In this document: positions 1 through 64,000 of the stretch, piece by piece | Numbering within the stretch: the stretch's first letter is position 1 | How the letters are laid out: each line of letters begins with the position of its first letter | Assembly (NCBI GenBank): GCA_963695545.1 | Contig: OY968796.1 | Span: 1,184,001 to 1,248,000, forward strand | Source: Terriglobia bacterium | Lineage (GTDB): Bacteria; Acidobacteriota; Terriglobia; Acidiferrales; UBA7541 | Direction: 5' to 3' | DNA: 64,000 nucleotides | The notes under the pieces: model-generated | The model's database searches: none | What the model saw: the letters and a program-made list of their open reading frames with translations, nothing else | Told to the model about the DNA's origin: nothing | Position numbers and translations under genes: made by a program

Positions 1-1
1 C

Positions 2-178
2 GATTTCTGCGCGGAGCGCTCGCTCGAATTTCACGCCATTTCCGCCGTCACCGGCGAAGGCATCCCCGCTCTGGTCCACGCCATGGCCGACGCGCTCGAT
101 CGCTTGCCCGCCGCCGAGCGCCCTGAGCCTTCCGAGCCCGAAGAATCCGAACCCGCCGCCCGCGCGGAGGACAATTGA
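2..178 (+). CDS. obgE: GTPase ObgE, C-terminal fragment (5' partial)
   Basis: Frame from base 2 reads DFCAERSLEFHAISAVTGEGIPALVHAM..., containing a G5-type ISAVTGEG motif; stop TGA 176-178 overlaps the nadD start; obg-nadD-rsfS adjacency is common. Confidence 0.7.
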   Translation, partial: DFCAERSLEFHAISAVTGEGIPALVHAMADALDRLPAAERPEPSEPEESEPAARAEDN

Positions 179-867
179 GCGCGCGCGGTCCCCGCGGTCA
201 GCGCATCGCGTTGTTCGGCGGCACGTTCGATCCCGTGCATTCCGGCCACATCGCCGTGGCGCGCGCCGCGCTGCGGCGCTTTCATCTCGATCGCATTTAT
301 TTCATCCCATGCGGCCGTCCGCCGCACAAGCGCGGCAGAGAACTCGCGCCGTTTCCACATCGCTACGCCATGGTGGCGCTGGCCTGCGCGGGCCACCACA
401 ACTTTGTGGCCTCGCTCGCGGAAGCGGGCAAGGATCTCGCGGGGCGCGAAGTGTTTTATTCGGTGGACACGGTCCGGAAATTTCGTAAGCAATCAATCGA
501 GCGCGGCGACCATCTTTTTTTCCTGATGGGCGCCGACTCGTTTCTGCAAATCAAAACCTGGCGCACGCCGGAAATTCTGCTCGGCCTGTGTGATTTCATC
601 GTCGCCAGCCGCCCCGGCTTCTCGAGCGACGCGTTGCGCCGCGCGGTTCCCGCATCGGTTTTGCCGCGTGCACAAAGCGCGCCGGCGAAGCGCGCCGCCG
701 GAATTCTCGCCTTGCGCCGCACCACAGTTTTTCTGCTCGACGCCGTTTCGAGTCCCGTCTCCGCCACGGATGTCCGCTGGCGAATCAAGCACGGCCGATC
801 GATTCGCGGGCTTGTGCCGGTCCGCGTCGAGGAATACATTACGCGGCAGGGCCTATACCAACGGTGA
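175..867 (+). CDS. nadD: Nicotinate-nucleotide adenylyltransferase
   Basis: FGGTFDPVHSGH (HxGH), PPHK, MGADSF, VSATDVR motifs. Confidence 0.95.
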   Translation: MSARGPRGQRIALFGGTFDPVHSGHIAVARAALRRFHLDRIYFIPCGRPPHKRGRELAPFPHRYAMVALACAGHHNFVASLAEAGKDLAGREVFYSVDTVRKFRKQSIERGDHLFFLMGADSFLQIKTWRTPEILLGLCDFIVASRPGFSSDALRRAVPASVLPRAQSAPAKRAAGILALRRTTVFLLDAVSSPVSATDVRWRIKHGRSIRGLVPVRVEEYITRQGLYQR

Positions 868-1277
868 CCACGGACGGGCTTCGACACGAATTGCAGTGGG
901 CCATCGAGGCGGCGCAGAGCAAGAAAGCCGCCGCCATGACGCTGCTCGACCTCACCAATCTCAGCGCATTCACGGGATCATTTTTATTGTGCAGCGGACT
1001 GAGCACGCGTCAGGTGGAAGCCATCAGCGACGCCATCGCCGAAGCCGGCGCGCGCCGCGGAATTCGTCTGGCGCATCGCGAAGGCAAATCCGGCGCGGAA
1101 TGGGTTTTGCTCGATTTCGGCCACGTCATCGCGCACGTCTTCACCGAGCGCGCGCGCAAATTCTACGATCTTGAGCGCCTCTGGCGCGCCGCTCGCCGTA
1201 CCGACATTCCCGACGTCGAAGATATGACGCCACGCGTCTCTCGCGCGCAGGCCGCCGAACACGAGGATTCCTTGTGA
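864..1277 (+). CDS. rsfS: Ribosome silencing factor RsfS (Iojap)
   Basis: EWVLLDFG..AHVF...R.FYDLERLW signature; follows nadD. Confidence 0.95.
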   Translation: MTTDGLRHELQWAIEAAQSKKAAAMTLLDLTNLSAFTGSFLLCSGLSTRQVEAISDAIAEAGARRGIRLAHREGKSGAEWVLLDFGHVIAHVFTERARKFYDLERLWRAARRTDIPDVEDMTPRVSRAQAAEHEDSL

Positions 1278-2206
1278 TCGACGCCGCCAGCGTTTGGGTG
1301 ACGGCCGATCCCGCTTCGGCAGCCGTATTGGAGCTTGCACGCCGGGTGGCGCAGACCGCCACGACGGCGCTGATCATCGGCGAGAGCGGCACCGGCAAAG
1401 ATCAACTCGCGCGCGCCATCCATCAGATGAGTCCGCGACGCGACGCCCCGCTTCTGAAAATCGATTGCGCCAGCATGCCGCAGGAACTTGTGGAATCCGA
1501 ACTGTTCGGTCATGAGCGCGGCGCTTTCACCGGCGCGGTCGAGCGCAAACGCGGGCGCCTCGAAATGGCCGCCGGTGGCACGATCGCGCTCGACGAAGTC
1601 GCCGCGCTTTCGACGGCCACGCAATCGAAACTGTTGCGCGTTCTCGACGAGCGATCGTTCGAGCGCCTCGGCGGCACCGAAACGCTCACCATCGACGCGC
1701 GTCTGCTCGCGCTGACCAACGCCGACCTCAGCCGCCTGGTTTCCGCCGGGCGCTTTCGCGAAGACCTCTTCTTTCGCTTGAGCGTGCTGACGATTCGCGT
1801 TCCCCCGCTGCGCGAGCGCCCTGGCGACATCGTGCCGCTCACCGACCATTTGCTCGAGCGCCTCGCCGCTGTGCACGGCAAGCCCGGCGCGCGCCTCACC
1901 GAGCCCGTGCGGCGCATGCTGCTTGCCTACTCGTGGCCCGGCAACGTCCGCGAACTCAAGAACGCGCTCGAACACGCGCTGGTTTTCGCCGCCTCGGACG
2001 CACTCGAGCCGCGCGATTTTCCCGAAAGCATTCGCGCGGCGGATACGCAACTCGGCGCGGGCTTGCACTCCCTCGAAGAACTTGAAAAAGAGGCGATCCG
2101 CGCCACGCTCGAAGCCACGCGCTACAAAATCACGCGCACGGCCGAAATCCTCGGTATCAGCCGCAAGACGCTCCTCGACAAACGCAAGAAATACGGCTTG
2201 AACTAG
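1274..2206 (+). CDS. Sigma-54 enhancer-binding protein (AAA+ plus Fis HTH) with no N-terminal regulatory domain
   Basis: GESGTGKD Walker A, ESELFGHERGAFTGA, LDEV Walker B, FREDLFFRL, WPGNVREL, C-terminal TAEILGISRKTL. Confidence 0.92.
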   Translation: MIDAASVWVTADPASAAVLELARRVAQTATTALIIGESGTGKDQLARAIHQMSPRRDAPLLKIDCASMPQELVESELFGHERGAFTGAVERKRGRLEMAAGGTIALDEVAALSTATQSKLLRVLDERSFERLGGTETLTIDARLLALTNADLSRLVSAGRFREDLFFRLSVLTIRVPPLRERPGDIVPLTDHLLERLAAVHGKPGARLTEPVRRMLLAYSWPGNVRELKNALEHALVFAASDALEPRDFPESIRAADTQLGAGLHSLEELEKEAIRATLEATRYKITRTAEILGISRKTLLDKRKKYGLN

Positions 2207-2231
2207 GAAAGAGACAAGAGGCAGAACCGCG

Positions 2232-2663
2232 ATGCGCATTCGTCTGGTGATGCTCGGCAAGACGCGTCGCCCTGAAATCCGCGCTCTCCTCGAAGATTAC
2301 GTCGCGCGCATTCGCCGCTACGCCGAAGTGGATTGGATCGAGTTGCGCGAAACTTCCGCGACCGCGATGCGCCGCGCCGAACCTTCGGAAAGCTCTACAG
2401 TGGTGTTGCTCGATCCAGCCGGGCGCACGCTCACTTCAGAAAAATTTGCGGGATGGTTGCGGGAAGCGCGCGATGGTGGCGTGCGCGAACTCGTATTTCT
2501 GTGCGGCGCAGCCGAGGGATTTCCGGAAGCTTGGCGGCGTCGCGCGGGAATGAAGCTATCTCTTTCCGCGCTCACCTTCTCGCACGAACTCGCGCGCGCC
2601 ATCCTCGCCGAACAGCTCTACCGCGCGTTCACGATTCTCGCGGGACACCCGTACCCGAAGTGA
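2232..2663 (+). CDS. rlmH: 23S rRNA pseudouridine-1915 N3-methyltransferase
   Basis: SLSALTFSHELARAILAEQLYRAFTILAGHPYPK SPOUT C-terminus. Confidence 0.95.
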   Translation: MRIRLVMLGKTRRPEIRALLEDYVARIRRYAEVDWIELRETSATAMRRAEPSESSTVVLLDPAGRTLTSEKFAGWLREARDGGVRELVFLCGAAEGFPEAWRRRAGMKLSLSALTFSHELARAILAEQLYRAFTILAGHPYPK

Positions 2664-2706
2664 ACCCAGGCAGCTCGAACAATTTTGCGGGTTTGCTGAA
2701 AAATGT

Positions 2707-3408
2707 TTAACTGGCGACAGCCTGACGACGTGCCTCGATCCCGTCGAGCGCGCGCCACAACGCCTTCGCCGCGTTTTCTGCAGCGTCCAGCGCCGGCGTG
2801 GCCACATCAGGATCTTCCGAAATCAATCGGTCGAGTTGCTCGCGCCACACGCGGCTGTGGTACACGTCCGCCGTCGCGTGCAGTGTGAAGTATTCGCACG
2901 CTGCATCGTCGGCGCCATAGCGATCGCGCAGACCGCTCGCCTTCTCCGCCGCAACGCGCGGCACTTGCGATTCGTATGCGTAGAACGCTCCGAGCGCTTC
3001 GGCAGGACGCCCCGTGCGCGCCAAATTCTCAAAGCTCTCGATCAACTCGCGCACTTCAAGCAGCGGCTCGCTTGCAGCGACCTCCGCGGAATCCGCGCCC
3101 ATTGCCCGAGCGAATTCAAGCCAAATGGCATGGTGCGGGCGCCCGCCCGCCGCTTCCGTCCCCAATTCATCGGCTCGATTCTCGAGCACGGCCGTGCGCA
3201 GCGCCCCCTCCGGCAAACGCGCGGCCAGCGCGCCCAGATATTCCGGAAACGCGGCGACGTGATGATAGTAATCGCGCGCATATTCCCGCAATTCCTCGCG
3301 CGTCAATTCGCCGGCCTTCCACGCCTTATAAAATGGATGGCACAACAAGTCGTACTTCGCCGTGCGCCGCTCAAGCTCGCTCCAAAAAATGGTCTCGGAC
3401 ATTGACAC
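2707..3408 (-). CDS. CADD/PqqC-like heme-oxygenase-fold diiron protein (putative pABA synthase)
   Basis: LLCHPFY..W..GEL, YYHHV..FP, ENRADE..H, AYESQVP, FTLHATADVYH metal-ligand pattern. Confidence 0.8.
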   Translation of the reverse strand: MSMSETIFWSELERRTAKYDLLCHPFYKAWKAGELTREELREYARDYYHHVAAFPEYLGALAARLPEGALRTAVLENRADELGTEAAGGRPHHAIWLEFARAMGADSAEVAASEPLLEVRELIESFENLARTGRPAEALGAFYAYESQVPRVAAEKASGLRDRYGADDAACEYFTLHATADVYHSRVWREQLDRLISEDPDVATPALDAAENAAKALWRALDGIEARRQAVAS

Positions 3409-3614
3409 GAAGTCTCTCCTTGTAAAAACTTGTGGAAACGCGAAATCGTTTCGTCAAGTGTAGCGCCCCGTACGGCGCCCAGTCCAGCAAATGACGGGCC
3501 TACGCACCGGCGTCTTGTGATCGCGCGCTGCTGTGCGGCTCCGCCCCGGCCCATGTTATGCTTCCTCCTTCCGTCTCCGCGCCGCAGGGCGTGGCGTCTT
3601 GTGACAAAATCTCC

Positions 3615-4151
3615 ATGCCCGACGACAAGGGACTCCTGATCGTTTACACCGGCCCGGGCAAGGGCAAGACCACCTGCGCTCTCGGCACCGCATTTCGCGC
3701 CGTGGGACAAGGCCTGCGCGTGATGATGGTCCAGTTCATAAAAGGCTCGTGGCATTACGGCGAGCTGGACGCCGCGGAAATGCTGGGCGAGGGAAAATTC
3801 GAGATTCGGCCGATGGGCCGCGGCTTCGTCAAGCTCGGGCAGGATCAGACCGATCCCGAAGATGTCCGCCTCTGCGAGCAAGCCTGGGAATTCGGCCGCG
3901 CGCAAATCGATAGCGGCCGTTACGATTTGGTTGTGCTTGACGAGATCAACTACGTGATCAGCTACAAGATGCTCGATCCGGAAAAGGTCGTCGCCGCGCT
4001 CGCCGCGCGGCCCGAACGTGTGCACGTGATCTGCACCGGACGCAACGCGCATCCCAAGCTCGTCGAGCTCGCGGACCTGGTGACGGAGATGCGCGAGATC
4101 AAGCATCCGTACACCAAGGGCGTGCTGGCTCAGCGCGGCATCGATTACTAG
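3615..4151 (+). CDS. cobO: Cob(I)yrinic acid a,c-diamide adenosyltransferase (CobO/BtuR)
   Basis: YTGPGKGKTT, QFIKG, LDEIN, TGRNA, KHPY..G..AQRGIDY. Confidence 0.95.
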   Translation: MPDDKGLLIVYTGPGKGKTTCALGTAFRAVGQGLRVMMVQFIKGSWHYGELDAAEMLGEGKFEIRPMGRGFVKLGQDQTDPEDVRLCEQAWEFGRAQIDSGRYDLVVLDEINYVISYKMLDPEKVVAALAARPERVHVICTGRNAHPKLVELADLVTEMREIKHPYTKGVLAQRGIDY

Positions 4152-4166
4152 GGCGGAGAATTTCCA

Positions 4167-5015
4167 ATGGCCTGGTTCAAGCGCGAAAAAAAATCGATCG
4201 ACCACCCGGTCCCGCCCGACGAGCGCACCGTGAAGACCGAAGGCCTGTGGACCAAGTGCGCAAGCTGCCGCACCATCGTCTGGAAAAAGGATCTCGAGGC
4301 CAATTTTTACGTCTGCCCGAAGTGTCAGCACCATTTCCGCGTCGGCTCGAAAAAGCGGCTCGAGCTGCTTCTTGACGGCCACTGGGTCGAGCACGACGCC
4401 GCGCTCGCATCGAGCGATCCTCTGCACTTCACGGACACCCGCCCCTACGCCACGCGATTGCGCAAGGCGCAGCGCGATCTCGGCATGGCTGACGCCATCG
4501 TCACCGCCGAAGGCCTGCTGAACGGCCGCCCCGTAATGTGTTGCTCGATGGAGTTCGGCTTCATCGCCGGTACCATGGGCGCCGTCGTCGGAGAGAAAGT
4601 GACCCGCGCGATCGAAATGGCCATCGAGCGGCGCCTGCCCTTGGTGATCGTTTCCTGCTCCGGCGGCGCGCGCATGATGGAAGGCACCATCAGCCTGCTG
4701 CAGCTCGCCAAAGTTTCGGCGGCGCTCGCGCGTCTGGACGAAGCGCGTCTCCCGTTTATTTCCGTGCTCACCGATCCCACCACCGGCGGCGTCACCGCCA
4801 GCTACGCCATGCTCGGCGATTTGAACATCGGCGAGCCCGGCGCCCTGATCGGCTTCGCCGGCGCGCGCGTGATCGAGCAAACCATCCGCCAGAAATTGCC
4901 CGAAGGTTTCCAGCGCTCCGAATTTTTATTGCAGCATGGATTTCTTGACGCCGTCGTGCATCGCAAGGATCTGAAAACCTACATCTCCTCGGCGCTCGAT
5001 TTTTTTCTGGCGTAG
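4167..5015 (+). CDS. accD: Acetyl-CoA carboxylase carboxyltransferase beta subunit
   Basis: C4 zinc finger (CASC/CPKC), SGGARMMEG, DPTTGGVTAS, GFQRSEFL. Confidence 0.97.
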   Translation: MAWFKREKKSIDHPVPPDERTVKTEGLWTKCASCRTIVWKKDLEANFYVCPKCQHHFRVGSKKRLELLLDGHWVEHDAALASSDPLHFTDTRPYATRLRKAQRDLGMADAIVTAEGLLNGRPVMCCSMEFGFIAGTMGAVVGEKVTRAIEMAIERRLPLVIVSCSGGARMMEGTISLLQLAKVSAALARLDEARLPFISVLTDPTTGGVTASYAMLGDLNIGEPGALIGFAGARVIEQTIRQKLPEGFQRSEFLLQHGFLDAVVHRKDLKTYISSALDFFLA

Positions 5016-5056
5016 CGCCGCACGAGAGTTTTCTTTTTCCGCCAACACCCGCTCCC

Positions 5057-6505
5057 ATGTCCGTCTCGCTCAATTACGATGAAGCCGTCCGCTACCTGCT
5101 CTCGCTCGGCCGCGAACTGGCTTCGCCGCAACAAGCCAGCGCCACGAAATTCGGCCTTGAAAACATTCGCGCTCTCGTCGAACACCTGGGCCACCCCGAG
5201 CGCCGCTATCCCTCCGCGCTCATCGCCGGCACGAATGGCAAAGGCTCCACCGCCACCATGCTCGCCTCGATCCTCGATTCCGCCGGAATGCGCACGGGCC
5301 TTTACACTTCGCCGCACCTCGCGCGCATCAACGAGCGCATTCGCATCTCCGGCCGCGAAATTTCCGACGACGATTTCGCCGCCGCTCTAGCGCGCATCCG
5401 CAAAGCCATCGAAGAACTGCTCGCAGCCGGCGATCTCGCGGCCCATCCAACTTTCTTCGAGTGCGTCACGGCCATGGCCTTCGATGAATTTGCCCGCGAG
5501 CGCGTCGATTTCGCTGTGTTCGAGGTCGGCATGGGCGGCCGTCTGGATGCGACCAACGTCATCGAGCCCGAAGTCGCCGTCATCACGCAAATCGCGTTCG
5601 ACCACGAAAATTTTCTAGGTCATTCCATCGAGGAAATCGCCGGCGAAAAAGCCGGCATCATCAAGCCCGGCGCGTGGGTGGTGAGCGCCGCGGAAAATCC
5701 ATCCGCGCGCGCCGTGATTCGCGCCCGCGCCGAAGCCCAGCACGCGCGCTTCGTCGAAATCGACGAAGCGTTTCACGTGAAACAATTGAGCGCCCCATAC
5801 GCCAGCGAAACCGCGAACGAAAGCGCGCCCGATTCGCTGCACGCCACCCACTTCGAGGCCATCGAGAAATCCTCAGACCGCGCAATCGAAATCACCGTGC
5901 CGCTCCCCGGCCGCTTCCAGCAGCGCAACGCCCTCGCCGCGCTCGCCGCAGCGCGCCTCCTCGCCGAGCGCGGATTCCCCCCGGTCTGCGCGGAGCGCAC
6001 TGCTTTAATCAACGATGCGGCCATCGCACGCGGCATCGCGCGAGTCCACTGGCCTGGCCGCCTCGAACGCATCGGCGATCGCCCCGCCGTGTACCTCGAC
6101 GGCGCTCACAATCCCGCGGGCGCGCGAGAACTCGTGGCTTTTTGGGATGAGCACTTCGCCGGCGTTCCAATTCATCTGGTTTACGGCGCGCTGCGCGATA
6201 AGCCTGTCGACGAAATCTGCGGCCTACTCTTCCCGCGCGCCGCCACCGTGATCATCACCGAGCCGCGCCAGCCCCGCGCGCTCTCCGCGTCCGTGCTAGC
6301 CGCCATGACAGCCCATTTCGCACACAACGTCGAGATCGTCCCCGATCCCGCCGTCGCTCTCGAGCGCGCGGTCCTCCGCGCCGCGCCCGAAGACGCCGTC
6401 TTCGCCACCGGCTCGCTCTACCTCATCGAAGACTACCGCCGCGGCTGGGCCAACGCCCACGCCGCCAGCGCTTCCTCGCCGCCGATCCGCGGAAGTTCAC
6501 GTTAA
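5057..6505 (+). CDS. folC: Bifunctional folylpolyglutamate synthase/dihydrofolate synthase
   Basis: IAGTNGKGST, YTSPHL, EVGMGGRLDATN, WPGRLE, LDGAHNP, TGSLYL. Confidence 0.96.
   Translation: MSVSLNYDEAVRYLLSLGRELASPQQASATKFGLENIRALVEHLGHPERRYPSALIAGTNGKGSTATMLASILDSAGMRTGLYTSPHLARINERIRISGREISDDDFAAALARIRKAIEELLAAGDLAAHPTFFECVTAMAFDEFARERVDFAVFEVGMGGRLDATNVIEPEVAVITQIAFDHENFLGHSIEEIAGEKAGIIKPGAWVVSAAENPSARAVIRARAEAQHARFVEIDEAFHVKQLSAPYASETANESAPDSLHATHFEAIEKSSDRAIEITVPLPGRFQQRNALAALAAARLLAERGFPPVCAERTALINDAAIARGIARVHWPGRLERIGDRPAVYLDGAHNPAGARELVAFWDEHFAGVPIHLVYGALRDKPVDEICGLLFPRAATVIITEPRQPRALSASVLAAMTAHFAHNVEIVPDPAVALERAVLRAAPEDAVFATGSLYLIEDYRRGWANAHAASASSPPIRGSSR
5769..5784. promoter_or_regulatory. 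parS-like centromere site inside folC
   Basis: CGTTTCACGTGAAACA, one mismatch to the canonical TGTTTCACGTGAAACA. Confidence 0.6.
5981..6007 (-). repeat. 27-bp hairpin micro-repeat, in-frame copy in folC (encodes PVCAERTAL)
   Basis: CCGGTCTGCGCGGAGCGCACTGCTTTA is the reverse complement of the unit at 20792-20818 with 2 mismatches. Confidence 0.8.
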
Positions 6506-6551
6506 AGCGCTGTGGTACGGAGCGGCCCAAACGCGCGGTCGTAAAGGAGAG

Positions 6552-6776
6552 ATGATGCCCGGCGAATCTCAAAAGCCAGTGTGGTGGAAAATCCTCGTAG
6601 GGCTAGTGTTACTTTATGTTGAAATCAAGAACCATTTTAGTCAGGCGCCCAATCTGATGAAGGCGCGCGATCCAGCCGAGCAGCTGGGGATGAACATAGC
6701 GATGGGATTCTTTATCGCGCTGGGATGCTGGTTACTCTACTCTGGAATCAAGCCAGTGTGGCGCAAAACCCTTTGA
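6552..6776 (+). CDS. Small two-TM hypothetical membrane protein
   Basis: AAGGAG RBS, two hydrophobic segments, lower GC than neighbours. Confidence 0.65.
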   Translation: MMPGESQKPVWWKILVGLVLLYVEIKNHFSQAPNLMKARDPAEQLGMNIAMGFFIALGCWLLYSGIKPVWRKTL

Positions 6777-6870
6777 ATAAAACCCGAGAGTTTGATTTCA
6801 AGCTGACCACCATTAAACCGGCCGTCGAGTTGCCCGCCTCCGCGAGCGGATGCTACGATTGCCGGTTCCC

Positions 6871-7677
6871 ATGGCCACTCCACCACACACCAAGCCGCGC
6901 GTCGGCGTCCCCTGGCGCAACACCGCCGAAGAGACCAAGAACCAGCGCCCGAAGATTGATCCCTATCTCGACGCCGTTCGCGCCGCCGGCGGCGAGCCCG
7001 TCCTGCTCTCGCTCGACCAATCGCCAGAAAAGCTAAAAGGTCTGGCGAACACGCTTGACGCCTTCGTCCTCCCCGGCAGCCCCTCCGACGTGGACCCCGC
7101 CCGTTACGGCGCGCCGAAGCACCCCGAGACGAGCGATGCTGACGCCGCGCGCGAGCGCATGGACGCAACTCTTCTCGACCACGCGCTCGCCACGCATAAG
7201 CCTGTGCTGGCCATCTGTTACGGCACGCAATTCCTGAATGTCTATATGGGCGGCAGCCTGTTTCAGGATCTGCCTGACGAAAAACCCAGCCCGATCCGCC
7301 ACGATCGCGAGGACGACGCGCCCGATTCCGAGCACGCCGCGCGCATTGAAGCCGGCCGCGTCGCGGAATTGGCGCACCGCGTCGGAGCAACTGAATCGGC
7401 GCGCCCCGCGCAGTCCGGCGCCGCCGCCGAACTTGTCGTCAACAGTTCGCATCACCAAGCCGTACGCGAGCCGGGCCGCGACCTGCGCGTTACCGCGCAT
7501 GCCGCCGACGGCACGATCGAGGGAGTCGAATACACCGGCCCAGCCGACTGGATCGTCGGCGTGCAATGGCATCCCGAGCGAATCTCGAACAAAGCCAGTG
7601 GCGCCGAACTTTCGCGAGCGTTGTTCCGCGAGCTGATCTCGGAATCCGCCGCGCGCCGCGCGAAGCGCACTGGCTGA
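6871..7677 (+). CDS. Gamma-glutamyl-gamma-aminobutyrate hydrolase family (peptidase C26, class I glutamine amidotransferase)
   Basis: LPGSPSDVDP, LAICYGTQ nucleophile elbow, NSSHHQA, GVQWHPE. Confidence 0.9.
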   Translation: MATPPHTKPRVGVPWRNTAEETKNQRPKIDPYLDAVRAAGGEPVLLSLDQSPEKLKGLANTLDAFVLPGSPSDVDPARYGAPKHPETSDADAARERMDATLLDHALATHKPVLAICYGTQFLNVYMGGSLFQDLPDEKPSPIRHDREDDAPDSEHAARIEAGRVAELAHRVGATESARPAQSGAAAELVVNSSHHQAVREPGRDLRVTAHAADGTIEGVEYTGPADWIVGVQWHPERISNKASGAELSRALFRELISESAARRAKRTG

Positions 7678-7762
7678 AAAAAAGCGATAGGCATCAGGGC
7701 GGCGCGATCCCGACACCCGCGCCAAACCCGCGCACAAAAAATAGGCACCAGAGAGGAACCGA

Positions 7763-8527
7763 ATGATCTCCTTGGCAGGCAAAGCGGCACTCGTCACTGG
7801 CGGCTCACGCGGCATCGGCGCCGCAACCGTAAAAATGTTCGCGCAAGCCGGCGCCGACGTGGTGTTCAGTTACAACCGCAATCGCGAGGCCGCCGCGCAA
7901 GTCGAGCAGGAAGCGCGCAAGCACGGCACGCGCATCGAATCGCTCAAAGCCGATCTGGGCCGCATGGCCGACGCCAAGCGCCTGGTCGGCTACACGATCG
8001 AGCGCCTCGGCCGCCTGGACATCCTGGTCGCGAACGCCGGCATCTGGAACGCCGTGGACGCGCCCATCGAAAAGTTGACCGAGCGCGAATGGGACGACAT
8101 GATGCGCGTAAATCTCAAAAGCGTCTACGACGTCACGCACTTCGCCTCCGCGCGCATGATCGCGCAGCGCTCCGGCCGCATCATCGGCTTAAGCTCCACC
8201 GCCGGACAGCGCGGCGAGGCCTTTCATTCCCACTACGCCGCCACCAAAGGCGCCGTCATCAGCTTTGTGAAAGCTCTTTCCACCGAACTCGCGCGCCACA
8301 ACATCCTCGTCAATTGCGTCGCCCCCGGCTGGGTCGATACCGACATGTCAAAGTCTGTCCTGGACAACAAGGAAGGCTTGAAGTTTGCCACCTCGGTGAT
8401 CCCTCTGCGCCGCGTCGCCAAAGCCGAAGAGGTCGCCGGCGCCGTACTGTTCCTCGCCTCCGACCTGGCAACCTTTATCACCGGCGAAGTGCTCAATGTA
8501 AATGGGGGATCGGTGTTGTGCGGATGA
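7763..8527 (+). CDS. SDR family oxidoreductase (FabG-like)
   Basis: TGGSRGIG, NAG, YAATK, VAPGWVDT. Confidence 0.92.
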   Translation: MISLAGKAALVTGGSRGIGAATVKMFAQAGADVVFSYNRNREAAAQVEQEARKHGTRIESLKADLGRMADAKRLVGYTIERLGRLDILVANAGIWNAVDAPIEKLTEREWDDMMRVNLKSVYDVTHFASARMIAQRSGRIIGLSSTAGQRGEAFHSHYAATKGAVISFVKALSTELARHNILVNCVAPGWVDTDMSKSVLDNKEGLKFATSVIPLRRVAKAEEVAGAVLFLASDLATFITGEVLNVNGGSVLCG

Positions 8528-9453
8528 AAAATGCGGCGTGGATGAAAGCTGCTGTGCGGACGCACGATGTGGCGCGGATACGAAACGTTGTGCGCACGAG
8601 CTTGCGATTCGCGGTCCTAACTCTCGTAGCGCTGGCCCTCGCCGCCGCGCCGCTCCCGCTTCGCGCGCAGAACGACGAAGCGCTGATGCCCGACCAAAGC
8701 GCCGCCAAAGCCAAAGTCTTGCTGCAGCAGGAAATCGCTGCGCTCGGCGGCCAGGCCTATCTCACCGTGCACGATTACGTTTGCGAAGGACGCCTGGCTC
8801 AATTCGGTCACTCTGGCGACGTCACCGGCTATCCGCCCTTCAAGGATTTCTGGATTCTCCCCGACAAGAACCGCACCGAATGGGACAAAAAAGCCACCAT
8901 CGTCGATCTTTTCGCGGGCAACCAGGGCTGGTCGCTCGATCGCAGCGGCGTCAACGATCAGTCCGCCCAAGCCATCGCCGATTTCCGCGAACAAATCAGA
9001 GTGGATATGGACAACGTCCTGCGCTTTCGCCTCAACGAAGACGGCATGACCTTTCGTTACGCCGGCCCGGACATCGTCTATCTACAGCAGATCGACTGGG
9101 TCGAATTGGTCGATAAGAACGACACGACCATGCGCTTCGCGCTCGACGCATCCACGCACTTGCCGATTCAATACCAGGTGATCACACGAAATCCCGTCAC
9201 CCGCGAGCGCAGCGAGAAAGACACGCTCTATTCCGAATACATCCCCATCGACGGCGTGAACACCCCGCGCAAAGTTTCGCAGACGCAGGATGGCCGCGAA
9301 ATCTACGCCGCCGCTTACACCGGATGCCAGTACAACACCAATCTCGACGCCTACCTCTTCACCAAAAAATCCCTCGACGACCGCTACGCCCAGGAACCCA
9401 AACCGAAAAGCCAGAAGCCGGCGCCGCCAACGCATCCCGCTCCGTCGCACTGA
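8524..9453 (+). CDS. Secreted hypothetical protein (possible LolA-like sorting-protein fold)
   Basis: ATG overlaps the SDR stop; signal-peptide-like VLTLVALALAAAPLPLRAQ; beta-rich mature part. Confidence 0.65.
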   Translation: MKNAAWMKAAVRTHDVARIRNVVRTSLRFAVLTLVALALAAAPLPLRAQNDEALMPDQSAAKAKVLLQQEIAALGGQAYLTVHDYVCEGRLAQFGHSGDVTGYPPFKDFWILPDKNRTEWDKKATIVDLFAGNQGWSLDRSGVNDQSAQAIADFREQIRVDMDNVLRFRLNEDGMTFRYAGPDIVYLQQIDWVELVDKNDTTMRFALDASTHLPIQYQVITRNPVTRERSEKDTLYSEYIPIDGVNTPRKVSQTQDGREIYAAAYTGCQYNTNLDAYLFTKKSLDDRYAQEPKPKSQKPAPPTHPAPSH

Positions 9454-9560
9454 ACATCGCGCCGCTCAGATCCCTGCGCGCCTCCCATTCCTCGCTCCGA
9501 TTGCGTCGTCGAGTGGCTTTACAGAGTACAATCGCTTGTTCTTGAACGGGAGGCTCTCGA

Positions 9561-10157
9561 TTGCGTCCCCTGCCGTTTTCCGCCGGTCCCCTCTACGCGA
9601 TTCTTTTCTGGGGAGCCTACGGCTTGTGGATCGTCCTGGAAACCATCGGGGGCGCGACCAAACGTTCCGGCGAGAGCTCCAAGGGTCGCGACCGAGGCTC
9701 CTACAAGCTGATCATGATTCTGCTTTGGCTCGGCCTCGGATTGGACTTCGCATTTTCCTTTATCATTCCGAAAGCCACGATACTCTGGCACCGGCATTTG
9801 CTCTTCTTCGTGGGAATCGCACTGATGCTTGCGGGATTGGCCTTTCGTTTCTACTCCATGTCGATTTTGGGCCGATTCTTTACCTACGATGTCGCTATTC
9901 GCTCCGGACACACCGTCATCGAGTCCGGACCGTATCGCTATATCCGCCACCCGTCCTACACTGGCGCTTTCGTCACTCTCGCCGGACTGGGCCTGGCGCT
10001 CGGCAATTGGGCAGGCCTTCTCGCGCTTCTAGCCTGCATGGGAATTGCCTATGCGTATCGCGTGCACGTTGAAGAAGCCGCACTCGTCGCGGCCCTGGGC
10101 GAGCCTTACGCGCTTTACATGCGCCGCACACAACGCTTCGTTCCATTCTTGTTCTAG
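9561..10157 (+). CDS. Isoprenylcysteine carboxyl methyltransferase (ICMT) family membrane protein
   Basis: LGRFFT, GPYRYIRHPSYTG, EEAAL, RFVPFLF. Confidence 0.9.
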   Translation: MRPLPFSAGPLYAILFWGAYGLWIVLETIGGATKRSGESSKGRDRGSYKLIMILLWLGLGLDFAFSFIIPKATILWHRHLLFFVGIALMLAGLAFRFYSMSILGRFFTYDVAIRSGHTVIESGPYRYIRHPSYTGAFVTLAGLGLALGNWAGLLALLACMGIAYAYRVHVEEAALVAALGEPYALYMRRTQRFVPFLF

Positions 10158-10231
10158 AACGTGACTTCGCTCCAGTGAATTAAACCTACCGCCTCGGTTT
10201 CCAAATCGTCTAGACGCGCGCGAAGCGGCGA

Positions 10232-10705
10232 TTAAGCTTTTGGGTTGGATTTCGACGATTTTTTGGCCTTCGATCCGGAGGCCCGCCGCGCACCCGGCAC
10301 TTTCCCGATTCGAGCGTCCCCGGCCAGGATCAGCTCGCACGCGCGCAGCGCCGCCTCCTCGAAATCCTGCGCGTCGACTGGAAGCACTTGCCAGCCCGTG
10401 ATTTTCTTCCCCAGCAGTTGAATCGATCTCATATTCGGGAAATCGCGCCGCAAACTTTCGTGGTTTTCCACGTGAGTGGCCAACCAGACGCCGTTGTCTT
10501 CCGTAGAGGTGGGCCTGTCGCGGAGGATCAGAACAATCTTTTCCCCCACATAGACAGCGAGACACCCGAACATGGGATGTGTCCGCGGCGCGAGCGGAGC
10601 GATCGCGTCAAGCACAAATTCGTGCGGCACCCGCTTGCGTTTCTTTGCGCCGAAGAGCGTGTCATCCAGCGAAAGAAAATCCGTATTGCGGCGTGACTTC
10701 GGCAT
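10232..10705 (-). CDS. TfoX N-terminal-domain-like protein
   Basis: PMFGCLAVYVGEKIVLIL motif typical of TfoX_N-like proteins. Confidence 0.55.
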   Translation of the reverse strand: MPKSRRNTDFLSLDDTLFGAKKRKRVPHEFVLDAIAPLAPRTHPMFGCLAVYVGEKIVLILRDRPTSTEDNGVWLATHVENHESLRRDFPNMRSIQLLGKKITGWQVLPVDAQDFEEAALRACELILAGDARIGKVPGARRASGSKAKKSSKSNPKA

Positions 10706-10846
10706 GCGCGCGATGAATCGACTATCCCTTTTCTTCTGCTTCGAGCAAGCTCTGAATGTACCTTAATCTCGCTTCGCGCGGCGAGTCATCGACCGAGCAT
10801 TTTCGTCCGCGGCTTCAAGCAGCCGGTATCGCGGTATAATAGTTGA

Positions 10847-11410
10847 ATGGCTTGGGCCCAAAGTAACGCGCAGTCACCGCTCGCAATGCACGCAACCACT
10901 GTTCTCTGCGTGCGCCGCGACAATAAAGTAGTCCTCGCGGGCGACGGCCAGGTGACTCTGGGCGAGCACGTCATGAAACACACGGCGAAAAAAATCCGCC
11001 GGCTGTTTGAGGGCAAAGTTTTGGCCGGCTTCGCGGGTTCCACGGCCGACGCGCTTTCACTTTTCGAGCGCTTCGAGGGCAAGCTCCAGGAATTTCACGG
11101 CAATTTGCAGCGCGCCTCCGTCGAGCTCGCCAAGGAGTGGCGCAAAGACCGCGCGCTGCGCCACCTTGAAGCGCTGCTGATCGTGGCCGATTCCAAAGGC
11201 ACGTTTCTGCTCTCCGGAAATGGCGACGTCATCGAACCAGACGACGGCCTCTGCGCCATCGGCTCCGGCGGCCCTTATGCTCTTTCCGCCGCGCGAGCGC
11301 TCGCGCGCCACACGAAACTCGGCGCCAAGGAAATCGCGCAGGAAGCCATGCACGTGGCCAGCGAAATCTGCATCTATACGAATGGCAACGTCACGATCGA
11401 GGAGCTCTGA
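10847..11410 (+). CDS. hslV: ATP-dependent protease subunit HslV
   Basis: [34 protein letters not shown] at 10835-10840 just upstream suggests a leaderless start. Confidence 0.97.
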
Positions 11411-11422
11411 GGCAACCGACCC

Positions 11423-12856
11423 ATGGTGATCTATCTTCCAGGTGAGCAGCGCGAACCGGAACCCGAGCCGCAGCCGTCCTTCGACGAGCTGACGCCGCGG
11501 GAAATCGTCGCCGAGCTCGATAAATACATCGTCGGTCAGGCCGCCGCCAAGCGCGCCGTGGCCGTGGCGCTGCGCAATCGCGTGCGCCGCCAGAAATTGC
11601 CCGCCGAGCTTGCCGAGGAAATCCTGCCGAAAAATATTTTAATGATCGGACCAACCGGCGTCGGCAAAACGGAAATCGCGCGGCGTCTCGCGCGCCTCGC
11701 CGGTTGCCCTTTCATCAAGGTCGAAGCCTCGAAATACACCGAAGTGGGCTACGTGGGCCGCGACGTCGAATCCATGGTGCGCGATCTGGTCGAGACCTCG
11801 ATCGATATGATCCGCGAAGAGAAGCTCGACGAAGTCGCAGAGCGCGCCGACCAAACCGCCGAGGAACGTGTTCTCGATCTGCTGTTGCCGCCGTCACCCG
11901 CGCCATCGCCCGCGTCACCGGACGCGCCGCTCTCCACGGGAATCGCGCCCTCGGATACGCTGCGCCGCGAGCCAACCGATCGCACGCGCGAAAAACTGCG
12001 CGCGCAGTTGCGTGAAGGCAAACTCGATCAGCGCATGGTCGAAGTCGAAGTGCGCGAGCGCGCCATGCCTTCCTTCGAGATCATCACCAACCAGGGCGTC
12101 GAGGAAATGGACGTCAACGTCAAGGACATGCTCTCCGGCCTCTTCGGGCAGCAGAAAAAGAAACGCAAGATGACCGTCGCCGACGCCTTCGAGTACTTGA
12201 TCCAGGAGGAAGAAAACAAACTCATCGACATGGATCAGGTCACGCGTGCGGCCGTCGAGCGCGCCGAACAAATGGGCATCATCTTTATCGACGAAATCGA
12301 CAAAGTCGCCGGACGCGAATCGGGGCACGGGCCCGACGTCTCTCGCGAAGGCGTGCAGCGCGATATCCTGCCCATCGTCGAAGGCACCACCGTGAACACG
12401 CGCTACGGAATGATCCGCACCGACCACATTCTGTTCATCGCCGCCGGCGCGTTCCACGTCACCAAGCCGTCCGATCTGATCCCTGAGCTTCAGGGCCGCT
12501 TGCCGATCCGCGTCGAGCTTTCCGCGCTGCGCGAAGAGGATTTCGTGCGCATCCTCACCGAGCCCAAAAACGCGCTGCTCAAGCAGTACACCGCGCTGCT
12601 GGAAACCGAAGGCGTGAAGCTCAGCTTCACCGACGACGCCGTCGCCGCCGTGGCGCGCTTCGCCGTGCAGGTAAATGAACAAACCGAAAATATCGGCGCG
12701 CGACGCTTGCACACCATTCTCGAGCGCCTGCTCGACGAAATTTCGTTCGAGGCGCCCGAATTGAAAAAGAAAAACGTGAAAGTCGACGGCGCCTACGTCT
12801 CAAAGCAACTCGCTGAAATCGTCAAGAACCAGGACCTCAGCCGGTACATCCTCTGA
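11423..12856 (+). CDS. hslU: ATP-dependent protease ATPase subunit HslU
   Basis: [47 protein letters not shown]. Confidence 0.98.
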
Positions 12857-12873
12857 CGGCTCGCGAAGCGGAT

Positions 12874-14115
12874 ATGCGCGCCTCGGTTCTCCATTCCATA
12901 CCACAACGCCTCGTTCCCGCCTTCAGCACACAGCGTGGCTTGAAGCGCCGCGCACCGCGCAGATCAGAATTGCGCCGTGGTTCAGAAATTCCCGAACGCA
13001 TTGGCGGCCGCACTGGAATCGCGTTGCTCCTCGCGCTCGCAACTTTCGCCGTCGCTGGCTGCGGCGCGCCCGGTGAGCCTGAACCGCCAAAACCAATCGT
13101 GCCGCAACCCGTCGCCGATCTCGCCGCGCGGCAGCAAGGCGACACCGTAATCCTGACCTTCACGCTGCCGGCTCGTTCGACCGAAAATGAGAATTTGGAC
13201 GGCGTTCCCACGGTTGAGATTTACCGCGGCATGCTCGCTGCGGGAGAAGCGGGCCATAAAACAACTACGCATCTCGTCTACACAATTCCTGCCGCGCTCG
13301 TGGATACCTATCTCTCCGGCGAACATTTGGAATTTCGCGATCCATTTCACACCGATGATCTCGCGCGCGAAGCCGGCGCGAGCATGGTGTACATGGTGCG
13401 CACGAACGTCTCGCGCCGGCACGATTCCGCCGATTCCAACATCGCCGAAACGCAAATCTATCCCGTGCCCGCTCCACCCGTCGCGCTGCGTGCTGTCGTC
13501 ACCGAGCACGCGATCGAAGTCGCCTGGGACGCTCCCGCGGCGGCCTCGGGAATTTCAGGCTACCGCGTTTATCGCGGCGAACTCGCATCCGATTCCCCGC
13601 CGAACGAAACCGATCTCGCCAAAATGAAATTCGTTTCGCCGCTCGCGCTCGCGGGACCGGCATCCGAAACAGCCTTCGACGACGCGCAGTTTGAGTTCGG
13701 CCACACCTACGTCTATATCGTGCGCAGTGTGGCGCAATACGGACCGAACGAAGTTGAATCGGACGATTCCGCGCCCGCTATCGTCACCCCGCGCGACACA
13801 TTCCCTCCCGCCGCGCCGCGCGGCCTCGAAGCAATTTACGTCCCGGCAACCGCCGGGGCGCCTGCCGACATCGAACTCTCGTGGGACATCAGCCCGGAAT
13901 CGGACCTGGCCGGTTACAACGTCTATCGCAGTGAACAACCGGGCACACGAGGCCAGAGATTAAACCCGGAATTGTTGCCCAGCCCGGCGTTTCGTGATAT
14001 TCAGGTGGCCGCCGACAAGCATTACTTCTATTCGGTTTCCGCCGTCGATCGGGCTGGCAATGAAAGCTCCCTGAGCCCCGCGGTTTCCGCAGAAGTCCCG
14101 GCGAATTCGCCGTAG
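12874..14115 (+). CDS. Fibronectin type III domain lipoprotein (start uncertain)
   Basis: Lipobox VAGC; FN3-like motifs GYRVYR, DLAGYNVYR, YSVSAVDRAGNES. Confidence 0.8.
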   Translation: MRASVLHSIPQRLVPAFSTQRGLKRRAPRRSELRRGSEIPERIGGRTGIALLLALATFAVAGCGAPGEPEPPKPIVPQPVADLAARQQGDTVILTFTLPARSTENENLDGVPTVEIYRGMLAAGEAGHKTTTHLVYTIPAALVDTYLSGEHLEFRDPFHTDDLAREAGASMVYMVRTNVSRRHDSADSNIAETQIYPVPAPPVALRAVVTEHAIEVAWDAPAAASGISGYRVYRGELASDSPPNETDLAKMKFVSPLALAGPASETAFDDAQFEFGHTYVYIVRSVAQYGPNEVESDDSAPAIVTPRDTFPPAAPRGLEAIYVPATAGAPADIELSWDISPESDLAGYNVYRSEQPGTRGQRLNPELLPSPAFRDIQVAADKHYFYSVSAVDRAGNESSLSPAVSAEVPANSP

Positions 14116-14149
14116 GCAGCTAGGCTCCGCAAGGAAAAAAGAAAGAGGC

Positions 14150-14614
14150 GTGAAGGCGATGACCCGAACTCAATTCTCGGGCATAGAGAGATTTTTCTCG
14201 CTGCGCGGCGCGACGCTGCGCACCGGAATCTTCACGGGCCTCGCGCTTTCCGCGGTGCTGGTGGCGTGGGTGCTCGTAGCCAATCGCGTCGCGCAACTTG
14301 AATCCTTCGCGCTCGAGCGCAATTGCGCCGCCGTCGGCGCGTTGCTGGCGCTGATGGCCATTCCGGTTTGCCGGTTCGTGAAATCTCCACGCGCGCTGTT
14401 TATTTCCGGCGTTGCCGCCTGGACGATTTTGACGTTCGCGTATATGGCGTTGGAAGTGTTTTTTCCGCGCCTCGAAGATCGAATGGGGCCGTTGCAACTC
14501 TTCATGCTCGGAGCGACATCCTACGGGCTTCTGGCCGTAATCGGTTGGGTGATCGGCATTATCCGCCTCGCGCGTCACCAGCCCCTGGTAGCGACGCGGC
14601 GCAGACATCCCTGA
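14150..14614 (+). CDS. Hypothetical four-TM membrane protein
   Basis: RBS-like AAGAGG before GTG; four hydrophobic segments. Confidence 0.65.
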   Translation: MKAMTRTQFSGIERFFSLRGATLRTGIFTGLALSAVLVAWVLVANRVAQLESFALERNCAAVGALLALMAIPVCRFVKSPRALFISGVAAWTILTFAYMALEVFFPRLEDRMGPLQLFMLGATSYGLLAVIGWVIGIIRLARHQPLVATRRRHP

Positions 14615-14714
14615 TCCTCGCTCGCGCCGTCCCGCTGATCTGTCTCCTTCGGCGTTGTGATTTCCCGCAACGATCCCAACCCGACCCGTGGGCGGTCCAG
14701 CCTTTGACCTGAGG

Positions 14715-14881
14715 TGGGGGGTAGCGCACCCTTTGCCCGCGTCTGTAGTTTTTCAGTCCTCACGCGCAGATTCTACTAATAGCGACCTTCACCCTGGAGT
14801 AACATCGGGCGTCTGTCGGGCTGCGGTGTGCGCAGCCCGGGGTGGCCCATCCTTTGTCCGCTGCGGCGGACAAAGGGTGGG
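14715..14881 (+). repeat. Left long inverted flank of RAYT, ending in REP hairpin GGGTGG-CCCATCCTTTGTCCGC-tgcg-GCGGACAAAGGGTGGG (14840-14881)
   Basis: Imperfect reverse-complement match over ~165 bp to 15480-15645. Confidence 0.85.
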
Positions 14882-14898
14882 TCCGTGGGCTCCCCTTG

Positions 14899-15456
14899 AT
14901 GCCCTGGAATCTCAAATGCTACTACGGCAGCCAAGACCTCCATTTCCTTACGTACACGTGCTACCGGCGGTTGCCACTTCTTTCCTCCGCGCGCGCCAGA
15001 AACGTGTTCGTTGAGATTCTCGCGGAAGTCCGCGATGGCTACGGTTTTCTTCTCGCCGGATACGTCGTGATGCCTAACCACGTTCATCTCCTGATCGGCG
15101 AACCCGCGAAAGGAACGCCTTCCACCGTGATGCAAGTGCTCAAGCAAAGAGTCTCGCGCCGCCTGCGCGCCAGGAAGAGGCGCGCGCCGCAAACGCAACT
15201 CCAGCTCGCATTCGTCGAAGGCGAACTCATGCCGCGGCAATTCTGGCAGCGCAGATTTCACGATTTCAACCTGTGGAGTCACAAGAAAATAATCGAAAAG
15301 CTCGAATACGTGCACATGAATCCGGTGAAGAACAACCTGGTGGAACATTCGAAGCACCGCGCTCCGCGCGGGCCGGCAAAGGACTGGCCGTGGAGCAGTT
15401 GGTCGTACTACGCGAAGGGCGAGCAAGGACTCGTCCGGATCGACGAGAGTTCGTAG
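14899..15456 (+). mobile_element. REP-associated tyrosine transposase (RAYT, HUH Y1 family)
   Basis: HFLTYTC, YVVMPNHVHLLI (HUH), FWQRRFHD, EYVHMNPV (catalytic Tyr), WPWSS; flanked by REP hairpins. Confidence 0.92.
15350..15376 (+). repeat. 27-bp hairpin micro-repeat, in-frame copy within RAYT
   Basis: CGAAGCACCGCGCTCCGCGCGGGCCGG vs TAAAGCAATGCGCTCCGCGCAGGCCGG, with a compensatory T-A to C-G change in the stem. Confidence 0.75.
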
Positions 15457-15479
15457 AAGCGATCCCGGAAATCGAAAGC

Positions 15480-15645
15480 CCCACCCGTTGTCCGCTGCGG
15501 CGGACAAAGAATGGGCACCCCGGGCTGCACAAGGCGCAGTCCGCCAGACGCGCCACGTTACTCCAAGGTGAAGGTCGTTAGTGGTATCATTCGCGCGTGG
15601 AGCACGAGAATCGCGAGACGCCCATATAGGGTCTGCCACCCGCCC
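15480..15645 (-). repeat. Right long inverted flank of RAYT with REP hairpin (15480-15520)
   Basis: CCCACCCGTTGTCCGCTGCGGCGGACAAAGAATGGGCACCC then sequence complementary to the left flank, ending CCACCCGCCC. Confidence 0.85.
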
Positions 15646-16119
15646 GTGCAGAACGTACAGAGCTTCCGCGCTTCCCCGGGGTGCACGGCAGCAGTCACAG
15701 CCCTCTCGACGGTTGCCGGAGCCTACGCCGGGGCATCGGTTCTCGGCCCCTTGCTAGCGCCGGCAGGCGCTGCTGCAGGGGCGCCGGGAGGGCCGCCAGG
15801 CGCCGCCGCGGGAGTCGCGGCGGCAGAGGTCGCCGGCGCTGCGGCAGGCGGGGCTGCCGGCCACGCAATCGCCCCAGCCGTTTCAAATATAATGTGCTCC
15901 TCCGGCACGGGGAGCGGAGGCCAGAGCGGCGGGTCGCGCGGCGGAGGCAGTGGGCAGAGAGAGAACCGGGCATTTAAAGAGGCAGTTAGGAGGATCAATC
16001 AGGATAGACGGGAGCCGTTGACCCCGGACCAGGTTCGAGCGCTTCACGACGAAATCCCGAACCAAGGATTTAGCCTTGATGAGATAGTGGAAATCGGCAA
16101 GGGAATGTTCAGGAACTGA
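15646..16119 (+). CDS. Orphan polymorphic-toxin C-terminal tip (Rhs-CT-like fragment)
   Basis: Gly/Ala-rich hydrophobic linker, GS linker, then a small charged domain NRAFKEAVRRI...LHDEI...EIVEIG; no Rhs core; followed 12 bp later by a small acidic gene. Confidence 0.6.
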   Translation: MQNVQSFRASPGCTAAVTALSTVAGAYAGASVLGPLLAPAGAAAGAPGGPPGAAAGVAAAEVAGAAAGGAAGHAIAPAVSNIMCSSGTGSGGQSGGSRGGGSGQRENRAFKEAVRRINQDRREPLTPDQVRALHDEIPNQGFSLDEIVEIGKGMFRN

Positions 16120-16131
16120 GGACGGAAAACC

Positions 16132-16623
16132 ATGAGTGCTGCAAACGCGGAGATTATGGAAATCGTATCGACTCTAAAGGGCAAGGCGCCCTGGGGGGTC
16201 CGCTTGGGTCATGGTTCGTTCGTAACGATGGAGTTTGGAGACCCGGATCCCAGAGCAGGCGGTCGGGTCATCCATGGCGAGTGGCACCTGTGGCTGTACA
16301 TGTGTAACTGGAGGATCGAGGCCAAACACAGGATTTTCGCGGGATCAAACGACGACCGCAAAGCGATTGAGGCAACGCTGGGAGATTTATCGTTTGACAG
16401 CATCGAATCGATCGACGTTATACAGCCGTCGCTAGATCTCTCCATTCAGTTCCGGTCAGGGATAAGGATACTTACATTTTCGTCTTCCTCTGATCACGAT
16501 GAAGAAGAGTGGAAGCTATTTACCCCCGGCGGGAAATGCCTGCTGGCGTACGGCGACGGCACCTATGAGTACGCCAGAAGCGACGAACCTAGTCCACGGA
16601 CGAGCGGCGGCCCCGAGGCCTAG
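16132..16623 (+). CDS. Putative immunity protein
   Basis: GAGG RBS; acidic 163 aa with GEWHLWLYMCNWRI and EEWKLFTP; directly downstream of the toxin-like tip. Confidence 0.6.
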   Translation: MSAANAEIMEIVSTLKGKAPWGVRLGHGSFVTMEFGDPDPRAGGRVIHGEWHLWLYMCNWRIEAKHRIFAGSNDDRKAIEATLGDLSFDSIESIDVIQPSLDLSIQFRSGIRILTFSSSSDHDEEEWKLFTPGGKCLLAYGDGTYEYARSDEPSPRTSGGPEA

Positions 16624-16626
16624 ATC

Positions 16627-16654
16627 GGCGGGTGGCGCAGCCTTTGACGTGAGG
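16627..16654 (+). repeat. REP half-site closing the toxin/immunity cassette
   Basis: GGCGGGTGG is the exact reverse complement of CCACCCGCC at 15636-15644; 16630-16654 matches 14690-14714 at 21/25. Confidence 0.75.
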
Positions 16655-16732
16655 GTGGCCCTCGATAAGAACGAAGGCGCTGTCAAGGCGCAGAACGCAC
16701 GTCCCGGTGTTTTACCACCGCGGCGTTGCCAC

Positions 16733-16908
16733 AGAAGATGGAGGACCAAGACTCTGGAAATCTCACGGTAAATCATTTCGCTATGCCCCACACCAACCGT
16801 ATTCGAATAATAACTTATAGATAATATTGACATTACATTGCCGCCCGTGCTATCATGTTGCATGAGCCTCGTACCGCACCTCTCATCCGCATTCCCGCGC
16901 AAGATTTT
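16733..16908 (+). repeat. 176-bp promoter-bearing element, copy 1 (TTGACA 16827-16832, TATCAT 16851-16856)
   Basis: Ungapped inverted homology to 21222-21397, including a 28-bp exact core TAAATCATTTCGCTATGCCCCACACCAA. Confidence 0.85.
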
Positions 16909-17395
16909 TCCGTTCGGGCCCGGCTCAGCCGCGCAAATCCTGGCGGACAACTTTACGCCCGCACGTCGGAGCCTGCCTGCCGCCCGCCCTGCTCGGCCTA
17001 CAAAATCCCATCGATTGACCACAACCGAACCGTGCTTACCCGCACAAACGCGTCGCCGTAAACCGCTGATTCCAAACCAAATGCAAAAGAGTGCGCATCT
17101 TGCTGAAAATAAACGCTCGCAAGCCCATTGCGCTCAATCTCTTGCGCACTCTTTCTCACTCTTTTCCCGCAAGCCCTGTATTTGCCGCTCTTACGCAAAA
17201 GATACCCGGGGGTGTACCCCCCTCCAGCCGCGATCTCGCTCCCGCAACACGCATCACAAGCTCATCTCAGCCCGCAGTGACGGGGAGGTCGGCTCTCGGC
17301 GTTTCGACGGTCAAAACCTGCGTCCCACTGGCTGCGTGGAAGGCCTTCCGCGGTTCCTGTAAACTATCCGCGGCACAACGCCTAAAAGGGACATC

Positions 17396-18208
17396 ATGAA
17401 ATTTTGCCGATTCCAATTGCTTGAATTCAATGCCGCCGCGGCCGGCCGCTCCGGCGAAACCGTGCATCCCGAGCCGCGCATCGGCCGCGTCGAAGGCGAC
17501 ACGGTTCACGAACTCTCCGGCAGCCTGCTTGGCGAGAACAAGGCTTCCGGCCACACGTGGAAACTTTCCGAAGTGGCTCTGCTGCCGCCGTCGGTGCCCA
17601 CCAAAATCGTTTGCGTCGGGCGCAATTACCTCGAACACGCCGCCGAATTCAACAGCGAAGTTCCCAAGGAGCCGCTGATCTTTCTGAAACCGCCCTCCGC
17701 AATTATTGCGTCCGGAGAAACAATCGTTCTGCCCGCGATTTCCAAGCGCGTCGATTACGAAGGCGAGCTGTGCGTGGTGATCGCGCGGCGCTGCCGAAAA
17801 TTGTCCGATACGGACGACGTTCGCCCGTACATCGCCGGATACACCTGCTTGAACGACGTCAGCGCGCGCGATTTGCAATTCACGGATCCGCAATGGACGC
17901 GCGCGAAAGGATTTGACACGTTCTGCCCGTTCGGTCCCGTGCTCGAGACTGAACTCGATCTCAAGCACACCACGGTTGAGACTTACCTCAATGGCGTTAA
18001 GAAACAGTCCGCGCCGACCACGGACATGATTTTTTCCGTTGATGTTATAATTCGCTGGATCTCGCGCGTGATGACGTTCGAGCCGGGCGACATCATTGCC
18101 ACTGGCACGCCCTCGGGCGTCGGTCCGCTGGCCGCGGGCGACATCGTGGAAGTCGTCGTCAGCGGCGTCGGCACGCTGCGCAATTCGGTTCAGGCGGCGA
18201 ACTCTTAG
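17396..18208 (+). CDS. Fumarylacetoacetate hydrolase family protein
   Basis: KIVCVGRNY, FLKP, DYEGEL, NDVSARDLQ, AKGFDTFCPFGP, TGTPSGVG. Confidence 0.95.
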   Translation: MKFCRFQLLEFNAAAAGRSGETVHPEPRIGRVEGDTVHELSGSLLGENKASGHTWKLSEVALLPPSVPTKIVCVGRNYLEHAAEFNSEVPKEPLIFLKPPSAIIASGETIVLPAISKRVDYEGELCVVIARRCRKLSDTDDVRPYIAGYTCLNDVSARDLQFTDPQWTRAKGFDTFCPFGPVLETELDLKHTTVETYLNGVKKQSAPTTDMIFSVDVIIRWISRVMTFEPGDIIATGTPSGVGPLAAGDIVEVVVSGVGTLRNSVQAANS

Positions 18209-18239
18209 CGCCAGCCGCGATGCGCGGACAAACAGGAAT

Positions 18240-18707
18240 GAATTGAAGGCGCTCACCGACGATTGGAGGCTCCTTGCCGCAGCGGGCGCGGCCGTCGCGG
18301 TGGCGATTGCCGTCGCGTCGTACGCGAAATTTCGCCGCCGCCCCGATGCCGACGAGATCGAGCGCAGGCGGCGCGCGCACGTGAATCAGATAGGACGCAT
18401 CGCCGAAGGACGCGTCACGGAACTCGCGGAGGTTCCGCCGTCCGCCGCGCCGAACGCTCGCTTCGGGATGTTTCGCGGCGCCGACAAAAATTCCGCCAAC
18501 CGCGCGGCGCGCAACCGAAAACTTCTCTGGTACACCTACTCGATTTCCGGCGTCACGTACGAAACCGCGCAGGACATCACCGGTCTTGAACATCGCGCCG
18601 CCGGACGCGGGCAATTGCTCTCCGGTCAACTAGCAAGCGTGAAGTACGATCCGGCGAACCCGAGCAATTCCATCCTGGTATCGGAAGACTGGTCGGGCCT
18701 GCACTAG
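18240..18707 (+). CDS. Membrane-anchored hypothetical protein (start uncertain)
   Basis: N-terminal TM helix; YTYSISGVTYE...VKYDPANPSNS resembles DUF3592-type OB-like domains. Confidence 0.6.
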   Translation, partial: ELKALTDDWRLLAAAGAAVAVAIAVASYAKFRRRPDADEIERRRRAHVNQIGRIAEGRVTELAEVPPSAAPNARFGMFRGADKNSANRAARNRKLLWYTYSISGVTYETAQDITGLEHRAAGRGQLLSGQLASVKYDPANPSNSILVSEDWSGLH

Positions 18708-18762
18708 CTCGCATCGCGCACCGCGCTCGAATCAACTGAAGCGGCGGAGACCGCTGATTCAG

Positions 18763-19047
18763 ATGTCGCAAATGCCCCGAAAAATCGCGATCGGCGTGTT
18801 CGCAGTGGTCGCAGCATTCAGCGTTCTGCTGGCTGCATCGGTCGCGGTTGTTTTTGCCACGCTGCGCATCGAGCGCATCGCAGCTCCTGCCGCGCACGCG
18901 GTCGCAGCCTTCGGCGAGCTGATTCTTGGCGCGGCCGTGCTGCTCGTGGCCGTCTACATCTCGACGCGCGTCGTCGTTCGCTCCCTCGCGACGGAAGTCG
19001 GCACTACTGGACGGCGCGACCTAACACCTCCCAAGCAAAAACCCTGA
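18763..19047 (+). CDS. Small two-TM hypothetical protein
   Basis: GGAG RBS; two hydrophobic helices. Confidence 0.55.
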   Translation: MSQMPRKIAIGVFAVVAAFSVLLAASVAVVFATLRIERIAAPAAHAVAAFGELILGAAVLLVAVYISTRVVVRSLATEVGTTGRRDLTPPKQKP

Positions 19048-19570
19048 AAGATTGGTGGGTAGGATGTATCAGTCCTCCACGGCGGGCTTCGATCCGCTCT
19101 GACAATCTCATTTGGAGAACGTTTCCCGCGATCGCCTGGAAGGACTCAACCAGAGGAGTGAGATCAATCCTGGCCGGATCATGCTCATATCCGATTACGA
19201 GTACCGCTCGACGCTCAGACCCTGAATACTCCAGCAGTTTGTAGCAATCGCCGATCGTGCTGACGTTTCCGGGATAGGGGTGTAAAAGATTGACCGACCA
19301 ATTCTCCGCTTCCTTGCCGTTGTCTCCAAATGGACGCGTGATCTTGACTTCGACTGCCCACTCGCCCGGGACGAGGAGATCTGAAGTTCTCTTTGTCCGG
19401 ACGCTCCCCCGATACCTCGGCAGCGTGTTTAAGTGCAATGAGATGCGCTTGACCAACTGAGGTTCGCCATACGGTCCAACACCCGGCTGGAACGCCCGAA
19501 AGTTCTCGTGAGACGCATCGACCTGAACGAGCGCGTCGCTGATATCCGAGACTAGTTCTTGCAAGGTCAT
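19004..19570 (-). CDS. Hypothetical protein, possible PD-(D/E)XK nuclease fold
   Basis: E(PQLV)...SDLLVPGEWAVEVK matches the (P)D-x(n)-EVK pattern. Confidence 0.5.
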   Translation of the reverse strand: MTLQELVSDISDALVQVDASHENFRAFQPGVGPYGEPQLVKRISLHLNTLPRYRGSVRTKRTSDLLVPGEWAVEVKITRPFGDNGKEAENWSVNLLHPYPGNVSTIGDCYKLLEYSGSERRAVLVIGYEHDPARIDLTPLVESFQAIAGNVLQMRLSERIEARRGGLIHPTHQSFRVFAWEVLGRAVQ

Positions 19571-19626
19571 TGGCGAACCATTGTGAGAAGCGATTAGATG
19601 GCCAGTACCGCCTTTCCCTCCCTGAG

Positions 19627-20754
19627 CTACTGCTGTGGCGGAGGCGCTTCGGAGGGAGGCTGAGAATCGGGCGGAGGCGCGCCAGGGGCGGGCGGCGCAG
19701 CGGGCGTGGCGGTGATTTCGGGAAGGCGGCCGGCGGATTCGATGACTTGCTGCGCGAGATAATTTTCAACCTTAGCTTCATCGCGCGCTTCGGTGAGATA
19801 GGCGGTGCGCAGCAATTGCTCTTTGCGCGTGCGCAGGGCGTCGCGAATGGTTTGCTGTACGGATGGATCGTTCAGATCGCGCTGGCCGGGCGCTTCCTTG
19901 GAGATGAGCTTCAGGATGCGGTAGGAATCCGGGAGGACGATGACGTCACTGATCTCGCCGGGCTTAAGCGCCATTACTGCTTTTTTAAGCGCGGGATTGC
20001 TTTGGCCCAGCGAGGATTCCGGAACGTAACCGAGGTCGCCGCCGGAGCCGGCAGTCTGCGGATCTTCGGAATAATCCATGGCCAATTCCGAAAAATCCGC
20101 GCCGCTTTTCAGTTGCTGCATGAGCATGGCGACTTTGCGGCGAGCCTCAGCGTCGGTGGTGGCGTCGTCGTTCTTGCGATTGCGCACTTCGGGATCCTTG
20201 TGCGGCGTGACCACGATTTGCGCGAGGCGGTATTGGGTTTCCGCAACGTTGAACTGCTGGCGGTTCTCATTATAGAAGTCGGTGACGTCCTGATCGGTGA
20301 TGGTGACTTTGGAATTGACTTCGGCGTTGATGAGCTTCTGGATGGAGAGCTCGCGGCGAATATCTTTTTTGAGGTCGTCAACGGTGACGCCGCGCGCCTG
20401 CAACTGGCGTTGAAATTCATCGTCGGTGTAAGGACTCTTGAATTCGGTGAATTTATCCTCGACATCTCCATCGGAAGCGGACAGGCCGAGTTTCTGGGCG
20501 CGCTCGAGCAGAATTTCGTTGTTGATGAGGTCGTCGAGGATATTGAGCATGAGCGAGAGCGCTTCTTCGTGGGAGGGCATTTGCGCTTCGGGATTGACCC
20601 GCGTGCGGTAATACTGCTCGACCTCGCTGCGCTGAATCTGCGTGCCATTCACTTCGGCCCACACGTCGGGCGAAGGAGCTTCGCCCTTGCGACAGCCGCC
20701 CGCCCAGGCCACGGTCGCCACGATCAGTGCTGCCGAAATCAGCCGCTTTTGCAT
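19627..20754 (-). CDS. SurA/PrsA-like parvulin peptidyl-prolyl isomerase lipoprotein
   Basis: Lipobox AGGC, SurA_N region, FSELAMDYSED..GGDLGY rotamase motif. Confidence 0.9.
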   Translation of the reverse strand: MQKRLISAALIVATVAWAGGCRKGEAPSPDVWAEVNGTQIQRSEVEQYYRTRVNPEAQMPSHEEALSLMLNILDDLINNEILLERAQKLGLSASDGDVEDKFTEFKSPYTDDEFQRQLQARGVTVDDLKKDIRRELSIQKLINAEVNSKVTITDQDVTDFYNENRQQFNVAETQYRLAQIVVTPHKDPEVRNRKNDDATTDAEARRKVAMLMQQLKSGADFSELAMDYSEDPQTAGSGGDLGYVPESSLGQSNPALKKAVMALKPGEISDVIVLPDSYRILKLISKEAPGQRDLNDPSVQQTIRDALRTRKEQLLRTAYLTEARDEAKVENYLAQQVIESAGRLPEITATPAAPPAPGAPPPDSQPPSEAPPPQQ

Positions 20755-20764
20755 CTCGCCTCGT

Positions 20765-20822
20765 TGAAGCAATGCGCTCCGCGCAGCCGATTAAAGCAAT
20801 GCGCTCCGCGCAGGCCGGTGCC
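20765..20822 (+). repeat. Tandem pair of the 27-bp hairpin unit
   Basis: AAGCAATGCGCTCCGCGCAG exact at 20767-20786 and 20794-20813 (period 27). Confidence 0.9.
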
Positions 20823-21013
20823 TACGCCGCTTTGACGACTTTCCCGTCGCGCAGACACGATGTGCATACGCGCACTTGCTTGCGCACGCCGGAGACCACG
20901 GCGCGAACGCGCTTGAGATTGGGAATCCAGCGGCGACGCCGGGCATTATTGGCGTGGCTGATCACATTTCCATACTGCGGAGATTTTCCGCAAATTTCGC
21001 ATTTCTGCGCCAT
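20822..21013 (-). CDS. rpmB: 50S ribosomal protein L28
   Basis: CEICGK..GNVISHANN..RRRWIPNL..VCTSCLR. Confidence 0.97.
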   Translation of the reverse strand: MAQKCEICGKSPQYGNVISHANNARRRRWIPNLKRVRAVVSGVRKQVRVCTSCLRDGKVVKAA

Positions 21014-21138
21014 GTCTGCTCCTTACAGTGTTTCCAGTACGCGTTTCAACAGCCACTAAAACCTACAAAGTATAGCAACGAACGTCACGCCAGCCTAGAA
21101 CGCGGTTTTGGGAAGAGCGATAGGCGGGGGCGATTGTG

Positions 21139-21192
21139 GCCATGCGCTCCGCGCAGTTGATTAAAGCAATGGGCTGCGCGCGGACCGGGGCC
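21139..21192 (+). repeat. Second tandem pair of the 27-bp unit (direct repeat of 20769-20822)
   Basis: 54-bp ungapped match with about 8 mismatches. Confidence 0.85.
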
Positions 21193-21221
21193 GAATGCTC
21201 GGAACGATCGGACCGTGACCG

Positions 21222-21397
21222 AAAATCGTGTGCGGGTGAGCGGACGGGAGGTGTTGTTCGAGGTTCATACTCAATGGTAGCACGAACGACAATACGATGT
21301 CAATATTACCTATGGGTCATTATTCGAATACAATTGGTGTGGGGCATAGCGAAATGATTTAGTGTGAGATTTGCAGGGTCTTGGTCCTCCGTCTTCT
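21222..21397 (-). repeat. 176-bp promoter-bearing element, copy 2 (TTGACA 21303-21298, TACCAT 21279-21274)
   Basis: Inverted homolog of 16733-16908. Confidence 0.85.
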
Positions 21398-21444
21398 AAC
21401 GATTGCGGTACGGGCGAGATGAGCCGCGACGGTCGAAATATCAG

Positions 21445-21513
21445 AAAACGTCCCGTCTGTCCCCGATGATCCGTCTGTCCCCGATGATCGTCCCCGATGA
21501 TCCCGATGATCCC
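21445..21513 (-). repeat. Family-B repeat (GGGGACAGACGGGACGTTTT) with telescoping duplications
   Basis: AAAACGTCCCGTCTGTCCCCGATGAT/CCGTCTGTCCCCGATGAT/CGTCCCCGATGAT/CCCGATGAT/CCC. Confidence 0.9.
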
Positions 21514-21517
21514 AATC

Positions 21518-21844
21518 TCACCACAGGGGCGGAACACCCGGCTTGTACCAAGGATTGACTTGCCAGAAATGGACGAGTTGCACCGCGCCGATTGCGATTA
21601 GCGAAAGGCCAAGCGCCAGAAAAACGATGCTCGCAATGCCCAGGCGGCCATGAGGATAAGTTCGTTTATATTCTCGAACGAGCGTGAGTGCCTTCACAGG
21701 GATAAACGCATATGTGACCTGTTGGTCAGTCGAAAGTTTTCGGTTTATCTTTCCGATCATCACGTACAGAATCCGCAAGCAGATGCCCACTGCGCTCAAA
21801 CCAACGCAGAAAATTACGGCCGGAACGAACGGAAAAGTTATCAT
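21518..21844 (-). CDS. Putative membrane immunity protein, paralog 2
   Basis: Shares GKIN..L...QQ, YPH.RL and HFWQ.NP with 22027-22359; two TM segments. Confidence 0.7.
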   Translation of the reverse strand: MITFPFVPAVIFCVGLSAVGICLRILYVMIGKINRKLSTDQQVTYAFIPVKALTLVREYKRTYPHGRLGIASIVFLALGLSLIAIGAVQLVHFWQVNPWYKPGVPPLW

Positions 21845-22026
21845 TGCTCCACCCCTTCGGTATTCCACTGTGCCAGCGCGCTAAATTCGGCGGTCCGACG
21901 CTGGCTAGGGTCGGGCGTTCCGCGGGTTTGGCCGCGTCCCCTTTTAATTACCACTTTTCAAAGTCGGCGTCGGCAGCGCTAGTTTCCCGACATCGAACCT
22001 TAAACGCGCGCCCTGCCCTGGAAACC

Positions 22027-22359
22027 TCACCAGGGAGAAGGCCAAGGGGCTGGCCAATAGCTGGGGTTGGCCTGCCAGAAATGGATCAGGCGTACCGCCG
22101 CGACCAAAATTAACAGAATGCCAAATGCAAGGGCAGCGATACGCACGGCATTGAGGCGGCTGTGGGGGTACAGCCGTCTGAACTCTCGGTTGATCCTAAT
22201 CATCTTTGGGAAATGGAAGACCACGTATCCGATCTGCTGCTGGTCCGGGAGTCGTTGGTTTATCTTGCCGACGACCACATACAGCATCAGGGTCGAAATA
22301 TTTATCATTGCAGTGCCCAACGCGATCAAGACCACCGCATCAACCGGTGCAGTTATCAT
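22027..22359 (-). CDS. Putative cognate membrane immunity protein of the Rhs toxin
   Basis: ATG overlaps the Rhs stop (ATGA); two TM segments. Confidence 0.75.
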   Translation of the reverse strand: MITAPVDAVVLIALGTAMINISTLMLYVVVGKINQRLPDQQQIGYVVFHFPKMIRINREFRRLYPHSRLNAVRIAALAFGILLILVAAVRLIHFWQANPSYWPAPWPSPW

Positions 22360-24180
22360 GGACATGCGGCTTGTCTCGCATAGTAGAGAACGGGGTCAAA
22401 CGGTGCCAACGCGAGGGCGCCTGCACGGCCCATACTGTGCTGCTTTGCTGTCTTGGTGCCCGCGATCGCCGCTCCCGGGTTGCCCGCAAGCGAAGCCCCG
22501 TAGACACGAGCAGTTTTTCCAAACGATGCAAATCCCCCAACTCCTTCGGCAGAGGCAGAGGCGGTAGCAAAAGGTCCCGAATAGCCGCTATTGTCGGATC
22601 CCAGGTCACCGTAGATGAAACCCGAGGAAACTGACGCGCCCTCTCCCCCGCCTTGTCCGCCTCCAGTCCAAGATAAGGTTACGTTGCCGTTGTTATAGTT
22701 GACGACGGTCGAAACGCTGCCAGTAAGCCCGAGCCCGCCAGGGAAATTTACCGTCAGACTCGTCGCGCGACCCTGAGGAAGCGCCGAACAGACCTTCGCG
22801 GCGACTTGGCGGAAGAATCCAGGCGATTGCGGTGATTGGAAATTTCTGTATATCTCTTGGCAAAGGAAGCTCGACATGTCGCACACGAATGTGTCAAACA
22901 ACGGGGGAGGGGGAGGGCATGGCGTATCTCCGCAGCCGTGAGGCGCACGCCGTTGCGCCGCCCATTGTGGGTCGCCGCCGGTAAGTACTTGGCCGCCGTC
23001 GGAACTGCAGTCTGACGGCTCCTCGTCATCGGTAATACTGTCAGCGGGGCTGGCTTGCCTGTCGCGTCCAATCGTGTAGAGGCATCCGTCAGGACTTAGT
23101 CCGCTCGGATCGGTTAGGGTGACTGGGTTGTTGCGCACGTACGTATAGAGATTCAACTGCTGTGGATCCGTTGGATCGGCCTGGGAAATTCCGGATGGGT
23201 CCGGGGACATAAAGCGGGCTCCGGAGAAAGTGTAGAAGCGCGCGTCGAAGTTGTAGAGGTTGGATTCGGTGTCGAATTCCTTGTGGGTAAATTTGTAGTT
23301 ATTGGTGCTGGTCTCGGTGGCGACGTAACACTCGTTGCCGTAGGGACAGTAGTCGATATCTTCGAGGGTGTTGCCGCTCGAATCGGTCAGGATGCGGGTC
23401 GAGTCGAGATCGTCGGCGAAGTAATATTCGACGTCGCCGGAGGAGGAGGCGTCGCGGCGGGCGATGCGTGAGCCGTTCAGGAAGACGTACTCGTGGAAGG
23501 CGCTGTCGGTGGTGCTGCCAGTTCCGTCAGTCTCTTCAAGCGCGTCGGTGCCGGTTCCGTACCAATAGAGCTCGTAAAAGGGAGGGTCGGTAGCCATGTA
23601 CTTCTCGACGCGCTTGCCATCGCCGTCGTAAAAGTAGTTCACGCCAGCGGTGGAGGTCAACTCGTTTTCGGCATTGTAGGTGTACGTGGGAGACGTCGGC
23701 GGACAAGGCGAACTCGTCTCCGCAAGCAGATTGCCCGCGGCGTCGTAGCAGTAGCCGGAGATCTGATTCTGGGCGGTGGCTGCCATAGAGGCGGAGGACT
23801 CCTCGAACGGCAGGCTCTCGTAGGACTGGAATTGAGTCAAATTGCCCCAGGGGTCAATCTGGTAGGACTCGCCCCAAGCTCCGCTAGCGGCAGACGCGAT
23901 CCGATTCAGCGGATCATAAGCAAACGTTTCCGATCGCGATGAGGTGACGCCATTTGCGATATGCGTGATGTTCCCATTGTTGCCGGTATGGGGACTGGAA
24001 GGGCACGCGCCGCCGGACAGCGGATAGTAACAATAAGTGAGATTGAGTTCCGCGCTGCCCGTGGAATACGCCAGGATCGAGGACGGCTGGAGTCGAGGAT
24101 TGTACGAAGCGTCGAGATTGATGCCCGTGAATGAGCCGCCTTCGCCCATGAGCGCCGACGTTAGCGCACCGGCGGGATTG
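22356..24180 (-). pseudogene. Rhs/YD-repeat toxin, C-terminal part (core end plus Gly-rich tip), cut by IS
   Basis: YD repeats, YKFTHKEFDTESNLYNFDARFY, RFMSPDPSG, LNLYTYVRNNPVTLTDPSGL autoproteolysis motif. Confidence 0.9.
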
Positions 24181-24220
24181 TGACCAGCCCGAGTTTTTGT
24201 ACCACGGTGAATGAGAGAGT

Positions 24221-25063
24221 CTACATCACAGCCGTCGACGGCGAACCGAGAATTGGCGGCACCAAGGGGCTACAGGCCACCGGCGCCGGTGGCCTGTAGC
24301 CCAGCGCTGAGTGCGGACGCAGCGTGTTGTACACCATCCGCCATTTCTCGATCACGATCTGCGCTTCCTTCAGCGAGTAAAAAATCTCTCCGTTCAAACA
24401 TTCATCGCGCAATTTCCCGTTGAAGCTTTCGCAGTAGCCATTCTCCCAAGGGCTTCCCGGTTCGATGTACAGCGTCCCCGTTCCCACCTTCGCCAGCCAA
24501 CTCCTCAGCTCCTTGGCCACGAACTCCGGGCCGTTGTCCGAGCGAATATGTTCCGGAATTCCCCGGTAAAGCATCACGTCCGCCAGCGCTTCGATCACTT
24601 CGTATCTCCCCAGCCTTCTCGCCACGCGGATCGCCAGGCACTCCCGCGTGTATTCGTCGATCAGCGTCAGCATTCGCAGTGTTCGGCCGTCGTGGGTCAT
24701 CGCGCTCACGAAATCGTAGCTCCACACATGGTTGGCTCGTTCCGGCCGGAGACGAACACACGATCCGTCGTTCAACCACAGCCTTCCTCGCGGCCTTTGT
24801 CCCTGCGGCACTTTCAGCCCTTCGCGCCGCCAGATCCGCTGCACCCGATCCTTGCCCACATACCAGCCCCGTGCTTGCAACAGCGCCGTGATCCTCCGAT
24901 AGCCGAAGCGCCCGTACTCGCTGGCCAGCGCCACGATGTCTCGCGTCAGCGCGTCTTCATCCGTTCGGTGGATCACCTCGTAGCGTTGTGTCCCTCTCCA
25001 CTGCCCCAGCAACCGGCAGGCATGCCGCTCTGATACTTGGTAGCTCTCGCGTGCATGCTCCAC
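24221..25063 (-). CDS. IS3 transposase OrfB (DDE integrase core; fused to OrfA by -1 frameshift)
   Basis: WSYDF, RSDNGPEF, PGSPWENGYCESFNGKLRDECLN, RPHSALGY. Confidence 0.95.
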   Translation of the reverse strand: MEHARESYQVSERHACRLLGQWRGTQRYEVIHRTDEDALTRDIVALASEYGRFGYRRITALLQARGWYVGKDRVQRIWRREGLKVPQGQRPRGRLWLNDGSCVRLRPERANHVWSYDFVSAMTHDGRTLRMLTLIDEYTRECLAIRVARRLGRYEVIEALADVMLYRGIPEHIRSDNGPEFVAKELRSWLAKVGTGTLYIEPGSPWENGYCESFNGKLRDECLNGEIFYSLKEAQIVIEKWRMVYNTLRPHSALGYRPPAPVACSPLVPPILGSPSTAVM

Positions 25064-25086
25064 CGCGCTACGTCGCCGCTCAGGGC

Positions 25087-25365
25087 TTAGAAGTTTCCCT
25101 CTGCCACATCCTTCAGAATTTGCTTCTCCAACGAAAGCTCCGCCACCAACCGTTTCAGCTTGGCGTTTTCCCGCTCCAACTCTTTGAGGCGTTTCGCTTG
25201 ATCCAACTTCAGGCCGCCGTATTCCTTCCGCCAGCGGTAGTAGGTCTGCGCGGTGATCTCGGCTTCCTTGCAGGCTTGTGGGGTGCTCTTTCCGTTGGCG
25301 ATTTCAACTTCAACTTGCCGCAGCAGCGTGACGATCTGCTCCGGCTTGTATCTCCTCATCGGCAT
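25087..25365 (-). CDS. IS3 transposase OrfA (HTH)
   Basis: YKPEQIV, TYYRWRKEYGG, RLKELERENAKLKRLVAEL. Confidence 0.95.
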   Translation of the reverse strand: MPMRRYKPEQIVTLLRQVEVEIANGKSTPQACKEAEITAQTYYRWRKEYGGLKLDQAKRLKELERENAKLKRLVAELSLEKQILKDVAEGNF

Positions 25366-25430
25366 ACCAGCTTCCCTCCAGAGTGAATTCTCTCTCACTC
25401 CCGCTGGTACAAAAAACCCCGGTCAGGTCA

Positions 25431-27223
25431 GTGATGAAGGTTCCCGACGAGACCATTCTGCTGACGCCGGTCAGATTTCCTCGCACGGTTTGGGATGCCG
25501 AATAGTTGGAATCGTCGTGGTTCGTCGCGCCGGTCTGGGAGGACAGTGAGGTAGCGTCGTAGGAAAAGTTCGTCTGCGCAATCATAGTTCCCCTGCTCGA
25601 TCCGCTGCCACGATACACACTGATGGACGATGGGAGGTCTAAGATATGCTGATTCTCGTACGTGCTGGTTTGGACGTAACTCACGTCGGTTTCCCGAAGG
25701 AGGTTGCCGTTGAAATCGTAGACCTGGACCAAATCGGGGAGGTACGCGTAGCCCGTATACCCGTATTTGCTTGTGGATGACATTCCGTTTCCTATCGATG
25801 TCGTGACCGATTCCACGTCTTGGAGGTCATCCTCGACATACGTGGCGCTTCTTAGCAGAGTTCCAGAGGACGAGCCCGCGTAGAAGTTCGCCACATACTG
25901 GGTCAATATAAAGTAGTCCGCGGGGCAGTAATGATACGTGAAAGCGTAGGTTGATTGGTTCTCGGTGCCGCTTTCATCGGCCGGGTCCGTAACCGTCAGT
26001 GCGGCATTTCCCAGCGACGGATCGCCCCCCTGACAGGAAATCGCTGACCAGTTGAACCCCCACGTGGCCCCTTGCTCGGTAAGCGTTGCCAGCTTTAGGT
26101 CGCCGACGAAAAAACCGTCCCCGTTGGGTGGATTGACGACTTGGTAGGTGAACCCCACCTCGCCGCCCGTGGGCAACGTCATGCTGGTCATTTGCCCATA
26201 GTCTCCTGGACTCGTTCCCCCGTCGTAGCCGAATTGATAGCTTCTGCCGTCGGGTAGAGTGATGCTTTGTACGACCATCATCGGGCCTGTGAACTGAGTG
26301 GTGCCGTTAAAGCCGCCAACCCAGGCGGGGAAATTGGTGCTTACCTGGATGGTTTCCATCTGAATTGTGGCTCCGCCATAACTGTAGGTAGGCGAGGAAC
26401 TCGAGCAATTGGCGGTGCATTGCATATTCGGAATTTGCCGCCCAAGTTCGTCTTGAAGGTTGCTCGTGCCTGGAAAATAAAAATTGCCGTTGGAATCCTC
26501 GACGTTGCCAGAGCAGGCGTACTCGTATTGCGTACTCCCGGTGTAGCTGGCCGCGCTGCTGGTACACACGGATGCTCCGTGCTTATCCCAAATCTGTGCG
26601 GTCATCGAGGTAGCGCTTATGGTGACGGATATCTGGTAGCCGCTCGAATCCTGCGCGTAACCGGGCGTGACCTGGTTCGCGTAACCGCAGGCTGGCATCG
26701 AGTTGTCAAGGGTGCCGAGCCCAAACTGATGCTCTGTCCCGCTCGGGTCGATGTATACGAAATTTTGCCACGATTGGTATGACCAAGGGGAAGACCCATT
26801 GCCGCATTGCACGGATGAGCCTTCGCTAGTAGTGGACCCGAACATGCCGACAGGGCTGCCGGTAAATCGCCAGCCGGCGGTTGAATTGTCCGGAGTAGCG
26901 TCGTTCCACACGTAATTGTAGCCTTCGCCGGTGGGGTACGAAGATATCGAGTAGAACTGGCTGTCATAGGTCATCCCCAGATTGACAGTCTGTCCGTTTC
27001 GTTGCTTGTAGCTGAGAAGGGGGAACGCCAAGTGGACGTTCCCGTTCTCCAAATTGACCTCGCCCATGGGAATCTGCATGGAGGGGCGACTCGGCGGCGT
27101 CGGTCCAAGGCGCATCATGATGTCGTCGTCGTCGTTCTGTGCGACGAGCGGTAAGCAAAAAGCAACAAGAAGGAGCGCGCAGATTGAAGAAATACAGAAG
27201 ATCACGGCAGACGGGGTGCGCAT
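25431..27223 (-). pseudogene. Rhs/YD-repeat toxin, N-terminal part with Sec-type signal peptide
   Basis: GGAGGG RBS; MRTPSAVIFCISSICALLLVAFCLPLVAQ; VNLENGNVHL, ITLPDGRSYQFGYD, RGNLT; frame runs into the IS end. Confidence 0.85.
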
Positions 27224-27321
27224 GAGCATTCCCTCCGCAGGGCTTCGAGATGTGGTTGTCGCCGCGCCACGAAACATTTCACGGCGCCATGATTCTCTTA
27301 TTTCTATAAAGTGTAGTCGCG

Positions 27322-27537
27322 TTACGTGTCAAGGAGAATTATGGCGTCAGCGATAGGTCCATCGGACAGCAACACTTCGCGGAGTGGGGAAAGGCGGGCT
27401 TCGGCGAGGGGCAGGCCGGAGGCGACCAATTTTTGGACGTGCTGATCGAAGTGGAAGCGGAGCTCGGCGTCGAGTTCGGTTTCGACGGCGTTGCGTCGGA
27501 ACAGGGAGCGCAGGCGAATCCAGAGATCGTTGAGCAT
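27322..27537 (-). pseudogene. Truncated ADOP/ABC permease (only the N-terminal prefix remains)
   Basis: RLRSLFRR..E.ELDAELRFH......G...EAR prefix, then similarity is lost at ~27390; follows PadR. Confidence 0.8.
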
Positions 27538-27544
27538 GGGACTC

Positions 27545-27889
27545 CTACGCGGTTTCCAATACTTGGGCCACGGCGGCCGCCAGTTTCTTCCATTCGCTTT
27601 TTTCGGTTTCGAGCTGTTTGCGGCCGGTTTTGGTGAGTTCGTAGAATTTCGCGCGGCGATTGTTTTCGGAGGCTCCCCAGCGGGCTTTGATCCAGCCGCG
27701 GCGTTCGAGGCGATGGAGCGCTGGATATAAGGAGCCTTGCTGGATCTGGAGAACGTGGCTCGAGACCTGGTGGATGCGCTCGGAGATGGCCCAGCCGTGC
27801 TCGGGACCGAGCGCGAGGGTGCGGAGGATGAGCAGGTCGAGGGTGCCCTGCGGAAGATCGATGCGTTGATCGGTTGGGCGTTCCGGCAA
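27545..27889 (-). CDS. PadR family regulator (acidobacterial type)
   Basis: [36 protein letters not shown]. Confidence 0.93.
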
Positions 27890-27990
27890 GAATGTCCCCT
27901 GATACTTCTACAGGAGTATACGCCATCTCTTGTCGAAGTGCAAGAGGAAAAGCCGGCTCGTTAGGAATCGGCGGCGCGGCGTGCGTTCGG

Positions 27991-29289
27991 CTAGACGTAA
28001 TCCCAGCGCTGCGCGATTTTGCGGGCGATCGCGAAGAGCACAACGCCAGTTGCGAGAAGCACGGAGACCTGCGGCCAAAGATGCGAGACCGGCTCGTCGC
28101 GCCAGAACACCTTGGTGAAACCGTCGATGGCCCAAGCGTTGATGGTAAGCAATCCGGCTTTCTGCACCGCCTCGGGCATAAGAAAGCGCGGAAACATGCT
28201 GCCGCCGACCGAAGACATAATCAAAATCACCAGCGTCGAGAGCGCGCCCAATTGGGCGCGCGTGCGGCAGATGCTGGCGAGCAACATTCCGAAAGCACCG
28301 ACCGCGAAAGCGGTGCAGACTCCCATCACGATGAAACCGGGGATGTGATGGAATAAATCAAGTTTGAAGACGGCCCAGGCCCAGAGAAACATAATCACCA
28401 GTTGTGAGAACGCCAGCATGGTGTTGAAGGCGAGTTTGCCCGCCAAGAGCGAAGTCATGGTCACACGCGAGCTGAGGACGCGATCCAGGGTGCCGCTTTC
28501 GGCTTCGTCAAGCAGCGAACCGGACGATCCACTCGCCGTGAACAGCAGGAACATCACGCCGATCGCGGCGGCGTAGAACGACACCATGGGATTGTTCTTA
28601 TTTTCTCCGACCACGGCGCGGGTCTTGACCGCGATGATGCCGCCGCTGCTGCTGGACGCATTTGCGGCGTTGTCTGCGGTGACGGTCGCGGCAGTCTCAT
28701 GCTGACGCAAGCGTTCGAGGCCGGCGTCCATCTGTTTCTGTTGCGCCGGCGTGAATCCGCCGACCCATTGACCCGCGTACTTTGAGCCCTGTTCGGCCAT
28801 GACATCGGGCATGGAAGTCATTGCGACTTTTTGCAAAAGGCCTGAGACCATCTGCGGTGCGACGGTGTCACTGGCGTCGTTTAACAGCTCGATCGCTGGA
28901 TGGCCTTGATCGCCGCGGAAAGAAAAGGAAATTGGATTTTCGCCGAAACCGGACGGAATGATAAGCGCGACGGAAACATCGCCGGCTCTCACCGCGGCTT
29001 CCGCAGTTGCCGCGGTGTAGTCGGGTTGCTGCACACCTTTCCTGGGCGCGGGGCTGGTTCTGACAACGAGAGAACCCTCGAGCTCCAGGCCCCTTACCAA
29101 TTGTTGCGATGCGTGACTCTGATCTTGGTCCACCACGATGACGTTGATTTTGGGCACAGTGTCTCGCCGACCGCCGAAGATCACGGCAAAAATGCTGAAG
29201 AAGGCGATCGGCAGAACGAAACTGAGCGCCAACGCGGCGCGATCGCGGCGCAGGGAAACAATGGCGGTGCGGATGATCGGGACGATCAA
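27991..29289 (-). CDS. ABC-2 type transporter permease
   Basis: N-terminal TM, large extracytoplasmic loop, C-terminal TMs, GGSMFP. Confidence 0.9.
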   Translation of the reverse strand: MIVPIIRTAIVSLRRDRAALALSFVLPIAFFSIFAVIFGGRRDTVPKINVIVVDQDQSHASQQLVRGLELEGSLVVRTSPAPRKGVQQPDYTAATAEAAVRAGDVSVALIIPSGFGENPISFSFRGDQGHPAIELLNDASDTVAPQMVSGLLQKVAMTSMPDVMAEQGSKYAGQWVGGFTPAQQKQMDAGLERLRQHETAATVTADNAANASSSSGGIIAVKTRAVVGENKNNPMVSFYAAAIGVMFLLFTASGSSGSLLDEAESGTLDRVLSSRVTMTSLLAGKLAFNTMLAFSQLVIMFLWAWAVFKLDLFHHIPGFIVMGVCTAFAVGAFGMLLASICRTRAQLGALSTLVILIMSSVGGSMFPRFLMPEAVQKAGLLTINAWAIDGFTKVFWRDEPVSHLWPQVSVLLATGVVLFAIARKIAQRWDYV

Positions 29290-30242
29290 TCGCGCAACTC
29301 CCTTCCCGTCAAGTGCAAGAACACGGACTCGAGATTCGGCCGGTGCAGCGAGACGTCAATCACATCCAGGCCGGCGGTGGCGGCATCGTCGAGCAGGCCG
29401 GCAATCTCCGTGGGACGCGCAACGGTGAACTGCGCGGTTGAATCGACCAAACGCCCGCCGCGCAGCTCGACCCAGGCAGCGACTCCATCGGAGGGGCCCG
29501 CAAAGCGCGCGAGCACCTGGCTGCGCGACGCGAAAGCATTCTCGACAAGTTCTTCGTTCGTGCCGAGGGCGATGATGCGACCGTGGTCGACTATGGCGAC
29601 GCGGTCGCAGAGGCGCTCGGCTTCTTCCATATAGTGCGTGGTGTAGATGATGGCGGTGCCTTCGCTGTGGAGCGTTTCGATCATTTCAAAGATGCGATTG
29701 CGGGATTGCGGGTCCACTCCGACGGTCGGCTCGTCCATCAGCACCAGCTTCGGGCGGTGGATAATTCCGGCGGCCATGTTCAGCCGGCGCCTCATGCCAC
29801 CGGAGAGATTCTTGGCAAGCTCCGCGGCGCGATCTTGGAGCGATGACCAATCGAGACACCATGCGACGGCTTCGCGCAGGCCGGCACCGGCCAGCCCGTG
29901 GTATCGGCCGAAAGATTCCAGATTTTCCTTACACGTGAGCCGCGGATAGAGGGCCAACTCTTGCGGCACCCATCCGAGGGCCGCGCGGGCCGCGGCTGAA
30001 TTCGCCGGAAAACCAAAGACCGCGACCCGGCCCGCGTCCGGAATCACGCGGCCAACAATGCTGCGGATCAGCGTGGTTTTGCCGGCGCCGTTGGGCCCAA
30101 GCAGGCCCAGGCATTCGCCAGCACGGAGTTCGAGCGTGATGCCATCGACGGCGGTCACTTGGCCGAAGCGCTTGACCAACGCCTCAACCTGTAGAGGCAG
30201 CGGCGACGAGGATGAAACCGGACTAGCGGGCGCGGATACCAC
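29286..30242 (-). CDS. ABC transporter ATP-binding protein
   Basis: GPNGAGKTT, LSGGM, DEPTVGVD, TTHYMEEA. Confidence 0.95.
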   Translation of the reverse strand: MVSAPASPVSSSSPLPLQVEALVKRFGQVTAVDGITLELRAGECLGLLGPNGAGKTTLIRSIVGRVIPDAGRVAVFGFPANSAAARAALGWVPQELALYPRLTCKENLESFGRYHGLAGAGLREAVAWCLDWSSLQDRAAELAKNLSGGMRRRLNMAAGIIHRPKLVLMDEPTVGVDPQSRNRIFEMIETLHSEGTAIIYTTHYMEEAERLCDRVAIVDHGRIIALGTNEELVENAFASRSQVLARFAGPSDGVAAWVELRGGRLVDSTAQFTVARPTEIAGLLDDAATAGLDVIDVSLHRPNLESVFLHLTGRELRD

Positions 30243-30469
30243 ACGACCTCCTGAGCTTCGCGACCGGCACCATATTACCCGGACGGCGGCCGCCCGCAGA
30301 GTTTGAATCTACATTTCTTCGTCTCGATTTCTCCGCGAATCAGTGTATTTCCCAGGCCGGCGAATGGGTGTCAGATGGAAGCCGAAGTAGCGGCAACATG
30401 AATCCTTGCGGCGAGGCGCCGTCCGGCTGGGGCGGGCCGCGGCCAGAGGCCATCATTCAGGAGGGTTCC

Positions 30470-30739
30470 ATGAACTGGGATCAATTGGAAGGCAAGTGGA
30501 AGCAGCACAAAGGAAAAGTGCGCGAGAAATGGGGCCAACTCACGGATCGCGACCTCGACGTGATTCGGGGGCAACGGGACCAATTGGTGGGAACAATTCA
30601 AGAGCGATACGGGATTGCCAAAGAGGCGGCCCAAGAGCAAGTGGATGAGTTTGTGAACGCCCTTCAGGAGGACAACGCTGCGGAGAAGCCGGCGTCGCGC
30701 AAGGAGCGCAGCAAGGCACACAGCGCCGGAAGAACGTGA
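30470..30739 (+). CDS. CsbD/YjbJ family stress protein
   Basis: MNWDQLEGKWKQ.KGK..EKWG.LTD.DL..I.G.RDQLVG.IQERYG. Confidence 0.92.
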   Translation: MNWDQLEGKWKQHKGKVREKWGQLTDRDLDVIRGQRDQLVGTIQERYGIAKEAAQEQVDEFVNALQEDNAAEKPASRKERSKAHSAGRT

Positions 30740-30828
30740 TGGTGTTTGGTTGTGGCTGAGCAGGACTGATCGTGAGGGGAAGCGAGAGCCGGATCGCGGC
30801 GTCAACGCTGCGGTCCAAAGGAGGAAAC

Positions 30829-31005
30829 ATGCTGTACTACGCGCTGCTGTTTCTGGTCGTTGCGATCGTGGCGGGGATCTTGGGATTTGGCGGGATCGCG
30901 TTCGCGGCGGCGGGAATCGCGAAGATCTTGTTCTTCGTGTTCATCGTGATGTTCCTCGTGTCGCTGGTGGCGCACCTGTTTCGGGGACGGCCTTCGGGAA
31001 CCTGA
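30829..31005 (+). CDS. DUF1328 family small membrane protein
   Basis: [35 protein letters not shown]. Confidence 0.9.
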
Positions 31006-31068
31006 AACGAATTGGCGTTTTGATGCGTGTGCGACGGGGCGCCAGGGGGCGCCCCGCGGGGGAATCGA

Positions 31069-31230
31069 ATGCTCATCGCCGCTCTGCTCATCGCTCTGGT
31101 GGTTCTGCTCGCGGGATACTTGCCTGTGCCGGCGCACAGCGAGTTTTGGAGGTACTATCCGAGCGGCGGCGCGGGCGCGAGCGCGGTCCTATTGATTTTG
31201 CTGATTTTGCTGGTGCTGGGGCGTCCATGA
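31069..31230 (+). CDS. DUF3309-like small membrane protein
   Basis: LP...HS..W.YYPSGG.G..LLIL pattern. Confidence 0.7.
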   Translation: MLIAALLIALVVLLAGYLPVPAHSEFWRYYPSGGAGASAVLLILLILLVLGRP

Positions 31231-31330
31231 GCGAAGATGTAGCGACGGCGTTCAGTTGCGAAGAGAACAGAACCGTAGAAACGCTTCAAGAAGACAAATC
31301 CGGACGACGGCGTCCTACTGAGGTGACGAG

Positions 31331-31579
31331 ATGTCCACGCGAGAGGATCGGGTGTTGACCGACGTTGCGACTGCTGTTGGCACGACGCTGGGCGCAGCCG
31401 CAGCTGAAACGGAGAAGGTCAAGCGCTTCGTGAAGGAGAAAAAGCGAGTCGTGGCGAAGAAGGCGCGCAGCGCGCGGATCCGGATTGCCGAAGGGCGGAA
31501 GGCAGCCAGGGCAGCGGGCAAAAAGATTCGCGCGAAAGTCCGGAGCATGCGCAAGGTTGCCAAGCGCCGCTTGCGATAG
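31331..31579 (+). CDS. Small highly basic (Lys/Arg/Ala-rich) protein
   Basis: GAGG RBS; C-terminal half dominated by K/R/A. Confidence 0.6.
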   Translation: MSTREDRVLTDVATAVGTTLGAAAAETEKVKRFVKEKKRVVAKKARSARIRIAEGRKAARAAGKKIRAKVRSMRKVAKRRLR

Positions 31580-31719
31580 GGCGCGCGGAGCGATACGCGC
31601 TGACGCGGAGCGCCTTGGCGGCGCCGGCGGGTTTGGCGCCGCGGCGGGCGGCGCCGATTCACTTTGCTTTTTAGTGACGCGGACTTGGGATTACGGAATT
31701 GCCCGGCGCTTCCAGCGGC

Positions 31720-32382
31720 TTAGGCTTGGGTGATTCCGTTGCGGATCGCGTAGTGAACCAGATCCGTGACGGAATGGCAATCCAGGCGGCGCATGATGTT
31801 GGCGCGGTGAGTTTCGGCCGTCTTGACACTGATATCGAGCACCACAGCCACTTCTTTGCTGCTTTTTCCTTCGGCCAAAAGTTGCACGATTTGCCTTTGG
31901 CGAGCGGTGAGACGCAAAGCGCCATTTGCGGCGTCTTCACCGGCGCCCTTGGGACTCTTGTTGAGGTAGCCTTCAAGAACAATCTGGCCGACCTTGGGAG
32001 TGAAGAAGGTTTTGTTGCGGAGCAAGGCTTCGACCGCGGAGACCAAATCGAGACTCGCGTCGGATTTCAATAGATAGCCTCGCGCACCGGCCTCCAGGAT
32101 TTGCTGAATCATGGGATCGGCCTCATGCATGGTGAGGATCAGCACCTTGGTCTGCGGCGCGCTTTTGGCAATCTGCCGTGTGGCCTCGAGACCATTCAGA
32201 AGAGGCATGCTGATGTCGAGGATGGCGACATCGGGTTTCAGCTGTTGCGCCTTCTTCACGGCATCCCTGCCGTCGCTGGCCTCGGCCACGACTTCCCAGC
32301 CGGAGCGCGCCGTGAGTACCATCCGAATGCCTTTGCGCACAAGTTCATGGTCGTCAGCGATCAAAATGGATACGGGAGGCAT
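31720..32382 (-). CDS. NarL/LuxR family response regulator
   Basis: ADDH, LDISMP receiver; LTARQRQIVQLLAEG..KTAETHR HTH. Confidence 0.95.
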   Translation of the reverse strand: MPPVSILIADDHELVRKGIRMVLTARSGWEVVAEASDGRDAVKKAQQLKPDVAILDISMPLLNGLEATRQIAKSAPQTKVLILTMHEADPMIQQILEAGARGYLLKSDASLDLVSAVEALLRNKTFFTPKVGQIVLEGYLNKSPKGAGEDAANGALRLTARQRQIVQLLAEGKSSKEVAVVLDISVKTAETHRANIMRRLDCHSVTDLVHYAIRNGITQA

Positions 32383-32400
32383 GTGTGTTCGCTCCTGGCC

Positions 32401-32943
32401 TTAGGCCGAGATGCAAGATTTGTGAGGCAGCGCTGCGATTCGCACGTCCCATATTTTTGTCGCACCGAACTTCGGGAAACGCAATCTGCTGCGCGATGAA
32501 ACGGCGGGATTTGGTTTGTCGCTCTTTTCACGCGCTTCGCGCTTCTCGTCGGCCTCGGAGCCGAAGAAGGTCCCGCCGGCCAGGAGCCGATCGATGGCGC
32601 GAACCAGATCGCGGCCGGCCTGCGATTTCTGGACATAGCCACGGGCGCCCACGATTTGGACGTCGGCGCAGAGCCTTTCCGACTCGTGCATCGTAAGGAT
32701 GAGCACTCGGCAAGTGCCAACCGACTTGACGATGCGGGAGGCAGCTTCAAGGCCGTTCATGACGGGCATGGTGACATCGAGGACCACGACGTCGGGCTTG
32801 AGATTCACGGCGGCCTTGACGGCTTGCTCTCCGTCAGAAGCTTCACCGCAGATGACCCATTCCGGCCGCGCTTTCGAGATGATCGAACGAACGCCCTGCC
32901 GGACGACGTCGTGGTCGTCAACAATCAGAATCTTTGCGGCCAT
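32401..32943 (-). CDS. Response regulator, receiver domain without a clear HTH
   Basis: VDDH, LDVTMP, LTMH, GYVQK. Confidence 0.85.
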   Translation of the reverse strand: MAAKILIVDDHDVVRQGVRSIISKARPEWVICGEASDGEQAVKAAVNLKPDVVVLDVTMPVMNGLEAASRIVKSVGTCRVLILTMHESERLCADVQIVGARGYVQKSQAGRDLVRAIDRLLAGGTFFGSEADEKREAREKSDKPNPAVSSRSRLRFPKFGATKIWDVRIAALPHKSCISA

Positions 32944-33031
32944 AAGAGCCTCCATCGAGGACCGCGCCCAAGGTGCCAGTTAGCCGCCGGGGGGGCGGAA
33001 CTCTGAATCGTGTGCGCATGGCTGGGCCAGG

Positions 33032-34900
33032 CTAGTCCGTAGCGCCCGCGGCGAACCGGGACGCGTTGTAGGGAAGCGTCGCGCGAACGGTCGTGCCGGA
33101 GTCGCTCGAGATCAACTCGAGGCTGCCGCCCAGTTGGCGCATGCGCTCATCCATGCCGCGAAGCCCCACTCCCATTTTTCCGAGCGCGTCGGGGCCCATC
33201 TCCAAAATGCTGGGCGGGATTCCCTTTCCGTCGTCATGAATCTCGAGGGTCACGATTCCGTCCTGAATCGACATCCGAGCGTGCGCCGTGGGACTTTCGG
33301 AGTGCCGGTGAACGTTCGTCAGACCCTCCTGAAGCACGCGGAAAATTGCCAGCTCGACATCGCGCGGCAAGCGTCCGAAATCGGGCGGTACGATCTCGAA
33401 TGCCGTCTGGATGCCGCTGCGCTTTGCAAAACCGTCCACGAACCACGGAATCGCGGTGGTCAAGCCCATTTCCTCGAGCATCGGAGGATGCAGCAGATAG
33501 GAAATGGTGCGGACATCCCGGATGGCTTGTTCGGCCAAGCCCACGCATTCGGCAAGTTGCTGCTCGGCGTCCTTCCTGTTCGGGTCCAGATCGGATTTCA
33601 AAGAGTCCAGGCCCATTTTCAAGACCGCGAGACACTGGCCGACGCTGTCGTGAAGCTCCCTACCGAAGCGCCGGCGTTCCTCGTCTTGGGTACGGAGAAG
33701 CTGGCCGGAGAGATTGCGCAAAGATCGCTCGGAATTGTGCAATTTACGTTCGGCTACGATCCTCTCAGCAATTTCAGCGCCCAAATGCTCATTCGATTCC
33801 CTGAGCGCTTCGTGCGCCCGCATTCTTTCCGTAACATCGCGGGTGATCTTACCGAAACCGCAGAGTCGCCCGGCTTCGTCGTGCATCGCGGTGATGATGA
33901 GACTGGCCCAGAATCGCGACCCGTCCTTACGGATGCGCCATCCTTCCTCCTCGAGCCGCCCGAGCGATGCCGCGATCTCGAGATCTCGCGCGGGCTTGCC
34001 GGAATCGATATCTTCCTGGGGATAAAAACAAGAGAAGTGCTTGCCGATAATTTCTGAAGCTGCGTAGCCTTTGATGCGCTCCGCTCCGATATTCCAGGTG
34101 CTGACGCGGCCCTCGGTGTCGAGCATGAAGATGGCGTAGTCCTGGACGCTTTCCACCAACAACTGGAATCGCTCCTCGATTTCGCGGAGCGCGGCTTCGG
34201 CCTCGAGCGCGTGCGTTTTTTGCTCCAAGCGAGCGATGGCGCGCAACCGATCATCGTCCGTCGCAAGGGCTGCCTCGCCGTGACCCGAAGCCACGTGGGA
34301 GTGTTCCGCGCAAATCTTCAGAAACGGCCCTGCGTGTTCGGTTCGAGCGAAGGATCCCATCGGATAGGCGCAGAAGAGAGAGAAGGAGTGGGCCTTGGCA
34401 AGTTCGTTCCAAAGCTCTTCGAGGGGTATGGTGGCTTCGATTTTCCCTTGCTCCCACAAGAGCGCAACCATCTCGCCGAACGCGTAAATGCGCGCTTGTT
34501 CGCTTCGGGCGGCGGCCCGGGCACGCTTCATGATCGCGCCCATGAGGTCCGCAAAGCGCGGGGCGCTGGGCCATTCACCGACCATGAATCCCGCCAGGGT
34601 CTCGGCGGCGTCCAGCGCGATGTACCGCCCGTGCTTGATGGCGTTGGTCAGATCAAATCCTCGCGAATGCAATCGCTGCGCGAGCGCGTCACGATGGGGC
34701 TTTGTGGCGATAATGACGAGTGGGTCGCCGGCTTCGAGGGGAATTGCCGCGTAGGAAGCCAGCGTGTCGATTAGGACTTCTTCCTCCGTATAGAACCGGA
34801 CGACGTGTTCGTGCTTTTCGCCCCGCAGCCAGGTTGTGAGGGGTACAGGGGGAGCGTCCTTGGATACATTCGACGCGTTCGATGCGAGTCTGGGGGCCAT
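33032..34900 (-). CDS. Sensor histidine kinase (MEDS-PAS-HisKA_3-HATPase)
   Basis: HVVRFY...FGEMVALL...FCAYP (MEDS), WNIGAERIKGY (PAS), ERRRFGRELHDSVGQ, DDGKG, GLRGM. Confidence 0.92.
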   Translation of the reverse strand: MAPRLASNASNVSKDAPPVPLTTWLRGEKHEHVVRFYTEEEVLIDTLASYAAIPLEAGDPLVIIATKPHRDALAQRLHSRGFDLTNAIKHGRYIALDAAETLAGFMVGEWPSAPRFADLMGAIMKRARAAARSEQARIYAFGEMVALLWEQGKIEATIPLEELWNELAKAHSFSLFCAYPMGSFARTEHAGPFLKICAEHSHVASGHGEAALATDDDRLRAIARLEQKTHALEAEAALREIEERFQLLVESVQDYAIFMLDTEGRVSTWNIGAERIKGYAASEIIGKHFSCFYPQEDIDSGKPARDLEIAASLGRLEEEGWRIRKDGSRFWASLIITAMHDEAGRLCGFGKITRDVTERMRAHEALRESNEHLGAEIAERIVAERKLHNSERSLRNLSGQLLRTQDEERRRFGRELHDSVGQCLAVLKMGLDSLKSDLDPNRKDAEQQLAECVGLAEQAIRDVRTISYLLHPPMLEEMGLTTAIPWFVDGFAKRSGIQTAFEIVPPDFGRLPRDVELAIFRVLQEGLTNVHRHSESPTAHARMSIQDGIVTLEIHDDGKGIPPSILEMGPDALGKMGVGLRGMDERMRQLGGSLELISSDSGTTVRATLPYNASRFAAGATD

Positions 34901-35176
34901 ACGAGCCTCACTCTGAAGTAGTTAGTATTGCAACGTTCGCCGACCGGTGGGTGGGCCACGGTGTCTGCCCACAGATACTAACGCCGGACGCCTGAGTTGC
35001 CTTCCTGAAAAGTTCGCAAGGCGCGGTGTCCAGACCGCCATTTTAGTCCCGCCCAAGCCTAGAATCGCAGCCCCATCTAACCGGATTCCGCATACTGGGC
35101 CAATACCGCAAAACATGTACGAGTCTGTCGAGGAGGGGCCCCCCGCCGCCGGAGTCGATGTAGGCCTGAAAGGCGG

Positions 35177-35214
35177 TGTGACTGGCGTCACGACGCGCCG
35201 TGATTCGGGTCACG
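35177..35214. promoter_or_regulatory. Tandem Crp/Fnr-type boxes upstream of the USP gene
   Basis: TGTGA-CTGGCG-TCACG (35177-35192) and CGTGA-TTCGGG-TCACG (35199-35214). Confidence 0.7.
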
Positions 35215-35261
35215 GCCGAGGACGGGGTCCCGGGCGCACAGTGTGAGCCAGGAGGTGGCAC

Positions 35262-36167
35262 ATGATAACCGTTGGAGTCGACACCCGAATCACTCTGAAG
35301 AACATTCTATTTCTCACGGACTTCTCGGAACCTTCGCAGGCGGCGCTGCCGTTCGCCGTGGCGATGGCGCGCGAATTTGGCGCGACGATTCATGCGCTGC
35401 ATGTCTTGGCTCCGGATGCCTACCTATATGGGTGCGCCACGCCCGAGACGGTTGCTCTTGCGCTCGAGGCGCAGGAAGAAGCCGGTGAAGCGGAAATACA
35501 GCTGGTGGCTGCGCAGATTGAAAATGTACCCCACGACGTAGCGGTGACGCGCGGAGTGGGCGTTTGGCCGGCTGTCGAGCAGGCCATCGCCGATTTCAAC
35601 ATCGACCTAATCGTGCTCGGCACACATGGGCGCACGGGAATACAGAAACTGCTGATGGGGTCAGTTGCGGAGGAAATCTTCCGGCGCTCGCCTGTTCCGG
35701 TTTTGACCATCGGGCCGTGGGCGCGCCAGGGCATTCACAACGCGGCCAAATTTCATCGCTTGCTCTTTGCGACAAACTTCAGCCCCGAGGCAATGGCTGC
35801 CGCACCGTACGCGATTTCTCTCGCGGAGGAACATGAGGCCCGGCTGATTCTTCTGAATGTGATTCATGAGCGCGTGGGAGATGCGGATCGGGGGCGAATT
35901 CAAACGTCGATCGCGCACCTGATGTATGAGCTCCATGAGATCGTGCCCCAAGATGCGGAGCTCTGGTGCCGCCCGGAGGCGGTGGTGGAGTACGGAGAGC
36001 CGGCCGCGCGCATTTTGGCGGCGGCGAAACAACGCGACGCCGATCTGATTGTGCTGGGAGTGCGCGACGCCGCAGGGCGCCTGGGCGCAGCAACACATCT
36101 GGAACGAGCGACGGCACACAAGGTGGTGGCTCACGCCACATGCCCGGTGCTCACGGTTCGTGGTTGA
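35262..36167 (+). CDS. Universal stress protein (two USP domains)
   Basis: ILFLTDFS, IVLGTHGRTG..LMGSVAE, CPVLTV. Confidence 0.95.
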   Translation: MITVGVDTRITLKNILFLTDFSEPSQAALPFAVAMAREFGATIHALHVLAPDAYLYGCATPETVALALEAQEEAGEAEIQLVAAQIENVPHDVAVTRGVGVWPAVEQAIADFNIDLIVLGTHGRTGIQKLLMGSVAEEIFRRSPVPVLTIGPWARQGIHNAAKFHRLLFATNFSPEAMAAAPYAISLAEEHEARLILLNVIHERVGDADRGRIQTSIAHLMYELHEIVPQDAELWCRPEAVVEYGEPAARILAAAKQRDADLIVLGVRDAAGRLGAATHLERATAHKVVAHATCPVLTVRG

Positions 36168-36213
36168 TGGAGCGGAAGGGCGAGGGAAATTTTCGTCTGT
36201 GTGGAGGTGCCAA

Positions 36214-36732
36214 ATGCTGGTCAGAGAAATGGGCCGACAGGAATGCCATGATTTGCTCGCCCGGCTTGGATATGGGCGGCTGGCGTGCGCGCGAGAGAAT
36301 AAGCCGTACATCGTACCGATCTATTTTGCATACGCATCGAATTCTCTGTACGGCTTCGCCACGATGGGCCAAAAGGTCGAATGGATGCGGGCCAACCCGC
36401 AGGTGTGTGTAGAGGCCGATGAAGTCAAAAGCCATAACGCGTGGAGCAGCGTCGTCGTCCAAGGGCGTTACCAGGAATTTCCCGATGCGCCGGAATTCTC
36501 GAAGCTGAGACAACAGGCACAAGCCGCGCTGGAAAAGAGGACCTTGTGGTGGCAAGCCGGATTCGCGGCAGCGCAGACTCGCGGGCAATTCGATCGCGAC
36601 ATTCCGGTGTTTTACTGCGTGCACATTGAAGAAATCAGCGGTCATTGCGCTTCGCCGGATCCGGTTGAGGCTAGCTTCGTGCGGCCGCAGGAGCAGTGCG
36701 GCTTGAGGGAAATGCGTCCGAGGCGCGCGTGA
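36214..36732 (+). CDS. Pyridoxamine 5'-phosphate oxidase family (flavin-binding) protein
   Basis: GRLAC...PYIVP, GQKVEWMRANPQVC, WSSVVVQGRY. Confidence 0.88.
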   Translation: MLVREMGRQECHDLLARLGYGRLACARENKPYIVPIYFAYASNSLYGFATMGQKVEWMRANPQVCVEADEVKSHNAWSSVVVQGRYQEFPDAPEFSKLRQQAQAALEKRTLWWQAGFAAAQTRGQFDRDIPVFYCVHIEEISGHCASPDPVEASFVRPQEQCGLREMRPRRA

Positions 36733-36938
36733 GCAGATGCCGTTGATCACACACCGCTTCAAACCCGATCGAATCACGGCGGCCTGCGAGCTCTTCGCGG
36801 GCCATCGCGATGGGGTGACGAAGGTCGCGATCGAGCGTTAGGTTTGTCGCGCGCTTCCTGCGAAGTCTGCGCTTCCGACACGCTGCGGCCCGGCCCACGA
36901 TGCCGGGCCGGACTAATTTTTTGAGCGAAGATTTTTGG

Positions 36939-37652
36939 TTACGCCGCTGTCAACTGCGTTGGCGATTTTTCACCGGGAAATTCCGGCCAGAGGAACTTCA
37001 CGACCACACCTTGGTTCTCGTCGTGCACGAGAGTCAAAACATGCGAACAGCGCTCACACAGCCAGTAGTGCGTCGCGGCGTGGTTTCCCGTGGGCGCGAA
37101 CGAACCTTGGACCATTGGATCTTGGGTAGCAGACGCGGGCTGAAAGCGGAAGAACCTGCCCCCGGCGAGCCAATGGAAGACGGTCGGGCAGGCTGGATTG
37201 GCGCACTTGGGATTGAGGTTGTGGAAAAGAGGCTCCCCCTTGCTCCCGGCGGAATCGGATACAGGTAGTTCGTTTCCTTTGTCGCGGTGGGCGCGTCGCT
37301 CCTCTTCGAGGGTCGCGATGGTCGCACGGAGCCATTTGCCGAAAATCTCTTCCGTTTCGTATTGGTCGGCGTAGCGATAAAGCGAATCAAGAGTCTCCCC
37401 CTCCGCGTTAAAGGGGATGTGACGGCACGGAATCTCAGCAGCGCGAAATTCCGCCGGCACGAGCTGCATCAAGACGCACTCACTGCAAGGAACTGGATGG
37501 TCCTTGGAATCGTAATTCATGCAGGTAGGGGAATCTTCAAACACGAATTGGGGTTTCCAGGGCGCGCGGGGCGAACGGCCGTAGCCGCCTTTTTCCAGGA
37601 AATCCAACTCCGACTTCAAAACATCTAGAAGGTCACGCTCATCGTCTCTCAT
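36939..37652 (-). CDS. Cys-rich hypothetical protein with two putative metal-binding modules
   Basis: C..CSEC..CRH module and CANPAC...WLCERC module; AAGGGG RBS. Confidence 0.7.
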   Translation of the reverse strand: MRDDERDLLDVLKSELDFLEKGGYGRSPRAPWKPQFVFEDSPTCMNYDSKDHPVPCSECVLMQLVPAEFRAAEIPCRHIPFNAEGETLDSLYRYADQYETEEIFGKWLRATIATLEEERRAHRDKGNELPVSDSAGSKGEPLFHNLNPKCANPACPTVFHWLAGGRFFRFQPASATQDPMVQGSFAPTGNHAATHYWLCERCSHVLTLVHDENQGVVVKFLWPEFPGEKSPTQLTAA

Positions 37653-37701
37653 TGTGTATCCCCCTTCCCTTTCAGTCTCCGCCTTCGTCCCGGTGGCACG
37701 C

Positions 37702-37739
37702 GGTGACGCAGGTCACCGTGCAATGTGAAAGGCGTCACA
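37702..37739. promoter_or_regulatory. Tandem Crp/Fnr-type boxes between the Cys-rich gene and crp/fnr
   Basis: GGTGA-CGCAGG-TCACC (37702-37717) and perfect TGTGA-AAGGCG-TCACA (37724-37739). Confidence 0.75.
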
Positions 37740-37880
37740 ACCAAATCGACGCATCGGGAGCAAGAGTGAAGGCAGCGAAAACGGAAACGAAGTGGCTTCC
37801 CGGGAGGTGACCCAATGGCATACCGGATTCGAGTTTTCCCCAAGAAGAAGCGGCGTATAATGCGTGCCAATGGCGCGAAG

Positions 37881-38597
37881 ATGAAGACCCCTTACGGCCT
37901 CGAGGTAATCGAAAACTGCCTGACTTGCCCGGTGATGAAAGACCGTCTCTTCTGCAACTTGTCACAGAAAACGCTGGCGGGGCTTGATGCGATTTCGACC
38001 TCGTCAACGTATCCGAAGGGCGCGGTGCTGTTCGTCGAGGGTCAGGCGGCGCGCGGCGCATTTATCATCTGCAATGGCAGAGTGAAGCTCTCGGCGAGCT
38101 CCTCGCAAGGCAAGTCCATAATTCTTCGGATCGCCGAAGCGGGTGAAATCGTGGGACTGCCCGGGTCCATTTCGGGAAAACCGTACGAGGTTACGGCGGA
38201 AGCGCTCGAGCCAATCCAGGCGAATTTCATGCGCCGCGACGATCTGTTGCGGTTTTTGCGCGAGCACGGCGAGGCCGCGTTGCGCGTGGCGGAAATGCTC
38301 TGCCACATCTATCACGCGACCTATCAAGAAGTTAAGTATCTCGGATTGTCCAGCTCCGCGGCGGAAAAGCTGGCGAGATTTATCCTGGACCTCGCGGACT
38401 CGAAGCCGCACGACGATGGACCGATTCGTGCCGCAGTCACGCTGACGCACGAGGAGATCGCCGAGATTATCGGAGCGTCACGTGAAACCGTGACTCGGCT
38501 GTTCGCCAGTTTCAAAAAGAAGAATCTGATTGAAGTGCATGGCTCGACGTTGCTCATCAAGAATAAAGCAGGGCTTGAAGCCCTCGTTGAAGCTTAA
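37881..38597 (+). CDS. Crp/Fnr family transcriptional regulator with N-terminal Cys cluster
   Basis: CLTC...LFC, cNMP-type beta-roll, LTHEEIAEIIGASRETVTR HTH. Confidence 0.93.
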   Translation: MKTPYGLEVIENCLTCPVMKDRLFCNLSQKTLAGLDAISTSSTYPKGAVLFVEGQAARGAFIICNGRVKLSASSSQGKSIILRIAEAGEIVGLPGSISGKPYEVTAEALEPIQANFMRRDDLLRFLREHGEAALRVAEMLCHIYHATYQEVKYLGLSSSAAEKLARFILDLADSKPHDDGPIRAAVTLTHEEIAEIIGASRETVTRLFASFKKKNLIEVHGSTLLIKNKAGLEALVEA

Positions 38598-38615
38598 CAC
38601 CTCCTCCCCAACGCT

Positions 38616-38653
38616 TGTGACGCCGAACATGGCGATTTGTGACATGCGTCACA
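38616..38653. promoter_or_regulatory. Crp/Fnr-type box upstream of the metallothionein-like and mtr genes
   Basis: Perfect TGTGA-CATGCG-TCACA at 38638-38653, plus a TGTGA half-site 22 bp upstream. Confidence 0.7.
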
Positions 38654-38866
38654 GCGCCCAAAAACGCCGCCCATCAATAATGCGCGTGTGACTCGTGACG
38701 CATCGCGTGCGTGGTTTCGAGCTCCAAAATGCCGTCCCGAGGCTCGTCGGGCGCTGTTGGTTCCGAATTGGAAAATGTGCCTTTCTGGACAGTTTGGTTC
38801 TTCCCTGATTTCTAAAATGTTGCTCTTGATTCATCCGAGTGTGATCCGAAATCCAGGAGAAGAAAC

Positions 38867-39025
38867 ATGGCGACGATGAAGGCCGAGAAGTGCGCACATC
38901 CAGTCTGTTCGTGCATGACGACGTCAGGCAAGTACTGCAGCCCGCAATGCCAAGCGATGGAGAAGACGCCGGACATCGATTGTTCGTGCGGACACACAGT
39001 TTGTAAGGGCAAAACATCGCTGTAG
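38867..39025 (+). CDS. Metallothionein-like small Cys/His-rich protein (52 aa; not in the ORF track)
   Basis: AGGAGA RBS; MATMKAEKCAHPVCSCMTTSGKYCSPQCQAMEKTPDIDCSCGHTVCKGKTSL. Confidence 0.8.
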   Translation: MATMKAEKCAHPVCSCMTTSGKYCSPQCQAMEKTPDIDCSCGHTVCKGKTSL

Positions 39026-39081
39026 CGGATGTCTCCGGCGCGGGAAGGATCGCGCCTTTGGAACGCGGATCGAAGAACCGG

Positions 39082-40059
39082 ATGAGTTCAATGCCACGCG
39101 CCGGCGAGCTGAAAATACTTGGCCTGACGATTCTCTGCGGGCTGTTATCGATTGCGGCGGGGGCACGACCGCAAGGAACGCCAGCAGCTGCCGAAAAACC
39201 TGCGCCCGCGGCACAAGAAAAAGCCTCGCCAAGCACGCCTGCAACAACTGCTTCCGATTACGTGGGGTCGGAACCCTGCAAGGTCTGCCACGTGGACGAA
39301 TATTCCAGCTGGGAGAAAAGTCCGCACTGGACGACCACGCTCGATACACGTGGAGGGCCGGCGCATCAAGGGTGCGAGGCGTGCCACGGTGCGGCGGCGA
39401 GTCACCTTGCCGACCCGACCGACACGTCGAAGCTTTTCCTTTTCGAGAAGGCTTCCGCAAAAGATATCAACGCGCGCTGCCTGACGTGCCATGCATCCGG
39501 CTCGGAACACATGGCGGCCATCGATTCGTTGCACGCGAAGAACGACGTCTCCTGCATTTCGTGCCATTCGCCTCACCATTCGACGCAACCCGAGTTTCTG
39601 CTGGTGAAAGCCCAGCCGGAGCTTTGCTATTCGTGCCATCTGGAACAGAAGCCGCAGTTCGCCATGCCGTTTCATCATCGCGTGAACGAAGGACTCGTGC
39701 AGTGCACGGACTGCCACAATCCCCACGGCACGATCGGAGAGCACCAGGTGCGCGCTTCGGCGACGCAGGATTTTGTTTGCTTCAAATGCCATGCGGATAA
39801 AGAAGGACCGTTTGTGTTCGAGCACGAGGTGGTGAAAGTGGAGGGCTGCGAATCGTGCCACACGCCGCATGGCTCGCCCAACGCGCACCTGCTGAAAGTC
39901 AGCAACGTGAACATTCTTTGCCTGTCGTGCCACACGACTTCATTCGCGAACGCGCCGGGCGCACCGTCGTTCCACAATCAGGCGGCGCAGTATCAGGCCT
40001 GCACGCTTTGCCATTCGCAGATTCATGGCTCGAATTTCGATCCCACGTTCTTTAAGTAA
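39082..40059 (+). CDS. DmsE/MtrA family periplasmic decaheme c-type cytochrome
   Basis: Signal peptide and 10 CxxCH motifs; GPFVFEH, HSQIHGSN. Confidence 0.93.
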   Translation: MSSMPRAGELKILGLTILCGLLSIAAGARPQGTPAAAEKPAPAAQEKASPSTPATTASDYVGSEPCKVCHVDEYSSWEKSPHWTTTLDTRGGPAHQGCEACHGAAASHLADPTDTSKLFLFEKASAKDINARCLTCHASGSEHMAAIDSLHAKNDVSCISCHSPHHSTQPEFLLVKAQPELCYSCHLEQKPQFAMPFHHRVNEGLVQCTDCHNPHGTIGEHQVRASATQDFVCFKCHADKEGPFVFEHEVVKVEGCESCHTPHGSPNAHLLKVSNVNILCLSCHTTSFANAPGAPSFHNQAAQYQACTLCHSQIHGSNFDPTFFK

Positions 40060-40070
40060 AGGGCTCGGCG

Positions 40071-42728
40071 ATGACGTTCGGAAATCCATACGGAGGTTCG
40101 GGAACGGGCGACGCGCGGCGCGGTGTGAAGACCGGCCCCGCCGCAGCGGCTGCGCACTCACATCGCAGCTGGATGCGGATTGTGATCTTGGGTCTTGCGG
40201 TCGTGTGTGTGGCGAGCGCAAAGGCGCAGACGCCGGCACAGGCACAGACTCCGGCGCCGAGCGCGGCGCCGCCACAAACTTCCGGTTCGGCGCCGGACTC
40301 GAGCTCGGCCGCGGCCCCGGCTGCGGTCGAACCGGCGCCGAATCCCGCGAATAACTACACGATTCAGCAATCGGTTGAAATCGGCTACCGGGACAGCATC
40401 ATCGGCGGGAACGTCGACAACTACGACACGTTTGAAAACCTCGGGTCAGGACCGCGGCTGCTCGATTACACGCTGAGCATGCACGCCGTAAACCACAGGG
40501 GTTTGCTGTTCGACGATTTGTTGTTCAGCAGCTTCGGCTATGGCGGCGATCCGAACGACGTTTCGCGCCTGAGCGTTGATAAGAACAAGTGGTACGAATT
40601 TCGCGCGATGTTCCGGCGCGACAAGAATTTCTGGAATTACGATCTGCTCGCGAATCCGCTGAATCCTTCGAGCTCGAACCCCGCGGTAGCCATCGGGAGT
40701 TCGCCACAATCGCTTGATTTGACGCGCTGGATGCAAGACTACGATGTGACGCTGCTGCCGCAATCGCGCGTCCGCTTCCGGCTGGGATATTCCCGCAACA
40801 CCAATCAAGGACCCGCAACCAGTACGGTGGAAGGCGGAACGGAGCCGCTGCTTTCGCAACTGCTGCTCTACCAAACGAATAGTTACCGCATGGGCGTGGA
40901 CTACAAGGGGATTGCTAAAACCACGCTGTCGTTCGACGAGTTCCTTACCTATTCCAAAATCAATGAGAGCGAGGCCGACAACAATCTTACTTACAAGCTT
41001 TCAAATGGCACGCCGGTCGACCTGGGGCTTGTTTTCAATACGGTCGGGAGTTCTCCGTGCGCTACGCCGATAACGAATGCAGCCACGACGCCACCAACCG
41101 TTTCGCCGACGTGCAACGCGTACATCTCCTACAGCGAATTCCAGAATCCGCGATCGTCGTTCCCGACCGAGCGGTTCCGTTTCCAGTCAACCTACTTCAA
41201 GAATTTTACGATGGCGGGATCGGCGGGTTACAGCGACGCAAACAACGACGTCACGGATTTCAGCGAGGCGATCAACGACTGGACGAGCAGAACCTCGCAA
41301 CGCGGGAGTACGGCGGGCGGGCCAACGGCGGCCAAGCGGATTTCCGTGAACGCAAACTGGACGGGCGATTACCGTTTGACGGACAAGCTCGACATCTTCG
41401 ACGAATTCTCGTTCGACGACTGGCGCATTCCTTCGATGTGGGCCGCGGCGGAGACGAATCTGTTTGGCACGCCTCCTCCGGTAGCGGGGCAGACCGGATT
41501 GTTGCTGCCCATTGCGGTTTTCACGCCGTCCACGTTCGCTACGGTGTGCCCGGCCGCTCCCTATAACAGCGCGAATTGCCCGCAGCACACTACGGCTTCA
41601 GCGGCCGATGTAGTTAACGAACTCGTTTCGCAATTCCTAGGACAGGACGCGAAGTCGAACACGGTCGAATTGAAGTACGACATCGCGTCCCGTGTGAGCG
41701 CATACATCGGCTACGAGTTTATGGCCCGCGCGATCTCCGACTTCAGCGCGACGTATGGGACGGGAAGTATTTATTTTCCGGGAGGAACAGCCGGCTCCGC
41801 GAGCGGCCCCGCGGCGAACGATTATCTTGCGGCGCGCGGCTCCTGCACCTTGGTCGCGGGCGCGCTGCCCGCTGGTTGTGTACTGAACGCGAACGGCTCG
41901 ATCGAGTATGGTTCGAGCACGCTGCTGACTCCCACAGCCGGGAACGACGCCGCGCGGAATGTGTACGAGATCCATGAAAGCGTGGGGACGCTGGGCGTCG
42001 CGGCGCGGCCGACCGATACGTTGCGGCTGAACGGCGAGTTGATGTTCGGCTACAACGACAATTCCTTCACGCGCATCAGCCCTCGGCAAGTGCAGAGTTA
42101 CAAGCTGCACGCCACCTACACTCCCAAACCGTGGGCGAGCATCGATGGCGCGATCGATATCAATCAGAACCGCGACAATGTCTACACGGTGGATAACATC
42201 GAGCACGCGCGTGTCTTCAGCTTTGTGACCACGCTTTCCGCGAACGCCAATCTGTGGATCGATTTCGGCTACAACTATATGGACATCTACACGCAGACGG
42301 AAATCTGCTTTGACGACACGGGTTCCACTGTTTTTACCTCGGCTTGCCGGGTCACGGGGGCGACCGGAAATCTCGGGACGCTGTCCTACTATGCGAGCAA
42401 GGATCATTACGCGTTCGGCGACGTAATGTGGAAGCCCGTGAAGCGCGTGACGGCGATGATCGGATACGCGGGCACGATCGCGCGCGGCACGACGACGCTT
42501 CTCAACCCGCTTACGCCGACCGGAACGCTCGATTTCAACTACCTCAAGCCGCAAGCCAGCCTGGCGGTGGACATCTACAAAGGTGTTACTTACAAGACAG
42601 CTTGGAATTACTACGGATACGATGATCATGGCGTTGCCAGTCCGATCGGGCTTGCGCCGCTTCCGCTGCAGAATTTCAACGGAAGCAACATCACGTTTTC
42701 GTTGCTATACGCGTTCGGATCTCAGTAG
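40071..42728 (+). CDS. MtrB/PioB-like outer-membrane beta-barrel (start may be ~40173)
   Basis: Signal peptide, amphipathic beta-strand pattern, directly follows the decaheme cytochrome. Confidence 0.8.
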   Translation: MTFGNPYGGSGTGDARRGVKTGPAAAAAHSHRSWMRIVILGLAVVCVASAKAQTPAQAQTPAPSAAPPQTSGSAPDSSSAAAPAAVEPAPNPANNYTIQQSVEIGYRDSIIGGNVDNYDTFENLGSGPRLLDYTLSMHAVNHRGLLFDDLLFSSFGYGGDPNDVSRLSVDKNKWYEFRAMFRRDKNFWNYDLLANPLNPSSSNPAVAIGSSPQSLDLTRWMQDYDVTLLPQSRVRFRLGYSRNTNQGPATSTVEGGTEPLLSQLLLYQTNSYRMGVDYKGIAKTTLSFDEFLTYSKINESEADNNLTYKLSNGTPVDLGLVFNTVGSSPCATPITNAATTPPTVSPTCNAYISYSEFQNPRSSFPTERFRFQSTYFKNFTMAGSAGYSDANNDVTDFSEAINDWTSRTSQRGSTAGGPTAAKRISVNANWTGDYRLTDKLDIFDEFSFDDWRIPSMWAAAETNLFGTPPPVAGQTGLLLPIAVFTPSTFATVCPAAPYNSANCPQHTTASAADVVNELVSQFLGQDAKSNTVELKYDIASRVSAYIGYEFMARAISDFSATYGTGSIYFPGGTAGSASGPAANDYLAARGSCTLVAGALPAGCVLNANGSIEYGSSTLLTPTAGNDAARNVYEIHESVGTLGVAARPTDTLRLNGELMFGYNDNSFTRISPRQVQSYKLHATYTPKPWASIDGAIDINQNRDNVYTVDNIEHARVFSFVTTLSANANLWIDFGYNYMDIYTQTEICFDDTGSTVFTSACRVTGATGNLGTLSYYASKDHYAFGDVMWKPVKRVTAMIGYAGTIARGTTTLLNPLTPTGTLDFNYLKPQASLAVDIYKGVTYKTAWNYYGYDDHGVASPIGLAPLPLQNFNGSNITFSLLYAFGSQ

Positions 42729-42785
42729 AAATGTTCTAGGGGCTCGTCGCGACGTTCTGCATGTTGTGAAAGGGGATCACGCAAA

Positions 42786-43127
42786 ATGACTTGTTCATTG
42801 ATTCGACGGGCGGTGAGCGCTTTGCTTTTGTCGATGCTGGCGCTGGCTTTCGGCGGCTCGCTGCACGCGCAGGATGCGCCGACGCTGTTCAAAACCAAAT
42901 GTGCCGCGTGCCACGGCGCGGACGGCACTGGGAATACCACGATGGGAAAGTCGCTGGGCGCCAAAGATCTGGGCTCCGCTGACGTGCAAAAACAAACTGA
43001 CGCCCAGTTGACTGACAGCATCACCAACGGCATGAACGGCGGGAAAATGCCCGCGTACAAAGGCAAACTGACAGACGATCAGATCAAAGGGCTCGTCGGT
43101 TACATTCGATCTCTGGCCAAGAAGTAA
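42786..43127 (+). CDS. Periplasmic monoheme cytochrome c
   Basis: Signal peptide, CAACHG, KMPAY axial Met. Confidence 0.92.
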   Translation: MTCSLIRRAVSALLLSMLALAFGGSLHAQDAPTLFKTKCAACHGADGTGNTTMGKSLGAKDLGSADVQKQTDAQLTDSITNGMNGGKMPAYKGKLTDDQIKGLVGYIRSLAKK

Positions 43128-43199
43128 TAATTTTTCAGCGTCCGTCGGCCAGCGTTCCGCTGCTCGCCGATTCACGTGCGCGCGCAAGCAGGAGAAGTC

Positions 43200-43817
43200 G
43201 TGACTGGTTCAACCGAAATCCTCGTCGCATTGATTGCAGTGACGATTGTGCTGGCCGCTGCGTTTCTCGTGCGTCCTTCGATCACTGTGGGAGTTACGGG
43301 CAAGATTCTGGCTTTTGTCGCTCTTTGCATTCTGCCGGCGCTGTGCATCGACGCAGGCATGTCCGCTCACATGGAGCGCTCCGAGCAGACTCAGTTCTGC
43401 ATCTCCTGCCACGCCATGGAAACCCACGGAGAAAGTCTGTACATCGACGATCCCAGTTATATCCCTGCGCAACATTTTCAGAACCACCTCGTGCCGGCAG
43501 ACAAAGCCTGCTATGCCTGCCACACTGACTACACGATCTTCGGCCCGGTGAAGGACAAGCTCCAGGGTTTGAAGCGCGTTTACATGCAATATGTGAGTAC
43601 GCCGCCCAAGGTAATCGTGATCAGCGGCGGTTACAGCAACCTCCAGTGTTTGCACTGCCACGCGGGCGCGCGCAGTTTCGAGGAAAATCCCGTTCACAGC
43701 GCGCTGATGGCTTCACTCACGTCGGATCAGGTGTCGTGTATCACGAGCGGTTGCCACGATTCGATTCACAACGCATCCGAAGTGGGCAACCTGAAGATGT
43801 GGAGGCCCGGCCAATGA
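43200..43817 (+). CDS. NapC/NirT (CymA-like) membrane cytochrome c
   Basis: N-terminal TMs; FCISCHAM, CYACH, CLHCH and CITSGCH. Confidence 0.85.
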   Translation: MTGSTEILVALIAVTIVLAAAFLVRPSITVGVTGKILAFVALCILPALCIDAGMSAHMERSEQTQFCISCHAMETHGESLYIDDPSYIPAQHFQNHLVPADKACYACHTDYTIFGPVKDKLQGLKRVYMQYVSTPPKVIVISGGYSNLQCLHCHAGARSFEENPVHSALMASLTSDQVSCITSGCHDSIHNASEVGNLKMWRPGQ

Positions 43818-44032
43818 AGCTCCGTGGGATCGGGATCCGAAAGTTTCTGCAAGTATCTAGCTCATTGATTATCCTAGGCCTGCTGGTGGAAATTGTGAGC
43901 CTCTTGTGGTTTCACCCGCTTTCGTTTGTCCTCTTCGCATTTGTCGGCGCGACTTTGATCGGCCTGGGAATTCTGGTGTACCTGGCATCGCTGGTCTTCG
44001 CTGTTTCCCCGCCCACCGAAGAGCGTGACTGA
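43814..44032 (+). CDS. Small two-TM membrane protein
   Basis: ATGA overlap with the NapC-like stop; hydrophobic. Confidence 0.65.
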   Translation: MKLRGIGIRKFLQVSSSLIILGLLVEIVSLLWFHPLSFVLFAFVGATLIGLGILVYLASLVFAVSPPTEERD

Positions 44033-44167
44033 CATTTTGGAACGGGGCGCTCGGGTTGCCTGCACGCAGGGCAGTTGGAAATCGCGGTTCGCTGCCTTGA
44101 TCGAAACTCCGGTCGATCGAAGATGTAGCGACACCGAAAATGCCTTAAAATAAAAGAACAGTCGCGT

Positions 44168-44243
44168 GGGCGTGTAGCTCAGCTGGGAGAGCACCTGCTT
44201 TGCAAGCAGGGGGTCGCCGGTTCGATCCCGGCCACGTCCACCA
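44168..44243 (+). tRNA. tRNA-Ala (TGC)
   Basis: GGGCGTG/CACGTCC acceptor with G3:U70, TGC anticodon, TTCGA T-loop, encoded CCA. Confidence 0.97.
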
Positions 44244-44421
44244 ACGTTTTCTCTGATTGCAGAACACCTTGGAAACTCATCGCGGCTTCTATCCCTTCGT
44301 ATTTCGCGCACCGGAATGAACGCTGGGAGCGAGATCCTGTCGTAGCGCACACTTTTCACATTACCCTCGATCAAAAGAACGATGTTGCAAAGATGCGGGA
44401 GCGACCGGCAAGCTGATACGC

Positions 44422-45321
44422 GTGCCAGAACTGCCGGATATCGCCGCCTACATCAGTGCCCTCGAGCCGCGCATTGTGGCCCAGCCGATTGAGCGAGTGC
44501 GACTCGCAAGCCCTTTTCTTCTGCGAAGCGTGCAACCGCCGATTTCGGATGTGGAGGGTCGCGCGGTGCGCGAACTGCGGCGAATCGGCAAGCGAATCGC
44601 CATCGGTGTAGAGGGCGACCTCTGGTTGGTGCTGCACTTGATGATTGCCGGCCGGTTGCACTGGCGGCCGTCGGGGGCAAAGCTCTCGGGCCGGCAGAAT
44701 CTGGCGGCTTTCGATTTTCCCAACGGCTCTCTTGTGCTCACCGAGGCCGGCACAAAGCGCCGCGCGTCTTTGTATGTGGTAGCGGGTGAGGAAGGCTTGC
44801 GTTCGATCGACCCCGGCGGAATCGAGGTCTTTGCAAGTGATCTCACATCGTTTCGCGCCGCACTCACGGCCGAAAATCGCACACTCAAGAGGGCCCTCAC
44901 CGATCCCCGCGTGGTGAGCGGTATCGGCAACGCGTACTCGGACGAGATTCTGCACGCGGCGCAACTTTCGCCGATCGCGCTCACGCGCAAGCTGGACGCG
45001 GATGAGTGGGAAAGGCTTTTCGCCGCGACGCGCCATACGCTCGGCGTCTGGATCGATCGGCTGCGGGCGGCGGCGCGGGACGAATTTCCGGAAAAAGTAA
45101 CCGCGTTCCGCAAAGACATGGCCGTTCACGGCCGATATGGAAAGGCCTGCCCCAGATGCGGAGAAAAAATTCAGCGCATTCGCTATGCGGACAACGAAAC
45201 GAATTACTGTGCTCGATGCCAAACCGGCGGAAAAGTTCTTGCGGATCGCAGTTTGTCGCGGCTGTTGCGGTCGGACTGGCCGCGAACGCTCGAAGAACTC
45301 GAGGCGCTCAAGCGGCGCTAG
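44422..45321 (+). CDS. Fpg/Nei family DNA glycosylase
   Basis: N-terminal PELP, HLMIAG, SGIGNAYSDEILH (H2TH), CPRC..CARCQ zinc finger. Confidence 0.92.
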   Translation: MPELPDIAAYISALEPRIVAQPIERVRLASPFLLRSVQPPISDVEGRAVRELRRIGKRIAIGVEGDLWLVLHLMIAGRLHWRPSGAKLSGRQNLAAFDFPNGSLVLTEAGTKRRASLYVVAGEEGLRSIDPGGIEVFASDLTSFRAALTAENRTLKRALTDPRVVSGIGNAYSDEILHAAQLSPIALTRKLDADEWERLFAATRHTLGVWIDRLRAAARDEFPEKVTAFRKDMAVHGRYGKACPRCGEKIQRIRYADNETNYCARCQTGGKVLADRSLSRLLRSDWPRTLEELEALKRR

Positions 45322-45348
45322 ATGCGGTCATGAACGACGCTTCTCGAT

Positions 45349-46251
45349 TCAGCCGTTCCTGGACACCAAGAAACGATTCTCGGATTGTCCCGGGACTTCC
45401 GTGCGCATCGAAAACAGTCCGCCCGCCAAACGTTCGTAGGACGCCGCTTCGGCGCGAGCCGTAGTGATGTACAACGTCCGGCCATCGGTCCCGCCAAACG
45501 TGCAGGTCGTGATGTTTTGCACCGGCATCTCGATCACGCGGTCAATTTCCCCGGTTGGGGCGACACGCACGATGCACGCGCCAGAAAATCGGCAATTCCA
45601 CAGATAACCATCAGCGTCGACGCTGGAACCATCGGGCAATCCTCGATCGAAACCTTCGAGGAAAGATTGACGGTTCGAAATCGAACCAGAGGAAGCGTCG
45701 TAATCGAAGGCCCAGACGACATTCAGGAGTGTGTCCGCAAAGTAGAATCGGCGCCTGTCCGGGCTCCACGCCAGAGTGTTTGAAATTCCGATGTCGCTGC
45801 ACCAGCGAGTCACGCTCGCGTCCGGATCGAGGCGATAAAGTACGCCGTCGCGGCCGCCCGCCGCGCTGGACGATCCGTCCGCATTCACGTTGTTGCGCAT
45901 CGATCCCATCCACAGCGAACCGCGCGGATCGGAGCGCGCGTCATTCAGACGAACTCCGGGCCAACCTTCGACTTGGAAGATCGGTGCACTTCGCTTATCG
46001 GAAAGCGGCTCCCACAAGATCACTCCGGAACCCAGAACGACGGCCAGCGTGTCGTCGCGATCCGTCAGCGCGAGCGCCGTGACCGGCTCATCGAAAAACC
46101 ATGTACGAACGCATTCGTCGGCGGGCGTGAAGCGATGGATTAGAAAGCGATTGATGTCCGTCCAATATACCGATCGGTGCGCGGCGTGCCAGACGACTCC
46201 CTCGCCGCAAACGTCACCCGCCGGCGCAACGCATACCGGCTCTGCGATCAT
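45349..46251 (-). CDS. SMP-30/gluconolactonase family protein
   Basis: GEGVVW, RLNDA, SNTLAWSPD, PDGSSVD, TCTFGG. Confidence 0.92.
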   Translation of the reverse strand: MIAEPVCVAPAGDVCGEGVVWHAAHRSVYWTDINRFLIHRFTPADECVRTWFFDEPVTALALTDRDDTLAVVLGSGVILWEPLSDKRSAPIFQVEGWPGVRLNDARSDPRGSLWMGSMRNNVNADGSSSAAGGRDGVLYRLDPDASVTRWCSDIGISNTLAWSPDRRRFYFADTLLNVVWAFDYDASSGSISNRQSFLEGFDRGLPDGSSVDADGYLWNCRFSGACIVRVAPTGEIDRVIEMPVQNITTCTFGGTDGRTLYITTARAEAASYERLAGGLFSMRTEVPGQSENRFLVSRNG

Positions 46252-47030
46252 TGCAGGCCGAGCCCGGCGAGCAATCCTCCGTCGATGAGGTAATCGCCCC
46301 CGGTGCAGAACGCGGCTTTATCCGAGGCCAGAAACGCCGCAAGCTCGGCCACCTCTTCGGGTGTACCGATACGCCCGATCGGTTCCGCCGCGGCGAAGCG
46401 TGCGAACACTTCTTCCACGGGCATCTCCGGCGAGAAGTGGGCCGCTGAGCGCGCGAGCATGGGCGTGCGAATCGAGCCGGGACTGATCGAATTCACGCGG
46501 ATTTTGTCGGCCACATGATCCAGGGCGAGCGCGCGCGTCAAGCTGTGAACGGCACCTTTGGAAGTGGCGTAGGCAGCGACCCCGTGTTGGCATGCGTAGC
46601 CCTGCACGGACGCGAGGTTGATGATCGATCCGCCGCCGCGCTTCTTCATCTCTGGGACGCCGAAATGCGCCAAGAGATAGATACTGCCGACGTTTACCAT
46701 CATGCACCGGTTCCAAGTCGCGAGGTCCGTCTCCACCACGCTCCCGAAGGGATGGATCGCGGCCGCGTTTGCAATAATGTCCAATCCGCCAAATCGCGCG
46801 ACGGTTTTGCCAATGACCGAACGCACCGCATCCGCATCGGTCACATCGCAAGTCTCTACGACAAGAGTTAGACCGAGATCGGACGCGTGGCGAAATAATT
46901 CTTCATTCGCAACAGCTTCGATGCCGCAGGCCACCACTGCGGCGCCGCCTTGCGCTAAGCGTTCCGCGATGGCGCGCCCAATGCCCGTTGTGCCCGTTAC
47001 GATGGCAACTTTACCTGCAAAGTCTTTCAT
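46248..47030 (-). CDS. SDR family oxidoreductase
   Basis: TG.TGIG, ASVQG, YATSK, RVNSISPG. Confidence 0.92.
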   Translation of the reverse strand: MKDFAGKVAIVTGTTGIGRAIAERLAQGGAAVVACGIEAVANEELFRHASDLGLTLVVETCDVTDADAVRSVIGKTVARFGGLDIIANAAAIHPFGSVVETDLATWNRCMMVNVGSIYLLAHFGVPEMKKRGGGSIINLASVQGYACQHGVAAYATSKGAVHSLTRALALDHVADKIRVNSISPGSIRTPMLARSAAHFSPEMPVEEVFARFAAAEPIGRIGTPEEVAELAAFLASDKAAFCTGGDYLIDGGLLAGLGLQ

Positions 47031-47542
47031 GCGAGTGCATCCTAAACTTCTGCGTCATTGGCATCACTGACAGCCTGCCGTTGGCAAAAGATTGATTGCG
47101 CCGTCCGCCATTCTGTCGATGGCATCGCCGTGCGCCCCCGATCATAGACCATACTTCACCATCCGAGACGCCGCGGCCGCGTTTGGAGAGGAGTGGGTCG
47201 GGGTCGGCCCTGTCGAGCCCGCCCGACCTTTTTATTTCGTGGCTGAGGCCGCGGAAGGAGTGCGAGCCGACGGATCATCATTTTTCGCGCTGCGAATCCA
47301 ATCCAAGCCGATTTGAATCCAACCTTTGCGGCCTCGCGCCCATCTGAGTACTACATCGGCGCGTAACTCGTTGGCCCGCGCCATGGCGCCGTAGAACCGG
47401 AAGCGATATGTATTTCGCGATTGCAGCGCCGAGCGAAAGGCCCGGGGAACAGAACTTCTTGCACTGATTGGTGTTTGATACTGGTAATGACCACCGAGCC
47501 GCGAATGCTTTCTGCAAAACTGATCTAAAGGAGATTTCTGAC

Positions 47543-48214
47543 GTGAGACGAATCAGCCGCTATCTTCCAATTCTAGTGATATTCCTCGGGATTCCGCTGG
47601 CTTCCCACGCGCAGGGCCCCAGTTTTGACGTGGCCCTCGGTTTCGGCACCAACCACGACAAGACAAACGGGGCGGGCATCGACAACGCCAATTCTGAGAA
47701 CGCGTATGGATCCTGCACCCCGGGCACCGGTGACGCGGATTGCGAAACGACTCCCGCGCTCGACGCATTTGATATGGGCGGTTCCGGAGACGTGATGTTT
47801 CGCAAGAACTTCGGCTTTGGATTTGAAGGCGTCTTTCAACCCGTATCGGCCAATTACGGTCCGCTGACCTACCGGCAAACATTTTACGATTTCAACGCGA
47901 TCTACGCGCCGATCAATGAAAAGCGCGTGTCGCTGAAGATCGAAGGCGGGGCCGGCGGCGCGAAAACCAGCTTCTACTTGCCGCAGAGTTCCTGCGTGGG
48001 GTCGGCCGTTTGCGTGAACGAAACCGAACTTATCGGGGACTCGAACCATTTCGCGATTCACGCAGCGGCTGGAGTTCAGATTTACGTCACCGAGCACGTG
48101 TTCATTCGTCCGCAATTCGATTACCGGTACGTGCCAGGCTTCACCGATCAGTTCGGAAGCACATCTGTACTCGGCGGATCCGTTTGGATCGGGTACAGTT
48201 TCGGTGATCGATAG
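47543..48214 (+). CDS. Outer-membrane beta-barrel protein
   Basis: AAGGAG RBS, signal peptide, terminal WIGYSF strand. Confidence 0.75.
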   Translation: MRRISRYLPILVIFLGIPLASHAQGPSFDVALGFGTNHDKTNGAGIDNANSENAYGSCTPGTGDADCETTPALDAFDMGGSGDVMFRKNFGFGFEGVFQPVSANYGPLTYRQTFYDFNAIYAPINEKRVSLKIEGGAGGAKTSFYLPQSSCVGSAVCVNETELIGDSNHFAIHAAAGVQIYVTEHVFIRPQFDYRYVPGFTDQFGSTSVLGGSVWIGYSFGDR

Positions 48215-48713
48215 AGGGCCGCGCTCGGCGCCGCCGATGCGCTCCGCATTTGCGCCGGCGAGCCGCAAAGCTTATTAACTAGACCCTGTGCGCCGTTCCG
48301 ACGAAAACGAACCGAGAGCGGCGCGCGGGGCTTCTTATTTAGGAAGATGCCCGATGGTTCGGCAACAAAATTCGTGGTAGGCTTCCGACAGAGGTCAGCT
48401 TGCCGCAAGACGCAGGCAACAGGGTCTGCATGTCATGCCGTGCCAAGCTCTAGTTCGCCTCCTCAGCCGGTTTGGCTCTGGGTTCCCAGCCCATGTGCAA
48501 TTCAGGTGGCGTTTAGGCGACAGTAGTACAAAAGTCCTATTCGGCACCCCTTGGCGTCCCAGTACGCTGGTACTGCACAGAGCAGAACCCACTCAGCCCG
48601 GCTCGTCGTAGCTAGAATCGGCCGGTCGAAAACACTGCATTTTCCCAGGCGATTCGCGTCTCGCGAAACCTGGGTAGGCGACGCGGCAAAGTAAAGAAGA
48701 GAGGATCACAACA

Positions 48714-49874
48714 GTGCTTGGGCCAATCGATTCGACTCTCAATCTTGGGTTCGCCACTTCGTCTTCATCTCGGTCTCCGTCCCCAAACAAGGACGCTTGG
48801 AAGGCGCACGTCAGTCAGAAACCGATACCGGTGCGATTTTCGCTCTTGCCTCAGGGTCAGGCACGATGGGGCGCAATGAGCCTGAGTTTGGTTCTCCAGA
48901 TTGTGTTGGCCGGCACAGCCGTGGCCATTCCGCTGCTGTTTCCCCAACAGATGATTCCGAAGATGGTCTACCAGGTGATGAACGTCGCGCAGCCTCAGAC
49001 CGATGTGCCGCTGCCCCCGAAGCCGCCCGTCATCAAACCGCGCGTGCAGCCGCCTCCGGTCGAGCAGCCGCCACCGCCCGAACCGCAAGTGGCCAAATTG
49101 ATGGCGCCGCCGCGCATCGTTGCGCCGCAACTCAAGCCAAAAACCGTCCGCTCCGTGGCCGCGCCGGACATGAGCGCGAATCTCACGCCCGTCAAGATGG
49201 ATGATGCGAGCGATCAGCCCGCGCGTCCTCGGGAGCCGGTCAAGACCGGCATGCTCTCGACCGGAAGCGCCGCGGTGCCCACGATTAACAAGCCCGTTGA
49301 CAAAGTTCAAACCGGGGGATTCGGGGACCCGAATGGCGTACCCGGCCCCGGCAATCCCAACAAGGCCGCGAACGTAAATCGTTTCGGCTCGCCCGCGCTC
49401 CCCCCCGGACCTGGCTATGGAAACGGAACGGGTGGCGCGAATGGCGCACGAGGCGTGGTTGCGAGCACCGGCTTCGGGAACGGGGTCGCAAACCCACCTT
49501 CGGGTTCCGGCCATCCACATGGCACGGTTCAGACCAGCGGCTTTTCAGACGGCAACGCAGCGGCCGCGGCGCCTACGCACAAAACGGAGGACACGGCGGG
49601 AGCCGTGACGCCGGTCGTGATCCTGGCGAAGCCCAAACCGATCTACACGGACGAAGCGCGCAAATTGAACATCGAAGGAGAAGTGTTGCTCGACGTGGTT
49701 TTTCCGGCTTCCGGCCCCGTGCAAGTGAACCGTGTCATCCGGGGACTGGGGCACGGCCTGGATGAAAACGCAATCCGCGCGGCTGAGCAGATTCAGTTCA
49801 AGCCCGCGATGAGTAATGGTCACGCTGTGGATTTTCCCGCCACGGTCCACATCGTATTCGAGATGGCGTACTAA
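48714..49874 (+). CDS. tonB: Energy transducer TonB (start uncertain)
   Basis: TM anchor, Pro-rich linker, P.YTDEARKLNIEGEV..GLDENAI..FKPA C-terminal domain. Confidence 0.85.
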   Translation: MLGPIDSTLNLGFATSSSSRSPSPNKDAWKAHVSQKPIPVRFSLLPQGQARWGAMSLSLVLQIVLAGTAVAIPLLFPQQMIPKMVYQVMNVAQPQTDVPLPPKPPVIKPRVQPPPVEQPPPPEPQVAKLMAPPRIVAPQLKPKTVRSVAAPDMSANLTPVKMDDASDQPARPREPVKTGMLSTGSAAVPTINKPVDKVQTGGFGDPNGVPGPGNPNKAANVNRFGSPALPPGPGYGNGTGGANGARGVVASTGFGNGVANPPSGSGHPHGTVQTSGFSDGNAAAAAPTHKTEDTAGAVTPVVILAKPKPIYTDEARKLNIEGEVLLDVVFPASGPVQVNRVIRGLGHGLDENAIRAAEQIQFKPAMSNGHAVDFPATVHIVFEMAY

Positions 49875-49893
49875 GATTTTTGGAGGATTTGCT

Positions 49894-51612
49894 ATGCGTA
49901 CCCTGCGAGTGATTTTCGTGATATTGGCATTGAGCGTGATCCCATTGCGCGCGGCTGATCAGCCGGACACGTTGAATCAGGTGGAGGACCGCATCTTCGC
50001 GCAAGAGCACGCGGAGATCACCACCCTCAAGCAGTACTCGCCGCTGGTGGAAACCTACATCCAGGAGCTTCGCGCGGACAAGGATCTGGGCACCGTGCCG
50101 GCCGGCGACAAATATTTTCTGGGCCGCGCCGAGCTGGCCAAGGGCGTGGATCTCGTGCCTTTGACCTCGGAGGGAAACAAGGGCCACCGGATCATGTCCG
50201 GCTTGGGCTCGGTATTTAGCCTGCAGATGGATTTCCTGCCCCGCGGCTTCTTGCAGATGATTTATCTCGACGACACCGCTTTCGACCGCGAACACTACAA
50301 AATGGATTATGTGCGCCGCGAATTCCTGGGTGAGGTTCGCTGCCTGGTGTTTGACGTGACGCCGTTGCCCCACGCCGGCAAGGGACGCTTCACCGGTCGC
50401 ATCTGGGTCGAGGACCAGGATTACCACGTGGTTCGTTTCAACGGCGGGTACACCGGCAGTTCGTCCGGCAGCTTCTATTTCCACTTCGACAGCTGGCGCG
50501 TGAACGCCGGCCCGAATCTGTGGCTGCCCGCGTTCATTTACAGCGAAGAGTCCAACTTGCATTACGCCGTGGGCAAGACGCTGCAGTTCAAAGGGCAGAC
50601 GCGGCTGTGGGGCTACAACCTGGGTCAGGCCCGGGAAGAAGAGGAGTTGAGCAAAGTTCTGGTGGAAGCGCCGACCTCGGTCGACGACCAAACGCAGAAT
50701 GCAAACGACCTTTCGCCGGTGCAGGCGCAGCGCTCCTGGGACCACCAGGCGGAAGACAACGTCACGGACCGCCTCGAGCGTATGGGTCTTCTGGCGCCAA
50801 AAGGCGACGTGGACAAGGTTCTGGAAACGGTTGTCAACAATCTCGAAGTGACCAACAACCTGGACATCGAGCCCGAAATACGCTGCCGCGTGCTGCTCAC
50901 CTCGACGCTGGAATCGTTCACCATCGGTCACACCATCGTTTTGAGCCGCGGCCTGATCGACGTTTTGCCAGATGAAGCGAGCCTTGCAACGATGCTCGCG
51001 CACGAACTGGCCAGCGTGGTGCTCGGCTATCGCATCAATTCGCAATACGCTTTCTTCGATAACATTCTGTTCGACGATAAGGACGTCTTCCGCCACTTCG
51101 GATTCGCGCGCACTCCGGAAGAGGATCAAGCCGCGGACGTAGAGGCCGCCAAGTTACTGCGCAACTCTCCGTACAAAGACCAACTGGCGACGGCCAACCT
51201 CTTCATTCAGGCTCTCGATCAGCGCTCCAAGGAAATTCCCAACTTGATCAGCCCGCACTTGGGTGATCGTGTTCCGGTGAGCATGACGATCCAAGCGACT
51301 GCTTCTTCGACGGAACCGACATCGGCTCCGCCGGCTGCGGCGCCCGCGAATCTAATTGTGGCGTTGCCGCTCGGCGGCCGCGTGAAGATGGATCCGTGGG
51401 ACGATTCACTGGAAATGCTGAAGAGCAAGCCGGTCGGCACGGTGGCCGAGCGCGAAAAGATGCCCTTCGAGGTCACGCCGTTCATGTTGTATCTGACTCG
51501 CGAAAGCGCTGGCTCATCCGCGCAAACGCCCGGCGCCGGCGCGGTTTCCGCTTCACAGGACGACACGGCAACACCGCAACCGGCCGCCGCCGATCCGTCA
51601 AAACAGCAGTAA
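49894..51612 (+). CDS. Secreted protein with a degenerate M48 peptidase-like domain
   Basis: GGAGG RBS, signal peptide; IVLSRGLIDVL.DEASLA..LAHELAS (HExxH changed to HELAS). Confidence 0.7.
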   Translation: MRTLRVIFVILALSVIPLRAADQPDTLNQVEDRIFAQEHAEITTLKQYSPLVETYIQELRADKDLGTVPAGDKYFLGRAELAKGVDLVPLTSEGNKGHRIMSGLGSVFSLQMDFLPRGFLQMIYLDDTAFDREHYKMDYVRREFLGEVRCLVFDVTPLPHAGKGRFTGRIWVEDQDYHVVRFNGGYTGSSSGSFYFHFDSWRVNAGPNLWLPAFIYSEESNLHYAVGKTLQFKGQTRLWGYNLGQAREEEELSKVLVEAPTSVDDQTQNANDLSPVQAQRSWDHQAEDNVTDRLERMGLLAPKGDVDKVLETVVNNLEVTNNLDIEPEIRCRVLLTSTLESFTIGHTIVLSRGLIDVLPDEASLATMLAHELASVVLGYRINSQYAFFDNILFDDKDVFRHFGFARTPEEDQAADVEAAKLLRNSPYKDQLATANLFIQALDQRSKEIPNLISPHLGDRVPVSMTIQATASSTEPTSAPPAAAPANLIVALPLGGRVKMDPWDDSLEMLKSKPVGTVAEREKMPFEVTPFMLYLTRESAGSSAQTPGAGAVSASQDDTATPQPAAADPSKQQ

Positions 51613-51643
51613 CGTCGCCGCCAGCCGCTGCGGCTAACGATTT

Positions 51644-51680
51644 CGGCCGGCCCCTTCATCGGGCCGGCCGTTTTCTTTTC
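51644..51680 (+). terminator. Rho-independent terminator
   Basis: CGGCCGGCCC-cttcatc-GGGCCGGCCG-TTTTCTTTT. Confidence 0.85.
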
Positions 51681-51721
51681 TGCGTGCCGCGTCGAATCAC
51701 GCGATCGAAAACTGCATTCCC

Positions 51722-51762
51722 AAAAACAACAACGGCGTCCCGACCTCTCGGGACGCCGTTGT
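51722..51762 (-). terminator. Rho-independent terminator for the TonB-dependent receptor
   Basis: ACAACGGCGTCCCGA/TCGGGACGCCGTTGT stem with an A-tract on the left. Confidence 0.8.
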
Positions 51763-51791
51763 CTTGCGGATTTGCTTCCGATTTGAGTTAG

Positions 51792-54700
51792 CTAGAACTC
51801 AAACGTGAAACCAGTCTGCAGTTGTCGCGCGCCGTAGAGCGCGCCGCTGGTTGTGGCTGGAGCCCGGAAGCCCGAAAACGGCAGGAAGCAGCCCACCACG
51901 CCCGGATGTGTTCCCGTCCCGCACGTGGTTGAGGTTGTCGTCGCCTGGGTGTATGTGAATGCCTCCGTGTTAACGTCCTGAATCAGCTCGCTGTTGAATA
52001 GGTTGAACGCTTCGGCGCGAAGCTCGAGTTTGAACCGTTCATGAATAGTGAAATCTCGTTCAACGCGCAAGTCGATGTTTGTCGTCGTCGGCAAATTGAA
52101 AGAGTTGCGCGGCAGCCACACGGCCCGTCCGCCACCGGAACTGGCGAACGTGCTCACCACGGCGCCGGTCATTCCGCCATCGGGTCCGTTGACGCCAGCG
52201 AACGTCGAACCACCGAGTTCGGCGGTGTACGGTTGGCCGGTGGCGGCAGTGACGATCGTGGACAGCGCCCAGCCGTTCAGGAACTGGCGCTCAAACATGC
52301 CGCCATGGGCGTAGTTGGGAGTCCACGCGAGGCTTGCGACAAAGCGGTGCCGCTGATCGAGATCGGAATAAGAATAATCTGCATTGAGGTTATAGGGATC
52401 GGTCACATCATCGGTTCCGAAGAACGTGCCGCTATTTCCCTCTGAATTGGTTCCCCCGGTGATCTGTCCATCATCCAGCGCCTTGCTGTAGGTGTAATTG
52501 GCCAGCAACTCGAAGCTGTGACTCAACGGCTTTCGAATCGTCAATACCAGGCCGTTGTACCAGGAATCGACGGCGCTGTATTGATTGAGAATGATGCCCG
52601 CAGTTGGGTTCAGGCGCGCGGAGTAAACGGGCACCGTCGTGGTCAGCGTCGTCGGACTTCCGGCCGTAGAGCCTGACAGTACGTCGTAGCTAATTGTGCC
52701 GGTGCTCGGAGCGATGTTGGAATCGTAACTCGCAGGAAGGTGCAAGCCGCGGCTCACCAAATATGTAGCCGAGACGGCAATGTTCCCCGGCAATTGATGC
52801 TCCAGGGTCACTTCGCCCTCGTCTGCTCTCGGATTCACAAAATCCGGTTCCATCCCGTGAATCGCCTGAACAGAAGTGGGCAGGGTGGCGGCGCCGAGCG
52901 TGGTGCAGGTTGGGGCGTTCCCGGGCGTGGCCGTTGTGGTGCAGACGGCGGCGGGCGTGAGTGCGCCAGAAAACGGCGCCGCGAGCGCAGGTCCTGGCGG
53001 AGTAAAGAACACATCCGGGAAAATCGGCGCGCAATTCTTGAGCGCCGTATTTGAGCTAGATGGTGAGCAGCCCGAGAACGTCTGCTGGTAAATCCCGTTT
53101 TCCACGCGCAGCGCGTAATACGTGCTGTTGGACGTCTTGCCGTAGAAGATTCCGTATCCCATGCGCAGCACGGTGTTCTTCGAGAATTGCCACGCGATGC
53201 CGATTCTGGGAGCGACGTTTCCCTTGTCGATATTCAGCGTAGAAGTGTCCAGTATCTGCAGCGGAGTAGCGTTCGGATTGTTGGCGGTGTTGTTCGGGTG
53301 CGGCGGCTCTGGGACGTGCTGGATGTCGTATCGCATGCCCAGATTGAACGTCAAATTGGGGCGCACCTTCCAAGTGTCCTCAACGTAGGCCCCAAAATCG
53401 TTGTCGTAGAAGTCATCCGCTCCGTCGTGCGTAATCGGATCCTCTACTTGCGTGAAGCTGCCGTAGTGCCGGCCCGTCAAGCCATCGCCAAGGTTGACGC
53501 CAAACACGTCAGCGCTCCAGGAGCAGAATTCCTGCTGGACCGCCGACGCGGCGGGAGCCAAACATGCCGCGCCCACCGAAGCCGGGAGAACCGGATCGGT
53601 GCTGTTGCTGTAGCTGTAACTTCCGTCGCCCTGGAAGAGATTGATGAGCAGCTCGTGGATGAGGTTCACGTCCACGCCGACTTTCACGCTGTGCTCGCCC
53701 TTCTGGATCGAGAAATCGTCGGACATCTGATAGCGATGCTCGTCCGGAAAAGCCGGCCGCGGCAAAGCGCTGGTTTCTCCGTAGGTTGTGAGGCTGGATA
53801 TAGACGTGAACGGGCCGGGACCGTTCGTACTATCGTATTCATAATCCTGGCCCCACTGGAAGCGCACATCATTGACCTTGTTGCCGCCGAATGTGGATGT
53901 CCAGTTGCCGATGAAGAACCGCTCATGCGTCGCGCCGAAACCGTTCACGGTTACGCCGGCATTCGACGCCGTGGCGGAGGTGTTGTATCCATCGGGTTCA
54001 TCCCAGTCCTGGATGTTGAGGACCGCGCTCAGGTGGTTGGCCGGAGTGAGCTGATAATCGAGCTTGCCGAATCCGATGTTCTGTTTCAAGTCCCGGGGAA
54101 AAGCGCCCTGAAGATCGCCGGTGATGAAACTCTGCGCTTCGCTGCACTGCGTGGTGGTGACCTGCGTGGGACACACCAGGCTGCTAATCGGCGACGCAAA
54201 GGTTGTGAAGTAAAGAATCGGATTGACCTTCCGGAAGCCGTCGTAAGTGCCGAAGAAAAACAGTTTGTCCTTCTTGATCGGCGTGCCGATGCTCCCGCCG
54301 AATTGTTGCTGCTGGTGAACGGTCTGCGTCGGCGCCAGGTGATTTGCGACCAATCCCTCTGTCGCGGCCGGATCCAGCGCGTTCAGGCTCGGATAGCGCA
54401 AGTTGTAGAAAACATCGCCGTGCACATCGTTGGTGCCGGATTTCGTTACCGCGTTCACCACGCCGCCGGCCGCTTGCCCGTATTCCGCGCTGTAGTTGCT
54501 GTTGTTGACCTGAAATTCCTGAATCGAATCGGCGCTGTACACATACGCAACAATGATGGTGCGGCCGCGCGCTTCGGAGAAGAACGCCTGCGTGTTGTTC
54601 GCGCCGTCCACCATGTTCCCGTTATACAGAGCGGAAATCCCGCGAAAGCTAGAGAGTCCACTGGTGCCGTCGGTCGTGACCCCCGGGGTGAGGAGCACGA

Positions 54701-55196
54701 AATCCTCCCACCGCCGCCCGTTGATGGGCAGCCCGTCGACGAGGTTTTCGCTTACGGTCTGCGCTAATGCCGTTTTTTGCGTTTCGATCAGGGGCGTTTC
54801 CCCGGTTACCGTGATGCTCGCCTGGGTCGAAACCAGCGGAAGAGCTGCATCTACCGTCAGCCGCCCGCCCACTTGCACCACGATGTCCGTGTGTGTGTAC
54901 ACCGCAAAACCGTCTTTCGTGACCGTGACCGTGTAATGGCCCGGCTGCAGCGAAGTCGCCGAATAGAACCCATCGCTATTGGTCTCGAAGTTGTGCGCAA
55001 TACCGGTGTCGGTGTCCAGCACGACGATCGCTGCACCTGGCACTGCGGCGCCCGATGGATCCGTCACCGTGCCAATTATGGTGCCGCTGGTGGACGATTG
55101 CGCCCCCGCATTTGTGGACAAAGCGCACGCCAGAACCAGAGCGCCGCCGATTACGAAGACACCCCTAAAAATGACCTTGAGTTTATCTAGGCTCAC
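51792..55196 (-). CDS. TonB-dependent receptor (Oar-like, carboxypeptidase-regulatory N-domain)
   Basis: GTVTDPSGAAVPGA, LPINGRR, YSAEYG..AGGVVNAVTKSGTN, RAEAFNLFN, terminal FEF. Confidence 0.92.
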   Translation of the reverse strand: MSLDKLKVIFRGVFVIGGALVLACALSTNAGAQSSTSGTIIGTVTDPSGAAVPGAAIVVLDTDTGIAHNFETNSDGFYSATSLQPGHYTVTVTKDGFAVYTHTDIVVQVGGRLTVDAALPLVSTQASITVTGETPLIETQKTALAQTVSENLVDGLPINGRRWEDFVLLTPGVTTDGTSGLSSFRGISALYNGNMVDGANNTQAFFSEARGRTIIVAYVYSADSIQEFQVNNSNYSAEYGQAAGGVVNAVTKSGTNDVHGDVFYNLRYPSLNALDPAATEGLVANHLAPTQTVHQQQQFGGSIGTPIKKDKLFFFGTYDGFRKVNPILYFTTFASPISSLVCPTQVTTTQCSEAQSFITGDLQGAFPRDLKQNIGFGKLDYQLTPANHLSAVLNIQDWDEPDGYNTSATASNAGVTVNGFGATHERFFIGNWTSTFGGNKVNDVRFQWGQDYEYDSTNGPGPFTSISSLTTYGETSALPRPAFPDEHRYQMSDDFSIQKGEHSVKVGVDVNLIHELLINLFQGDGSYSYSNSTDPVLPASVGAACLAPAASAVQQEFCSWSADVFGVNLGDGLTGRHYGSFTQVEDPITHDGADDFYDNDFGAYVEDTWKVRPNLTFNLGMRYDIQHVPEPPHPNNTANNPNATPLQILDTSTLNIDKGNVAPRIGIAWQFSKNTVLRMGYGIFYGKTSNSTYYALRVENGIYQQTFSGCSPSSSNTALKNCAPIFPDVFFTPPGPALAAPFSGALTPAAVCTTTATPGNAPTCTTLGAATLPTSVQAIHGMEPDFVNPRADEGEVTLEHQLPGNIAVSATYLVSRGLHLPASYDSNIAPSTGTISYDVLSGSTAGSPTTLTTTVPVYSARLNPTAGIILNQYSAVDSWYNGLVLTIRKPLSHSFELLANYTYSKALDDGQITGGTNSEGNSGTFFGTDDVTDPYNLNADYSYSDLDQRHRFVASLAWTPNYAHGGMFERQFLNGWALSTIVTAATGQPYTAELGGSTFAGVNGPDGGMTGAVVSTFASSGGGRAVWLPRNSFNLPTTTNIDLRVERDFTIHERFKLELRAEAFNLFNSELIQDVNTEAFTYTQATTTSTTCGTGTHPGVVGCFLPFSGFRAPATTSGALYGARQLQTGFTFEF

Positions 55197-55459
55197 ATTT
55201 TCCCCCTGAAATGCAATTTCCCTCCAAAAACACTACCCCGCGTTCCCCGATACGGGAAACGCAAAATCACAATGCGCATTTTCGGAATATTGAATCCTAC
55301 CGAGCCCGGCTCCCACCCCTGGGACCAGCGCTCCGATTGTTTTGCCGGAAAAGCCGAACCTTGTCAAGCCGGATGATTCGCCTTCCGCGCCCGAAAATGT
55401 CCCTGAGGAAAACGTGAGGATTTTTCGCAGCTCGCCGAAAAAACCTTGCGATTCGACAC

Positions 55460-55487
55460 TTGACGCATACAAGATTGCTGCTATACT
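55460..55487 (+). promoter_or_regulatory. Sigma70-type promoter upstream of the 23S-5S unit
   Basis: TTGACG-16 bp-TATACT with extended TG. Confidence 0.75.
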
Positions 55488-55654
55488 CCTTAGTTGGCCG
55501 CTGAGTCTCGGCCAAACGGGTCTCGATCAGGGTCATAACCTTCAGGCTTTCGGGTCCTGCGTAAGGCTCGGAGTGAGGTCGGTTACGAATACCGGATAGA
55601 CAATTAGTCGAGCATCGCGCGAATCCGTTCCTACGGAGTATAGGGACGGCTTGG

Positions 55655-55680
55655 CCCGGCGCTCGACGCCGGGTTTTTTG
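55655..55680 (+). terminator. Terminator-like hairpin within the rRNA leader
   Basis: CCCGGCG-ctcga-CGCCGGG-TTTTTTG. Confidence 0.7.
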
Positions 55681-55731
55681 TTGTCTAAAGCCTGCCGCGA
55701 GGCACCGCTTGTTAAGCAGCAAGAAGCAAAA

Positions 55732-55766
55732 GCTCCGCCAGGCGTGGAGCATACGTTCTTTGACAA
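55732..55766 (+). promoter_or_regulatory. boxB hairpin plus boxA antitermination element
   Basis: GCTCCGC-caggc-GTGGAGC followed by GTTCTTTGACAA. Confidence 0.75.
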
Positions 55767-56047
55767 CTGAATAGCTGGCTTGGCACACGCGATTGCGCCT
55801 TCGCACGAAGGCGTGGCCGTGGCGTGTCAGCCGCAAATTTGTTCGAGTAGAGCGAATTGTGGAAAGGCGAGCTTGCTCGACGCGACAGCGTGTTTGTGTC
55901 CTCAGCTGCATTTCAGCTGCGGCCCGCAGACATGGCACCCTGAAGAACGTATAGGAGGGCTGCAAGACCTTCCTGACCACGTTTACCAGGGTTCCGAATC
56001 TCACTGAGTGATCAGGTATGAATCGGGACGTGTGGGGTAAGTTTTAT

Positions 56048-59018
<2,971 letters not shown>

Positions 59019-59283
59019 ATAAAACTTTCCCAACTCGTCGCATTGCGACGTCGCTTTCAGACGCCGCAATCACAAAAGAGTTGGGCAAGTTTGGGCAACA
59101 AAGCGTCTTTCTCAAATTGTTCTACTCATTCACAAAAATCATTCACACGAATGATCTTCACAAATTGTGCGGATTTGCGGCAATGCCAGCTAATTCAGTT
59201 GCGAAGCTCGATGGCTTTGGATTTCCTCCGAAGCAGCGCTCTCGAGATTCGAGCCTGCTCATATTTTGCAGGCTCATCAATTT

Positions 59284-59400
<117 letters not shown>

Positions 59401-59408
59401 TTAATTCC

Positions 59409-59451
59409 AAGGGCTCCGATTCCTAAACCGAATCGGAGCCCTTTTTATTTT
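59409..59451 (+). terminator. rRNA operon terminator
   Basis: AAGGGCTCCGATTC-ctaaacc-GAATCGGAGCCCTT-TTTATTTT. Confidence 0.92.
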
Positions 59452-59491
59452 CCGGCGCGATTCTGGTCTCCTGCATGGCTCACGAAAACCG

Positions 59492-59522
59492 GAAAATGTC
59501 CCGTCTGCCCCTGACCTGCCCC
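59492..59522 (-). repeat. Family-B repeat
   Basis: GAAAATGTCCCGTCTGCCCC followed by a re-duplicated CTGCCCC. Confidence 0.75.
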
Positions 59523-59604
59523 GGGGCGGCAACGTTGCAGGCCGGAAATGCGTCACACCAGATATAGAATTTAGCGGGGAACTTGTCCGATGGAGGGTTC
59601 GGCG

Positions 59605-60386
59605 ATGAAGAAAATTCTATTGGCCGCGTTCGCACTATGGTTGATGGGCGCACCAGTGGCGCAGGGGCAGACAAAAACATTCCGATTATATCTTGCTCCA
59701 AATTCGACTGTCGCCCTCCCTGACATCGTGAAAAATCTGGTCTCCAAGTGCCCGAGCACCACGATGACGATCGACGCCCAAAAATCCGATTTCATGCTCC
59801 AAGCATGGGGCTGGTCCGGCAACTATAAATTCACCGTTTTCGAGCGCGGCGGCACCGCCGTTTACGGCACCACGACCGTGACGCTCTCGAATGCCGTCAA
59901 AGACGTTTGTCACTTCCTCCAATCCCCCAGGCTCAGCAGAATATCGGTCCCGCCGCACCCCCCAGCAGCCCACCGCAGGCCGTCTATGTGAGTGCCGATT
60001 CCCTTAACATCGTTCGCGGCGCTCTGACGAATGCCGCCGACGATTTGCGGAACGCCGCGAACCAAAGCGATTACGTCCAGAAAGCGACTGCAGAGATCGA
60101 CCAAGCGCTGGAGGACGCCAAACAAGCGGCAGCACATATCCACGACGATTCCGGTGCGGCGGTTCCGCTACCATCCCCCAACTTCGATGCTCCGCCACCA
60201 CCGGCGCCGCGAACCAACTTCATGTTGTACGCGTCTCTCGAAAGACTAAGGTTCGCTTACCAAGCCTTGACCCGAGTTCCAGACGGTGATTTCGGAGGCT
60301 ACCGCACGCGAATGAATGACGACATCGCGGCCGCTGCCGGAGTCTTGGTCAACGGCATCGCCTCATACAACGCCCGGCATCCGTAG
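59605..60386 (+). CDS. Secreted hypothetical protein, probably one gene split by a frameshift near 59925
   Basis: Signal peptide MKKILLAAFALWLMGAPVAQG; the second frame continues as a Pro-rich linker and helical domain after a C5 run. Confidence 0.55.
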
Positions 60387-60436
60387 TAGACGCAGAAGAT
60401 GAAGAAACATCAGAAAACGCAGCATCTTTCAAATCC

Positions 60437-60595
60437 GACAATCGAGGACGACAATCGGGGACAGACGCGACGTTCTCCGTCTTTCTGGGAACGCGCGCAT
60501 AGAATAGCGATTGGCGGTGCGAGACATTCGCGACCAGCATACGGACCAAGTGAGCCAGCGCCAAAAAAATTTAACAACTGTCCCGTCTGTCCCCG
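60437..60595. repeat. Inverted pair of family-B repeats (REPIN/MITE-like, ~140 bp)
   Basis: GGGGACAGACGCGACGTT (60457-60474) ... AACTGTCCCGTCTGTCCCC (60576-60594). Confidence 0.85.
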
Positions 60596-60719
60596 TTTTC
60601 CCGGCGAACAATCTTCGGATATCGCTGGCTGTCCTGCGATTGCGTTCTTCAGTTGGTTCTTCACCGAGCTGAATGTCCCTTTAGATCGCCATCGGAACGC
60701 ACGCCAGCGGCCAAACCAA

Positions 60720-61472
60720 TCAGATTTGGGCCATGCCGCCGTCGACGAAGAGTTCGATGCCCGTGACGTAGCTGCTTTCATCGGAAGCAAGGAAAGAAAC
60801 AACTTTGGCGACTTCGTCCAAGGTCCCCGTGCGACCGAGGGGTATGTTGACCACGGCGCTGTCTGCGTATTGCTTGATTTGTTCGTCAGTCAGGCCCAGG
60901 GAATTGCGGTAGCCCGGAGAAGGAATCACGCCAGGACTCACAGCGTTCACGCGGATCTTGCGGTCCTTGAGATCCGAGGTGAAGGTGCGCGCGAAGGACC
61001 GCACCGCCGCTTTGGATGCGCTGTATACACTGAGCGCGGGCGGTCCTGTCACGGAAACGATCGACGCATTCAGAATGATCGAGCTTCCATCCTTTAGCAG
61101 CGGAAGCGCCTTTTGCACGGAGAACAGTAGACCCTTGACGTTGGCATTGAACGTCTTGTCGAAATGCTCTTCAGTGATTGTGCCCAGGGGGCCAAATTCC
61201 CCAGTGCCGGCATTGGCGAATAGAATGTCGATATGCCCCTTCTCCCGCTTTACGGTGTCGTATAACCGGTCAAGATCGGCGAGATTGGAAACGTCGCCCT
61301 GCACGGCCGTAACGTTTTTGCCGATCTGTTTCACCGCCGCGTCGAGTTCGTTTTGACGACGGCCGGTGATAAACACATACGCGCCCTCGGCAACGAAGCG
61401 TTGCGCCGTGGCCAGACCGATTCCGCTATTGCCTCCCGTGATGACGGCTATTTTTCCTTCCAGTTTGCTCAT
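60720..61472 (-). CDS. SDR family oxidoreductase
   Basis: [26 protein letters not shown]. Confidence 0.93.
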
Positions 61473-61597
61473 GATCCTTTCCCTCCTTGATTTCCGGTCG
61501 CGTGATAGTTCTGTACCGCACAGTATAGATGTCCTAGCGGGTGAATGGTTGCAACAATTGTGTATCGGCCGGTAAGGAAGGAGCATCCAAGGTGGGT

Positions 61598-62206
61598 ATG
61601 AAACATAACAAATCCTCAGGACGCACAGGACGTCCCCGCTCCTTCGATATCGACAAAGCCCTGGACCGTGCGTTGCAGGTGTTCTGGCGGAAGGGATATG
61701 AGGGCACGTCTCTGTCGGACCTGACCAAAGCTGTGCACGTCAACCGCCCGAGCCTCTACGCCGCCTTCGGTGACAAGAAAGCGCTGTTTCGCAGGGCGCT
61801 AGATCGTTACTTGAACGGGCCGGCGTCCTATACCCAAGAAGCATTGAAGGAGCCGACCGCCCGCGCGGTCGTTGAACGATTGTTGCAGGGCGCCGCCGAT
61901 TTGAACACCGCGCCGCGCAATCCGGGCGGCTGCCTCATGGTGCAAGGTGCGCTTGCCAGCGGCGCCGCGGGCGATTCCATCCGGCAGGAACTAATCGCGT
62001 GCCGCGCGGCGGGTGAGGCTGCGTTGCGCCGGCGCTTCCAGCGCGCGAAATCAGAACGTGACCTTCCGGCCGATACAGATCCAGCAGATCTTGCTCGCTA
62101 CCTGGCAGCGATGATCTACGGAATGGCAGTCCAGGCAGCAGGCGGAGCCAGCCGCGATAAATTGCAAAGCGTAATCGAGATGACCTTGCGAACTCTACCG
62201 CTATGA
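61598..62206 (+). CDS. TetR/AcrR family regulator, divergent from the SDR
   Basis: [36 protein letters not shown]. Confidence 0.93.
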
Positions 62207-62235
62207 GACAGCGCATGTTCACTTGTGATAGAAAC

Positions 62236-62257
62236 CGGCGACAGACGGGACGTTTTC
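62236..62257 (+). repeat. Family-B repeat
   Basis: CGGCGACAGACGGGACGTTTTC. Confidence 0.8.
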
Positions 62258-62277
62258 GAATAACCAACACATAATCA

Positions 62278-62306
62278 TTGACGCGCAGTTAGAATGGTGC
62301 TATACT
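62278..62306 (+). promoter_or_regulatory. Sigma70-type promoter with no clear downstream CDS
   Basis: TTGACG-17 bp-TATACT with extended TG. Confidence 0.65.
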
Positions 62307-62586
62307 GCTGTGCGTAAGCGAATCACGCATCCCCGCCGCTGTATTTCTAGCACCCACCTAAGCACTTGCGTTGTTCGCGCCCCGAGTGCATTTTCGGGAA
62401 TGCGAGCTCTGAGCTTGCCCGCCGCGGCGTGCGAGTTGCAGGTCGGATTAGATTTATTCTTCAGATGTTCCGCGAAAGACGTAACGCATTTAGTTTCAGG
62501 CAATTATGAGTTGCTCCCCCACACATTTCCTGGAAGTCCTTTAACTGCTATCTTTTATGAGTTGGGTACCGGGGGTGGGGGTGCCT

Positions 62587-62966
62587 CTAGCTACCGCCGT
62601 CGCGCCCCTTCGGCTCCCACAGCTCGATGGAGTTTCCTTCCGGATCTTTGAGGCGCGCGAAGCGCCCGTTCGGATATTGTTCGGGATCTATCTCCACGGC
62701 CACGCCGGCCGAGTGAAGCTGCGCGACTATCGCGTCCAAATTCGCGACGCGAAAATTGATCATCCACTGCTTCCCGGCAACGCCAAAATATTCCGTATCG
62801 TCCGGAAACGGCGCAAACGCCGTCGGCCCAGCCTGCTGTTGCCACGGAGAGTCGTCGTAATTATCCGGCACCGGCTCCACGCCAAGATGATCGCGATACC
62901 ACGCCGCCAGCGCCTTCGGATCGCGGGCGCGAAAAAGAATCCTCCGATGCCAGCCACCTTGTGCAT
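62587..62966 (-). pseudogene. VOC/glyoxalase family protein with a 1-bp frameshift near 62931
   Basis: MHKVAGIGGFFF | RARDPKALAAWYRDHLG...INFRVANLD...GRFARLKDPEGNSIELWEP across two frames. Confidence 0.85.
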
Positions 62967-62968
62967 TG

Positions 62969-64000
62969 CTAGTGGCCTTTCAGCGCCGCCTGCCAGTTCA
63001 GCAGCACGGTAATCGAGCGCGAAGCCGTTGGATCAGCCGAAGTGATCACCACGAATCGGCTCCCATCGGCCGCCACGTCGAAAAACGGCGCCGTATAGCC
63101 CGGCACGTCCACGTCGAAAAGCGGCTGGAGCGCTTTCACTTCAATGGATTTGTCGCTCATCGCGAGATCGGCTTCCGTCAGCCGATCGCCCATGGTCAGA
63201 AAATAGAGATGACCCTTCTTATCCCATCGCGGCGACCATCCGCCATTTTGAGAGATTTGATACTTGGCCCCGGGCCCCGGAAACTGCACCACGTAAACCT
63301 GCGGCAGGCCGCCTGATTCGTAGGAGAAATATGCGAGCCAGTGACCGTCGGGAGAGAAGGTGCCGCTGTACTGAGATACTGTTACGGGCGCCGGCTGAAA
63401 CGCCTTTTGATCGCTAGACACGGGGACAGCCCAAGTCTCATGGAGCGCTGTGCGCCGGTTGAGCCCGTTAAAGGAAATGTAGCGCCCGTCCGGAGACCAG
63501 TCCACAGCGTTCGGAGCTGTGAAATCCGCGGCGGGGAACGTGGACACTGTCTCCTCGGCGCCCGATCCGTCCGCCGGCTTGCGGCAAATCGCTCGAGCGC
63601 CGCGCGGACCGCACGCATAGGCGACGTACTTCCCGTCGGGCGACCAAACCGAGAAAAGCTTCGCACCTGGGCCGAACGTAAGACGCGTCCCGACGCCGCC
63701 CGATGCAGGGAACGACCACAGATCGTCCGCGTTCGATTGCGGATCAAAAACGTTTAGGAGCACGCGCGTGCCGTCGGGGGAAATCTTGGCGCCCTCGTAT
63801 CCCCCGATATCACCAATCGCGCTCACAGAGTTGCCGTTGTGATCGAACCATTCCGGCCGCGAATCTGTCGTGCCGCCTTGGTAGGCCAGCACGCCATTCT
63901 CGGAGACTGAGAACCCGTGTGACTCCGCCAGAGGGATGGGCTTGCCCGTCAGCGTGTCGCTCGCAGGATCGAATTGCTGTGCGAGCAGGTGTGTGTCGCC
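62969..64000 (-). CDS. TolB/PD40 beta-propeller C-terminus (5' partial; often fused to Ser/Thr kinases)
   Basis: Repeated ISPDG/WSPDG/FSPDG blades; terminal ITVLLNW. Confidence 0.8.
   Translation of the reverse strand, partial: GDTHLLAQQFDPASDTLTGKPIPLAESHGFSVSENGVLAYQGGTTDSRPEWFDHNGNSVSAIGDIGGYEGAKISPDGTRVLLNVFDPQSNADDLWSFPASGGVGTRLTFGPGAKLFSVWSPDGKYVAYACGPRGARAICRKPADGSGAEETVSTFPAADFTAPNAVDWSPDGRYISFNGLNRRTALHETWAVPVSSDQKAFQPAPVTVSQYSGTFSPDGHWLAYFSYESGGLPQVYVVQFPGPGAKYQISQNGGWSPRWDKKGHLYFLTMGDRLTEADLAMSDKSIEVKALQPLFDVDVPGYTAPFFDVAADGSRFVVITSADPTASRSITVLLNWQAALKGH

What the first reader, a model, noticed from the sequence alone, without database searches (positions are those of the whole stretch)
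5981..21192. 27-bp hairpin micro-element inserted in frame into protein-coding genes (folC, RAYT and others)
Seen: unit T(A/G)AAGCA(A/C)(T/C)GCGC-TCC-GCGC(A/G)GGCCGG, 27 bp or 9 codons. It occurs as tandem pairs at 20765-20818 and ~21135-21188. It is inverted and in frame in folC (5981-6007, PVCAERTAL between GFP and INDAAIARG) and in frame in the RAYT (15350-15376, giving SKHRAPRGPA before KDWPWSS). Degenerate copies lie at 12941-12967 (LKRRAPRRSE, FN3 lipoprotein N-terminus) and 7392-7418 (C26 hydrolase, 20/27). The stem covaries (TGCGC/GCGCA vs CGCGC/GCGCG) and forms a GGA-triloop mini-hairpin on the other strand. Inference: a very short mobile repeat that spreads in codon-preserving fashion, analogous to but much smaller than Rickettsia palindromic elements, possibly mobilised by a HUH enzyme.
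Basis: partly seen in the sequence, partly recalled or inferred. Interest (0 to 1): 0.8.

Follow-up and report, generated by a model that had tools for sequence, protein, structure and literature searches.

The report
Nine-codon hairpin repeat colonising genes
A 27-base hairpin repeat found only in a small group of uncultured soil Acidobacteriota has copied itself about 136 times around this genome, and has landed inside intact housekeeping genes where each copy adds exactly nine amino acids; this is a compact new example of a behaviour already known for REP and Rickettsia palindromic elements.

Summary
A 29-nt weight matrix for the unit T(G/A)AAGCA(A/C)(T/C)GCGC-TCC-GCGC(A/G)GNCCGG finds 136 copies in the 4.16-Mb genome, against 3 in the reversed-sequence control. 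They sit at 98 loci: 75 solo and 23 head-to-tail arrays, with a 27-bp period at 34 of 38 junctions.

Orthologue or paralogue alignments show clean insertions of 9 aa, or multiples of 9, in 9 of 13 genes tested: FolC, the Y1 transposase, UvrC, C26 hydrolase, RecQ, a SIS protein, a LUD/Fe-S protein, prephenate dehydrogenase (0/2/4 units across species) and a GGDEF-PilZ protein (0 vs 6 units). RNase R and NUDIX carry element-derived variable stretches. The FN3 lipoprotein and a PAP2 protein are unresolved.

The family occurs in 3 of 6 genomes of the genus and in none of 25 further relatives.

The proposed HUH/RAYT link is not supported. The window's "RAYT" is flanked by its own 36-nt palindromes inside 139-nt inverted repeats. 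Two true RAYTs elsewhere carry GTAG REPs. No Y1 gene is bounded by the 27-mer.

Frame preservation follows from the length (9 codons), five stop-free frames and selection.

Verdict: a real, lineage-specific, REP/RPE-like intragenic repeat. It is a new variant of a known kind, and what mobilises it is unknown.

The parts
5981..6007 (-). 27-bp unit inside folC. It is read antisense as PVCAERTAL (FolC residues 308-316).
   Evidence: PWM 41.6 bits. It is an exact 27-bp gain against orthologue DNA. 18 of 19 orthologues lack it. In the AlphaFold model it lies in coil between helices 287-304 and 320-328, with pLDDT <50 at 310-313.
5057..6505 (+). folC-type gene (Mur_ligase_M at residues 56-299, Mur_ligase_C at 334-453). 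It hosts the insert in the inter-domain linker.
   Evidence: Pfam; translation.
7392..7418 (+). Degenerate 27-bp unit inside the peptidase C26 / glutamine amidotransferase gene (6850-7677). It is read as TESARPAQS.
   Evidence: PWM 18.0 bits. +9 aa against G004 and G003 orthologues. Pfam PF07722. It falls in a variable gapped stretch against PDB 3fij.
12941..12967 (+). Degenerate unit at the 5' end of the FN3 lipoprotein ORF (12874-14115). Its coding status is unresolved.
   Evidence: PWM 21.4 bits. It lies upstream of the signal peptide and lipobox. The G003 orthologue has a Met later, just before its signal peptide. In-frame TTG codons occur at 12940 and 12970.
15350..15376 (+). 27-bp unit inside the Y1 (IS200-like) transposase gene. 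SKHRAPRGPA replaces a single P.
   Evidence: PWM 36.7 bits. The window copy has 204 aa against 195 aa in two paralogues; the DNA alignment shows a net +27 bp.
14842..15456 (+).
   Evidence: Pfam PF01797; inverted repeats I1, I2, I7 and I11. 6 of the 7 genome copies of the 36-nt palindrome flank the 3 paralogues.
20765..20818 (+). Tandem pair (2 x 27 bp) between the ribosomal L28 gene (20822-21013, -) and a SurA-like PPIase gene (19627-20772, -). It overlaps the predicted start of the PPIase gene.
   Evidence: PWM 38.2 and 46.9 bits; Pfam of the neighbours. Contigs of 4 runs span it with no 27-bp skip; three small differences (one inserted letter, single-letter deletions) near 20786-20793 appear in some contigs.
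21135..21188 (+). Tandem pair (one degenerate unit, one better unit) upstream of the L28 gene.
   Evidence: PWM 16.8 and 30.9 bits; sequence.

Best explanation
This is a lineage-restricted family of 27-bp (nine-codon) DNA repeats carrying a 5-bp G+C stem with a 3-nt loop.

How it behaves:
- It disperses to unrelated sites as an exact 27-bp unit, without target-site duplication.
- Insertion is usually just 3' of a T in a context like RG(A/T)C(G/C)NT, which resembles the unit's own 3' end.
- It then gains or loses units in head-to-tail arrays.
- The unit is nine codons long, and five of the six reading frames of the consensus have no stop. An insertion into a gene therefore adds nine residues per unit instead of breaking the gene.
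- Copies persist where the protein tolerates them: inter-domain linkers, surface loops and low-complexity tails.

Shown: the family exists, it is restricted to one clade, the 27n-bp insertions are precise, copy number differs between sister species, and at least one new copy has an ectopic origin.

Inferred: dispersal uses a single-stranded or hairpin intermediate and a trans-acting factor that is not encoded next to the repeat. The enzyme is not identified. None of the genome's Y1/HUH genes has the 27-mer at its ends.
For: Family and excess over chance:
- 136 copies against 3 in the control.
- 98 loci: 75 solo and 23 arrays of 2-8 units; the period is 27 bp at 34 of 38 junctions.

Clade restriction. 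The pattern AAGCAMYGCGCTCCGCGCRG with <=1 mismatch occurs 64 times in G000, 46 in G003, 19 in G004, 1 in G001 and 0 in the other 27 relatives; controls give 0-1. The exact 20-mer occurs in 55 metagenome stretches and in 0 viral contigs.

Precise insertions:
- FolC +9 aa.
- Y1 transposase +9 aa.
- UvrC +9 aa in G000, and a diverged 27-bp insert at the same site in G003; absent from G004, G001, G002 and G005. There is a 10-residue gap at that spot against PDB 2nrt.
- C26 hydrolase and RecQ +9 aa each.
- SIS protein +9 aa against 5 orthologues.
- Prephenate dehydrogenase: 2 units in G000, 4 in G003, 0 in four others.
- GGDEF-PilZ: 162 bp = 6 units in G000, 0 in G003 and G004.

Ectopic origin. In the LUD/Fe-S gene, G001 has 0 copies, G003 and G004 have one old copy, and G000 has a consensus-like copy 5' of the old degenerate one.

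The element acts as DNA, not as a peptide motif. ORF-internal copies use five different frame/strand combinations: 17, 11, 10, 6 and 6 copies.

Flanks. Upstream of 62 solo or first-in-array copies, position -1 is T in 48 and position -4 is C in 39. Downstream is unconstrained.

Enrichment in ORFs compared with the genome's GTAG REPs: 50 of 136 against 8 of 75, Fisher p = 4e-5.

In-gene copies are no more diverged than intergenic ones (mean 3.0 against 2.9 mismatches, p = 0.76).
Against: - No mobilising enzyme is identified, and no excision or new insertion is seen directly.
- Contigs of four runs (one study, possibly including the source sample) all carry the filled alleles with no 27-bp skip. 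Contigs drop rare variants.
- There is no replication-strand bias (33 against 35 loci), although the GC skew is weak, so origin and terminus are uncertain.
- The coding/intergenic counts rest on a home-made, uncalibrated gene caller. Several 'inside' copies lie near predicted 5' ends and may be upstream of the true start.
- Two of the 13 genes tested (FN3 lipoprotein, PAP2) are unresolved.
- The upstream motif is equally expected from microhomology-guided template switching.
Confidence: 0.8

Rival explanations
1. The 27-mer is a REP mobilised by the Y1/HUH transposase encoded in the window (or by one of its paralogues), as in REP-RAYT / REPIN systems.
For: - A Y1_Tnp gene lies in the window, and three close paralogues exist in the genome.
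- The element has a hairpin, inserts without target duplication and prefers a short upstream motif. These are features of IS200/IS605-type chemistry as I recall it.
Against: - Each of the 3 paralogues is bounded by a different 36-nt palindrome within 139-nt inverted repeats, not by the 27-mer.
- The two 180-aa RAYTs are flanked by GTAG REPs.
- The 27-mer has no GTAG or CGTC tag.
- Only 1 inverted pair is found among 98 loci.
- G003 has 46 copies but no close homologue of the window's Y1 protein (best E 1.3e-4). G001, G002 and G005 have homologues but 1, 0 and 0 copies.
- The small RAYTs have close orthologues in G003 but none in G004, which has 19 copies.
- No strand bias.
Confidence: 0.15
2. 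No dedicated enzyme is involved. Units spread by template switching or ectopic gene conversion. A nascent strand ending in a sequence like the unit's 3' end pairs with a copy elsewhere, copies one 27-nt period, and returns. Arrays then change by ordinary slippage.
For: - The upstream flank of solo copies resembles the unit's own 3' end.
- In RecQ, the downstream flank CGAAAGCA resembles the unit's 5' end CGAAGCA.
- Head-to-tail arrays have a strict 27-bp period.
- Copy number differs between species.
- No cognate enzyme was found.
Against: - The microhomologies at verified sites are only 1-5 nt, and in FolC essentially GAT/T.
- About 100 independent loci from such short homology would be unusual.
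- The sharp clade restriction fits a specific factor equally well.
Confidence: 0.25
3. The repeats are selected protein modules: a peptide linker motif that was recruited repeatedly, rather than mobile DNA.
For: - Many genic copies lie in linkers.
- The commonest reading, (V/G)EAMRSAQ(T/S)G, is hydrophilic.
Against: - The same DNA is read in five frame/strand combinations that give unrelated peptides.
- 75 of 136 copies are intergenic by my gene calls.
- The DNA rather than the peptide is conserved.
- Host genes are functionally unrelated.
Confidence: 0.03
4. It is a chance or compositional effect of a GC-rich genome, or an assembly artefact.
For: GCGC-rich palindromes are common at 60.6% GC. 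Other loop variants of the core occur 20-78 times in the genome.
Against: - The full 29-nt matrix gives 136 copies against 3 in the control.
- The family is also present in G003 and G004 and in 55 metagenome stretches.
- The window's filled alleles recur in contigs of four runs.
Confidence: 0.01

Closest known systems
Intragenic REPs (GTAG- and CGTC-tagged palindromic repeats; Di Nocera et al. 2013, PMC3733652; abstract and passages read)
   Same: Both are short palindromic repeats that are mostly extragenic, with a fraction lying in frame inside intact genes. The paper notes many such genes act in DNA synthesis and repair (uvrA/B, UvrD, polymerases), and suggests the insertions may be neutral because they sit in flexible linkers or loops. 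Here UvrC and RecQ are hit and most sites are linkers or loops. That paper also describes tyrosine transposases flanked by long inverted repeats (TIRYTs), with a sharply defined Acidobacteria group. The window's Y1 gene has that layout.
   Different: - No GTAG or CGTC tag.
- The stem is only 5 bp.
- The units are arranged head-to-tail with a strict 27-bp period, rather than as inverted dimers.
- No transposase gene is flanked by it.
- 37% of copies lie in ORFs by my gene calls, against 11% for this genome's own GTAG REPs.
Rickettsia palindromic elements (RPE; Ogata et al. 2000, cited in PMC3733652 and PMC3184786; the original paper was not read)
   Same: Palindromic repeats inserted in frame in protein genes that remain intact, adding peptide segments. 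Their mobiliser is unknown.
   Different: RPEs are about 105-146 bp (table in PMC3184786), against 27 bp here. No sequence relation was tested. RPEs come from obligate intracellular Alphaproteobacteria; this element is in free-living soil Acidobacteriota. The tandem-array behaviour seen here is VNTR-like.
REPIN-RAYT systems (Bertels & Rainey 2011, PMC3116915; Nunvar et al. 2010, PMC2817692; search listing and abstracts only)
   Same: High-copy, lineage-specific hairpin repeats that are vertically inherited within a clade.
   Different: REPINs are inverted REP doublets tied to a single-copy RAYT that is flanked by the same REP. Here there is 1 inverted pair in 98 loci and no flanked RAYT. The genome's two true RAYTs have their own GTAG REP families.
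Mycobacterial interspersed repetitive units (MIRU) and other coding VNTRs (passage in PMC3184786)
   Same: Tandem units with open reading frames, copy-number variation between relatives, and filled versus empty sites in related species.
   Different: The paper gives MIRUs as about 40-100 bp, describes one between genes of a polycistron, and reports tetranucleotide direct repeats at a filled site. The 27-mer also enters single sites deep inside genes and shows no target duplication.

Membership tests
REP / REPIN-RAYT | Short (20-40 bp) imperfect palindrome present in many copies | tested here: met
   27-bp unit with a 5-bp stem and 3-nt loop (DNA MFE -5.3 and -5.0 kcal/mol for the two strands). 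136 copies against 3 in the control.
REP / REPIN-RAYT | Conserved GTAG (or CGTC) tetranucleotide at one end | tested here: not met
   The consensus TTGAAGCAATGCGCTCCGCGCAGACCGGT holds neither tag on either strand. The genome's other REP families do carry GTAG.
REP / REPIN-RAYT | Copies of the same repeat flank a cognate RAYT gene | tested here: not met
   No PWM hit of >=6 bits lies within 1.5 kb of the two 180-aa RAYTs or the 375-aa Y1 protein. The three paralogues of the window's Y1 gene are flanked by a different 36-nt palindrome.
REP / REPIN-RAYT | Inverted-pair (REPIN/BIME) organisation | tested here: not met
   1 inverted pair within 150 bp among 98 loci. 23 head-to-tail arrays.
RPE-like / intragenic REP behaviour | In-frame presence in intact genes whose orthologues lack the segment | tested here: met
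   9 clean cases of 13 genes tested: FolC, Y1 transposase, UvrC, C26, RecQ, SIS, LUD, PDH and GGDEF-PilZ. 2 cases in variable regions (RNase R, NUDIX). 2 unresolved (FN3, PAP2).
RPE (Rickettsia palindromic elements) | Element length of about 100-150 bp and RPE sequence families | tested here: not met
   The unit is 27 bp. Sequence similarity to RPEs was not tested because no RPE sequence was in hand.
IS200/IS605-type (HUH Y1) single-strand transposition | Insertion without target duplication, 3' of a short specific motif | tested here: inconclusive
   No duplication at FolC, UvrC, Y1 transposase, SIS, RecQ or LUD filled/empty pairs. The upstream preference (T at -1 in 48 of 62, C at -4 in 39 of 62) is loose and also fits microhomology.
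IS200/IS605-type (HUH Y1) single-strand transposition | Distinct subterminal hairpins at the left and right ends | tested here: not met
   A single hairpin per 27-bp unit.
IS200/IS605-type (HUH Y1) single-strand transposition | Orientation bias relative to replication (lagging-strand template) | tested here: inconclusive
   33 against 35 loci. The cumulative GC skew is irregular, so origin and terminus are uncertain.
Coding VNTR / minisatellite | Tandem units with a period that is a multiple of 3, and copy-number differences between relatives | tested here: met
   Period 27 bp. PDH 0/2/4 units, GGDEF-PilZ 0/6 units, LUD 0/1/2 units. Dispersal to about 98 unrelated loci is not explained by slippage alone.
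TIRYT / TIRtron (for the window's Y1 gene, not the 27-mer) | Y1 transposase gene flanked by long terminal inverted repeats instead of REPs | tested here: met
   PF01797. 139-nt inverted repeats, 71% complementary, with inner 16-bp-stem hairpins. Sequence membership in the named Acidobacteria TIRYT group of PMC3733652 was not tested.

The most novel reading that the evidence does not exclude
The 27-mer is a selfish element adapted to live in coding sequence. Three properties let it colonise ORFs several-fold more often than the same genome's GTAG REPs: its exact nine-codon length, five stop-free frames, and scar-free insertion.

It would move without any flanking transposase. Either a trans-acting HUH enzyme reads one mini-hairpin and the same cleavage motif on both sides, or it moves by enzyme-free template switching.

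If so, it would be among the smallest discrete mobile units known in bacteria. It would also be a standing generator of linker-length variation in essential proteins such as FolC, UvrC, RecQ and RNase R.
Probability: 0.25. Interest if true: 0.75.

Novelty: new variant of a known kind. Interest (0 to 1): 0.5.

Why it matters
It gives an unusually clean natural data set on which protein positions tolerate a 9n-residue insertion. There are nine verified genes, with empty, single-copy and multi-copy alleles in sister species.

It shows a REP-like repeat that is not tied to a RAYT and is organised as head-to-tail arrays. That bears on the open question of how 'orphan' palindromic repeats, such as CGTC REPs and RPEs, are moved.

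Different small palindromes have entered the same codon junction in FolC and in the Y1 transposase in related species. This points to insertion hot spots, or to very few permissive sites.

For annotation, it warns that such repeats create lineage-specific indels in marker genes of uncultured Acidobacteriota.

Tried and rejected
- Replication-strand bias: 33 against 35 loci on a weak GC skew; not informative.
- Age gradient within arrays (5' copies younger): PWM scores along the arrays are mixed. No formal test was done and no claim is made.
- Population polymorphism: contigs of four runs from one study (one run may be the source) were laid on window 5001-21500. All span the folC, C26 and L28-SurA copies with no 27-bp skip. 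Contigs cannot show rare empty alleles, so this says nothing about activity.
- Rfam: no family matches at any copy.
- Viral contigs: 0 matches to the 20-mer.
- Phyletic matching of Y1 genes to the element. The 375-aa Y1 protein has only fragments in G003 and G004. The two 180-aa RAYTs have close orthologues in G003 but none in G004. No candidate fits.
- Open-frame proxy on metagenome loci: 19 of 48 distinct ~320-nt loci have a frame open end to end. This is compatible with the roughly 37% genic share but is not a gene call.
- Earlier notes of this scan: none for this genome or this sequence.
- The core match at window 9-19 was rejected as a family member because its flanks do not fit.


Full report
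**Source.** The window is G000:C1:1184001-1248000 of a single-contig genome of 4,159,512 bp and 60.6% G+C. Titles of the nearest public relatives of its FolC name uncultured Acidobacteriota, Terriglobia and 'Candidatus Acidiferrales' MAGs.

**1.
- The 11-nt core GCGCTCCGCGC occurs 6 times in the window against 0.49 expected; 0 of 100 shuffles reach 6. The match at 9-19 has unrelated flanks.
- The core occurs 113 times in the genome. Many of those copies share the flanks ..T(G/A)AAGCA(A/C)(T/C) and (A/G)GNCCGG.
- A 29-nt weight matrix built from 46 seeds finds 136 non-overlapping copies at >=14 bits, against 3 in the reversed (not complemented) genome. At >=18 bits the counts are 112 against 1. 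Both 'degenerate' window copies (18.0 and 21.4 bits) lie in that range.
- The copies form 98 loci: 75 solo and 23 head-to-tail arrays of 2-8 units. The period is 27 bp at 34 of 38 junctions, 32 bp at 3 and 26 bp at 1. Only one inverted pair was found.
- The unit folds as a 5-bp stem with a 3-nt loop on either strand (DNA MFE -5.3 and -5.0 kcal/mol).
- At the closing pair of the stem, T-A occurs 66 times, C-G 26, T-G 17 and C-A 14 among 130 distinct copies. 0 of 2000 shuffles reach the observed pairing. This fits a hairpin, but two subfamilies would give the same pattern.

**2. Insertions in genes are real and come in multiples of 27 bp**

I tested 13 genes against orthologues or paralogues. 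The orthologues were mostly from the five other genomes of the genus, G001-G005. Nine cases are clean.

| Gene | Result |
|---|---|
| FolC | G000 has PVCAERTAL between GFP and I-N-D. 18 of 19 orthologues have nothing there. The DNA shows an exact 27-bp gain that is the reverse complement of the unit. |
| Y1 transposase | 204 aa in the window against 195 aa in two paralogues 87-89% identical; net +27 bp. |
| UvrC | +9 aa in G000. A diverged 27-bp insert with the same ends sits at the same site in G003. Nothing in G004, G001, G002 or G005. T. maritima UvrC (PDB 2nrt) shows a 10-residue gap exactly there. |
| C26 hydrolase | +9 aa against G004 and G003. |
| RecQ | +9 aa against G003 and G004. |
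| SIS/GKRP-like protein | +9 aa against 5 orthologues. |
| LUD/Fe-S protein | 0 copies in G001, one old copy in G003 and G004, two in G000. |
| Prephenate dehydrogenase | 2 units in G000, 4 in G003, 0 in G004, G001, G002 and G005. |
| GGDEF-PilZ protein | 162 bp = 6 units in G000, 0 in G003 and G004. |

- One of the 19 FolC orthologues (G013) is flagged unpublished. Without it the count is 17 of 18.
- RNase R and a NUDIX protein carry element-derived units inside fast-changing low-complexity stretches.
- The FN3 lipoprotein copy lies upstream of the signal peptide, and in-frame TTG codons occur at and just after it, so it may be leader rather than coding. A PAP2 case is ambiguous.
- Pfam places most inserts between domains: FolC, RecQ, PDH and GGDEF-PilZ. 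Others fall in loops within domains: UvrC, C26 and NUDIX.
- An AlphaFold model of FolC (mean pLDDT 83.9) puts residues 308-316 in coil between two helices, with pLDDT below 50 at 310-313.

**3. Genome-wide picture**
- With a home-made codon-usage gene caller (3140 genes, 84.7% of the genome; not calibrated), 75 copies are intergenic, 11 touch a gene edge and 50 lie inside an ORF.
- 26 copies in 18 genes lie at least 150 nt from the 5' end and 60 nt from the 3' end of a well-scoring ORF.
- The element is therefore over-represented in intergenic DNA (55% of copies in about 15% of the genome). It is still far more often genic than this genome's own GTAG REPs, which are inside ORFs in 8 of 75 cases (Fisher p = 4e-5).
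- ORF-internal copies are read in five frame/strand combinations:

| Strand | Peptide read | Copies |
|---|---|---|
| sense | (V/G)EAMRSAQ(T/S)G | 17 |
| sense | LKQCAPRRP | 10 |
| sense | xSNALRADR | 6 |
| antisense | P(V/D)CAER(I/T)AS | 11 |
| antisense | R(S/T)ARSALLQ | 6 |
| antisense | TGLRGAHCF | 0 |

- The consensus has a stop (TGA or TAA at unit positions 1-3) in one frame only. 76 of 136 copies carry a stop triplet there. The six copies read in that frame all carry variants without it, which follows from how an ORF is defined.
- The element is therefore a DNA element, not a peptide motif. Frame preservation follows from its length, its open frames and selection.
- In-gene copies are no more diverged than intergenic ones (p = 0.76). 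Divergence from the consensus ranges from 0 to 7 mismatches, with 17 perfect copies, so the family holds both young and old copies.

**4. Distribution**
- The 20-nt degenerate pattern with <=1 mismatch occurs 64 times in G000, 46 in G003, 19 in G004, once in G001 and never in 27 other relatives of the family and order. Reversed-pattern controls give 0-1. The zero counts include the unpublished genomes G007, G013 and G025.
- The exact 20-mer occurs in 55 stretches of public metagenome contigs and in no viral contig.
- No Rfam family matches at any copy.

**5. How it moves**

Shown:
- Single units enter unrelated sites as exactly 27 bp, with no target duplication.
- In the LUD gene, a consensus-like copy lies 5' of an old degenerate copy that G003 and G004 have alone. 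The new copy therefore came from elsewhere and not from local duplication.
- Upstream of 62 solo or first-in-array copies, position -1 is T in 48 and position -4 is C in 39, giving RG(A/T)C(G/C)NT. This resembles the unit's own 3' end, CAGNCCGGT. Downstream there is no constraint.
- In FolC and UvrC this upstream motif is native coding sequence that is conserved in the orthologues.

Inferred:
- One possibility is a trans-acting single-strand transposase that reads one hairpin and the same cleavage motif on both sides.
- The other is template switching guided by that short homology.
- I could not separate the two.

**6. The HUH/RAYT idea was tested and not supported**
- The genome has six PF01797 (Y1_Tnp) matches.
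- The window's gene and its two paralogues are each bounded by a 36-nt palindrome, CCCA(T/C)CC(T/G)TTGTCCGC-TGCG-GCGGACAAAG(G/A)(G/A)TGGG as seen at the window copy, inside 139-nt inverted repeats. 6 of the 7 genome copies of that palindrome are these ends. This is the 'TIRYT' layout described for Acidobacteria in PMC3733652 (passages read).
- Two 180-aa RAYTs are flanked by GTAG REPs. I call the families REP-A (10 copies) and REP-B (55 copies).
- No weight-matrix hit, even at 6 bits, lies within 1.5 kb of those RAYTs or of a 375-aa Y1-domain protein.
- The phyletic patterns do not match the element.
- There is no replication-strand bias (33 against 35 loci), though the GC skew is weak.

**7. 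Comparison with what is known**
- In-frame palindromic repeats are known. RPEs in Rickettsia are cited in PMC3733652 and PMC3184786; I did not read the original paper.
- Di Nocera et al. 2013 (PMC3733652; abstract and passages read) report GTAG/CGTC REPs inside genes of several species. Many are in DNA synthesis and repair genes, and the authors suggest the insertions may be neutral because they sit in linkers or loops.
- Two literature searches listed no description of a 27-bp, untagged, head-to-tail element in Acidobacteria. Supplementary tables of PMC3733652 were not opened and could list related cases.
- Earlier notes of this scan describe similar intragenic palindromes in other genomes. 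These are leads only, and I did not test them.
- The present family differs in six ways: its size, the lack of a tag, its array organisation, the lack of a flanked transposase, its high genic share, and VNTR-like copy-number changes inside housekeeping genes of sister species.

**8. Verdict**

The finding is real and well supported. The behaviour is of a known kind, the family is a new variant, and the mobilising mechanism is unresolved.

Noticed in passing
L009 (G003 FolC locus); compare window 5981-6007: At the very codon junction where G000 FolC carries the 27-mer, G003 FolC carries a different 51-bp (17-aa) insert holding GTAG followed by the hairpin GGGCGGAG-CTTG-CCTCCGCCC. This is another REP-like family, which has about 10 copies in G000. 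Two different small palindromes have thus entered the same site in sister species.
   Followed up: partly
L022 (G001 paralogue of the Y1 transposase); compare window 15350-15376: A 33-bp (11-aa) insert with the hairpin GCGGGCTCC-AAGT-GGAGCCCGC sits at the same position of the G001 Y1 transposase as the 27-mer does in the window copy.
   Followed up: partly
window 14716-15644; genome 1475699-1476340 and 1478719-1479360: Three 87-89% identical Y1 transposase genes are each bounded by a 36-nt palindrome (16-bp stem). The window copy also lies within 139-nt inverted repeats. This is a TIR-flanked 'TIRYT'-like unit present in three copies.
   Followed up: partly
window 14883 joined to 17025: Contigs of all four runs show a joint that skips 2141 bp, from just after the left hairpin of the Y1 unit to 17025. 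Depth is raised at 17101-17650, which suggests a repeat. It may come from the paralogous loci or from an alternative arrangement.
   Followed up: no
genome 1424782-1425324 and 1387432-1387923 (outside the window): Two 180-aa RAYT genes (49-50% identical to each other) are each flanked by their own GTAG-tagged REP: GTAGCGCCAGCCTTCAGGCTGGCG (10 copies, all intergenic) and GTAGCGGAGGCCTTCAGGCCTCC (55 copies, 46 intergenic).
   Followed up: partly
genome 1474387-1475514 (L253:2387-3514, - strand): A 375-aa ORF has a Y1_Tnp domain only in its C-terminal part (residues 231-321) and an N-terminal 230 aa with no Pfam match. It lies next to two of the Y1 transposase paralogues. Only fragments match in G003 and G004.
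   Followed up: partly
genome 243763-243887 (outside the window): One intergenic array of four near-perfect units has a 32-bp rather than a 27-bp period, because of 5 extra bases (CCGAT) between units.
   Followed up: no
window 56048-59400: 23S and 5S rRNA genes are present, but no 16S rRNA match appears anywhere in the 64-kb window. The 16S gene is therefore not within 56 kb upstream of the 23S gene.
   Followed up: no

Follow-up and report, generated by a model that had tools for sequence, protein, structure and literature searches.

Orphan C-terminal tips of Rhs and other polymorphic toxins, standing together with their immunity genes, are known from enterobacterial rhs loci, and we know of no settled host benefit of RAYTs and REPs. 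The closest described systems to the locus analyzed here are the REPtrons, or RAYT-REPIN systems, as laid out for TnpA-REP of E. coli, Pseudomonas and Stenotrophomonas (Bertels & Rainey 2011, PMC3116915; Bertels et al. 2017, PMC5581495; Corneloup et al. 2021, PMC8266576). In the window, a 64,000-nt stretch of contig OY968796.1 from a Terriglobia bacterium, a unit of this kind immediately precedes a toxin-like gene and its partner, and a literature search for RAYTs linked with polymorphic toxin/Rhs cassettes found no such paper. A sequence-only reading of this DNA had proposed that the pair was captured or shuffled by RAYT-mediated recombination at REP ends. The features of the locus are the following:

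14150-14614, + strand: conserved 4-TM membrane protein gene (TM4), left border of the insertion (syntenic in 5 relatives)
14690-14717, + strand: half short-REP whose end motif GGGCGGTCCAGCCTTTGACCTGAGG forms a tandem with that of the left flank (78% to 16623-16654; outside the flank homology in the alignment)
14718-14885, + strand: left long flank, with outer end motif, ~100-nt conserved arm and REP hairpin at 14846-14881 (nhmmer 170.5 bits, folding)
14899-15456, + strand: intact RAYT, REP-associated Y1/HUH tyrosine transposase (Pfam, NCBIfam, PDB alignment, dN/dS)
15470-15645, - strand: right long flank, inverted, with hairpin at 15480-15515 and outer end ...CCACCCGCCC at 15645 (nhmmer 156.7 bits, weaker hairpin)
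15646-16119, + strand: putative headless polymorphic-toxin C-terminal module, a hydrophobic stretch rich in Gly/Ala and a helical CT domain of ~55 aa (relatives' context; no Pfam/NCBIfam family)
16132-16623, + strand: putative immunity protein of 163 aa, cognate to the tip; Pfam has no model for its family (neighbour conservation, predicted binding to the tip)
16627-16661, + strand: half short-REP, the 5' end motif of the family, ending before the hairpin (six other genomic matches; no hairpin)
16733-17275, + strand: rep2, a second repeat of ~540 nt, part of the insertion (genomic copies; promoter; inverted partner 21222-21397)
17396-18208, + strand: FAH-family hydrolase gene, right border of the insertion (PF01557, E 1.6e-68; synteny)

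As in the REPtrons, a Y1/HUH transposase passing the NCBI RAYT model (REP_Tyr_transpos, 97.5 bits against a cut-off of 80) is surrounded by inverted REP hairpins and accompanied by scattered non-autonomous relatives of its flanks. The intact ORF carries HVH in 'MPNHVHLLIG' and Tyr in 'EYVHMNP' of its translation and matches Pfam Y1_Tnp (E 2.9e-12), whereas it stays below the threshold of the IS200 family model (NF033573, 42.4 bits against a cut-off of 55); a PDB search by sequence retrieved distant IS200-type transposases only, with the HUH region aligning to 2ec2. The inverted arms align over 139 nt at 71% (14716-14854/15506-15644) and over 45 nt at 84% (14837-14881/15480-15524). The left hairpin has a folding energy of -22.6 kcal/mol (z -6.4), matched by none of 200 shuffles. 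The right one is decayed: its energy of -13.6 kcal/mol (z -2.2) was matched by 5 of 200 shuffles. Inverted hairpins around the RAYT gene were also present at 24 of the 30 relatives' loci where an inverted repeat was detected. The motifs, the Pfam and NCBIfam matches, the flank alignment and the folding thus bear out the anatomy proposed from the sequence, namely an intact RAYT with HUH and Tyr between inverted hairpin flanks of ~165 nt.

The unit differs from the described REPtrons in that the genome holds three RAYT copies and not the usual one, and in lacking a conserved GTAG by the hairpin, which groups 2 and 3 have: GTAG is absent beside both hairpin feet of the RAYT unit, and the sole places where it was seen are the outer arms of 3 of 6 flanks. 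The arms measure ~165 nt, and ~130 nt separate their sharp end motif from the hairpin; dispersed copies are few, in contrast to the many dispersed REPs and single RAYT of the domesticated groups; and there are hairpin-less 115-nt derivatives with terminal inverted repeats as well as a repeated placement against toxin cassettes. With IS200/IS605 elements the unit shares the transposase superfamily, single-strand hairpin ends, multi-copy behaviour and the absence of a visible target duplication. However, its ends are mutually inverted repeats instead of distinct left and right hairpins, and no target sequence is conserved beyond the REP ends. An Rfam search of positions 14000-28000 of the window (E up to 1) gave no match.

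Three whole-unit copies with ~85% nucleotide identity and differing neighbours are present in the genome; the RAYT paralogues are 87-90% alike, compared to at most 73% for any other genome's copy. The window RAYT shows dN/dS of 0.14-0.20 and dS of 0.19-0.33 against its two paralogues: the three copies have diverged and are all maintained by purifying selection. Nesting of the RAYT in frame within a host gene was considered and rejected. The RAYT and tip ORFs share a frame here with a single TAG between them, but the reading frame closes ~100 nt 5' of the RAYT, and in copies A and B the RAYT and tip frames differ (by hand arithmetic).

The long-flank family comprises 30 nhmmer matches at ~16 loci of the genome. 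All 13 copies that reach the outer end start at model position 2-4, whereas inner ends range from 103 to 168. Three solo copies are units of ~115 nt with the end motif inverted at both ends, and therefore place the element limits at GGCGGG...CCCGCC. Given these limits, the cargo (CCCGCC-cargo-GGCGGG) lies between two neighbouring elements and not inside one. End motifs also occur in tandem, at 14690/14718 in the window and three times in genome G039.

On the distal side of the cargo, GGCGGGTGG starts at 16627, 3 nt past the stop of the 16132-16623 gene, as the sequence-only reading had noticed for the inverse end motif. The 9-mer match alone is not significant. However, 16627-16661 matches six other genome sites (22-35 nt at 88-97%, best E 5e-10), one of which, C1:3537642-3537715, extends into a REP hairpin, and we therefore regard it as a genuine family member, the 5' half of a short REP; this half is matched at 7 places in the genome, the window's own included. 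Relatives' RAYT-adjacent REPs end in the same motif. Within the locus, 15628-15644 and 16627-16643 are complementary at 82% over 17 nt, and the earlier noted repeat of 14690-14714 at 16630-16654 was recovered as a 32-nt alignment at 78% (14683-14714/16623-16654). The cargo is thus bounded by an end motif on each side as had been claimed, but the distal copy forms no hairpin (z -0.7; 44 of 200 shuffles fold equally well).

Comparison of the region between TM4 and FAH across relatives, which the same reading had suggested, showed that the two genes are adjacent, ~10-93 bp apart, in four of them (G001, G002, G005, G015) as opposed to 2.78 kb here. The whole 2.8 kb is therefore, judged by gene order, an insertion at a variable site. 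Two closer relatives hold other inserts at this site: in G004 the gap spans 2.77 kb and is filled with unrelated genes, and in G003 it exceeds 5.6 kb and again contains other genes; neither insert shows REP-flank similarity, and the sole rep2 match in them is 40 nt long (G003, locus L016). Within the window insertion, rep2 carries a promoter close to consensus (16827-16856; 11/12 match with TG in a promoter scan) that reads towards and into the FAH gene. The cargo geometry had been said to recur with this second repeat family, which did not hold: the inverted rep2 pair 16733-16908/21222-21397, 176 nt in length, encloses conserved housekeeping genes (FAH, SurA) and not cargo.

The toxin-like ORF was confirmed to start where the right flank stops (15645), although its open frame runs back across the junction into the flank. 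Pfam and NCBIfam searches with the tip, the immunity protein and the 4-TM protein returned no family. The tip domain lies within 15 residues of the C-terminus in 44 of 46 representative matches. Among 17 longer matches it is joined to RHS/YD-shell in 4-5 and to PT-HINT in 3, and locus L023 carries an Rhs-attached form; at 21 of 80 loci from several phyla it stands directly 5' of relatives of the partner. A structure model predicted tip-partner binding at 0.90, compared to 0.01 for the best of 3 controls, with runs agreeing on at least 92% of contacts and a partner pLDDT of at least 85; of 157 solved complexes 116 attained the binding mark, and of 215 mismatched pairs 2 did. The tip-partner prediction used alignments of its own, which makes this calibration rough. 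The GC content of the immunity gene, 0.53-0.55, is below that of its surroundings (~0.60). The proposed identity of the cargo was upheld by the Rhs/PT-HINT attachment, the neighbour conservation and the predicted binding: on this evidence it is a true pair of polymorphic-toxin tip and immunity protein, for which Pfam has no family model, with putative toxicity and neutralisation. As in the orphan Rhs tips, a C-terminal toxin module without delivery part is followed by an immunity gene, and the tip also occurs on full-length Rhs/PT-HINT proteins. In contrast to them, the window orphan does not start with an rhs-core stretch kept for recombination but at the end of a RAYT/REP unit, has no Pfam model for tip or immunity protein, and is separated from the rhs array, its site being flanked by two housekeeping genes. 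The window also contains, 6 kb from the cargo, a full rhs gene accompanied by tip and immunity genes; an IS3 element interrupts the window's rhs gene.

The placement of RAYT/REP ends beside toxin genes is recurrent. All three RAYT units of the genome have a headless ORF running from the outer end on the RAYT's 3' side in RAYT orientation, two of which are clearly toxin tips. Similar junctions of REP ends with headless toxin genes were found in G104, G053, G039, G086, G069 and G031, and toxin homology begins 0-24 nt from the REP end in at least 7 junctions from five genera; a WapI-type immunity gene adjoins the RAYT of G004. An Rhs-core match lies within 3 kb of 9 of 90 RAYT copies, compared to 0.88 expected within 6 kb, an approximately tenfold enrichment. 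Two arrays of three same-oriented solo ends, spaced by 0.7-2.2 kb, are also present. The REP-bounded arrays away from this locus hold non-toxin genes: in the three-copy array C1:1710467-1713534, intact genes unrelated to toxins adjoin the ends, with start codons at the end itself or no more than ~30 nt away. In four genomes, tandem RAYTs 1.4-3 kb apart have small genes between them.

Taken together, these results are best explained, with a probability that we put at roughly 0.5, by an IS-like RAYT/REP ('REPtron') element residing in toxin-cassette islands, the cargo being an orphan pair left by insertion followed by deletion or recombination. The ~930-bp unit is a Y1/HUH transposase between two inverted arms of ~165 nt, each leading from a sharp end motif (GGGCGGGTGGCGCA...) through a conserved stretch of ~100 nt to the REP hairpin. 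Within the lineage it has multiplied, giving rise to three copies as well as hairpin-less and 115-nt derivatives, and it would persist where insertion is harmless, in islands of polymorphic-toxin/immunity cassettes, as other mobile elements do. If the element inserts into a toxin gene or next to it, a later deletion or a recombination of element copies would leave the toxin without its 5' part exactly at the element end, the immunity gene staying intact. The window cargo would be such an orphan pair, with the RAYT unit upstream and the stump of a second REP-type element downstream, inside the 2.8-kb insertion. Directly shown are the anatomy and copy number of the unit, its sharp ends, what the cargo is, its status as part of an insertion, and the recurrence and Rhs enrichment. 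We infer the order of events, insertion and then loss of the toxin's 5' part, and also that the outward-facing conserved block of the arm (TGGTATCAT ... AAGGGTG) may assist the expression of promoter-less genes behind it.

Several observations do not sit easily with this explanation. None of the three RAYT units has the missing 5' part of the toxin gene on its opposite side, and a simple insertion is thus not visible. At element A an Rhs-core fragment does lie there, but it is not continuous with the tip of A; as no single rhs frame can be assembled from the two sides, simple insertion of A into an rhs gene was rejected. The junctions at 0-24 nt are tighter than random insertion into spacers of ~150 nt gives, which counts against it, as does the lack of a conserved target sequence past the ends, and the intact non-toxin genes at the ends of the C1 array are not predicted by the 'sink' idea alone.

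The capture proposed by the sequence-only reading, in which RAYT would cut single-stranded DNA at the REP outer end and rejoin it, and downstream tips, immunity and small genes would be moved, swapped and stored as in an integron, could draw on this same recurrence: the three of three headless ORFs, the like junctions in relatives and the WapI-type gene, the solo-end arrays, the tandem RAYTs and the proximity to Rhs cores. It could also draw on the cleavage and recombination of REP DNA by E. coli TnpA-REP in vitro (PMC8266576). As a functional analogy, integrons likewise have folded single-strand sites by small promoter-less genes, and same-oriented site arrays occur at two places in this genome. 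However, there is no IntI-type recombinase here, and the cargo ends are inverted instead of direct and lie outside the element limits; the distal end does not fold, and the solo ends of the arrays are hairpin-less too, with cargo unrelated to toxins. Of 14 Acidobacteriota loci checked that carry a cassette relative, 13 lack a nearby end motif and one has it (L031), which goes against the proposal. Near Rhs genes, the enrichment of DDE insertion sequences is similar to that of RAYTs, with 3 of 150 DDE (rve) and 5 of ~115 RAYT matches within 3 kb of a listed Rhs-core match in a comparison made by hand among the matches listed. In addition, the first RAYT of G104 abuts a headless IS66 transposase and not a toxin, and in G047 and G093 the RAYT merely lies at the far end of an rhs array. 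Seven sequencing runs were listed for this DNA, with no RNA run containing it among them, and contigs of 4 soil runs from one study span 14709, 15645 and 16627-16661 exactly as in the window, which is not independent support because the runs may include the genome's source sample. No excised, empty or swapped form or circle junction was seen in them, a weak absence since contigs drop rare variants, and the circular or excised forms sought on the proposal of capture thus did not appear. The joint 14883 to 17025 in 3 runs (side 43, 90% likeness) and an 'opposite strands' joint 14881/15467 in one contig most likely derive from other repeat copies or inverted hairpins. We consequently regard capture, and with it an integron-style store, as unlikely, and ordinary insertion accounts for the pairing better than a new gene-capture machine; that the sharp GGCGGGTGG end is the RAYT cleavage and joining site, with RAYT/REP units building and reshuffling headless tips, immunity and small genes, seems a shade less probable again.

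The outer ~100-135 nt of the arm may instead have been kept as an exapted outward promoter and ribosome-binding region for promoter-less genes, orphan immunity genes above all, which would make the origin of the junction secondary. The best-conserved blocks among 16 copies, read outward, are GTTACTCC..GGTGAAG.TCGCTAGTGGTATCATCCGCGCGTG, containing a TGn-TATCAT extended -10-like motif, and AAGGGTGCGCCACCCGCC; all 6 array solos span at least model positions 2-103 but are without the hairpin. Three cargo genes begin 0-30 nt past the end and consequently have no space for signals of their own, and 6 of 16 ends precede an ORF open for at least 42 nt back into the arm, 4 of which share the arm GTG. 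The promoter scan, however, called no site in the arm and its -35 region is poor, 10 of the 16 ends have no outward gene, and the 4 of 6 in-frame cases are not beyond chance (about 0.1), a count on which a flank-encoded leader peptide was also rejected. Such a module is, in our estimation, decidedly unlikely as the explanation of the locus. We consider it very improbable that REPs and cassette are unrelated neighbours in a crowded accessory region, abutting without common cause. Open frames often overrun junctions in GC-rich DNA, base composition predicts ~0.26 occurrences of the degenerate 9-mer end motif per 12 kb and orientation, and the motif at L146 5716 may be a chance match, but coincidence leaves the same geometry in three of three units, the 0-24-nt junctions in five genera and the Rhs enrichment unaccounted for.

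Overall, these results indicate a RAYT family that behaves in an IS-like manner, with unusually long arms and sharp ends, and whose ends, in several acidobacterial genera, coincide precisely with the points where antibacterial toxin genes are broken off on their 5' side while their immunity genes survive. They also define a widespread putative toxin-tip/immunity pair without a family model, and rep2 as a promoter-bearing repeat that marks island borders beside housekeeping genes. Were capture true, it would amount to a single-strand, HUH-based counterpart of the integron and would give RAYTs a cellular role. Even on the ordinary reading of an IS-like element, toxin-cassette islands would be refuges for single-strand transposons, which in turn would help to create 'orphan' immunity stores.

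The window carries an intact RAYT (REP-associated tyrosine transposase), which matches NCBIfam REP_Tyr_transpos at 97.5 bits (cut-off 80) and Pfam Y1_Tnp at E 2.9e-12 and which is enclosed, as the sequence-only reading had described, by inverted hairpin-bearing arms with a cargo next to the right end. The features concerned, together with the two other RAYT units of the host genome (on its single contig, C1), are as follows.

14899-15456: RAYT gene, intact
15646-16119: headless toxin-tip ORF
16132-16623: partner (immunity) gene, 163 aa, downstream of the tip ORF
16627-16661: half-REP, GGCGGGTGGCGCAGCCTTTGACGTGAGGGTGGCCC, beginning 3 bases past the stop of the 163-aa gene
C1:1475559-1476467: copy A, complete RAYT unit
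C1:1478583-1479483: copy B, complete RAYT unit

The arms match each other over 139 nt at 71% and 45 nt at 84%, and a hairpin forms the inner end of both, strong on the left (-22.6 kcal/mol, z -6.4 on folding) and decayed on the right (z -2.2). The outer end of the right arm reads ...CCACCCGCCC at 15645, and the frame of the tip ORF is open across this junction. The RAYT and tip ORFs share one reading frame (14842-16119), with a single TAG between them (15454-15456), and this frame is open across the entire right arm, a feature absent from copies A and B. An extra end motif stands in tandem ahead of the left arm (14690-14717), and the motif occurs three times in tandem in the related genome G039. 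The REP end proposed to close the cargo distally is present and is a real family member, with six further genomic matches (22-35 nt at 88-97%), but it does not fold (z -0.7); since one of these matches runs on into a REP hairpin, 16627-16661 represents the 5' half of a short REP.

The enzyme and the inverted REP hairpins place the unit in the RAYT/REP kind. The biochemically studied RAYT groups carry GTAG next to the hairpin (PMC8266576), whereas GTAG is absent next to the hairpins of the window unit, which further differs from the studied groups in its three copies, its long arms whose sharp end lies far from the hairpin, its few dispersed copies and its TIR-type 115-nt derivatives. In the 4.16-Mb single-contig host genome, the complete ~930-bp unit is found in three copies of ~85% identity with unrelated DNA beyond each. 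Their RAYTs, 87-90% identical to each other and at most 73% to any copy of other genomes (dN/dS 0.14-0.20, dS 0.19-0.33), are old duplicates that have been kept.

A profile built on six arms gave 30 genomic matches. All long copies reaching the outer end start at model position 2-4 and inner ends range from 103 to 168, so the outer end is a true terminus. Three solo copies at C1:2958868-2962642 are ~115-nt units whose two ends carry inverted copies of the end motif, which, together with the sharp outer end, sets the family limits as GGCGGG...CCCGCC. The window cargo, preceded by CCCGCC and followed by GGCGGG, thus sits between two elements. The solos form one of two arrays of three same-oriented, hairpin-less arm copies, spaced 0.7-2.2 kb apart: at C1:1710467-1713534 (locus L002) each copy precedes its own small gene, whose start is 0-30 nt away, and at C1:2958868-2962642 (L102) the copies have terminal inverted repeats.

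The cargo was compared with its relatives. No Pfam or NCBIfam family matches either protein; the 163-aa protein has 17 relatives in a large protein collection and 182 by tblastn in species genomes (Acidobacteriota, Cyanobacteria, Myxococcota, Actinomycetota and others), and its gene has a lower GC content (0.53-0.55) than its surroundings (~0.60). The tip domain, made up of the final ~55 residues of the upstream ORF, is encoded directly 5' of the partner's relatives in 21 of 80 loci and occupies the extreme C-terminal position in 44 of 46 representatives, proteins of 57-1934 residues, the longer carriers including Rhs/YD-shell and PT-HINT proteins (L023 among them) and many others being short orphans. 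A complex model of tip domain and 163-aa protein, built with the author's own alignments, scored 0.90 (best of three controls 0.01), a mark that 116 of the 157 solved complexes and 2 of the 215 mismatched pairs attained; at least 92% of contacts are common to the runs, partner pLDDT is at least 85, and the model supports binding of the two. Gene order, C-terminal position and complex model together bear out the toxin/immunity pair first suggested, here without a delivery part, an orphan polymorphic-toxin module belonging to a family that has no model. The consensus of the tip is ...NRQFxEAVRxIE...LHDEISxQG...EIVEIG..MF and that of the partner GSFLTMEFG...HGEWHLWLYMCNWRIE (15937-16623; loci L022-L101). 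This predicted toxin/immunity pair is widespread across several phyla and has no Pfam/NCBIfam model.

Comparison across relatives, as had been suggested, showed a conserved order hslU-fn3-TM4-FAH-p203, in which the four-TM protein gene (TM4) and the FAH-family hydrolase gene are only ~10-93 bp apart in G001, G002, G005 and G015. The gap is 2.78 kb in the host (RAYT unit, cargo, half-REP and a 540-nt repeat, rep2), 2.77 kb of unrelated XRE- and HNH-like genes in G004 and more than 5.6 kb of other genes in G003. At this site the inserts of G003 and G004 have no similarity to the REP flanks and, for rep2, a single 40-nt match in the G003 locus. The TM4-FAH gap is a variable site that takes different insertions in different species, and the host's 2.78 kb is an insertion. 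The G004 insert (L017 9210-11976) encodes an XRE-type regulator and an HNH-like protein and holds a block of 'GGAAGTGTTGATT' repeats.

Junctions of this type recur. In copy B an Rhs tip ('RDPLLNSGRPSNPQTWNRYAYALNNPLNIIDPTGL...') starts at the outer end in the RAYT's direction, followed by two small genes; in copy A a short tip-like ORF, tentatively assigned because no family matched, precedes a membrane protein, and the other end adjoins an Rhs-core fragment ending '...NFGAR'. The RAYT family is present in 72 of 151 genomes of the order; in relatives the gene is flanked by a hairpin followed by ~25-35 nt and then the shared GGCGGGTGG end, with the long arm also in G086. Headless toxin homology begins 0-24 nt past the REP end in G104, G053, G039, G086, G069 and G031, a distance that is always tiny, and the toxin 5' part was never found on the far side of the element. 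A WapI-type immunity gene adjoins the RAYT of G004, CAAX-protease genes adjoin three others, and G100, an unpublished genome, contributes only a DUF7674 gene lying between RAYT copies. The surroundings of 90 RAYT copies, up to 6 kb each, were examined in 78 loci of 57 genomes: nine copies, from eight loci, had an Rhs core-end match within 3 kb, with 0.88 expected within 6 kb from per-genome Rhs counts; six of the 78 loci had been chosen for a known nearby Rhs match and supply five of the eight positives, the other 72 giving three loci (four copies). Orphan Rhs genes in two genera (L145 5870-7393 in G086; L149 6200-7666 in G093) share the point at which their core homology begins, 'CWGE[AS]Y', in one case right at a REP end and in the other with no REP, which hints at a preferred breakpoint in such rhs genes.

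Either recombination between element copies or RAYT-mediated joining could produce both the lost toxin 5' part and the tiny distance from end to homology. We favour, at a probability of about one half, the ordinary reading of a mobile element in a toxin-cassette junkyard, in which recombination between element copies would leave a headless tip at the element end. RAYT-mediated capture at REP ends, a novel mechanism put forward by the sequence-only reading, gains from the recurrence of junctions in several genomes, but we regard it as unlikely: the cargo lies between two elements, the distal end does not fold, and 13 of the 14 Acidobacteriota loci checked lack an end motif near the cassette relative (at the exception, L031, which belongs to the G069 genome, a decayed RAYT fragment and a REP lie nearby). 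Both three-solo arrays hold ordinary small genes (membrane-anchored, OMP-like, winged-helix and other proteins), and at 10 of 16 ends no gene faces outward. The RAYTs of G047 and G093 merely stand where an rhs array has its far end, and one RAYT end in G104 abuts a headless IS66 transposase. As a DDE control, 3 of 150 listed rve matches fell within 3 kb of a listed Rhs match (150 of 448 rve and 150 of 475 Rhs matches listed, compared by hand), and 5 of ~115 RAYT matches did so on the same Rhs listing; both rates are far above chance, with no clear difference. In contigs assembled from four soil runs of a single study, the window junctions were reproduced and no excised or empty form occurred, a weak result since contigs hide rare variants. 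A literature search found no work linking RAYTs with polymorphic-toxin cassettes.

Other repeats and mobile elements lie nearby. Rep2 (16733-17275) recurs at C1:1473936-1474477, 1709291-1709875 and 3537855-3538179 and as a fragment at 21222-21397 facing surA, and its 140-nt core occurs ~45 times in the genome. At 16827-16856 it has a predicted near-consensus promoter (TTGACA-18-TATCAT, with TG). The long copies all lie at accessory-island borders, where this promoter faces the adjacent housekeeping gene (FAH, thiI, fabH), and where island insertion has separated genes from their promoters, rep2 may restore their expression. Directly abutting rep2, beside copy A, is part of a Y1 transposase of a second, unrelated type ('PHHVTQRGN...SNHMHLVV'; L001 4387-5514, minus strand, equal to C1:1474387-1475514). 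Members of a further family of short repeats (GATTAAAGCAATGCGCTCCGCGCAG...) are found on both strands (5981-6010, 20764-20822, 21134-21192), including beside the rep2 fragment. The window's full rhs gene (21518-27277 region, minus strand) is split by an IS3-family element (24221-25386) into N-terminal (25310-27277) and C-terminal (22356-24149) parts. Next come genes for two small membrane proteins, paralogues of each other (22027-22365 and 21518-21868), which are likely immunity genes, one an orphan.

The best-conserved outward block of the arm contains TGn-TATCAT and, close to the end, AAGGGTG; in one array the ends fall right at the start codons of intact genes. This conserved block suggests that the arm may drive genes lying behind it, which would explain the retention of hairpin-less outer arms.

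What the first reader, a model, noticed from the sequence alone, without database searches (positions are those of the whole stretch)
59492..62257. Array of gene cassettes delimited by a second repeat family (GGGGACAGACGGGACGTTTT) just after the 5S terminator
Seen: four copies in alternating orientation at 59492-59512, 60454-60476, 60576-60595 and 62236-62257. Cargo A (secreted protein, 59605-60386) lies between the GGGGAC-side ends of copies 1 and 2. Cargo B (divergent SDR plus TetR, 60720-62206) lies between copies 3 and 4. Copies 2 and 3 face each other across ~100 bp. A fifth copy (21445) abuts the last Rhs immunity gene. Inference: a REP-like family, with its cognate enzyme elsewhere, that marks insertion points of accessory genes in the same geometry as the RAYT cassette at 15.6-16.6 kb.
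Basis: partly seen in the sequence, partly recalled or inferred. Interest (0 to 1): 0.75.

Follow-up and report, generated by a model that had tools for sequence, protein, structure and literature searches.

The report
Transposon ends welded to foreign genes
The repeats are leftover end sequences of a known but biochemically unstudied single-strand DNA transposon, and two blocks of foreign genes beside the 5S rRNA gene stop almost exactly at those ends, so the ends likely joined incoming DNA into the chromosome and would point to where the enzyme cuts.

Summary
The four copies are real: nine genome-wide, none expected by chance. They are not REP hairpins. They are terminal inverted repeats (TIRs) of a TIRtron (TnpA-Y1 subclass 2.1; Di Nocera 2013, Quentin 2018). 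In relatives, inward-facing pairs enclose a ~235-aa HUH/Y1 gene; this genome keeps only a truncated copy. Copies 2-3 form a miniature element holding about 14 decayed transposase codons. Copies 1 and 4 are lone ends facing outward. Cargo B is 90% identical to DNA of another genus without the repeat, and homology stops 9 and 3 nt from the repeat tags. Cargo A (one gene, 1-nt frameshift) also ends at the repeats. Two congeners keep the copy-1 site but carry other genes there. Short tandem copies of the repeat's outer tip (32 of 118 copies) mostly start 7 nt outside the GGGG tag, the likely cut site. The ends likely made these junctions; capture of incoming DNA versus trimming of an older island is not resolved, and no cassette was seen moving as a unit. 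The scan noted similar arrays on other DNA (e1-7895697, e1-8297116, e1-7801182).

The parts
59284..59443 (+). 5S rRNA gene and its terminator: the conserved anchor on the inner side of TIR1
   Evidence: Rfam RF00001; terminator 59409-59443; terminator plus about 50 nt alignable in G003 and G004
59493..59522 (-). TIR1: lone end, inner side toward rrf, outer (GGGG) side toward cargo A; a partial repeat runs to 59522
   Evidence: orthologous TIR intact in G004 and decayed in G003
59524..60436 (+). Cargo A segment, defined by homology to other acidobacterial DNA
   Evidence: left end from G412, 81% identity starting at 59524; right end from L118, 90% identity ending at 60436
59605..60386 (+). Cargo A gene: ~260-aa protein with a signal-peptide-like N terminus and no Pfam family; 1-nt frameshift near 59925 in this assembly
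   Evidence: signal peptide judged by eye, not by a predictor
60437..60476 (+). TIR2 (tag at 60457, inferred terminus 60450) with one 13-nt decayed tandem copy of its own tip at 60437-60449; one end of the miniature element
60516..60558 (-). Decayed first ~14 codons of the TIRYT transposase gene, inside the miniature element
   Evidence: 74% DNA identity over 88 nt with the TIR and 5' end of the Y1 gene at G000:C1:1474812-1474899; alignments to minis in G004 and L112
60575..60601 (-). TIR3 (tag at 60594, inferred terminus 60601): the transposase-proximal end of the miniature element
   Evidence: the miniature element folds by TIR pairing, z -3.1
60604..62233 (.). Cargo B segment, 90% identical over its whole length to G091 and 94% over 60724-62233 to G021 (another genus, no TIRs)
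60720..61472 (-). Short-chain dehydrogenase/reductase gene
   Evidence: Pfam PF13561 E 4.6e-58
61598..62206 (+). TetR-family regulator gene, divergent from the SDR
   Evidence: Pfam PF00440 E 5.4e-13
62230..62256 (+). TIR4 (tag at 62237, inferred terminus 62230): lone end, outer side toward cargo B
   Evidence: orthologous TIR with conserved inner side and a different outer neighbour in G003
62257..62590 (+). Inner side of TIR4: sigma-70-like promoter (62278-62306) followed by a diverged member of a separate dispersed repeat family
   Evidence: 74-88% conserved in G003
21445..21511 (-). Fifth window copy with three nested tandem copies of its own outer tip; inner side toward a promoter segment and conserved genes, outer side toward the Rhs/immunity cluster

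Best explanation
The repeat is the terminal inverted repeat of a TIRtron (a subclass 2.1 HUH/Y1 transposon), and this locus is likely a record of its ends being cut and joined to foreign DNA by a visiting transposase. Shown: inward-facing pairs enclose the transposase gene or shrunken remnants of it; lone outward-facing ends persist next to rrf in a three-genome clade; the DNA between them differs in each genome and stops at the ends. Inferred from family chemistry and the tandem tip copies: the enzyme nicks the GGGG strand 7 nt outside the tag and stays bound to the 5' end of the repeat through its tyrosine, leaving a 3'-OH on the outside DNA. If that 3'-OH is extended a few bases and rejoined, a tandem tip copy forms. 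If the bound end is joined to a 3'-OH on other DNA, the chromosome on the inner side of the repeat becomes fused to that DNA. Two such joins, one on each strand, would fix a fragment between two outward-facing ends. Cargo A, the miniature element and cargo B would be the product of four joins. The cargo is then the target of the reaction, not a mobile cassette, and the array is inert now because no intact enzyme gene was found in this genome.
For: Cognate link: 7 of 7 genomes with a close homologue of the enzyme (of 151) also carry the motif, against 41 of 151 overall. Six inward pairs 757-821 nt apart enclose the gene. Enzyme: NHVH, WQ, YxE(L/R)NP, SS, 233-237 aa, matching the subclass 2.1 row of Quentin Table 1; the model (pLDDT 87.9) matches TnpA-REP 4ER8 best, E 5.7e-8. 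Terminus: conservation over 103 copies begins at -8/-7. 32 of 118 copies have a self-copy of 8 nt or more in the outer flank, against 0 in the inner flank, mean 4.0 (max 12) with swapped units and 0.2 in random DNA. Of 23 exact duplications whose start range touches -8..-6, 18 allow -7. Junctions: cargo B left ends at -10 with a further match at -8; cargo B right fits -8|-7 or -4|-3 in both donors; cargo A right ends exactly where the tandem tip copy begins; two independent truncations of the transposase gene by a TIR fit -8|-7. Replacement: G000, G003 and G004 align through the TIR1 site and then diverge into cargo A, a 555-aa ORF and a CBS-domain gene. In G004 TIR1's outer end is joined to a duplicate of the rrf 3' end and terminator, and an inverted TIR-plus-terminator copy lies at the far side. 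Recurrence: 47 of 53 neighbouring TIR pairs alternate; a cargo A homologue lies between outward TIRs, next to a related mini-element, in metagenome contig L112. Chemistry by analogy: 5'-phosphotyrosine, free 3'-OH and a nick-extend-rejoin model for TnpA-REP (PMC3333891, passages).
Against: No subclass 2.1 enzyme activity was found in the papers read, and the cut site is inferred from sequence alone; 5 of the 23 duplications exclude -7. Trimming of an older island would leave the same junctions. Cargo A's left junction is only bracketed (3-12 nt from the tag; L116 has its own TIR-like octamer there). The donors are 81-94% identical, so they are relatives of the true donors. 8 of 10 cargo A loci in metagenomes have no TIR signal. 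No outward-bounded segment recurs with the same two junctions. In congeners the orientation rule is less clean: 16 of 41 copies had no match to G000 on either side, and some (L139, L135, several in L063) have the outer side on DNA that G000 also holds. The six border copies in G000 come from five islands, and the loci used for counting were chosen because they held repeats. G-rich tips can also duplicate by slippage.
Confidence: 0.55

Rival explanations
1. Trimming, not capture: a larger foreign island arrived at rrf by another route, TIRtrons and minis jumped into it, and their ends then deleted neighbouring DNA by the same cut-and-join chemistry within the molecule, leaving only the useful genes between the ends.
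For: Junctions at TIR termini are predicted equally well. TIRs truncate their own transposase gene in G000 and G001 and abut Rhs fragments in G158. In G003, blocks that G000 holds elsewhere (cytochrome c cluster, katG-fur) lie between TIRs, which shows rearrangement of native-type DNA.
Against: Cargo A and B have different nearest relatives and were not found together: 13 kb around the G091 donor holds nothing like cargo A. TIR1 predates the present cargo, being orthologous in three genomes with three different neighbours. No integrase-sized ORF lies between the ends.
Confidence: 0.25
2. Passive landmarks: TIR minis gather in a tolerant spot behind rrf, and host recombination or microhomology repair between repeats swaps the DNA between them, with no transposase at the cargo junctions; the tip copies are replication slippage.
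For: No intact enzyme was found in G000 or five congeners. Several junctions carry 1-3 nt of microhomology. RAYT elements and Rhs genes collect in the same islands.
Against: The donors have no TIR to recombine with (0 copies in G021 and G091; best match 6 mismatches in the loci). Slippage does not explain tip copies only on the outer side, with starts clustered at one position.
Confidence: 0.13
3. One reading: a REP-like family served by a resident RAYT, marking integron-like cassettes that excise and insert as units.
For: Alternating geometry with whole genes between repeats; five intact-looking RAYT-type Y1 genes in the genome.
Against: No hairpin or GTAG foot. The repeat flanks subclass 2.1 genes, not these RAYTs, which are 24-29% identical to it and have their own flanking repeats. 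Inverted sites on opposite strands cannot release one single-stranded circle (inference from IS200/IS605 chemistry). No cassette recurs with the same junctions.
Confidence: 0.05

Closest known systems
TIRtron / TIRYT (Di Nocera et al. 2013, PMC3733652: section 16 and passages read) = TnpA-Y1 subclass 2.1 (Quentin et al. 2018, PMC6006769: passages and section 17 with Table 1 read)
   Same: Inverted repeats with the GGGGWSAS motif close to both ends of a Y1 gene; no REP hairpins; TIRs also found as singles, dimers and groups; protein length and HUH/W/Y/SS motifs; an Acidobacteria TIRYT group is named in the 2013 paper.
   Different: The parts read do not describe lone outward-facing ends bounding foreign genes, a terminus 7 nt outside the tag, or tandem tip copies. 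Pfam found no HTH in this lineage's C-terminal part.
REPtron / TnpA-REP with BIMEs (Ton-Hoang et al., PMC3333891, passages read; PDB 4ER8)
   Same: Same fold; proposed nick, primer extension and rejoining that amplifies repeat units; many repeats, few enzyme genes.
   Different: REPs are hairpins with a GTAG foot and cleavage is at CT; here the repeat is not a hairpin, copy number is low (9), and the enzyme gene is patchy and mostly lost rather than stably kept.
TIME/MITE composite elements (Szuplewska et al. 2014, PMC4133298, abstract and outline only)
   Same: Miniature inverted-repeat elements flank and shuffle functional gene modules, with the transposase supplied in trans.
   Different: Those are Tn3-family elements that move cargo inside outermost inward-facing ends and duplicate the target. 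Here the outermost ends face the other way, so the cargo lies outside the elements, and the enzyme is HUH/Y1.
Integron cassette arrays (from general knowledge, not looked up)
   Same: Unrelated accessory genes stacked at one chromosomal site and separated by short repeats.
   Different: No integrase, no attC-like hairpin in direct orientation, and no evidence of circular cassettes.

Membership tests
TIRtron / TIRYT (subclass 2.1) | TIR carries the GGGGWSAS motif | tested here: met
   The consensus begins GGGGACAG, with 97-103 of 103 copies agreeing at each of the first eight positions (copies were selected by likeness to this motif)
TIRtron / TIRYT (subclass 2.1) | Inverted repeats closely flank a Y1 transposase gene | tested here: met
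   Intact genes in L067 (three), L069 and L071, frameshifted in L068; in G000 only a truncated gene and the mini in the window
TIRtron / TIRYT (subclass 2.1) | Protein motifs NHVH, W[EQ], YIELNP-type, SS tail, length near 238 aa | tested here: met
   NHVH, WQ, Y[VTA]E[LR]NP, W[PT]WSS, 233-237 aa against Table 1; PF01797 above cut-off
TIRtron / TIRYT (subclass 2.1) | No REP-like hairpins as flanking repeats | tested here: met
   Five single copies fold no better than shuffles
TIRtron / TIRYT (subclass 2.1) | C-terminal extension (conserved in 2.1.1, HTH-like in 2.1.2 and in the TIRYT examples) | tested here: inconclusive
   A conserved helical extension is present but no Pfam HTH hit; the authors' subgroup profiles were not on hand
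TIRtron / TIRYT (subclass 2.1) | Placement in the subclass 2.1 clade with the authors' sequences | not tested
   No tree was built; the papers' supplementary alignments and Figure 9 were not seen
REP / REPtron (RAYT with GTAG hairpins) | Short palindrome forming a hairpin | tested here: not met
   z -1.1 to +1.2 for single copies
REP / REPtron (RAYT with GTAG hairpins) | GTAG-type tetranucleotide foot | tested here: not met
   Absent from the position table of 103 copies
MITE (copies 2-3) | Short non-coding element with TIRs, derived from an autonomous partner | tested here: met
   About 150 nt, TIRs at both ends, decayed transposase start; 16 inward pairs of 44-211 nt in relatives
MITE (copies 2-3) | Target-site duplication and an empty site | tested here: inconclusive
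   The two flanks derive from different donors, so no empty site exists to compare
Integron / gene cassette array | Tyrosine integrase gene at the array | tested here: not met
   The ORFs between rrf and the downstream genes are cargo A, SDR, TetR, glyoxalase-like and WD40-like; the rest of the genome was not searched for integron integrases
Integron / gene cassette array | Cassettes move as discrete units with fixed ends | tested here: inconclusive
   No recurrence among 24 outward-bounded segments in the fetched loci; the sample is small

The most novel reading that the evidence does not exclude
Subclass 2.1 HUH transposases drive an inside-out gene-capture route: lone ends left in the chromosome beside rRNA, tRNA and housekeeping genes act as reusable docking points, nicked 7 nt outside the GGGG tag and ligated to free 3' ends of incoming DNA, so islands are built and replaced without integrase, target site or cassette structure. 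The tandem tip copies are a fossil count of aborted nick-extend-rejoin cycles.
Probability: 0.3. Interest if true: 0.8.

Novelty: new variant of a known kind. Interest (0 to 1): 0.52.

Why it matters
Subclass 2.1 occurs in about 15% of sequenced strains (Quentin 2018), yet that paper left its link to TIRs as probable and its DNA target open. This locus gives a cognate repeat-enzyme pair, a predicted nick position and strand, and base-level junctions to foreign genes, which turns an open question into a simple oligonucleotide assay. If capture is confirmed, it adds a route of horizontal gene acquisition that needs no integrase and is missed by searches for integrons or composite transposons. 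If only trimming is confirmed, the ends are still active sculptors of genomic islands.

Tried and rejected
A plasmid search with cargo A DNA found no match. A sequence search of solved structures with the enzyme found none; only the fold search did. Rfam found no family at the repeats. Sequencing-run search: four runs of one study hold most of the stretch, two marked as possible sources; no RNA holder listed. No read-level check of the cargo A frameshift or of junction variants is available, so both stay open. No atlas result was obtained for the cargo A family, so its function stays unassigned. A hairpin or guide pairing between the outer tip and the inner T-run was considered; folding gave no support beyond shuffles. 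I considered whether the tip copies come from a second element inserting into an existing TIR; they carry the copy's own 7-nt spacer (swapped-unit control), so local reiteration fits better. A fixed target sequence at the joins was considered and not found: truncated units end in C, A or G. The resident RAYTs as cognate enzyme were rejected. Literature searches (listings and abstract starts only, apart from the papers named) found no paper describing TIRtron-bounded cargo; the library lacks most subscription papers. A search of earlier scan notes for the junction idea returned nothing, as did one by enzyme sequence.

Full report
Observation. The window is G000:C1:1184001-1248000 of a 4.16-Mb single contig, acidobacterial by inference from the names on homologous records. 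The genome has nine copies within three mismatches, in five clusters. The SDR and TetR genes are confirmed. Cargo A is one gene of about 260 aa in homologues but is one base short near 59925 here.

What the repeat is. Two genomic copies bracket the first 100 codons of a Y1 transposase gene that stops before the catalytic tyrosine. The motif occurs in 41 of 151 family genomes, with almost no hits for the reversed pattern. In fetched loci, inward-facing pairs 757-821 nt apart enclose a 233-237-aa Y1 gene. All 7 of 151 genomes with a close homologue of that enzyme carry the motif. The repeat fits GGGGWSAS, and the protein fits the subclass 2.1 row of Quentin's Table 1. An earlier scan note gave me the name TIRtron and the two papers; I checked both. 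The predicted structure is closest to TnpA-REP and the IS608/ISDra2 transposases. Single copies are not hairpins, so the repeat is a TIR and not a REP.

Anatomy of the locus. Copies 3 and 2 are the two ends of a miniature element that keeps about 14 decayed codons of the transposase; related minis occur in G003, G004 and a metagenome contig. Copies 1 and 4 have no partners. Their inner sides run into chromosome (rrf terminator; a promoter segment) and their outer sides face cargo. The order is rrf, lone end, cargo A, mini-element, cargo B, lone end.

Junctions. Cargo B has no close match in 5 of 5 congeners but is 90% identical to G091 over 60604-62233 and 94% to G021 over 60724-62233; neither genome has the motif. 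Both donors continue with a shared sequence beyond 62233, so that break lies on the G000 side. Homology covers the non-coding spacers and stops 9 nt from the TIR3 tag and 3 nt from the TIR4 tag. Cargo A homology begins at 59524 (G412) and ends at 60436 (L118), the base before a tandem copy of TIR2's tip. All four cargo ends therefore lie at repeat-derived sequence; three fit a boundary between -8 and -7, and one is only bracketed.

Where the element ends. Over 103 copies, conservation starts at -8/-7. Of 118 copies from the loci I had fetched (not all matches), 32 carry a self-copy of the tip in the outer flank; the inner flank has none and the controls give 4.0 and 0.2 on average. The duplicated unit includes each copy's own 7-nt spacer. 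Of 58 exact tandem duplications near the copies, 23 have a start range touching -8..-6; 18 allow -7, 14 allow -6 and 11 allow -8. Two independent truncations of the transposase gene by a TIR fit the same boundary.

The same site in relatives. G003 and G004 align with G000 through the terminator and the TIR1 site, then carry a 555-aa ORF (weak MACPF hit, under cut-off) and a CBS-domain gene. G003 also keeps TIR4 with its inner side. G001, G002 and G005 have no TIR there. In G004 the outer end of TIR1 is joined to a duplicate of the rrf 3' end and terminator, and an inverted TIR-plus-terminator copy closes the cargo; that is host DNA from the inner side of the end, copied and rejoined. In G000, six of six island-border copies (five islands) have the inner side toward DNA conserved in congeners and the outer side toward variable DNA. 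Among congener copies the test was weaker: 16 of 41 matched G000 on neither side and several go the other way. Neighbouring copies alternate in 47 of 53 pairs; inward pairs are mostly minis or full elements, and outward pairs span 0.5-7 kb. Of 10 metagenome loci with cargo A homologues, L112 repeats the outward-TIR-plus-mini layout with different junctions, L116 has a TIR-like octamer at the left junction, and 8 have nothing.

Mechanism. Shown: cognate pair, mini-element, junction positions, cargo turnover between resident ends. Inferred: a nick on the GGGG strand at -8|-7 with the tyrosine bound to the repeat side, by analogy with IS200/IS605 and TnpA-REP chemistry (PMC3333891 passages). Short extension and rejoining would give tip copies; joining to other DNA would give the cargo junctions. 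No intact enzyme gene was found in G000 or the five congeners (completeness 66-96%), so it likely visits on mobile copies. Joining to incoming DNA (capture) and joining within an older island (trimming) use the same chemistry and cannot be told apart here. No cargo was seen twice with the same ends.

Novelty. The element family is in print, including an acidobacterial group. The inside-out layout, the -7 terminus and the tip duplications were not found in the parts of the papers read or in three literature searches. Di Nocera's Figure 9 and both papers' supplements were not seen and may bear on TIR length. Earlier scan notes describe similar TIR-punctuated arrays on other DNA; those are unchecked notes, not independent support. 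Verdict: a new variant of a known kind, of moderate interest because it makes the activity of a large unstudied transposase subclass directly testable.

Noticed in passing
window 62257-62590, 20900-21444, 16690-17270; G000:C1:1473960-1474527 and 1709250-1709922: Four of the nine TIRs run on their inner side into a promoter segment that heads a separate dispersed repeat (up to about 50 overlapping blast hits per position). Three of them share about 200 nt at 81-84%, including the decayed transposase start. Earlier notes describe about 110 such cassettes.
   Followed up: partly
G000:C1:1473940-1479620 versus G003:C211 (L149): The island next to the thiI-like gene, including the promoter cassette, two TIRs, the broken TIRYT, two RAYT genes and Rhs-like fragments, is missing in G003, and G004 has a different 3.3-kb insert there.
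   Followed up: partly
L063 (G003:C215) 4615-16373: A congener array beside a thyX-like gene: a cytochrome c cluster and a katG-fur block that G000 holds at other sites lie between outward TIRs, followed by immunity and Rhs genes (gene names by eye from translations).
   Followed up: partly
L067 (G158:C3) 3403-10200: Three near-identical intact TIRtrons alternate with Rhs C-terminal fragments and their downstream genes, which looks like recent activity and is the best source of an intact enzyme.
   Followed up: partly
G000:C1:1314191 (L122:6192): A lone TIR sits about 30 nt from a tRNA 3' end, inner side toward the tRNA, at the edge of a variable region, like TIR1 at rrf.
   Followed up: partly
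window 59605-60386; L091, L093, L119-L121, L095-L111: The two halves of the cargo A protein also occur separately or fused to other sequence in other acidobacteria, so it is a two-domain mosaic of unknown function.
   Followed up: no
G000:C1:1387492, 1424860, 1198935, 1475986, 1479004: Five RAYT-type Y1 genes of at least two kinds, with their own palindromic flanks, coexist with the TIR family in this genome.
   Followed up: no
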